Source: a virus (taxonomy: Duplodnaviria > Caudoviricetes). Taken from it: a stretch of 28,426 nt of DNA. The translations under genes were made by a program, and so were the position numbers. The notes below the pieces were generated by a model that was not told the origin of the DNA, ran no database searches, and was given only the letters and a program-made list of their open reading frames with translations. Location: positions 1 to 28,426 of the IMG/VR virus record IMGVR_UViG_3300020422_000002. One strand, given 5' to 3'. Shown piece by piece: positions 1 to 28,426 of this stretch (its first letter is position 1; each line of letters opens with the position of its first letter).

Positions 1-263
1 ACTTGTTGTCTATGCCTGATAAGAAAGTCATTTTCCATTTCCTGCCATTCTAAATTGGCTTTCTCAGTAATATGACCCATGATGACAGGCCATACCTTCG
101 TTAAATCGTCTGGCGGTAGCTGATTAGTCTTTTCTTTGTAGAGTTTAAAAACTTTTTCAGGATCGCCATCAGCTAAAATACAGATGTCTGTACCTGTAAC
201 TTTTAGCTTACGTTCAGCTAGGTTTTTCTCTGATAGCTGAAATTGTTTAAAGTATTCTTTCAT
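1..263 (-). CDS. YqaJ-like (lambda exonuclease family) recombination nuclease, 5' part; runs off the window
   Basis: Not in ORF track. ATG at 263 with GAGGAG SD. Translation MKEYFKQFQLSEKNLAERKLKVTGTDICILADGDPEKVFKLYKEKTNQLPPDDLTKVWPVIMGHITEKANLEW fits the YqaJ N-terminal pattern R..I/VGGSD...L(W/Y).EKT...DL...MG...E. Confidence 0.75.
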   Translation of the reverse strand, partial: MKEYFKQFQLSEKNLAERKLKVTGTDICILADGDPEKVFKLYKEKTNQLPPDDLTKVWPVIMGHITEKANLEWQEMENDFLIRHRQQ

Positions 264-390
264 ACAATCTCCTCAATAATTTTCACCAGATTATACTACA
301 AGGCATAATTAATCAAATTTTTTTTCAGTTGATTAAATTTTATTTTTCATATTAATATATGCCTTAAACGAATAAAGGGGATAAATTTAC
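264..390. promoter_or_regulatory. Divergent early control region with inverted repeats
   Basis: AT-rich spacer between divergent genes; AAGGCATA...TATGCCTT and TTAATCAA...TTGATTAA inverted pairs; leftward TATAAT at 290-295. Confidence 0.55.
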
Positions 391-594
391 ATGAAATTAA
401 GTGCATATATGGTTGAAAAAGGCATCAGGCAGGTCGAATTAGCACGACTGTTGGGTGTAAATCAATCATCGGTTAATAAGTGGCTCTATCAAAAAGGTTT
501 GCCTTCTGGTAAGCATATGATAGAGATTTATAAATGGTCAAATGGTCAAGTTGCATTAGAGGATTGGATACATGGGAAAAGCATCAAGGGATAA
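391..594 (+). CDS. Cro-like / XRE helix-turn-helix regulator
   Basis: 67 aa, RQVELARLLGVNQSSVNKW HTH pattern; first gene of the rightward operon. Confidence 0.85.
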   Translation: MKLSAYMVEKGIRQVELARLLGVNQSSVNKWLYQKGLPSGKHMIEIYKWSNGQVALEDWIHGKSIKG

Positions 595-886
595 AGGTTA
601 CAGGACTGAAAATAACCTGAGAAAACAGGCCTTACTTCATGATGATATTGAGTGTTACCGAGTACCATTAAGTGGTGCTACAGATGTTATGAAGGGCGAT
701 TTAATCCTGAATAAAACAGGCGGTGAGAAGTGGCACATTGAAGTTAAATGCAGGGCAAGTGGTTTTAAGGAAATATACAAGTGGATTGATGGCCATGATG
801 CATTGATTATCAAGTCAGACAACAATAAGGCTTTAATGGTCATGGATTACGATGATGCCTTAGAACTTATTGCAGGGCGAAGTTAA
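572..886 (+). CDS. Holliday junction resolvase, Hjc-type PD-(D/E)xK nuclease
   Basis: MGKASRDKG..E, RVPLSGA, GDL and IEVK motifs. Confidence 0.8.
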   Translation: MGKASRDKGYRTENNLRKQALLHDDIECYRVPLSGATDVMKGDLILNKTGGEKWHIEVKCRASGFKEIYKWIDGHDALIIKSDNNKALMVMDYDDALELIAGRS

Positions 887-1755
887 TGAGTTTAAGGGCG
901 GTAGCATGGTGTATCGAGTTGTCTTTACCCAGTCCTATGGAATGGCAAATATTACTTAGGATTTGCAATCATTATAATGACGTATCCAAATTCGCTTATC
1001 CATCTCAGGATAGGCTTGGTAAACAATGCCAGATCAGAAGGGAAAATGTAAACAGGCACATTCAAAGTCTGGCTTCCCAAGGATTAATTGAGATAATTAA
1101 AGAGCCAAATAAGGTAAATAAATATCGACTGCCAATGCTCGAGAAGTATGTGTCGCAAACGTCACTCCCAAAAATGGATGTGACGATAACGTCACACGAA
1201 GATATAATATATAATATATCAGATGATATTACTTTATCTACTAATACATCTAATAACTATAAAGTAGATAAAGGCGATACCGCCTACTTAAATCCAAGAG
1301 ATAAATTATGGAAATTATATTTACCTTGGTTTGAAAAACAAAAAACATCAATTAGAAATTCAAGACCATTTTTATCCAAGCTAATTAATGTAGCTAGTAA
1401 TGATAGAAAAGATAACATGGATGATGCCTGTGAGGAATTATGTCAGGTATTTAAACATTGTACTGAGAATGAAAAATATAATCTCTCAGAATATTTGATG
1501 GCTAGTGCGAAGTCGATTGCTAAGAAAAGTAGGCCAACAAAAGAATTATCTCAGCAGGGCAAAGACATGATTGAAGACTGGATTGATAGGATTTACAAGA
1601 AAAGCAAGACTGATAACAGATTAATTGGTGAGGACTGGGATAAGATCAGGGAAGCATTTAGAGATGCTATGAGGAATGGAACAACTGAAATTTATACTGT
1701 AGATGGCAAACCATTGACAACCAGAGGCTTACAAGAGTATTTTTTAATAAAATGA
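886..1755 (+). CDS. Replication initiator with N-terminal winged HTH (lambda O-like position)
   Basis: AYPSQDRLGKQCQIRRENVNRHIQSLASQGLI is an HTH_36-type motif; low-complexity linker carries iteron-like repeats. Confidence 0.75.
   Translation: MSLRAVAWCIELSLPSPMEWQILLRICNHYNDVSKFAYPSQDRLGKQCQIRRENVNRHIQSLASQGLIEIIKEPNKVNKYRLPMLEKYVSQTSLPKMDVTITSHEDIIYNISDDITLSTNTSNNYKVDKGDTAYLNPRDKLWKLYLPWFEKQKTSIRNSRPFLSKLINVASNDRKDNMDDACEELCQVFKHCTENEKYNLSEYLMASAKSIAKKSRPTKELSQQGKDMIEDWIDRIYKKSKTDNRLIGEDWDKIREAFRDAMRNGTTEIYTVDGKPLTTRGLQEYFLIK
1148..1260. repeat. Putative origin: two 18-bp iteron-like repeats plus AT-rich tract
   Basis: ATGTGTCGCAAACGTCAC (1148-1165) and ATGTGACGATAACGTCAC (1178-1195), followed by GATATAATATATAATATATC. 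Confidence 0.55.
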
Positions 1756-1943
1756 TTTATGATAATGGACTTACACCAGAACAACAAAAGCAGGTCGATA
1801 AGGCCTACGAAGAACTTATGCAGGAATTAAAGAAGGTAAACAGAATTAAATATGACCAGATGATGAAGGAAGTTGAGGCAATAAACTCTGGCAAAGAAGT
1901 TATAAAAATTAAGGATGATAATCAATTTGATTTATTTGGATGA
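1752..1943 (+). CDS. Hypothetical protein
   Basis: Overlaps both neighbours by 4 nt; ends QFDLF, resembling a sliding-clamp-binding motif (weak). Confidence 0.65.
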   Translation: MIYDNGLTPEQQKQVDKAYEELMQELKKVNRIKYDQMMKEVEAINSGKEVIKIKDDNQFDLFG

Positions 1944-2443
1944 AAAAGAAAAAGAAAAAATATAATATTCGTACTGAACGAGTATTACCAACACCTGAGT
2001 TTCTCAAGAAGCATGAAGTCATTGAAAAGCAGACGAATAGAGCAGGTGAGAAAAGATTATATGTTACCGATCAATTGTGGATTGATACCTACTACAAGAA
2101 GGATATTATCAATTATGATCAACACCAGACAGCCATAAGGTTTTTATCCTTGTTTAAGAGGGCAGGAAGGGTGCAAAAGGTTACCATGAGTTTTAGTAAG
2201 GAAAGAATAGATAAGACCTATGCAGACACATTTAATCTTAGTTCAGAGGCCTTTGCAGATTATAATAAGATAAAAAGATTGATGGGTAGTAGAAGTTTTG
2301 ACTGTGTACAGGATGTTATTTGTTTCAATCTATCAGCTAAAGAATGGGCAATAAAAAACAGCCGAAACGTAAAAGCCTCGGCTGAGATATTTAGATTAAG
2401 TCTGGATGACCTAGCTGATGCATTTAAGAGTTTAAAATCCTAA
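1940..2443 (+). CDS. DUF6456-like (GafA/GafZ-related) late transcription regulator, Q-like position
   Basis: IINYDQHQTAIRF...F.RAG...VT...D...MG....CVQDVIC...EW....A..IFRLSLDDLA resembles DUF6456; last early gene before the late promoter. Confidence 0.65.
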   Translation: MKKKKKKYNIRTERVLPTPEFLKKHEVIEKQTNRAGEKRLYVTDQLWIDTYYKKDIINYDQHQTAIRFLSLFKRAGRVQKVTMSFSKERIDKTYADTFNLSSEAFADYNKIKRLMGSRSFDCVQDVICFNLSAKEWAIKNSRNVKASAEIFRLSLDDLADAFKSLKS

Positions 2444-2672
2444 AACCATCTTCTCCAATTCTAGTTTGCTGATGCCTAGACTTGATAGCTACATCAACTT
2501 TAGCCATTTGAACACGATGAGAGTTCATTTCTCTTTTTAGTTTTCTAAGTTTTTTTAGATCTGGATTATCCTTCTTGGCTTCAAGATTGTGATGTACTTC
2601 AGAACATTCATGGTTCAGTAAATGCCACCTGCGAACAATCATGAGTTCCTCATAATCAAGTAGCTTTTTCAT
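2424..2672 (-). CDS. Hypothetical basic coiled-coil protein (82 aa)
   Basis: ATG at 2672 (MKKLLDYEEL) overlaps the stop of the upstream 27-aa ORF (ATGA); preferred to the ORF-track start at 2708. Confidence 0.6.
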   Translation of the reverse strand: MKKLLDYEELMIVRRWHLLNHECSEVHHNLEAKKDNPDLKKLRKLKREMNSHRVQMAKVDVAIKSRHQQTRIGEDGFRILNS

Positions 2673-2752
2673 GATATCACCAGAATAAACCAAAAGAAAA
2701 TCCAACACATGGATATGCCAAGTGTGTATATAATAAGTTCGTAATAGTTCAT
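2669..2752 (-). CDS. 27-aa single-TM membrane peptide
   Basis: Not in ORF track. MNYYELIIYTLGISMCWIFFWFILVIS; GAGGAG SD; upstream promoter; translationally coupled to next ORF. Confidence 0.6.
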   Translation of the reverse strand: MNYYELIIYTLGISMCWIFFWFILVIS

Positions 2753-2781
2753 AACATCTCCTCTAATTATGTCTTGAAGGA

Positions 2782-2810
2782 ATATTAATTGCATTATTAT
2801 TAAATTACAA
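2782..2810 (-). promoter_or_regulatory. Leftward sigma70-like promoter
   Basis: TTGTAA-17 nt-TAATAT on the minus strand upstream of 2752. Confidence 0.5.
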
Positions 2811-2820
2811 GAAAATTAAT

Positions 2821-2849
2821 TTGACATAAAGAACTTTTGAATTTACTGT
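2821..2849 (+). promoter_or_regulatory. Late (pR'-like) sigma70 promoter
   Basis: TTGACA-17 nt-TACTGT. Confidence 0.6.
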
Positions 2850-2935
2850 TTTTTACAAGATGGATTATTGACGATTGCTCCAGATGCCTTAATTGAAAGT
2901 GATCGATAATAACTTCTTTATAAATAAATGTTGAT

Positions 2936-2965
2936 AAGGTCAGGTAGTTTTATCTGGCCTTTTTT
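2936..2965 (+). terminator. Intrinsic terminator upstream of terS (tR'-like)
   Basis: AAGGTCAGGTA-GTTT-TATCTGGCCTT stem (two G-U pairs) followed by a T-run. Confidence 0.65.
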
Positions 2966-2978
2966 ATTGGATTGAATT

Positions 2979-3434
2979 ATGCCACGAATGACTGAAGAAA
3001 AATGGAATGAGTTTCTAAAAAGAATTGGTGAAGGTAGATCAGCTAGGGATGTATGCGGTAATGATAAGGATATGCCTTCATGGAGAATAGTTTCAATTAA
3101 ATTAAATGAAGATAGTTTATTTGCTCAGAAGTATTCACTTGCAATGGAGAATAGAGGGCAAGTATATGCCGATAAGATAAGTGATATTATTAATCAGGTA
3201 GTCGAAGGGAACTTAGATCCGAATGCAGGAAGAGTGGCTATCGATGGATTAAAGTGGATGAGTATGAAACTTGCACCTAAGAAGTATGGAGACATTCATA
3301 GGATGGAAGTAAAGCATGAGACTAGCTATGTAGATGCATTGAAAGCGGTTGGGGAGATGGTAGATAGTACTACAACTAGTAACGCATTACGCACACGAGG
3401 CACAGAAAAAGAAGAAAAAAAGACAATAAATTAG
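2979..3434 (+). CDS. terS: Terminase small subunit (Sf6/P22-like)
   Basis: I.EG.S...VC....MPS.........F...Y..A and RVAIDGLKW...KLAPKKYGD motifs. Confidence 0.88.
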   Translation: MPRMTEEKWNEFLKRIGEGRSARDVCGNDKDMPSWRIVSIKLNEDSLFAQKYSLAMENRGQVYADKISDIINQVVEGNLDPNAGRVAIDGLKWMSMKLAPKKYGDIHRMEVKHETSYVDALKAVGEMVDSTTTSNALRTRGTEKEEKKTIN

Positions 3435-3469
3435 TGTCGTTACATATTTAACCTGACGAATATTGTATT

Positions 3470-3482
3470 TAAGTTATTGATT
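3470..3482 (-). promoter_or_regulatory. IHF consensus site 1
   Basis: Minus strand AATCAATAACTTA matches WATCAANNNNTTR. Confidence 0.5.
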
Positions 3483-3605
3483 TAGTTGGAAAAGATATAT
3501 CTGGGTAACTATTTGGATAACCAGATTAGGATTTTATTAGGGATTTTTTGTTTCACCCCCCCCTTGAAGACAGGCAGGGGGCAGGTGTAAATATATATAC
3601 CCCTC

Positions 3606-3965
3606 TCAATTGAGTTGTTCTAAATAAACTCTTTTGAGTTGTTTACTTTTTTGATGAAAGTAAAATCCGCCTTTGACTATTTCTGGATCTTCATCAATAT
3701 CGTAATTGTCTTCGAGATAATCGATTGATGCTCTGTTTTCCAGATCATCTAGAAACAGTTTAAATATGTCTAGGTCGATTAAGGTTGTTGGCTTGATTTT
3801 ATTTTTCAGAAAGTCATCAAGGAATTGAATGTATCTTTGTTTTTGATCTTCATTTTCAAAGTTACCTTCAACTGGATCTTCTTGGGTACAAGTCTTGAAG
3901 TTGTAAACTTCATCTTTTGTATATTTTGTTTTTATAAATTTAATTGTGAATGGTATTTTTTTCAT
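3606..3965 (-). CDS. Hypothetical acidic protein (119 aa), inserted between terS and terL
   Basis: ATG at 3965 (MKKIPFTIKF) with GAGGAG SD and extended -10 TGTTATAAT upstream; preferred to start 4037. Confidence 0.7.
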   Translation of the reverse strand: MKKIPFTIKFIKTKYTKDEVYNFKTCTQEDPVEGNFENEDQKQRYIQFLDDFLKNKIKPTTLIDLDIFKLFLDDLENRASIDYLEDNYDIDEDPEIVKGGFYFHQKSKQLKRVYLEQLN

Positions 3966-4029
3966 ATTTTTCTCCTCAATAAAATTTATTATAACAAACA
4001 AATGTGTCAAAATTATGGCAACATATTTG

Positions 4030-4042
4030 TAAGTCATTGATT
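4030..4042 (-). promoter_or_regulatory. IHF consensus site 2
   Basis: Minus strand AATCAATGACTTA matches WATCAANNNNTTR. Confidence 0.5.
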
Positions 4043-4128
4043 ATAAAGGATAAATCGGCATTTTTGGCCATTTATGGTATCTACATGGGGTCTCCCCTTG
4101 CCATGTAGGAAGGGATAGGGGCGGACTT

Positions 4129-5520
4129 TTGGATAAAGCAACTGAAACATTATTGAAATTAAGAAACGATCCAGTTTTATTTGTAGAGAAGGTATTGAAT
4201 GCTACCCCCCAGAAGTGGCAGAAAAAGGCATTAAGAGGCATACAAAAAAATGATAAAGTTGCAATCAGGTCTGGTCATGGTGTTGGCAAGACAGCCTTCC
4301 AGTCATGGTTGATTTTATGGTGGATGCTTACTCATTATCCTTGCAAAATTGCAATTACTGGAAATACTCAGCACCAGTTGCAGGATGTTTTGTGGACTGA
4401 ATTGGATAAGTGGTACAGGCAGTTGCCTGATGGATTTAAAAGCCAGTTAGACATTAAGTCGGATAAGATTGCCTTACATGGTGCAAAAGACAGTTATGCG
4501 GTATGCAGAGTATCCAGAAAAGAAAATCCAGAAAGCCTTCAGGGCTTTCATAGCGAAAATATGCTTTTTATTTGTGAAGAGGCCTCTGGTATTCCTGATA
4601 TTATATTTCAGGTTGCGGAAGGTAGTTTATCTACCGAGGGGGCAAAGGTTGTTATGTGTGGTAACCCTACGAGGTCTGATGGATATTTTTATGAGGCCTT
4701 TCATAGCATGAGGCATCGTTGGTTTACGATGAAGGTTAGTTGTTTGGAAAGTGAATATGTATCCGAACAGTTTTTAGAGGACATGAAGTCTAAATATTCT
4801 GAAGAAAGTAATATTTGGAGGGTCAGGGTGGCAGGTGATTTTCCTGATCAGTCTGATGATGTTTTGTTACCTATGCATTTACTAGAGACAGCTATAACGA
4901 GGGATGTAGAGCCTTCACCGACAACACCTGTTGTTTGGGGTGTTGATGTAGCCAGATATGGATCTGACAGGTCAGCCTTGGCCAAAAGAAGGGGTCAGGA
5001 GTTATTAGAGCCGATTAAGACTTATTCTGGCAAAGACATTATGGAGATGGCAGGAATTATTTTATCTGAGTACGAGGCGGTAAGATATTCTGACAGGCCA
5101 GAGGCTATTTATATTGATGCAATTGGCATTGGTGCAGGATTGGCTGACAGGCTCAAAGAATTAGATCTTCCTGCGGTATCTGTGGCAGTTTCTGAATCAG
5201 CCAGTCTGAAGGATAAATTTGGAAGGTTAAGAGATGAATTATTTTGGAATGCTAGGGAATGGTTTGAGGGCAGGGATGTAAAGATACCTCAAGACGATGC
5301 CTTGATACAGGAGTTAACCAGTATTCGTTATAAATATTTATCGACAGGTAAGTTAAAGATTGAAAGTAAAGACGAGATGAAAAGGAGAGGCCAGAGGTCT
5401 CCAGACGTTGCAGATAGTTTTGTTTTAACATTTGCCGATCAGGGTGCATTGGCCTCTGGATCATATGGCAGGTGGAATAGTAGGAAGGTTTTCAGGCCTG
5501 ATACATCATGGATTATTTAA
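4129..5520 (+). CDS. terL: Terminase large subunit
   Basis: Walker A SGHGVGKT, Walker B LFICEEASG, GNPT coupling motif, nuclease GVDVARYGSD and SPDVADS; TTG start. Confidence 0.95.
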   Translation: MDKATETLLKLRNDPVLFVEKVLNATPQKWQKKALRGIQKNDKVAIRSGHGVGKTAFQSWLILWWMLTHYPCKIAITGNTQHQLQDVLWTELDKWYRQLPDGFKSQLDIKSDKIALHGAKDSYAVCRVSRKENPESLQGFHSENMLFICEEASGIPDIIFQVAEGSLSTEGAKVVMCGNPTRSDGYFYEAFHSMRHRWFTMKVSCLESEYVSEQFLEDMKSKYSEESNIWRVRVAGDFPDQSDDVLLPMHLLETAITRDVEPSPTTPVVWGVDVARYGSDRSALAKRRGQELLEPIKTYSGKDIMEMAGIILSEYEAVRYSDRPEAIYIDAIGIGAGLADRLKELDLPAVSVAVSESASLKDKFGRLRDELFWNAREWFEGRDVKIPQDDALIQELTSIRYKYLSTGKLKIESKDEMKRRGQRSPDVADSFVLTFADQGALASGSYGRWNSRKVFRPDTSWII

Positions 5521-5793
5521 ATGGCAAAAGATTATAGATTAGAAAAGGCAGGGGTATCTGGATACAATAAGCCGAAGAAAACACCAAATCATAAAACCAA
5601 GAGCCATATTGTGGTTGCAAAGGTTGGAGATAAAATTAAGACAATCAGGTTTGGTCAGCAGGGTGTAACAGGTGCAGGAAAAAACCCTAAAACGAAAAAA
5701 GATAAAATGAGGCGGAAGCAGTATTATGCTAGGCATGGTCAGACTTCCGATAAATTGTCAGCTAAATACTGGTCTCATAAGGTGAAGTGGTAA
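5521..5793 (+). CDS. Small basic conserved viral protein
   Basis: Lys-rich; K.IRFGQQG...RRK.YYARH...SAKYWS.KVKW pattern recurrent in marine viruses. Confidence 0.75.
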   Translation: MAKDYRLEKAGVSGYNKPKKTPNHKTKSHIVVAKVGDKIKTIRFGQQGVTGAGKNPKTKKDKMRRKQYYARHGQTSDKLSAKYWSHKVKW

Positions 5794-7151
5794 TGCAACA
5801 GAATAGTTTAATGTTTTATCAACCGAGTGATGCTTTACCGCCACCAAGGTTTAATTTTACTTTTTTGCCGATTTCAGCAAATAGATTTGGAAGTGATAAA
5901 AATGTTTCGTTGGGAGTTCCTCAATTTTTAGTTGATATGTACGATGCAACTATTGGAGCAACTGGCAAGGCTTTGTCTGGTGAATTAGGTGTGCCAAGTG
6001 TTGATAATCCTAAATTTACACAGGCAGGAAGAGACATGGCCTTAAACACAGCTTATGGCGGACTAATGTCATCGGTTTTACCAAAGACAATGCCAAAAGG
6101 TGCATTGGGTATGTCAGGAAGTAAGCCTCTTACGAAGGAACAAATTGATCCACTTGGTTATGGAAAAACTAAGGGATTACTTACTAAGCCTCTAGATGAG
6201 TTTGATATTGGCTATAAAAATTATGTTGATTTAGTTCCAAAAAAAGAAGTTAAAATTGAAGATTTGCAAGGTTCAGTCTTATTTCCACTTTTGGGCGATC
6301 AAAGTGCTACAGGCCTTTTATTAAAATCTATTGACGATATGAAATTTCAAAAACCAGTAAAGCTAGAGGGTGGAGTTGGTTTCATGAGAAGTGAGGCTCA
6401 GAAAAAAGAAGGAACTGCTTGGGCATCTGGTAAGGGTGTTATATCAGACATACACAATAGAGTTAAAAAAGTTGCTAATGAAACTGGTTTACCTGTAAAA
6501 ATGGTTTATACTGCTATGGGAAAAGATGCTGTAGATTTTGCAACTTTTCCTGCATCTGCTTTAGCAGAGCAAATACCTTTCAAAAAAATATTGAAAAAAG
6601 ATATGGCTAGTTTTAACAAAAAAATGAAACAGGCTATCAATATTAAGGGTGATCAACACAATGCGGTAAAAGATTTTGTAGGTGTAGAAAGTCCATTGCT
6701 AAGAACTTATTTGGAAATTGCACCACCAAATGTAAGGAAAAAATTTGTAAAATTGATGGATACAGCAGAGTTTCAAAATGCAGATTTTCCAAGTGTAGCT
6801 TTGACCAGATTTGCTGTTACTGATGATGCATTGAAAAAAGCTGTAACTGGAGATGCAGGTTTGGGTATAGCAAAACCAAATTTAAATAAATTGCCGACTG
6901 ATAAGCCGATTGTGCCACATTCAACATATCCTACACAAATTTATGGGGATTATTTTGGTGGTCTTCCTCAGTCTATACCAAAAACAATTTTATTTAGAGA
7001 TTTTTTTGATAAGTATAAAGGTGCAACAACTTCAACAGGTAAACCCATGTCACCATCCATGATTGATTATAGTTTTAGATTGAATTTGCCAACACAAAAA
7101 GTTGATCAACAACTTGTTGATGAAGTTAATAAATATTTATTAAATAGATAA
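5793..7151 (+). CDS. Hypothetical protein (about 452 aa), possible virion-packaged effector
   Basis: Long ORF; ATG at 5793 in TAATG overlap; Gly-rich N-terminal ~110 aa then a globular-looking region. Confidence 0.8.
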   Translation: MQQNSLMFYQPSDALPPPRFNFTFLPISANRFGSDKNVSLGVPQFLVDMYDATIGATGKALSGELGVPSVDNPKFTQAGRDMALNTAYGGLMSSVLPKTMPKGALGMSGSKPLTKEQIDPLGYGKTKGLLTKPLDEFDIGYKNYVDLVPKKEVKIEDLQGSVLFPLLGDQSATGLLLKSIDDMKFQKPVKLEGGVGFMRSEAQKKEGTAWASGKGVISDIHNRVKKVANETGLPVKMVYTAMGKDAVDFATFPASALAEQIPFKKILKKDMASFNKKMKQAINIKGDQHNAVKDFVGVESPLLRTYLEIAPPNVRKKFVKLMDTAEFQNADFPSVALTRFAVTDDALKKAVTGDAGLGIAKPNLNKLPTDKPIVPHSTYPTQIYGDYFGGLPQSIPKTILFRDFFDKYKGATTSTGKPMSPSMIDYSFRLNLPTQKVDQQLVDEVNKYLLNR

Positions 7152-7152
7152 A

Positions 7153-7308
7153 TTATTTTCTTAAAAATACAGGCGGATGATCCTCCTGATTTATTTTAAG
7201 AAGTTCGCAAACTAATTTATCAAATTCATGAATTTTAGACAGAGGCTGATCTTGCATCAAATCCTCTGCTTTTTTAACAATTAATGTTCTTTTAGAATAT
7301 TTGTTCAT
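7153..7308 (-). CDS. 51-aa hypothetical protein convergent with the 454-aa gene
   Basis: Not in ORF track. MNKYSKRTLIVKKAEDLMQDQPLSKIHEFDKLVCELLKINQEDHPPVFLRK; GAGGAG SD; fills the intergenic gap. Confidence 0.65.
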   Translation of the reverse strand: MNKYSKRTLIVKKAEDLMQDQPLSKIHEFDKLVCELLKINQEDHPPVFLRK

Positions 7309-7362
7309 AATCTCCTCAATGGAGAATTTTACAAAATTTTGAAAAAAAACACAAGGAAATTA

Positions 7363-7743
7363 ATGTTAAAGGTCAAAACAAAACTTGGTTGGGATGAGGT
7401 CAAAGGTATTACAGTTATAGCTGACGAAGATATCAGAAAAGGTAGTTGCATTACTTACTTTGATCCAGATTATGACTTGGTTTTTGAAAAGACATATATT
7501 GAAAATATGCCAGAGGCACAAAAACAATATGTAAAAAACATGACATATGAATACGAATTTGGTATTGATTATAAATATGTTTTACCATTTGGACATGAGC
7601 CTTATATGAACCACGATAGTAAACCTAATGTCGATGAGTATGGCAGGGCATTACAGAATATCAAATCTGGTGATGAATTAACCTGTGATTATGTGTTAAT
7701 GGATAGTAGATGTGTGTTGGGATCTGAGCCTTGGCTAACTTAA
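7363..7743 (+). CDS. SET-domain protein (putative lysine methyltransferase)
   Basis: G..VIADEDIRKG, YMNHDSKPN and ALQNIKSGDELTCDY match the SET motifs NHS..PN and I..GEEL..DY; ATG at 7363 with AAGGA SD. Confidence 0.88.
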   Translation: MLKVKTKLGWDEVKGITVIADEDIRKGSCITYFDPDYDLVFEKTYIENMPEAQKQYVKNMTYEYEFGIDYKYVLPFGHEPYMNHDSKPNVDEYGRALQNIKSGDELTCDYVLMDSRCVLGSEPWLT

Positions 7744-8390
7744 TTTGTAATTTACCTGCGGTGCAGGTCTGGGTTAGAAGAGAATATTTAAGAGATCATG
7801 AAGATGGTCATGGTGAGTTTGTAAAAGGGGTTTGGGTATCAGCTAAGTCATTAGCAGGTAGAGCCTTTTACTTTGAAACTTACTTGCCTGAGTATGGGGC
7901 ATTGTTTGATAAGCTACCAATATCAGCTTTTCTGAGTTCTCCAAAAACTCCAGATCCTGATTTGGATTTACCCAACTTACAGTTTTGGAATTGCATGGAT
8001 TATGGTGTTGTCTGTATTCATAAGCAGTTTATTGGCTCTATGGATTACGAAGTATTCACCAGAAATCATGGTGTAATGAAAGGTTACTATATTGCAACCT
8101 TAGATAACTATCATGACAATTCTGATGAAGTCGACTGGTCTACAAGTGAACAGCCATCGGAGCATAAAAGTCATAATTTAATTGAACTGGAAAATGGTCA
8201 GTATGGCCTGTATCCAAATAATAGAATGAGGGTATACGATAATTCTTTAACACCGCAAGAACCAAAAATGCCAGACTTTAAAGTTTCGACTGAATATTAT
8301 CAGGTTGAAAATGGTAACGATTGGGGTAGACTAGGTGATACTGATGAATATTTCTGGCAAACACCAGAAGAAAAAAAGAAGAAAAAATAA
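7731..8390 (+). CDS. Conserved marine-phage hypothetical protein
   Basis: 219 aa; VWVRREYL, DKLPISAF, QFWNC, EHKSHN and YPNNR motifs familiar from marine phages; function unknown. Confidence 0.8.
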   Translation: MANLICNLPAVQVWVRREYLRDHEDGHGEFVKGVWVSAKSLAGRAFYFETYLPEYGALFDKLPISAFLSSPKTPDPDLDLPNLQFWNCMDYGVVCIHKQFIGSMDYEVFTRNHGVMKGYYIATLDNYHDNSDEVDWSTSEQPSEHKSHNLIELENGQYGLYPNNRMRVYDNSLTPQEPKMPDFKVSTEYYQVENGNDWGRLGDTDEYFWQTPEEKKKKK

Positions 8391-8584
8391 TGTATGCAAT
8401 AAGAGTTTATCGAAAGCCAAGAAAAGATACACCAGTCTTAGAAATGATTTTATGTAAAGGCTGTGTAACTCCAAAGTTATGTCGTAAGTCTGGTCAATGT
8501 GATGTAGAGGGAGAGAAAGCTAATGGCACAAACAAAGAAAAAAAAGAAGTCATCAAAGTCAAAAGCAGTACCAACAAATCCTAG
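8390..8584 (+). CDS. Small Cys-motif protein (CxxC-x5-C-x5-C)
   Basis: CKGCVTPKLCRKSGQC; TAATG coupling to upstream gene. Confidence 0.6.
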   Translation: MYAIRVYRKPRKDTPVLEMILCKGCVTPKLCRKSGQCDVEGEKANGTNKEKKEVIKVKSSTNKS

Positions 8585-8711
8585 TTTGTATGCAAGAATA
8601 AAGGCTAAGACTAAAGCAAAGTTTGATGTTTATCCATCAGCCTATGCAAATGCATATTTAGTGAGAGAATATAAAAAAGCAGGTGGCGGATATAGGACTA
8701 AGAAGGTTTAG
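8523..8711 (+). CDS. Small Lys-rich protein (DUF5872-like N-half)
   Basis: P..LY..IK......F..YPSAYA...LV..YK..GG.Y pattern; GGAG SD. Confidence 0.75.
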   Translation: MAQTKKKKKSSKSKAVPTNPSLYARIKAKTKAKFDVYPSAYANAYLVREYKKAGGGYRTKKV

Positions 8712-8713
8712 TC

Positions 8714-8971
8714 ATGGCAAAACCAAAAGGTGGACTGACGAAGTGGTTCAAAAAAGAAAAATGGGTTGATATATCAGCACCAAAAAAAGGTGGTGGTTTT
8801 GAGAAGTGTGGCAGGAAAAAGGCAAAGGGTAGTAAAAGAGGATATCCAAAATGTGTGCCGACAGCCAAGGCTAAATCAATGACAAAATCACAAATTAAGT
8901 CTGCGGTAGCTAGAAAAAGAGCAAACCCAAAGAAAAAAGTTAAAACAATACTGAAAAGGGGCAAAAAATGA
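8714..8971 (+). CDS. Small Lys-rich protein (DUF5872-like C-half)
   Basis: GGLTKWFKKEKWVD...CGR...YPKCVP pattern. Confidence 0.75.
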   Translation: MAKPKGGLTKWFKKEKWVDISAPKKGGGFEKCGRKKAKGSKRGYPKCVPTAKAKSMTKSQIKSAVARKRANPKKKVKTILKRGKK

Positions 8972-9069
8972 TGAAAAAAAAGAAAAAATCAAATGGTTTG
9001 ACCGCAAAACAGAAAAAATTACCAAAAAAACTGCAATTAGCAATTTTGAAAACTAAAAAGAAGAAGTAA
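8968..9069 (+). CDS. 33-aa Lys-rich peptide
   Basis: Not in ORF track. MMKKKKKSNGLTAKQKKLPKKLQLAILKTKKKK (15 Lys); ATGA overlap; ends 1 nt before the portal ATG. Confidence 0.65.
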   Translation: MMKKKKKSNGLTAKQKKLPKKLQLAILKTKKKK

Positions 9070-9070
9070 A

Positions 9071-11104
9071 ATGCCAAAAATGGATGATAATGAATTAGGA
9101 TCTGTCATTAGGTCTGAAATTCAACAGGCACAAAACTATTTTGAGACAGAATTTGCTGATGCAAGAATGAAAGCCATTGATTATTACCTTGGTGAACCAT
9201 TGGGTAATGAAAGAGATGGATTTAGTTCAGTCGTAAGTCATGATTTTGCAGATGTAGTTGAAACATTAATGCCTTCATTGATGAGGATATTTACATCCTC
9301 GGATAAATACGTCAGATATGCCCCTAGAACCGCAGAGGATGCCCAGAGAGCCGAACAATTAACTGATTATGTTAATTACATCATAAATCAAGATAACGAT
9401 GGCTACAGGGTCATTCATACGTTTATTAAAGATAGTTTGTTATTTAAGCTAGGTGTAATAAAATTTGGTTGGGATGAAAGCTATGAGGTTGAAGAGGCTG
9501 AATATAATGACATTACCGATGAAGAATTAGTTACCTTACTGGCAAACCCAGATATTGAGGTTGTATCTCAAAAAGAAAACACACAGACAATTATAGCTAA
9601 TGATGGTGAAGAGACCGAAGTCACAGCTAGTTATAATATGAAAGTGAGAATCAGAAAAAAGTCAGGAAGGGTAAAGTTAGAAAACGTACCACCAGAAGAA
9701 TTTATTTTTAACAAGAATGCAAAAAGTTTAGAGGACTGTTACTTCATATGTCATAGAACTCAAATGACTGTATCTGAGTTAGTAAGCATGGGATACGATC
9801 AGGAGTTGGTAGAGCAATATGCAGGGGATGTATATGGCGGTCAAGAAAGAGAAGAAAAGCAAAGAAGGTTTGAAGACATTGAGGGCGGTACTTACAGAGA
9901 TCCAGAAGATGACAGCCAGAAGGATGTAATTGTAAACCAGATAACAATGAAAGTTGATTTTGATGGTGATGGAATTGCAGAACTAAGACAGATACTAGCT
10001 ATCGGTGATAGTGGTGACGTAATACTTGAGAATGACGTATGTGACTACATTCCATTTGCTGTAGTATCTCCAATACTTATGCCTCATCGATTGGTTGGCC
10101 GATCTATATTTGATGCGACCGAAGACTTGCAGACAATTAAAACCACTTTAATGAGACAATATCTGGATAGTACCTATCACTCAGTATTACCAAGATTGAT
10201 AGTTCAAGAAGGCCAGACAAATCTGGATGACGTACTTGATGGCACAGCAGGTGGTATTATCAGGGTTAGAAATGCAGGTGCTGTACAGCCTCTACAGGCA
10301 CAGGGTGTAGGTAGAGAAATACAGCCATTGATGCAGTATCTTGATGAAGTAAAAGCCGACAGGACTGGTGTATCAAGACAAACACAGGGTTTAGATCCAT
10401 CTGTGTTGCAGTCAACTACAGCTTCTGCTGTACAGGCTACAGTAAAGGGATCTCAACAAAAAGTTGAAAGTTATGCCAGAACAATTGCCGAGACAGGCAT
10501 GAAAGACTTGTTCAGAGGCATACTTCACATAATTACAAATTATCAACAACAGCCAAGAATTGTCAGACTTAGAAATAAGTTTGTGCCTGTTGATCCGCAA
10601 GAAGGTTCAAGCGGTTTTGATATAATTGTAAATGTAGGGTTAGGAACAGCTAATGATGAACAAAAAGTCTCTATTCTCCAAGGCATTGCAAGTAAGCAAG
10701 AAGTTATTCTGCAAACTCTGGGAGTTGATAATCCGATTTGTAACTTGGCTCAGTATGCTAATACGCTTCGACAAATGGTGGATGTTCTTGGTTTCAAAGA
10801 TGCCGACCAGTTTTTCAAACCGCCACAAGTCGTACAAGCAGAAATTGCCCAAAGACAGCAAGGCCAACAACAACCAAATCCAGAAATCGAAAAAATCCAA
10901 GCGGAAATCGAAGCCGAAAAAATCAAACTCGAATCCAAAATAGAACTGGATAGATTAAAGTTACAGGCAGAGATAGAGTTGAAGAAAGAAAAGGCTATGG
11001 CTGAACTTGATATAAGAAGACAGGAGATGGCTCTTGAAGCAGAACTCAGAGTTGCAAAAGCAGTCACAGACAGCGACATCTCAACAAATTTACCAAGAAA
11101 CTAG
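9071..11104 (+). CDS. Portal protein (P22-like, with C-terminal coiled-coil barrel)
   Basis: 677 aa; S.VVS.D....VE...PSL.RIF, VPPEEF and DFDGDGIAE motifs; Gln/Glu-rich helical C-terminus. Confidence 0.92.
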   Translation: MPKMDDNELGSVIRSEIQQAQNYFETEFADARMKAIDYYLGEPLGNERDGFSSVVSHDFADVVETLMPSLMRIFTSSDKYVRYAPRTAEDAQRAEQLTDYVNYIINQDNDGYRVIHTFIKDSLLFKLGVIKFGWDESYEVEEAEYNDITDEELVTLLANPDIEVVSQKENTQTIIANDGEETEVTASYNMKVRIRKKSGRVKLENVPPEEFIFNKNAKSLEDCYFICHRTQMTVSELVSMGYDQELVEQYAGDVYGGQEREEKQRRFEDIEGGTYRDPEDDSQKDVIVNQITMKVDFDGDGIAELRQILAIGDSGDVILENDVCDYIPFAVVSPILMPHRLVGRSIFDATEDLQTIKTTLMRQYLDSTYHSVLPRLIVQEGQTNLDDVLDGTAGGIIRVRNAGAVQPLQAQGVGREIQPLMQYLDEVKADRTGVSRQTQGLDPSVLQSTTASAVQATVKGSQQKVESYARTIAETGMKDLFRGILHIITNYQQQPRIVRLRNKFVPVDPQEGSSGFDIIVNVGLGTANDEQKVSILQGIASKQEVILQTLGVDNPICNLAQYANTLRQMVDVLGFKDADQFFKPPQVVQAEIAQRQQGQQQPNPEIEKIQAEIEAEKIKLESKIELDRLKLQAEIELKKEKAMAELDIRRQEMALEAELRVAKAVTDSDISTNLPRN

Positions 11105-11495
11105 AAACCATTTTGGTGACGTATTAAGTCTATTAGTAGCTTCCCAATTCCATCATCATTGGAAGCTACACCAAGTCAAGAGGGTGTTTAATCCTCCACT
11201 ATATCATGGACAGTTCAGAATTTGGTATAGTAACTCTCATCCTCTTGGCTTTTGTTGTTGGGCATGGGTAAGCGATAAAATTTTAGATCAGTTGCTGACA
11301 GGTCAATATAAGATACAGCCAGATGATTGGAAGTCAGGTAATAATTTATGGTTGGCCGAGTTTGTTGCACCATATGGACAAACTGGATATATGGTCAGAA
11401 ACATGAGACATTTTATTAAAAAAACATATGGCAAAGATATAAAAGGATTTTGGTATAGGTCAGCAAAGAAGAAAGTTGGCTATGCAAAAAGTTAG
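11034..11495 (+). CDS. RTX toxin-activating lysine acyltransferase (HlyC/CyaC, TAAT family)
   Basis: G.VL.L...SQFH..W, PPL..GQF, P.GFCCWA.VS, DW.SG..LW...FVAPYG and terminal R reproduce the HlyC layout; TTG start with AGGAG SD inside the portal 3' end. Confidence 0.88.
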   Translation: MKQNSELQKQSQTATSQQIYQETRNHFGDVLSLLVASQFHHHWKLHQVKRVFNPPLYHGQFRIWYSNSHPLGFCCWAWVSDKILDQLLTGQYKIQPDDWKSGNNLWLAEFVAPYGQTGYMVRNMRHFIKKTYGKDIKGFWYRSAKKKVGYAKS

Positions 11496-11503
11496 GAGAC
11501 ACA

Positions 11504-12343
11504 ATGGGTGAAAGTGTAGACGATTCAGATTATTCAGATGAAACCATAGAGGCACAAGGAAGAGGTGTAGATACTTCTAAATCTTTAGGTTTTGCTAGTA
11601 AAGAAATTGAAGACAAATATATTGAAGATCAAAATAAAATGTTAGCTTCTAAATTTGTCAAATCTAATTTACCAGACGTATTAGACAGGCAAGATTTTGC
11701 AAGAGAACAAGATTTTATTGATGCTAATCCTACATTTACTGGTATTGATACACCATTTACAACAAGAAGTGCAGATTTAGATCCTCAACTTGGAGCAGGG
11801 GATATATTTGGTTTAAGGGATAGTGTTCGTAAACAATTATCTTTAGGCGGTGATGCTGTAGTAAATAATGGTCGTATTGTAGGTGTAATGGGTGATATGA
11901 GAAATGCACCTGCTTTTGGAATGCTACCAAATTTTATACAAAATTTATTACCTGACAATAAAGTTTATACTGGCATAGCTGAATTTGATCCAAACAGATT
12001 TACCCCAGATGATGACAATACTAGTAATGAAACTACACCGCCTGTCATGAACCAGATAACAGGCAAAAGCCAATGCCCTGAAGGATATGTATTTGATAAT
12101 CAATTACAGGCCTGTAGGCTCAAGACAAGATCTGATGATCAGCTAGGAACACCAAAAGATCCACCAGATGGTGGTCAAATGTTCGCAAGAAATTATTCAT
12201 TATTAAATCAAACACCTATGAATGTACCGCAGGGGTTTGACTATAATGCTATGAACACAAATTTTATGAATAGGTTTGGCACGAGGCCATCTATTTTTAA
12301 AAGACCGCCTAACTTACTAGGCTTCACACCATTTGGAGGATAA
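11504..12343 (+). CDS. Hypothetical, probable internal virion protein
   Basis: Strong AGGAGA SD; low-complexity, with CPEGYVFDNQLQAC motif. Confidence 0.75.
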   Translation: MGESVDDSDYSDETIEAQGRGVDTSKSLGFASKEIEDKYIEDQNKMLASKFVKSNLPDVLDRQDFAREQDFIDANPTFTGIDTPFTTRSADLDPQLGAGDIFGLRDSVRKQLSLGGDAVVNNGRIVGVMGDMRNAPAFGMLPNFIQNLLPDNKVYTGIAEFDPNRFTPDDDNTSNETTPPVMNQITGKSQCPEGYVFDNQLQACRLKTRSDDQLGTPKDPPDGGQMFARNYSLLNQTPMNVPQGFDYNAMNTNFMNRFGTRPSIFKRPPNLLGFTPFGG

Positions 12344-12345
12344 TA

Positions 12346-12630
12346 GTGGCAAGAGATGGAAAACTTAGAGAAGAAATAGAAAAGGGCAAACAGGTTGATG
12401 CCCTGACAAAAAATCCAATGTTTAATGAGGTATTTGAAAACTTGGAAGAAGAATTTTTGACCGCATGGAAAATGTCAAAGATGCAAGATAATGAAGAAAG
12501 GGAGAGAATTTATTATCTTTATCAATCTTTGTTGGCCTTAAAAAATGCATTTGCAAATTTAAGTGCCAATGGAAGGTTGGCTCAAAGTCAGCTAGATGAA
12601 CTGGTTGGCAGAAAAAATATATATAATTAG
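12346..12630 (+). CDS. Conserved small protein between portal and scaffold
   Basis: GTG start with GGAGG SD; L..NP.F...F..L......W......EERE pattern; synteny. Confidence 0.75.
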   Translation: MARDGKLREEIEKGKQVDALTKNPMFNEVFENLEEEFLTAWKMSKMQDNEERERIYYLYQSLLALKNAFANLSANGRLAQSQLDELVGRKNIYN

Positions 12631-12638
12631 GGGTAATT

Positions 12639-13631
12639 ATGGAAAAACAGAATGAAAATTTAGACGTAAAGTCAGCAGTAGATTTACTATTACCATTGGA
12701 AGCCGAGGAAAAGGTAAATCCAGAAAGTGGTGTAGCCGAGCCAGAAGAGGCTCAAGTGTCAGAAGCCGAAGAGCAAGAGGAAGCCATTCAGGAAACTGAA
12801 GAGGTAGAAACCGATGAAAGTGATGAAGTAGAAGACACAACTTCTCAGGAAGATGAAGTAGAGGAAGTCGAGGAAGAGACCCCAGAACTCTACACTATCA
12901 AAGTTGATGGTGAAGAGGAACAGGTAACCTTGGATCAGGCTTTATCTGGTCATATGAGGGAGAAGAAATTTCATCGAGAACTTAACAAACTCAGTAATGA
13001 ACGTAAGTCGTTTGAGGCTGAAAAAGCTGAAACGAAGCAATTGCAGGGTAGGTATAAGCAAGGGTTGGCGGAACTTGAAAAAAGTTTACAAGTCCAAGAG
13101 CCTGATTGGGATGAACTGCGAAAAACCAGAACTCAGGAAGAATTTAATGCAATCTATACTGATTGGTCAATTAGACAGGATCAGAGGAAAAAAGTTCAGG
13201 CTGAGTTAGACCAAGTCAAGAAACGAGAGCAAGAAGAAAATGTGATCAAGTTTCAACAGCATATGAAAAACGAATTTGATAATATGTTGGACAAAATTCC
13301 AGAATGGAAAAATGAAAAGGTCATGGCGGATGAAAGAAAAGAAGTCGTTGCATATGCTAAATCTGCAATGGGTTATACTGATGATGAAATAGCTAATGCT
13401 GTTGATCACAGGGCAATTGTTGCATTAAGGAAAGCTATGAAGTACGATAATCTTATGAAAAAAAAACCAAACTTAGTGAAGAAAGTAAAGAAAGCACCAA
13501 GGATGGTAAAAGCAGGAACTCCTAAAACTAAAAATGAAATTGTAGCTAATCAAAATAAAAAGGTTAGAGACAGGTTCTTAGCAAACAGCAGTATCGATAA
13601 TGCTGTTGAGTTGCTACTTAATAAAAAATAG
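12639..13631 (+). CDS. Capsid scaffolding protein
   Basis: Acidic N-terminus, YTIKVDGEEEQVTL, coiled coil, DHRAI..LRKA..YD; directly upstream of capsid gene. Confidence 0.88.
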   Translation: MEKQNENLDVKSAVDLLLPLEAEEKVNPESGVAEPEEAQVSEAEEQEEAIQETEEVETDESDEVEDTTSQEDEVEEVEEETPELYTIKVDGEEEQVTLDQALSGHMREKKFHRELNKLSNERKSFEAEKAETKQLQGRYKQGLAELEKSLQVQEPDWDELRKTRTQEEFNAIYTDWSIRQDQRKKVQAELDQVKKREQEENVIKFQQHMKNEFDNMLDKIPEWKNEKVMADERKEVVAYAKSAMGYTDDEIANAVDHRAIVALRKAMKYDNLMKKKPNLVKKVKKAPRMVKAGTPKTKNEIVANQNKKVRDRFLANSSIDNAVELLLNKK

Positions 13632-13651
13632 CCAAATAAGGAGAAGTTAAA

Positions 13652-14605
13652 ATGGCACAATTTACCACAGCTAATGCGGTAGGTGAAAGAGAAGATCTCT
13701 CCGATATTATTTATCGGCTTGACACTACAGAGACACCTTTTTTCTCTACAGCAAAGAAGACTACTGTAAAATCAACACTAACTGAATGGCAAGTTCAGGA
13801 GTTGGCTACAGCAGATCAAAATTCAGTCAACGAGGGTGCTGACGCGAGTTTCGCCACACCTACACCGACTGTAAGATTAACTAACAATACTCAAATCTCA
13901 GTCAAAGACTTCCAGATCTCTGGAACATTAGAGGCTGTTGATAAGGCAGGTAGAGACAGAGAAACCGCTTATCAGAAAGTCCTAAAAGGTCTTGAGTTAA
14001 GAAGAGATGTTGAGAAGATTGTTACTGATCTTAACGTAGCAAAGTCTGGATCAGATCCTAGAAAATCAGCTACATTTGTAACATTTATTACAAATGGTGA
14101 TGCTTCACCATCAGACATTTCTTTTGGAACTGGAGATGGAGCAAACAGTTGTGATTTAACTGGAACTGAACAACCGCTTACTTTAGCGAAGATTGACAAT
14201 GCTATGCAACAGGCATGGGATTCTGGGGGTAACCCAAGAATGTTACTTTGTTCTTCAACAAACAAAGCCAACATCTCAGACTTATCACAGGCAGGTACAA
14301 ATCTTGTAACAAACCAAGTTAATACATCAGCAAATACTGCTCCATCATTTATTGGTGCGGTAAGTGTTATGATGAATGACTTTGGTACACTAGACCTTAC
14401 AATGAGTAGGTTTATGTCAAACGATAAGCTTCATATTATTGATCCTGATCATATTATGATTGGTAATCTTGATGGAAGAAATTTCATTGAGACAGAGTTA
14501 GCCAAAACTGGTGATAGCTTTAAGCACCAAATTATATATGAGTGGACATATATGCCGACAGCACCGAAGGCTCATGCCTCTGTGATCGGTCTTAATGGAT
14601 CATAA
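13652..14605 (+). CDS. Major capsid protein (DUF5309/SU10-like)
   Basis: REDLSD.I......ETPF, EWQ...L, N.TQI, EL.RD.E and LAKTGD motifs; AAGGAG SD. Confidence 0.92.
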   Translation: MAQFTTANAVGEREDLSDIIYRLDTTETPFFSTAKKTTVKSTLTEWQVQELATADQNSVNEGADASFATPTPTVRLTNNTQISVKDFQISGTLEAVDKAGRDRETAYQKVLKGLELRRDVEKIVTDLNVAKSGSDPRKSATFVTFITNGDASPSDISFGTGDGANSCDLTGTEQPLTLAKIDNAMQQAWDSGGNPRMLLCSSTNKANISDLSQAGTNLVTNQVNTSANTAPSFIGAVSVMMNDFGTLDLTMSRFMSNDKLHIIDPDHIMIGNLDGRNFIETELAKTGDSFKHQIIYEWTYMPTAPKAHASVIGLNGS

Positions 14606-14615
14606 TAATCATAAC

Positions 14616-14642
14616 TGGGGAGGTTTCGGCCTCCCTATTATA
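14616..14642 (+). terminator. Stem-loop / leaky terminator after the capsid gene
   Basis: GGGAGGT-TTCG-GCCTCCC hairpin with a weak TATTAT tail. Confidence 0.65.
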
Positions 14643-14650
14643 AGGTCAGT

Positions 14651-14983
14651 ATGAAAAGATTAATTGAAAAAAACCCTTACTCACAAAAAGAAATCTGGAT
14701 GCATGACAACCCAGATGGGGGTTACACTATTGAAGAAAAACAACATATTAAGTCAGTTCTTGAGGCCAACAAAATCAGGCAAAATGAATTTAGAAAAAAC
14801 AGTTTGATTGGCAATACTCAGAGGCATTGGCAACAGGTGGCAGAAATACCTTCACTTGTTTACATGGATTTGATGAAAAAGTTTGGTGATCCAAAAAAAG
14901 ATCCAGATGCTCAGAAAAAATGGAAGAAGTGGCTCAATGATATTGATAATAGATATTTTAGAACAAATGGCGGTAAAGTATGA
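14651..14983 (+). CDS. Conserved hypothetical protein after the capsid gene
   Basis: VAEIP and KKWLND.DN..FRT motifs; synteny. Confidence 0.8.
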   Translation: MKRLIEKNPYSQKEIWMHDNPDGGYTIEEKQHIKSVLEANKIRQNEFRKNSLIGNTQRHWQQVAEIPSLVYMDLMKKFGDPKKDPDAQKKWKKWLNDIDNRYFRTNGGKV

Positions 14984-15621
14984 GTATATCAACTTACAGC
15001 GAGTTAAAGACAGCAGTTGCTAATTTTTTAGCTAGAACTGATTTGACCGATCAAATACCAAATTTTATTCAACTTGCAGAGGCTAGACTTTCAAGGGAAC
15101 TGGAGAGCAGGGATCAAGAAAAAAGAGCCAATGCAACTTTGACTATTGGTGATGAGTATATTGCCCTGCCAACAGATTTAAGGGAAGTCAGGGAAGTAAA
15201 ATTAAATACTTCACCAAACAGGGTTTTAGATTACAAAAGTCCAATTCAATTAGATAAAGACTTTCCATCTGCCTCTACAGGAAAGCCATTAGCTTATTCT
15301 ATTGTTGGTGCTGAAATGAAATTAAGACCGATACCAGACAGCACATATACAGCAGAAATTATTTACATAGGCGGACTTACAGCTTTGTCAGACACAAATG
15401 CTGTAAACCAACTATTAACAAGACACCCTGATGCTTATTTGTCAGGTGCATTGGTCGAGGCCTACACTTATCTTATGGATGAGCAAAGAGCCTCTACTTA
15501 TGATGCTAAATTCTCCAGAGCCATAGAGGAGATAAGGAAGGATGAACAGCGAAGTCATTATGGCACAGGTTCGTTGTTTGTTTCTTCTGTTTATGCAAGA
15601 CAATCATCATCAGCAAGTTAG
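14980..15621 (+). CDS. Head-tail adaptor (tail tubular A-like)
   Basis: TYSELK.AVA..L.R.DL...IP.FI.LAE, LP.D and HPD.YL.G.L.EA motifs. Confidence 0.8.
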   Translation: MSISTYSELKTAVANFLARTDLTDQIPNFIQLAEARLSRELESRDQEKRANATLTIGDEYIALPTDLREVREVKLNTSPNRVLDYKSPIQLDKDFPSASTGKPLAYSIVGAEMKLRPIPDSTYTAEIIYIGGLTALSDTNAVNQLLTRHPDAYLSGALVEAYTYLMDEQRASTYDAKFSRAIEEIRKDEQRSHYGTGSLFVSSVYARQSSSAS

Positions 15622-15631
15622 GAGATAAATT

Positions 15632-16018
15632 ATGTCAGCAATGAGTGATTATTTAGAACTAAAGTTTCTAGACCATTTTACAGGCACAGCATCAACATCT
15701 GCCCCATCAGCAGTATATATTGGGTTATCTACTGCTAGTTTAGCAGATGATAATTCTGGTACTGAATTGACTGGAAACAATTATGCAAGAAAAGCTATTA
15801 CCTTTGGTTCAGCATCAAGTGGATCTATTACAAACAACAATAATGTAGAATTTAATAGTGCTACAGGAAATTGGGGTGTGGTGTCCCACTTTGGAATCTT
15901 TGATGCCTCTTCATCAGGTAACTTATTGTTTCATGGTGCATTTACAGCATCAAAAACAATTCAAACTGGAGATATTTTAAAAGTAGCTAGTGGATCTTTA
16001 ACTATTACAGCTACCTAA
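15632..16018 (+). CDS. Small virion structural protein
   Basis: MS.YLE...L, Y.R..I.F, F..ATG.WG...HFG.FDA...GN.L pattern. Confidence 0.75.
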   Translation: MSAMSDYLELKFLDHFTGTASTSAPSAVYIGLSTASLADDNSGTELTGNNYARKAITFGSASSGSITNNNNVEFNSATGNWGVVSHFGIFDASSSGNLLFHGAFTASKTIQTGDILKVASGSLTITAT

Positions 16019-16030
16019 TAGGAGTTTAAC

Positions 16031-17917
16031 ATGGCTTTAGGTGTTCCTCGCTTAGACCAGTTAATAACTCAGCTTGATAGTATAAGTGGTAAATTCGATA
16101 GTGATGACGATTTAAATAAACTTGAGTTTACCAAACCTAATTTAGAACAACTACATTTATGGGGTGACATTGAGCAGGGTTTAACTCTGACCGATACCTT
16201 TAATGCTGATGTAAATATTGTTAATAGTAATTTTTCTAGAAGTCAACCAGTTGTATTTGCTTGTGAGGTTGTGTTTCCAGAAACAGTAGATACAGCTTGT
16301 ACTTTGTTTGAAATGGGTGGTGCAGGTCATGGTGTCACAATTGGTTTTCATGATACTGACACATTTAGATTAGCTTTTGGTAGAGGTAATAATGATACGC
16401 CTACCAATGACAAAACTATCATTGATGTATCAAAAACTGCTTTACCATTAGATGGCGATTTGCACACATTAGTTTGGGAAATGAACCCAACTAATGGTAC
16501 TGGATCAATTTATGTAGACAATCAACTTGTAGCGACAGGCACAAATTCAGGTTGGAATAATTCAATTTGGGCAGGAACTGATTCAGGTGGATTTATCAGT
16601 CAACTTAATCAGACAACACCTGCTTATCAATTTATAAGAGCAAATGAGCCAAACGTAAGATGGGCATATGGGTTTGCAGGTAATCTTAGACACTATCAAA
16701 ATCAATCTGTAAATACAAATAAGTTAGGATTAGATGCTTTAGATTCTCTAGGAAACTTAGATAGTTTTGATACATTTTTTGTTCGGCAAGGTACAGTAAG
16801 TGTTACTGTATCAGCTAGTGTTACATCAGGTGCTGAAGTTGTTGAGGGTGTTGTTGCTGATGTTGATACTTCAGCTTCAATATCATCTGGATCAGTAAGA
16901 ATAAGAACTGTTAGTAGCAGTATTTCTACAAGTGCAACTGTTTCTTCTGGCTCAGTTAGAATTAGGACTGTAGCAAGTTCTATATCTGTTTCAGCTTCTG
17001 CTTCTGCATTTAGTGTAAGAATACAATCTGCTAGTGCAAATATTTCTACAACAGCCACTATTTTAAGTAACTGTGTAGGCATTTTCTCAGCAGGAAGTTC
17101 AATTGCAACAAATGCAACAGTTTCTTCTTCGGCTATCAGAATAAGAACTATTGCAAGTACAATAGTATCAACTGGTACTATATCTGCATCTGCAACTGCT
17201 ACATTAAATTTTGAAACAAATATATCTTGTTCAGCTACAGTATCTGCTTCACCAGTAAGCATTTTAGCTTCTAGTGGATCAATAAATACGACTGCAAGTA
17301 TTTCAAGCACATCTGTATTAATCAGGCAGTTTGATGGATCTGTTGCTACATCTGCAAGTATTTCAAGCAGTTATACTGTTACATTTTTAGTTGGTAGTTC
17401 TGTATCAACAAGTGCAACTGCTTCGGCCAGTTCAGTAAGAATTAGAACAATAGCAGGTACAGTTGTTTCGGCAGGAAATGTAAGTGCATCTGCAACTGCA
17501 ACACTCAACTTTGAGACAAGTATTTCATGCTCTGCTTCAGTATCTGGATCAGCCACAAGAGAACTAGCATTTAGTGGTTCGATAAGTACATCGGCAAATG
17601 TTGCAGGATCTGGAATAAGAATACAACAGGCTGAAGGAGCAATTGCAACATTAGCAAATATTACAGCAACAGCAGGGCAAATATTTGGTGTATCAGGTTC
17701 TGTAGATACAATTGTTACAATTGAAGCTACATATTACTTTACTGTAAATGTTACATCCTCTGTAGACACTACAGCAAGTGTAAGTTCTACAATTAAGATA
17801 ATTGGGGATGATTGGTCTATAATACCTAAAGGTAATGAAACATGGACAAATGTAACTGTTGGATCTGAAGTTTGGTCAACACAAAATACGTCAAATGAGG
17901 TTTGGACAATACAATGA
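16031..17917 (+). CDS. Fibre/spike-like virion protein with LamG-like insert and 20-aa Ser/Ala/Thr repeats
   Basis: DGDLHTLV...IYVDNQLV LamG-like segment; repeats like SATVSSGSVRIRTVASSISV; C-terminal W-x9-W repeats. Confidence 0.75.
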   Translation: MALGVPRLDQLITQLDSISGKFDSDDDLNKLEFTKPNLEQLHLWGDIEQGLTLTDTFNADVNIVNSNFSRSQPVVFACEVVFPETVDTACTLFEMGGAGHGVTIGFHDTDTFRLAFGRGNNDTPTNDKTIIDVSKTALPLDGDLHTLVWEMNPTNGTGSIYVDNQLVATGTNSGWNNSIWAGTDSGGFISQLNQTTPAYQFIRANEPNVRWAYGFAGNLRHYQNQSVNTNKLGLDALDSLGNLDSFDTFFVRQGTVSVTVSASVTSGAEVVEGVVADVDTSASISSGSVRIRTVSSSISTSATVSSGSVRIRTVASSISVSASASAFSVRIQSASANISTTATILSNCVGIFSAGSSIATNATVSSSAIRIRTIASTIVSTGTISASATATLNFETNISCSATVSASPVSILASSGSINTTASISSTSVLIRQFDGSVATSASISSSYTVTFLVGSSVSTSATASASSVRIRTIAGTVVSAGNVSASATATLNFETSISCSASVSGSATRELAFSGSISTSANVAGSGIRIQQAEGAIATLANITATAGQIFGVSGSVDTIVTIEATYYFTVNVTSSVDTTASVSSTIKIIGDDWSIIPKGNETWTNVTVGSEVWSTQNTSNEVWTIQ

Positions 17918-19377
17918 TAAAATTTGGAGAATGGTTGCCAGATCAGCCAGACATGGAAAATAGTGGAGTTACTGTAGCAACAAACGTAATTCCAATAATA
18001 AATGGATACAGGTCTATAAACCAATTTACAAGTGTTTCAAATGCAGGTGATGCTAGATTAAGAGGCCTGTATGCTGTCAAAGACAATAATGGTAACGTCA
18101 ATTTATTTGCAGGAAATGAAACAAAACTTTATAAATTTAATGCAAGTAATTCAAACCTTGATGATGTAACAAAGTCAGCAGGAAGTTACTCATTATCAGC
18201 AGACAATGAAAGATGGAGATTTATTCAGTTTGGAACATCTGTAATTGCCTGTGGCGGTGTAGGTGAAAGTTTACAAGAATTTACATTGGGTACTGACACA
18301 AGATTTGCAGATCTTGCAGGAACTCCACCAAAGGCAGATTTTGTTGCTGTGGTTGGCGATCAAGTTTGGACTGCAAATATAGATGAAGGGTCAGGCCGAA
18401 TACCATTTAGAGCAAGATGGTCAGCATTGAATGATGCAACAAGTTGGACTGTAGGAACAAATCAGGCTGACTTTCAAGACATACCAGATTCAGGTGCAAT
18501 TACTGGCCTAATTGGATCTGGAAGATATGCCACCATATTAATGGAAAAAGCCATTGTTAGAGCCTCATATGTAGGTACACCTTTAATCTACCAAATAGAT
18601 AAAGTTGAAACTACCAGAGGTTGCACATTTAGTGGATCAGTATCTTATATTGGTCAAACGATATTTTATTTAAATGAAGATGGATTTTACCTGTTTGATG
18701 GAAGATCTAGCCAAGCCATAGGGCAAGAAAAAGTAAACAAGTTTTTCTTTAATGATGCAAATATTGGTCAACTTGACAAAATTAGTTGTGCGATAGATCC
18801 AGAAAATAATATTGTGGCTTGGAGTTATGTATCAAATGCAAGTGGATCTACAACACCTGACAAATTGCTGATTTATAATTATGTATTGAAAAGGTGGTCA
18901 ATAGCTGAAGTAGAGGCTGACTTGATAGCACCATTTTACACAGCAGGATATAATTTAGATCAACTTGATAATTTAGCTAGTAACTTAGACAGTTTGACTG
19001 GTGCATTAGATGGTAACTTGTATAAAGGTGGTACATTACTTTTTGGTGGATCTAAAGATAATAAAATATTTGCATTTAATGGTTCACCTTTAAGTGCAAC
19101 AATTGAAACATCAGAGTTTTCTATAAATAAAGGAAGACGATCAATTGTAACAAGATCAACACCTTATTACAAAGATGGGTCGGTAACTGTTCAGGTGGGT
19201 ACAAGAAATACAAGTAGTGAGGCGGTTACTTTTTCAACAGCAAGTTCACTCAATAATGATGGATTTATAGAACATAGAGATCAGGGTAGGTATCATAGAT
19301 TTAGAATGAATATTTCAGGTAATTGGAATATTGCTCAAGGATTTGATATTGAAGGTCAGGCATTGGGTAGAAGATGA
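17914..19377 (+). CDS. Tail tube/nozzle (P22 gp10 / tail tubular B-like)
   Basis: FGEWLPDQP start, WRFIQFG, RWSALND..SW; ATG at 17914 overlaps upstream TGA. Confidence 0.8.
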   Translation: MIKFGEWLPDQPDMENSGVTVATNVIPIINGYRSINQFTSVSNAGDARLRGLYAVKDNNGNVNLFAGNETKLYKFNASNSNLDDVTKSAGSYSLSADNERWRFIQFGTSVIACGGVGESLQEFTLGTDTRFADLAGTPPKADFVAVVGDQVWTANIDEGSGRIPFRARWSALNDATSWTVGTNQADFQDIPDSGAITGLIGSGRYATILMEKAIVRASYVGTPLIYQIDKVETTRGCTFSGSVSYIGQTIFYLNEDGFYLFDGRSSQAIGQEKVNKFFFNDANIGQLDKISCAIDPENNIVAWSYVSNASGSTTPDKLLIYNYVLKRWSIAEVEADLIAPFYTAGYNLDQLDNLASNLDSLTGALDGNLYKGGTLLFGGSKDNKIFAFNGSPLSATIETSEFSINKGRRSIVTRSTPYYKDGSVTVQVGTRNTSSEAVTFSTASSLNNDGFIEHRDQGRYHRFRMNISGNWNIAQGFDIEGQALGRR

Positions 19378-19685
19378 CAAGATCAACAAATTATCCAAGA
19401 TTATCTATTTATGAAGAAGATCCATTAGTTGTAGCAAATGTAGTAAATAATATTCTTGATGGAAAAATAAATTCTACAGGATCAGTAACATTGGCAAATA
19501 GTGCAACAACCACAACATTGTCAGATGACAGGATTGGTGAAGATAGTGTAATATTATTTATGCCAACAACAGCAGATGCATCATCGGTAAACATCCATGT
19601 TACAGGAAGACAAAAAGGACAGGCAACTTTAAATCATGCAAGTGCTACAACCACAAGATCCTTTGACTACGTCATTTTTGGCTGA
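19374..19685 (+). CDS. Small tail-associated protein
   Basis: VNN..DGK.NSTG.VTL pattern; ATGA coupling. Confidence 0.7.
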   Translation: MTRSTNYPRLSIYEEDPLVVANVVNNILDGKINSTGSVTLANSATTTTLSDDRIGEDSVILFMPTTADASSVNIHVTGRQKGQATLNHASATTTRSFDYVIFG

Positions 19686-20028
19686 GTTTCAAAGGTGCAG
19701 GGAATGGATTAAAAATGCCCTGAAGTTTGCACATGACAGTCATTCTCCAGAGGATGTATTGATAATGTGTCAAAAGGGTGATGCCCAGTTTTGGTCTTTT
19801 AAGGATAGTGCAATTATTACAGAAATAATTGATTATCCGAAAAGAAGAGTTTTAAGGTTTTGGTTGGCAGGGGGCAAATTAAAAACCCTGCTTGAAGTAG
19901 AAAAAAAAATTATACATTGGTCAAAGTTTTATTCCTGTGAGGGTGTAGAAATCAATGGCAGACGAGGATGGGAAAGAGTTTTGAAAGACTATAAACCATC
20001 AGCAATAACTTTAGTAAAGGAAATATAG
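19636..20028 (+). CDS. GNAT-like acetyltransferase-fold protein preceding ejection genes
   Basis: TEI..YP....L...LAGG and C..V...GRRGW.RVL motifs; start uncertain (TTG 19663 possible). Confidence 0.6.
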   Translation: MQVLQPQDPLTTSFLAEFQRCREWIKNALKFAHDSHSPEDVLIMCQKGDAQFWSFKDSAIITEIIDYPKRRVLRFWLAGGKLKTLLEVEKKIIHWSKFYSCEGVEINGRRGWERVLKDYKPSAITLVKEI

Positions 20029-20029
20029 T

Positions 20030-20767
20030 ATGAGCAAAGGCGGAAGAAGCGGTCAGCAAACTGTAAATACTCAAGTTTCAGCACCAAGCTATGCACAACC
20101 ATTTTTAGAATTTGGATTGTCAGAAGCAAAAGAGAGGTATGATACTGGAGAACCTAATTTCTATCCATTTCCAACAACTGTTGGTTTTTCTCCAGAAAGT
20201 GAAATGGCTTTAAATATGGTTAGAGACAGGGCATTAGATCCAAATAGTCTGACTGCACAAGTACAGGATGTAGTTGGACAAAATCTTGCAGGTACAAATC
20301 CTTTGATGAGTATGGCTTTTCAGCCTGTTGTTGATCAAGTCAATTCGCAATTTGCAACATCTGGAAGATTAGGATCAGGGGCAAATCAATCAGCTATAGC
20401 TTCTGGTTTAGCACCAATGGCATATAAGGCACAAATGGATGCATTACGATTAGCACCAAATGTGCAAAACTTAGATGCTCAACAATTAGCACAAGTTGGT
20501 GGTGCAAGAGAGGCTGATGCACAGGCACAATTACAGGCAGACATAGACAGATTTAATTTTGAGCAAAATGTAGATGACCAAAGACTAGCAAACTTTTTAT
20601 CACTAGTTGGTGGCGGTACAGTAGGGTCACAGACAATACAGCCTGTATTTAGAAACCAAGCATTATCTGCATTAGGTGGTGCATTAGGCGGATCACAACT
20701 TGGACAACTTGCAGGGTTTAATCCTGCATATGGAGCAATCCTTGGTGGATTGTTAGGGTATGCCTAA
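20030..20767 (+). CDS. DNA ejection / internal virion protein 1
   Basis: MSKGG N-terminus, Gln/Ala-rich, C-terminal glycine zipper LGGALGG...ILGGLLG. Confidence 0.75.
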   Translation: MSKGGRSGQQTVNTQVSAPSYAQPFLEFGLSEAKERYDTGEPNFYPFPTTVGFSPESEMALNMVRDRALDPNSLTAQVQDVVGQNLAGTNPLMSMAFQPVVDQVNSQFATSGRLGSGANQSAIASGLAPMAYKAQMDALRLAPNVQNLDAQQLAQVGGAREADAQAQLQADIDRFNFEQNVDDQRLANFLSLVGGGTVGSQTIQPVFRNQALSALGGALGGSQLGQLAGFNPAYGAILGGLLGYA

Positions 20768-21891
20768 TGAGACCAATTGATTATTTATTAGGAAATATAA
20801 ATCCAAATACAGGACTTCCAATTAATGCTTTAGTGAAAGATCAAAACTTTCCTAGACCTGTCAAAATAGATGCAATGCCTTCTTTGTTAGGTGCAGATAA
20901 TTCATTAATATCACCAATGTATAATCAAAATATACAATCCAGAGATGGGTCAGCTATACCTGTAAGACAAATGACAAATGTTGGAAGTTTACCACAGGAT
21001 AGAAGAACACCTTCGCTTTTAACACCAAATGTAGGTGCGATAAATCAAGACAGCACAGCAACTGGTTTGTTAGGTACTTCTTTCAGAGATCCAAGAACAG
21101 TAGGTGCATTAAATGCTTCATCTGAGTTATTAAAACTAGGTGGTGCATCGGTTGGTAAACCTGCTCCAACATTAGGTCAGGGTTTAGGTTTTGCTACACA
21201 GGCTTATTTAAAAGGTATGCAAGGGCAAGAAGATAGAATTGCTAAACAACAGATGGCAGGTCTTAAATCGCAACTTGATCTGGCTAACTACATGAATAAA
21301 GTTCAAGAAATGCAGTTGGGTATCCAAAAATCTAAAAAAGATGATCTAAAAACTAAGTTTACTCAGGAAAAAGATTTAAGAAAAGAATTTACTGCTATAG
21401 CAAAACCTTTTAGAGAGACCATAACTAACTTTAATAAAGCCTTTGCATTTGCAAGTAAGAAAAACCCAACTGGTGCATCTGATATTGCTCTTGTATTTGC
21501 ATACATGAAAGCATTAGATCCAAGATCAGTCGTAAGAGAAAACGAACAAGCAGATGTTCAAAATGCAGGTGGTACTCCTGCTTATGTAAGAAATGCTTGG
21601 AATAAAATATCAACTGGTCAAAGATTTGATCCACAAGTTAGAAAAGATATATTAGATGCTTCAAAATCTCTTGTATTAGGTCAAATACAAACTCAGAGAG
21701 ATTTAGAAAATGAGTATAAAAAATATGCTGAAAATAACAATTTAAATGTAGATAATGTTTTTACATCTCTTTTACCAAAAGTTGGAACATTTTTAAATCC
21801 ATTACCTGTAGCCACAATGGAAGAGGCAGAAGGAAAATTGAAAGATGGGCAATATTTTACAATTAATGGACAAATTGGAGTTATTGATTAA
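20767..21891 (+). CDS. DNA ejection / internal virion protein 2
   Basis: DIALVFAYMKALDP.SVVRE.E motif; synteny. Confidence 0.75.
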   Translation: MRPIDYLLGNINPNTGLPINALVKDQNFPRPVKIDAMPSLLGADNSLISPMYNQNIQSRDGSAIPVRQMTNVGSLPQDRRTPSLLTPNVGAINQDSTATGLLGTSFRDPRTVGALNASSELLKLGGASVGKPAPTLGQGLGFATQAYLKGMQGQEDRIAKQQMAGLKSQLDLANYMNKVQEMQLGIQKSKKDDLKTKFTQEKDLRKEFTAIAKPFRETITNFNKAFAFASKKNPTGASDIALVFAYMKALDPRSVVRENEQADVQNAGGTPAYVRNAWNKISTGQRFDPQVRKDILDASKSLVLGQIQTQRDLENEYKKYAENNNLNVDNVFTSLLPKVGTFLNPLPVATMEEAEGKLKDGQYFTINGQIGVID

Positions 21892-23441
21892 TGGGCAAAG
21901 CAAGATTATTAGATCAAAATACAAATACACAAACACAAAATAATAATACAGTTGGTTTGGCCGAAGGTATTACTCAGTCAGCTTTACAAGGATTGACTTT
22001 TGGTACTGCTGATGAAATACAAGGGTTCGCTAAAGGATTATATTCTAAGTTTGTAGAGGGTAAAGATTTTAACACAGCCTATAACGAGACAGTAAGTGAT
22101 ATTAGATCTGACTTAAAATCTTTTAGAGAGCAAGAGCCATTATATGCATATGGATCAGAAATTGTTGGTAGTTTACCTACAGCAATATTAGGTGGTGCAG
22201 GACTTGCCAGAGCAGGTGTTGGTGCTGTTAAAGGTGCAGGAGCAATGGGTGCATTATATGGAGCAGGTGCTACAGATAGTGGTGATCCAGTAGACAGAGC
22301 CATTGGCGGAACTATTGGTGGACTTACTGGTGGAACATTACAAAAGGTTGCACCATATGCTACAGAAGGTGCTAAAAAACTTATTAAAAGAGGAGTGTCA
22401 CCAACTGTTGGACAGGCTGTAGGTGGTGGTTTAAAAACAATGGAGGAAGCATTAACTTCTGTGCCATTTGTTGGTTCGGCTGTTTCAGGTGCTATGCAAA
22501 GATCAAAACAACAATTTGATAAAGCAATATTTCAAGAAGTATTAGCACCAATGAAGCCTCTTGGTGTTAATGCAAAAGAAATTTTAAAAGGTGTTGAAGG
22601 TAGGAATTTGTATGCAAAAACAGCAGATATTATTTCAAACCAGTACGACAAAATTTTGCCTAAATTAAAAATGCCATCAAGAAATGTATTACAATCCAGA
22701 TTTGATGATGCAATTTTGAATGAAGCAGAATCACTATCTGGCAATGCACAAAAAACATTTTTAGAAAAAATTGACAGAATTATTTACTCAAAATTTGATG
22801 ATGCAGGTAATATATCAGGTCAAAACTACAAACAGGCCATGTCACAGGTTAGAAGGGAAGTTAGAAAATTTAGTAAAAGTCCAGAGCCAATCAATCAAGA
22901 CATTGCTTCAAGTTTTAAAGTAATTGAACAAACTATGGCAGATGTATTAAAAAAGACAAACCCTGCACAAAAAGAGGCATTAGATGCCATTGACAAAAGT
23001 TTCAGAAGGTTGTTACCAGTTGAAAGGGCAGTCATTGGTTCAGAAAGTGGAGAGTTTACAGCAAATCAAATTCTTAGACAAATCAAGGGTGGCGATCAGA
23101 CTTTAAGAAAAAAATCTTTTGGTAGAGGTGAGGCAGAAATGCAACCTATTGCTGAAGCAGGACAAAAAGTTATAGGACAAAAATTACCTGATTCTGGTAC
23201 TGGTTTTAGGCAAATGCTTGGTGGTGCATTATTTGGTGGTGGTTTGATGATTGATCCATTAACAACTGCAATTGGAGCAGGATTAACTGTACCTGCATAC
23301 AGTCCACTTGGCACAAATTTAATTAGAAATATAACAACAAAAGGCATTGCTCCAGTAATAGGAAGAGGTTCACCTTTTTATGGAGGGTTGTTAGGTGGTA
23401 ATTACCAAGATGCAAACTTTTTAGGAATGAATAGGAGATAA
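21891..23441 (+). CDS. DNA ejection / internal virion protein 3
   Basis: QGLTFG.ADE motif and Gly/Ala-rich hydrophobic segments. Confidence 0.75.
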   Translation: MGKARLLDQNTNTQTQNNNTVGLAEGITQSALQGLTFGTADEIQGFAKGLYSKFVEGKDFNTAYNETVSDIRSDLKSFREQEPLYAYGSEIVGSLPTAILGGAGLARAGVGAVKGAGAMGALYGAGATDSGDPVDRAIGGTIGGLTGGTLQKVAPYATEGAKKLIKRGVSPTVGQAVGGGLKTMEEALTSVPFVGSAVSGAMQRSKQQFDKAIFQEVLAPMKPLGVNAKEILKGVEGRNLYAKTADIISNQYDKILPKLKMPSRNVLQSRFDDAILNEAESLSGNAQKTFLEKIDRIIYSKFDDAGNISGQNYKQAMSQVRREVRKFSKSPEPINQDIASSFKVIEQTMADVLKKTNPAQKEALDAIDKSFRRLLPVERAVIGSESGEFTANQILRQIKGGDQTLRKKSFGRGEAEMQPIAEAGQKVIGQKLPDSGTGFRQMLGGALFGGGLMIDPLTTAIGAGLTVPAYSPLGTNLIRNITTKGIAPVIGRGSPFYGGLLGGNYQDANFLGMNRR

Positions 23442-23442
23442 C

Positions 23443-24081
23443 ATGGCAAAAGACAAAATTACCGATTATTCGGCAACAGCGAGTAGTAATACCGATGTTG
23501 GTGGAGTGAATCTTGCAGAAAATTCAATGCTCCCAAGTGACGTTAACAATGCATTGAGAGAAATTCTTTCACATTTAGCAGAAATGAATGCAGGTACTCA
23601 CCCAATAGCTGACACATTAACTTTGGCAGATCCAACAGATTTAACCAAAAAATTTAGATTTGATGGAGTTGGAATTTCAGCCAGTAATACCAGAGTTCTT
23701 ACAATACAAGACAGCGACCTTACAGTTGCAGGTATAAATGTTGCACAAGAGTTTTCAGCAACACAAAACTTTAATGCGACAACCTTAACTGATGCCTCAA
23801 CAATAGCTTGGGATGCTTCAGCCAATCAGGTTACATCGGTCACATTAGGTGGGAATAGAACACTTGGTGCATCAACAAATCAGGTTGATGGTGGTGTTTA
23901 TGTAATATCTGTTATTCAGGATGGAACTGGTGGTCGTACATTAAGTTTTAATTCTAATTATAAATTTGCAGGTGGTACTGCTCCAACTGTAACATCAACA
24001 GCATCAGCAAGAGATATATTTGTATTTAAAAGTAATGGTACAAATATGTTTGAAATAGGTAGGAGTCAAAACGTATCATGA
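23443..24081 (+). CDS. Tail fibre proximal / adaptor protein
   Basis: YS.TA..NT, PS.VNNA.R, VTLGGNRTL and QDGTGGRT motifs. Confidence 0.75.
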   Translation: MAKDKITDYSATASSNTDVGGVNLAENSMLPSDVNNALREILSHLAEMNAGTHPIADTLTLADPTDLTKKFRFDGVGISASNTRVLTIQDSDLTVAGINVAQEFSATQNFNATTLTDASTIAWDASANQVTSVTLGGNRTLGASTNQVDGGVYVISVIQDGTGGRTLSFNSNYKFAGGTAPTVTSTASARDIFVFKSNGTNMFEIGRSQNVS

Positions 24082-26963
24082 GTATTTTAGGAGTAGGGGG
24101 AGGTGCTGTTGGAGTAAGTGGATTTTACCCACATACTATAGACCAATCCTTAAGATTTGATGGCAGTACATCAAAATTTGAAATAACACCTTCAAGTGAT
24201 GGTAACCGAAAAAAATGGACTACAAGTTGGTGGGTAAAAAGAGCAAAACTTGGAGCATTACAATATATGTGGTCTGGTGCTTCATATTATGGTAATGATG
24301 GGATTTCCGCACTTTATTTCAATAGTGATGATAAGTTACATATGTATTTTGATGCAAACACACATCCATATGGTGCTATAAATAATCGTGTCTACAGAGA
24401 TACAACAAATTGGTATCATATCGTCTGGGCAGTCGATGCTGAAAACACAGCAACAAAGGTTTACGTCAATGGTGTTGAAGAAACTAGTGCAATTCAGCCA
24501 CCGAATTTTAGTTATGGTATGAATAAGGCAAGTACAAAGATGGGATTTGGAGTTGCAACTTGGGGGGGATCACCAAATTATGATGGATATTGTGCTGAGT
24601 TTGTTCATTTAGATGGTCAATATTTAACTGCCGATAGCTTTGGAGAATTTAAAAATGGAGTTTGGGTAGGAAAGAATATAAACGAGCAAGGTTTTACATT
24701 TGGTACAAATGGCTTTTATTTGCCATTTTCAGATAGTAGTAATATTGGATATGATTATCAAACTACTGATAGAAGTACAACAAACGATGTTACAACTACT
24801 GGATTAGCTTCCTCAGATGTGGTTTTAGATTCGCCTACTTCAAATTTTGCTACTTTAAATGTTTTACAAACTTCAAATAATGCTAGTACCTTTTATTTTT
24901 CAGAAGGAAGTTTAGGACTTAATGTCACCAATAATAGTGGATATAGAAATTGCTCTGCTACTTTTAGTCCTATGGGTATTAAAGGATATTTTGAATTTTG
25001 CGTTACTACAGGCACACCTAACTTTTACATAGGTGTAATTGAAGATACAACATATCCAACAAATTTGGATTATGCTGATACATCACATAATTATACAGCG
25101 TTAGTTCATAATAGTGGAGTTTACCAAAATGCAGTCATCCCAAGTCAAGGCAATAAAATTGTAAGGGGAGGTTCTACTTATCTTCCTCACAATATTGGAA
25201 CTATTTCAGCAGGTGATGTTTTGGGTATGGCATTTGATTTTACTGGTACAAATAGACGAATATGGTTTCATAGAGCAAATACATATGGAACTTCAAGTAG
25301 TGGAGTTGGCAATCCATCAACTGGTGCAAATCCAGTTCAATCAGAAACATATTTAAATTCTACTTCAGATTATAGATTTCATTTTGGTGCTAATACTGGA
25401 AGTGGATTACAAACAATAATTTTTAATTTTGGGCAAGATGGAACTTTTAATGGTACTAAGACAGCACAAGGTAACACAGATGCAAATGGTAATGGGGATT
25501 TCTTTTACGCTGTGCCGACTGATTTTATTGCATTATGCTCTGCTTCATTAAGCGACACTACACTCTCGCCCAATCAGTTAGAAAACGCTAGTGATTATTT
25601 TAACACAAAACTTTGGACAGGAACTGGAGCAAGTGCCGATGCTAAAACAGGAGTAGGTTTTCAACCAGATTGGTTGTGGGCAAAAGATAGAAATTATGCA
25701 AATGGTCATCATCTATTTGATAGTTCAAGAGGTGTAGATAATTATCTTTCATCTGATTCAAATGCTAGTGAAACAAATAATAGTGGCTATGCTCTCCAAT
25801 CTTTTGATGCAGATGGATTTACAACAGTTGGTCAAGGAATAAATTATTTAAATGTAAGTGATTATGTAGGATGGAATTGGCGTTGTGGGGGAACAACACC
25901 TACAAAGACTTATAAAGTTGTAGTTGTTTCGGATAGCGGAAACAAATATCGATTTCGCAATTCTTCAGACTCAGCCACGTTTCCTCAAAGTGGAGTAACG
26001 CTAAATCTACAAGAGTTAGGAACATACGTTTTTGATTACTCTGATAGTTCAGCACAAGGACACCCATTTAGATTTTCAACAACATCTGATGGAACTCATG
26101 GTGGTGGCTCAGAATATACAACAGGAGTAGTTAAAGACGATAGCAATTATAAAATCACTATTACAGTTGCTAGTTCAGCACCTCAGTTATATTTTTATTG
26201 TAGCATCCATTCAGGGATGGGTGGATCTGTAAACACGAATAGTACATTCGGATCGACAAACTTCGATGGAGAAGTATTAAGTATTACACAAAATAATTCT
26301 AATGCAGGATTTTCTATTGCAACTTTTACTGGTTCTTCTGCTTCAAGTTCAACTTTTTCAGTCGGTCATGGATTAGGCTCAACCCCAAAGATGATTATAG
26401 CAAAACAAAGAAATCTTGCTTCAGGTTGGTCAGTATATCATCACAAAATTGATAGTTCATCACCTGAAGGATATTATATTCTTTTAAATTCGTCAGGTGC
26501 AAGAGTTTCAAGTAGTACAGGTTGGGGAAATACTGCACCAACCTCTACTGTTTTTTCAACATATACTACTGGTTTTTGGGGAACTTCAGCAGAAATAGTC
26601 GCATACTGTTTTGATGAAGTAGAGGGTCACTCAAAACTGGGATCTTATATTGGGAATGGGAGCAGTAGTGGACAGTACATTCATATAGGTTTTCGTGTGG
26701 CTTTCATTATGTTTAAGCGAACAAATAGTGCTGATAACTGGTGGATACATGATAATAAAAGAAATACTTTTAATCCAACAATTAACTATTTAAGTGCTAA
26801 TACGAATAATGTAGAATATTCTAATCTTTCAGAAGTAGTTGATTTTACAAGCAATGGAGTAAAAATTAGGACAACAACAACAGCACTTAATGCTAATGGT
26901 TCAACATATATCTATATGGCTTTTGGAGATGGAAATACAGCAAAATTTGGAAATAGTAGATAG
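24078..26963 (+). CDS. Multi-domain tail fibre / receptor-binding protein (LamG, SPRY-like, cupredoxin-like insert)
   Basis: SLRF, RD...WYHIV, DSPT.NFATLN, NFGQD, VGFQPDW.W.K.R, HGLG..P and YIYMAF motifs. Confidence 0.85.
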   Translation: MSILGVGGGAVGVSGFYPHTIDQSLRFDGSTSKFEITPSSDGNRKKWTTSWWVKRAKLGALQYMWSGASYYGNDGISALYFNSDDKLHMYFDANTHPYGAINNRVYRDTTNWYHIVWAVDAENTATKVYVNGVEETSAIQPPNFSYGMNKASTKMGFGVATWGGSPNYDGYCAEFVHLDGQYLTADSFGEFKNGVWVGKNINEQGFTFGTNGFYLPFSDSSNIGYDYQTTDRSTTNDVTTTGLASSDVVLDSPTSNFATLNVLQTSNNASTFYFSEGSLGLNVTNNSGYRNCSATFSPMGIKGYFEFCVTTGTPNFYIGVIEDTTYPTNLDYADTSHNYTALVHNSGVYQNAVIPSQGNKIVRGGSTYLPHNIGTISAGDVLGMAFDFTGTNRRIWFHRANTYGTSSSGVGNPSTGANPVQSETYLNSTSDYRFHFGANTGSGLQTIIFNFGQDGTFNGTKTAQGNTDANGNGDFFYAVPTDFIALCSASLSDTTLSPNQLENASDYFNTKLWTGTGASADAKTGVGFQPDWLWAKDRNYANGHHLFDSSRGVDNYLSSDSNASETNNSGYALQSFDADGFTTVGQGINYLNVSDYVGWNWRCGGTTPTKTYKVVVVSDSGNKYRFRNSSDSATFPQSGVTLNLQELGTYVFDYSDSSAQGHPFRFSTTSDGTHGGGSEYTTGVVKDDSNYKITITVASSAPQLYFYCSIHSGMGGSVNTNSTFGSTNFDGEVLSITQNNSNAGFSIATFTGSSASSSTFSVGHGLGSTPKMIIAKQRNLASGWSVYHHKIDSSSPEGYYILLNSSGARVSSSTGWGNTAPTSTVFSTYTTGFWGTSAEIVAYCFDEVEGHSKLGSYIGNGSSSGQYIHIGFRVAFIMFKRTNSADNWWIHDNKRNTFNPTINYLSANTNNVEYSNLSEVVDFTSNGVKIRTTTTALNANGSTYIYMAFGDGNTAKFGNSR

Positions 26964-26972
26964 GAGAAAAAA

Positions 26973-27530
26973 ATGCCTTGGAAACATAATAATATAGCAA
27001 TTAAAGCAGGTAAAGCATGGTCTGATAAAGATGGTGTTCAACACCCTGCAAACTGGATGATTTGGACTGATCCTGAGAAAAAAGATAAAGGTCTTACTTG
27101 GGAAGATGAGCCTGACACAAGTTTTGATAATCGTTTTTATACGTCAAAAAATGTTGAAAGAAAACTTGATGATGAAGATGCAAAAGATGCTGATGGCAAA
27201 CAGTTGTATGAACAAGATGGCAAAACAAAACTTATTTATGAGGGATTAAAAACAATATGGATAAGGCAAACAAAAGAAACAGCAAATTCACTCCTGAAGC
27301 AATCGGATTGGTATATTATCAGAGCAAGTGATGATTCAAGTTTAGCAGTACCTTCAGACATAACAGCAAAAAGAAAAGCAATAAGAGATGCTTGTAAAAC
27401 AATAGAGGATAAGATCAATGCTTGTAGTAGTCTTGCAGACTTCCAAGCCATGTTTGTTGTGCCGACTGATGATAGTAATCCACCAAACCCTATTGGGAAT
27501 GCTCCCATATATGACTGGCCTACAGAGTAA
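26973..27530 (+). CDS. Tail fibre assembly chaperone-like protein
   Basis: HPANW, LL..SDW...R, R.AIR and terminal WP; follows the fibre gene. Confidence 0.7.
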   Translation: MPWKHNNIAIKAGKAWSDKDGVQHPANWMIWTDPEKKDKGLTWEDEPDTSFDNRFYTSKNVERKLDDEDAKDADGKQLYEQDGKTKLIYEGLKTIWIRQTKETANSLLKQSDWYIIRASDDSSLAVPSDITAKRKAIRDACKTIEDKINACSSLADFQAMFVVPTDDSNPPNPIGNAPIYDWPTE

Positions 27531-27533
27531 AAA

Positions 27534-27761
27534 TTGGAAATATCGGTTGAAATATTATGGTCGGCCATAATCACATTAATTATCATGCCAATGGCTTGGG
27601 TTTTTACCTATTTGGTGAAGGAGGTTAAAAGACAGCAAATTCTGTTAAACCGCACAAGAGAGGATTATGCAAAAAAAAGTGAAGTTAAGTCAGACATAGA
27701 AACTGTAATGGATGCCCTTCACAGACTAGAGGATAAATTAGATAAAGTTCTTTCTAAATAA
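27534..27761 (+). CDS. Small membrane protein (TM plus coiled coil), possible lysis accessory
   Basis: N-terminal TM, REDY and RLEDKLD motifs; TTG start. Confidence 0.65.
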   Translation: MEISVEILWSAIITLIIMPMAWVFTYLVKEVKRQQILLNRTREDYAKKSEVKSDIETVMDALHRLEDKLDKVLSK

Positions 27762-27771
27762 GGATACATAA

Positions 27772-28230
27772 ATGATAGACCCCATAAGTGCATTTGGAAT
27801 GCTTACATCTGCTCATGCAGGAATAAAAAAAATTATTTCTATGGGTAGAGATTTGAATAGTGCATCCAACTATATAAAAAAATATGCCACAGCCGAGGCA
27901 GAATTATCTTTTGGAAAAGAAAGAAAAAAAAAGAGATGGTTTGGCCTTGGTTCAGCTACTTCCGATGCATTAGACATTCATTTTAAAAAGGAAGAACAAA
28001 GAAAAATGCACGAAGAATTGAGGTCAATGTTCCTGCTTTATGGCTCTAGAGGCGAATGGGAGAGGCTACAGGCCACCATTGCACAGGTTAGGGCAGAACG
28101 TAAGAAAGAGTTAGAAGAGATAGCCAGACAAAGAGATTTGGTGATAAAAGTGTCAGTAGGTGTAGGCCTAGCTATTATAGGCGGTATAGCTATTTATTAC
28201 TGGGCATTATATTTGAAAGGTAGTTTATGA
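27772..28230 (+). CDS. Hypothetical membrane-anchored protein
   Basis: MIDPISA start, coiled coil, C-terminal TM. Confidence 0.75.
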   Translation: MIDPISAFGMLTSAHAGIKKIISMGRDLNSASNYIKKYATAEAELSFGKERKKKRWFGLGSATSDALDIHFKKEEQRKMHEELRSMFLLYGSRGEWERLQATIAQVRAERKKELEEIARQRDLVIKVSVGVGLAIIGGIAIYYWALYLKGSL

Positions 28231-28426
28231 GTAATTTAATTGCACAACTGAAGAGACACGAATCTTTAGAACTAAAACCTTATAAATGTACTTCTGGTAA
28301 ACTTACTATTGGAGTAGGTAGGAACTTAGAAGACATAGGAATTACAGAACAAGAGGCCGAATTACTGCTTTTAAACGACATAGGCAGGGTAAAACAGGAA
28401 CTTGTGAATGATCAATGGTACATGGA
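28227..28426 (+). CDS. GH24 (T4-type) lysozyme, partial
   Basis: Not in ORF track. MSNLIAQLKRHESLELKPYKCTSGKLTIGVGRNL shows E-x8-(D/C)-x5-T spacing and TIG.GRNL. Confidence 0.9.
   Translation, partial: MSNLIAQLKRHESLELKPYKCTSGKLTIGVGRNLEDIGITEQEAELLLLNDIGRVKQELVNDQWYM

Follow-up and report, generated by a model that had tools for sequence, protein, structure and literature searches.

Genome organization and annotated genes

The window, by which we mean the whole analyzed stretch of 28,426 bases, is a marine podophage record with a GC content of 36.2% and a completeness of 82% (CheckV); it was matched in marine metagenomes by a sequencing-run search. Annotated genes and the positions discussed below are collected in Table 1. 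The longer of two genes without assigned function gave a best score of 0.88 in a protein atlas, where it matched only clusters without names. A near-complete relative (G001) carries a tyrosine integrase (phrog_1, E 4e-39) in a region outside the window; 23 metagenomic homologues of this integrase were found, with phage matches at only about 25%.

Table 1. Genes and replaced dipeptide positions in the window
Feature	Position	Strand	Remarks
Gene without assigned function	3606-4037
Terminase large subunit	4129..5520	+	phrog_2
Ala-Lys (gene 5521-5793)	5761..5766	+	Ala-Ala in 43/54 outgroup loci (loci not independent)
Gene without assigned function	5787-7151
SU10-type portal protein, 677 aa	9071..11104	+	PF23899; without AA, PG, GP
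Portal 402-403, Ala-Gly	10274..10279	+	Pro-Gly in 20/34 outgroup loci
Portal 551-552, Gly-Val	10721..10726	+	Gly-Pro in 17/29 outgroup loci
SU10-type major capsid protein	13652..14605	+	PF17236
Capsid 52-53, Ala-Thr	13805-13810	+	Ala-Ala in 13/23 outgroup loci
gp80-like virion protein	15632..16018	+	PF23140
Ser/Ala-rich 628-aa protein, virion module	16031..17917	+	No Ala-Ala; SASASAF at 16991-17011
Gly/Ala-rich stretch of DNA-ejection protein (21891-23441)	22191..22274	+

Short DNA words absent from the window

Not a single copy of GCNGC, CCNGG, GGNCC, GCGC or CCGG was counted in the 28,426 bases, against dinucleotide-Markov expectations of 38, 38, 39, 14 and 14, respectively. The original prediction had named all five as avoided, with counts of the first three near expectation as the outcome that would speak against it, and had described GGCC, GATC and AGCT as common; these are kept in 40, 113 and 75 copies. 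AGCT, common as it is, yet never occurs within GAGCT/AGCTC. Beyond the words already named, ACGG, CCCG, CASTG, CCAGC, GAGCT, GGNNCC, GCNNGC and GDGCHC are also at zero (28-49 expected for each), several 6-mer palindromes are missing (e.g. GAATTC 0/10 and CTGCAG 0/6, observed/expected) and GANTC is low, not zero (18 vs. 88 expected). A scan of gapped and bipartite words (2+2, 2+3 and 3+3 with gaps to 9-10) yielded TTCN3GAA (0/9.5) and CCTN5AGG (0/5) and otherwise nothing clear past the short words. We take the corresponding enzymes to be Fnu4HI/Bsp6I (GCNGC), ScrFI (CCNGG), Sau96I (GGNCC), HhaI (GCGC), HpaII (CCGG), NlaIV (GGNNCC), Cac8I (GCNNGC), TspRI (CASTG) and Bsp1286I (GDGCHC). The asymmetric words ACGG, CCCG, CCAGC and GAGCT were matched to no enzyme. 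When elimination is defined as an observed/expected ratio below 0.1 with an expected count of at least 15 (PMC6286503), it applies to 11 words at zero with expectations of 28-49, GCGC and CCGG being likewise at zero with an expectation of 14.

Codon and amino-acid usage were controlled for by 200 synonymous and 200 codon-order shuffles, and depletion persisted. Codon-order shuffling gave means of 60, 38 and 39 copies of GCNGC, CCNGG and GGNCC, with minima of 40, 22 and 23. With proteins held fixed, the three words are also missing from non-obligate frames (0 vs. 8.7, 0 vs. 13.8 and 0 vs. 10.7). Because the words are gone even where the protein would permit them, the purge acts on DNA.

Loss of three dipeptides from all proteins

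Across the 39 called ORFs (9,175 aa), Ala-Ala, Pro-Gly and Gly-Pro are at zero where 53.0, 24.8 and 24.8 are expected, and they are the only zeros among the 400 dipeptides, as had been claimed from the translations. Raw translation of all six frames again gave none, while the gapped controls A.A (61), P.G (22) and G.P (31) are ordinary. Both peptides quoted in the original prediction were located (Table 1, last two rows). Its codon logic is also borne out: with 13 words forbidden, AA, PG and GP are the sole dipeptides without any permitted codon pair, and they are gone from all window proteins because GCNGC, CCNGG and GGNCC are inescapable when coding them. Ala-Gly pairs in window genes are coded by GCA-GG(A/G/T) throughout, the three codon pairs that remain permitted. 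Enrichment is seen for SA (91/57, observed/expected) and AS (81/57), and in alignments to homologues, conserved outgroup Ala-Ala positions most often read Ala-Ser or Ser-Ala in the window. In the gp80-like protein, for example, residues 60-61 and 76-77 are Ser-Ala where outgroup loci have Ala-Ala in 10/13 and 11/13 cases.

Motif states among close relatives

A quick tree of the terminase large subunit served as marker for motif states. GCNGC and GGNCC are absent from all members of a 15-row clade (SH-aLRT 99), whereas GCNGC is absent in 0/55 other rows. Among 15 close relatives, 864 isolated coding substitutions created GCNGC, CCNGG or GGNCC in no case (11.8 expected; Poisson P ~8e-6). Other absent words were not gained either (GGNNCC 0/5.9, CASTG 0/7.3, CCCG 0/10.6) and control words arose freely (GGCC 11/5.8, GATC 21/8.4, TGNCA 14/18.4). 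The purge of sites is still under way among the relatives. Together with the empty non-obligate frames and the replaced outgroup AA, PG and GP positions, this supports selection on the DNA words.

At least 13 distinct words vary independently between subclades. In the nested subclade C, CCWGG is back at expectation and stands at 29 copies in silent frames against about 13 under a constrained null, but Pro-Gly is still low (7 vs. 24, 2 vs. 19 and 6 vs. 18 expected). Positive selection for CCWGG in this subclade was considered and rejected, as CAGG, AGGC and CCTGC are enriched across the whole clade.

The nearest named relative, phage C72C1 (OQ984150), shares the genome layout of the window and has a terminase at 71.5% identity; our search, which covered subscription journals thinly, found no paper on it. 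Many terminase relatives at about 70% identity lack CCNGG, GGNCC or GDGCHC like the window. Unlike it, C72C1 and these relatives have a GC content of 43-56% in most cases and retain GCNGC and Ala-Ala. C72C1 lacks GATC (0/118), as does SAR116 phage HMO-2011 (0/129), and was rejected as a neutral Pro-Gly control since it avoids CCWGG too.

Comparison with cultured phages

The word fingerprint of the window was compared with those of eight cultured phages. Pelagiphages rank first (rho 0.53, 0.50 and 0.42), followed by OM43 phage Venkman (0.41). The claimed host-prediction fingerprint therefore holds in its ranking and is coarse, given the near-equal OM43 phage and the retention of GGCC in the window, a word that all three pelagiphages lack. 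The capsid is 32% identical to that of HTVC106P, and no prophage was found in 301 genomes of the small-genome, low-GC alphaproteobacterial family discussed below.

The closest fingerprint is that of Pelagibacter phage HTVC011P (NC_020482), a cultured, integrase-bearing phage grown on HTCC1062. Like the window, it is depleted of GCNGC (3/35), CCNGG (0/25) and GGNCC (0/25), has no GCGC, CCGG, CCCG, GAGCT, GGNNCC, GCNNGC or GDGCHC, and is nearly devoid of AA (2/54), PG (0/21) and GP (0/21). It is an unrelated, T7-like member of the Autographiviridae, which in contrast to the window lacks GATC and GGCC but keeps CASTG and ACGG. It also encodes an ArdC-like anti-restriction protein, to which all three mentions of restriction in the available text of its paper refer, none to site loss (bioRxiv 10.1101/410191). 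Near-complete dipeptide loss is further seen in Lactococcus phages c2 (AA 1/26, PG 1/12, GP 4/12) and sk1 (AA 2/33, PG 1/10, GP 1/10), in Staphylococcus phage P68 (GP 0/8) and in Venkman (PG 0/24, GP 1/24). Compared with the window, these four keep a few copies and differ in their wider word set (rho 0.22-0.23 for c2, sk1 and P68). In HTVC106P, AA (76/71) and PG (21/25) are ordinary but GP is missing (0/25) along with GGNCC (0). Each dipeptide tracks its own DNA word across relatives and cultured phages.

Methyltransferases, restriction systems and candidate host

Protection by an own methyltransferase or base modification finds no indication here. No exempt site context, the mark of own-methylase protection, was seen, the three words being at zero, and C5 methyltransferase (PF00145) was detected in 0/10 related records, nine of them in the 15-row clade and only G001 near-complete. 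N6/N4 methyltransferase (PF01555) was detected in 0/5 records, the window included.

On the host side, C5 methyltransferase occurs in 51/301 genomes of the alphaproteobacterial family. Neighbors at the 30 best loci include RE_Bsp6I (three times), RE_Eco47II (twice) and RE_TdeIII (once), families whose specificities we take to be GCNGC and GGNCC. Searches for CCNGG-type nucleases in 281 genomes of the family gave no hit over cut-off for RE_LlaMI and none for EcoRII-C, and neither model fired in controls. A single specificity seems to be present in about 1% of sampled genomes, and for this reason the strength of selection is argued here rather than measured. Searches with the G001 integrase gave a hit in 0/301 family and 0/401 class genomes. 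A terminase search of genome contigs returned 18 loci, one of them near (82%) on an 8-kb contig in MAG G006. As the contig is probably misbinned, this MAG was not used as a host; neither C5 methyltransferase nor 16S was found in it, and its RecA looks Marinisomatota-like.

Origin of the depletion

We consider it likely that the words were eliminated by selection from a large number of Type II restriction systems distributed over host strains. The original prediction had proposed lasting pressure from several such systems, forcing amino-acid changes; selection on the words stands, and their link to restriction enzymes we infer. The lineage probably purged a dozen or more short words because Type II systems of its hosts cut them. 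These enzymes would be pairs of C5 methyltransferase and nuclease, each present in a small share of strains of a large host population, the host being probably SAR11 or another marine alphaproteobacterium of the streamlined kind. Selection would be steepest on the last sites, as one remaining site is enough for a strain with the matching enzyme to cut the genome. This would account for the tendency of words to be either missing or close to their expected counts in the various subclades. After an enzyme has disappeared from the host population, a fast return would be expected for synonymous copies and a slow one for the dipeptide. Several points stand against this explanation: the integrase and terminase searches yielded no host, CCNGG-type nucleases were not found in the 281 family genomes, the four asymmetric words were matched to no enzyme, the lineage is integrase-bearing, and GGCC and GATC are kept.

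Orphan host methyltransferases could instead mark the words in the course of one infection, and the marked DNA would be cut in the following host by nucleases of Type IV or otherwise dependent on methylation, a purge that needs no classical cognate nuclease. GC-rich sites, like most of the absent words, are typical of C5 methyltransferases, many of those in the candidate family have no recognized nuclease neighbor, and GATC is kept. We nevertheless regard this as unlikely: orthodox nuclease families adjoin 6/30 loci examined, and the Type IV word SCNGS, as given in the available text of PMC6286503, misfits, since not all SCNGS words are depleted and GCAGG/CCTGC is in fact enriched (81 vs. 44.8). 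Alternatively, the phage might degrade host DNA with its own nuclease and have purged that enzyme's sites from itself. The genes without assigned function leave room for one, but at least 13 distinct words changing independently between subclades, no PADLOC match for the seven window proteins tested and the same words missing from an unrelated T7-like pelagiphage make it very improbable.

Hardly any probability falls to the two remaining explanations, mutational decay and protein-level selection. Deamination of methylated cytosines would erode words without selection, and CG does show a mild deficit, with 321 copies where synonymous shuffling gives 435. Such decay is largely refuted, as it cannot block new sites, yet none of the expected ones arise; moreover, it predicts Val-Ala and Ala-Thr (VA 45/42, AT 59/49), and the strongest enrichment is that of SA and AS. 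CCWGG differences, a weak test whose direction is probably gain, mostly involve the outer C (14) or C>A (6) and rarely inner-C C>T (3). If AA, PG and GP were disfavored in the protein itself or during translation, e.g. through ribosome stalling at Pro-Gly/Gly-Pro, the DNA pattern would be a by-product, in line with the low PG of subclade C despite the return of CCWGG. As sole cause, such selection is refuted: words are missing in other frames and strands too, ten absent words force no dipeptide, and dipeptides follow DNA words, as in HTVC106P.

Relation to known site avoidance and implications

Rusinov et al. (2018, PMC6286503, available text) put at 7.5% the share of phage-site cases in dsDNA phages with recognition-type words below 10% of expectation. 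The window resembles such Type II site elimination in being depleted irrespective of strand and frame, and goes beyond it with no fewer than 13 words entirely missing, whole dipeptides lost and an integrase-bearing lineage. It is an extreme form of known site avoidance and involves no new mechanism. GCNGC, absent here, is usually over-represented in phages, and the available text of the same study does not contain the term "amino acid" or describe dipeptide loss (PMC6286503). In the accessible part of a review, nonsynonymous contributions are merely not excludable and temperate phages usually show weaker avoidance (PMC8410138); the integrase of G001 does not fit a tendency for the strongest avoidance in lytic phages. 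A literature search, with subscription journals thinly covered, found no paper on dipeptide loss through site avoidance.

In conclusion, site avoidance is usually viewed as synonymous and nearly free, whereas in the window three dipeptides are lost proteome-wide, and host defence thus hard-limits phage protein sequence. Counts of AA, PG and GP are a cheap screen applicable to protein catalogues, differing word sets among subclades mark likely host shifts, and with the same pattern in cultured HTVC011P on HTCC1062, cost and cause can be put to the test. Given a SAR11-like host pool, systems that are rare and confined to particular strains would rank among the main selective forces acting on highly abundant phages. 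More tentatively, rare Type II systems scattered over strains of streamlined marine bacteria, e.g. SAR11, may act together as a population-level immunity that rewrites capsid, portal and tail proteins even of integrase-bearing phages. The protein scar would then outlast the pressure: as subclade C regained silent CCWGG but not Pro-Gly, missing dipeptides may record past hosts, readable from protein alone.

Results and discussion

Missing words and dipeptides

The absence of specific DNA words and dipeptides is real and far beyond chance. GCNGC, CCNGG and GGNCC do not occur in the window (38, 38 and 39 expected under a dinucleotide model), nor do GCGC and CCGG (14 each), while GGCC, GATC and AGCT are retained (40, 113 and 75 copies), as originally noted by eye. 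Further words with zero counts are ACGG, CCCG, CASTG, CCAGC, GAGCT, GGNNCC, GCNNGC and GDGCHC (expected 28-49), and GANTC is reduced to 18 vs 88 expected. In 39 ORFs (9,175 aa), Ala-Ala, Pro-Gly and Gly-Pro, likewise noted as missing by eye, are the only dipeptides at zero (expected 53.0, 24.8 and 24.8); the gapped controls A.A, P.G and G.P occur 61, 22 and 31 times. Under 13 forbidden words, these three alone are left without a permitted codon pair. Ala-Gly retains 3 of 16 pairs and uses those exclusively, and Pro-Ala, with 4 of 16, is halved (11 vs 24). Coding regions are also short of GGAGG/CCTCC (6 vs 35) and AGGAG (19 vs 52), which may mean that internal ribosome-binding sites, or the targets of another enzyme, are being avoided.

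The pressure had been proposed to force amino acid changes, and alignment to homologues bears this out. At 254 positions with Ala-Ala in some outgroup homologue, the window most often carries AS (18) and SA (12), followed by AV (9), AT (7) and AE (7). In the portal, AG stands where PG is found in 20 of 34 outgroup loci and GV where GP is found in 17 of 29, while gp80 has SA at two positions with conserved outgroup AA; the loci are related and these counts not independent.

Origin of the avoidance

Selection on the proteins themselves is a highly improbable cause. With all proteins fixed and codons shuffled 200 times, GCNGC, CCNGG and GGNCC still averaged 8.7, 13.8 and 10.7 copies (minima 2, 6 and 4), so the words, absent from the window and thus below every shuffle, are themselves selected against and dipeptide loss follows. 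Mutational decay is just as improbable. Fifteen close relatives were aligned to the window and 893 distinct isolated substitutions kept (864 coding, 722 of those synonymous), with expected site gains matched for base change, codon position and synonymy. No gain of the three words was found against 11.8 expected (P about 8e-6). Deamination would favor Val-Ala and Ala-Thr, but both are near expectation and Ser-Ala and Ala-Ser are most enriched instead (91 and 81 vs 57). Gains were similarly few for GGNNCC (0 vs 5.9), CASTG (0 vs 7.3), CCAGC (0 vs 5.5), CCGG (0 vs 6.4), CCCG (0 vs 10.6), GAGCT (1 vs 6.4) and GCGC (1 vs 4.5). In the relatives, avoidance is relaxed for ACGG (15 vs 17) and GCNNGC (4 vs 5.6), and control words showed no depletion of gains. 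Outside the isolated-substitution set, some relatives carry stray sites, e.g. one CCNGG in the near-complete relative G001 and two GCNGC, two CCNGG and one GGNCC in locus L007.

Most probably, the selection comes from many Type II systems, each carried by a minor fraction of the host strains and acting against its own sites. The first site in a site-free genome would carry a fitness cost roughly equal to the share of restricting hosts, and in a very large population this cost would outweigh an Ala-to-Ser change. Such a cost predicts near all-or-none word states, as observed. The proposal of several host restriction-modification systems stands as regards selection on the words, with restriction enzymes as the probable agents. 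Cleavage directed by methylation seems unlikely as the source of the pressure, and a nuclease encoded by a phage considerably more so. Among phage records, the C5 DNA methyltransferase family PF00145 was found in 0 of 10 (nine of them clade members, only G001 complete) and PF01555 in 0 of 5.

Lineage pattern

At least 83% identity is shared by 29 of 33 capsid loci; summed over those 29, GCNGC occurs five times and GGNCC once, while CCNGG is found at most twice in 26 and 22-33 times in three (L017, L018, L025). A 70-row terminase tree was built quickly in IQ-TREE with SH-aLRT as the sole support measure, from non-duplicate stretches on loci of at least 6 kb with matches of at least 400 aa. It contains a 15-row clade (support 99) in which GCNGC and GGNCC are absent from every row and CCNGG from 14 of 15. 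All 55 remaining rows contain GCNGC, and among them loss of CCNGG and GGNCC is patchy. The window's subclade lacks CASTG, GGNNCC and GCNNGC, which groups B and C tolerate wholly or partly; group D lacks GGCC, GGNNCC and almost all GANTC. That such closely related phages differ by whole words suggests that the set of enzymes among their hosts changes.

CCWGG-tolerant subclade C sits nested among avoiders (L040; terminase tree), so that regain would be the simpler reading. In G002 from this subclade, CCWGG totals 37 (38 expected), by frame 7, 10 and 19 vs 24, 3.6 and 7. Only the first frame encodes Pro-Gly, where L018 and L119 have 2 vs 19 and 6 vs 18; the three records overlap, with G002 and L018 97% identical. 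As CCWGG-tolerant pelagiphages have Pro-Gly near expectation (21 vs 23, 16 vs 16), silent copies appear to have returned with the dipeptide lagging, and missing Pro-Gly is a possible protein scar of past avoidance. Silent-frame CCWGG is about twice a constrained null in G002 (L117-L118; 29 vs 13) and L018 (31 vs 11), and CACTG is in excess in G002/L018 (58 vs 33).

Gene content

The window (28,426 bases, GC 36.2%, CheckV completeness 82%) carries podophage genes for head and tail, namely terminase, SU10-type portal, capsid and adaptor, ejection proteins, tail fibre and lysin, and additionally codes for a repressor, resolvase and replication initiator. It is present in marine metagenome runs from several studies, although seven rows may be its own source. 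C72C1 is the nearest named phage (terminase 71.5%, capsid 53%). G001 (35,562 bases) is 81-97% identical over most aligned blocks and further encodes an exonuclease, Erf-like annealase, PAPS-reductase-like protein, holin and tyrosine integrase. The PAPS-reductase-like protein could relate to DNA modification. The window's own capsid gene has no Group I intron; longer capsid matches resembling that of intron-bearing L020 occur in L019, L021, L022, L024, L029, L030 and L033. No RTX partner for the acyltransferase was seen within the window.

Coordinates of accessory features in the window and its relatives
Feature	Record	Position	Remarks
Protein after terminase (variable slot)	window	5787-7151	454 aa; no family match; protein-atlas matches to unnamed clusters
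Different protein in same slot	G001 (L116)	14905-17127	740 aa; no family match; protein-atlas matches to unnamed clusters
SET-domain protein and adjoining gene	window	7339-7743 and 7731-8390	neighbour ~75% identical to cyanomyophage genes labelled 'PurM/ferredoxin', likewise without forbidden words
HlyC-family acyltransferase	window	11034-11495	PF02794, E 1e-28; flanked by the portal and scaffold genes
PAPS-reductase-like protein	G001 (L115)	7958-8791	phrog_424; PADLOC SspD E 2e-16
Group I intron in major capsid gene	L020	6279-6499	RF00028, 90.3 bits; in some relatives
Split capsid gene	C72C1 (L034)	8530-9731	

Candidate host

The word pattern was expected to serve as a host fingerprint, and this holds in part. 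Among eight cultured comparators, 5-mer profile correlation was highest for the Pelagibacter phages HTVC011P (0.53), HTVC106P (0.50) and HTVC010P (0.42), but the OM43 phage Venkman follows closely (0.41), then HMO-2011 (SAR116; first 50 kb; 0.37) and dairy/staphylococcal phages (0.22-0.23). Retained GGCC and a GC content 4 points richer argue against simple SAR11 assignment.

We sampled a small-genome alphaproteobacterial family (0.6-1.6 Mb, 25-31% GC at loci read), which we infer to be Pelagibacteraceae. A C5 methyltransferase scored above cut-off in 51 of 301 genomes. The 57 neighbours scanned around the best 30 loci include RE_Bsp6I (three), RE_Eco47II (two), RE_TdeIII and RE_NgoFVII_C (one each), five HNH nucleases, four of them adjoining tandem methyltransferases, and three more Type II nucleases by PADLOC, one call weak. 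From family specificity, RE_Bsp6I, RE_Eco47II and RE_TdeIII are presumably GCNGC/GGNCC-type nucleases. Tandem methyltransferase pairs lie at differing chromosomal sites, several beside HNH nucleases (L169, L182, L190-L194), and could be the systems behind CCNGG or the asymmetric words. In 281 family genomes neither RE_LlaMI nor EcoRII-C was found; both profiles also gave no match in controls. Neither an integrase search (301 family and 401 class genomes) nor a terminase scan of genome contigs found a prophage. For a sea-ice Pelagibacter MAG, GANTC is reported as the sole methylation detected (PMC12570018), consistent with restriction systems being strain-specific or absent.

Relation to known systems

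Site elimination is established in phages, with 7.5% of phage-site cases (PMC6286503), and is described as occurring mostly at orthodox Type II sites and in lytic phages (PMC8410138). No paper on whole-dipeptide loss was found in a literature search that covered few subscription journals. In other phages every dipeptide tracks its own DNA word: HTVC106P lacks GGNCC and Gly-Pro (0 vs 25) with Ala-Ala and Pro-Gly normal, and L090 lacks CCNGG and Pro-Gly (0 vs 19) with Ala-Ala at 40 vs 43. Dipeptide loss is not peculiar to the window's phage. The cultured HTVC011P (L199, whole genome) resembles it in GCNGC (3 vs 35), CCNGG and GGNCC (0 vs 25 each), Ala-Ala (2 vs 54), Pro-Gly and Gly-Pro (0 vs 21 each), and additionally avoids GANTC (1 vs 99), GATC (0 vs 84) and GGCC (0 vs 28). 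The literature searched held no description of this loss, and its preprint (10.1101/410191) mentions restriction only with regard to an ArdC protein. Lactococcal c2 (Ala-Ala 1 vs 26, Pro-Gly 1 vs 12) and sk1 (2 vs 33, 1 vs 10) are also alike in dipeptide loss. The window is a new, extreme variant of known restriction escape, to which the present work adds a test of ongoing selection, a lag of Pro-Gly behind CCWGG and a phage in culture that can serve as a model.
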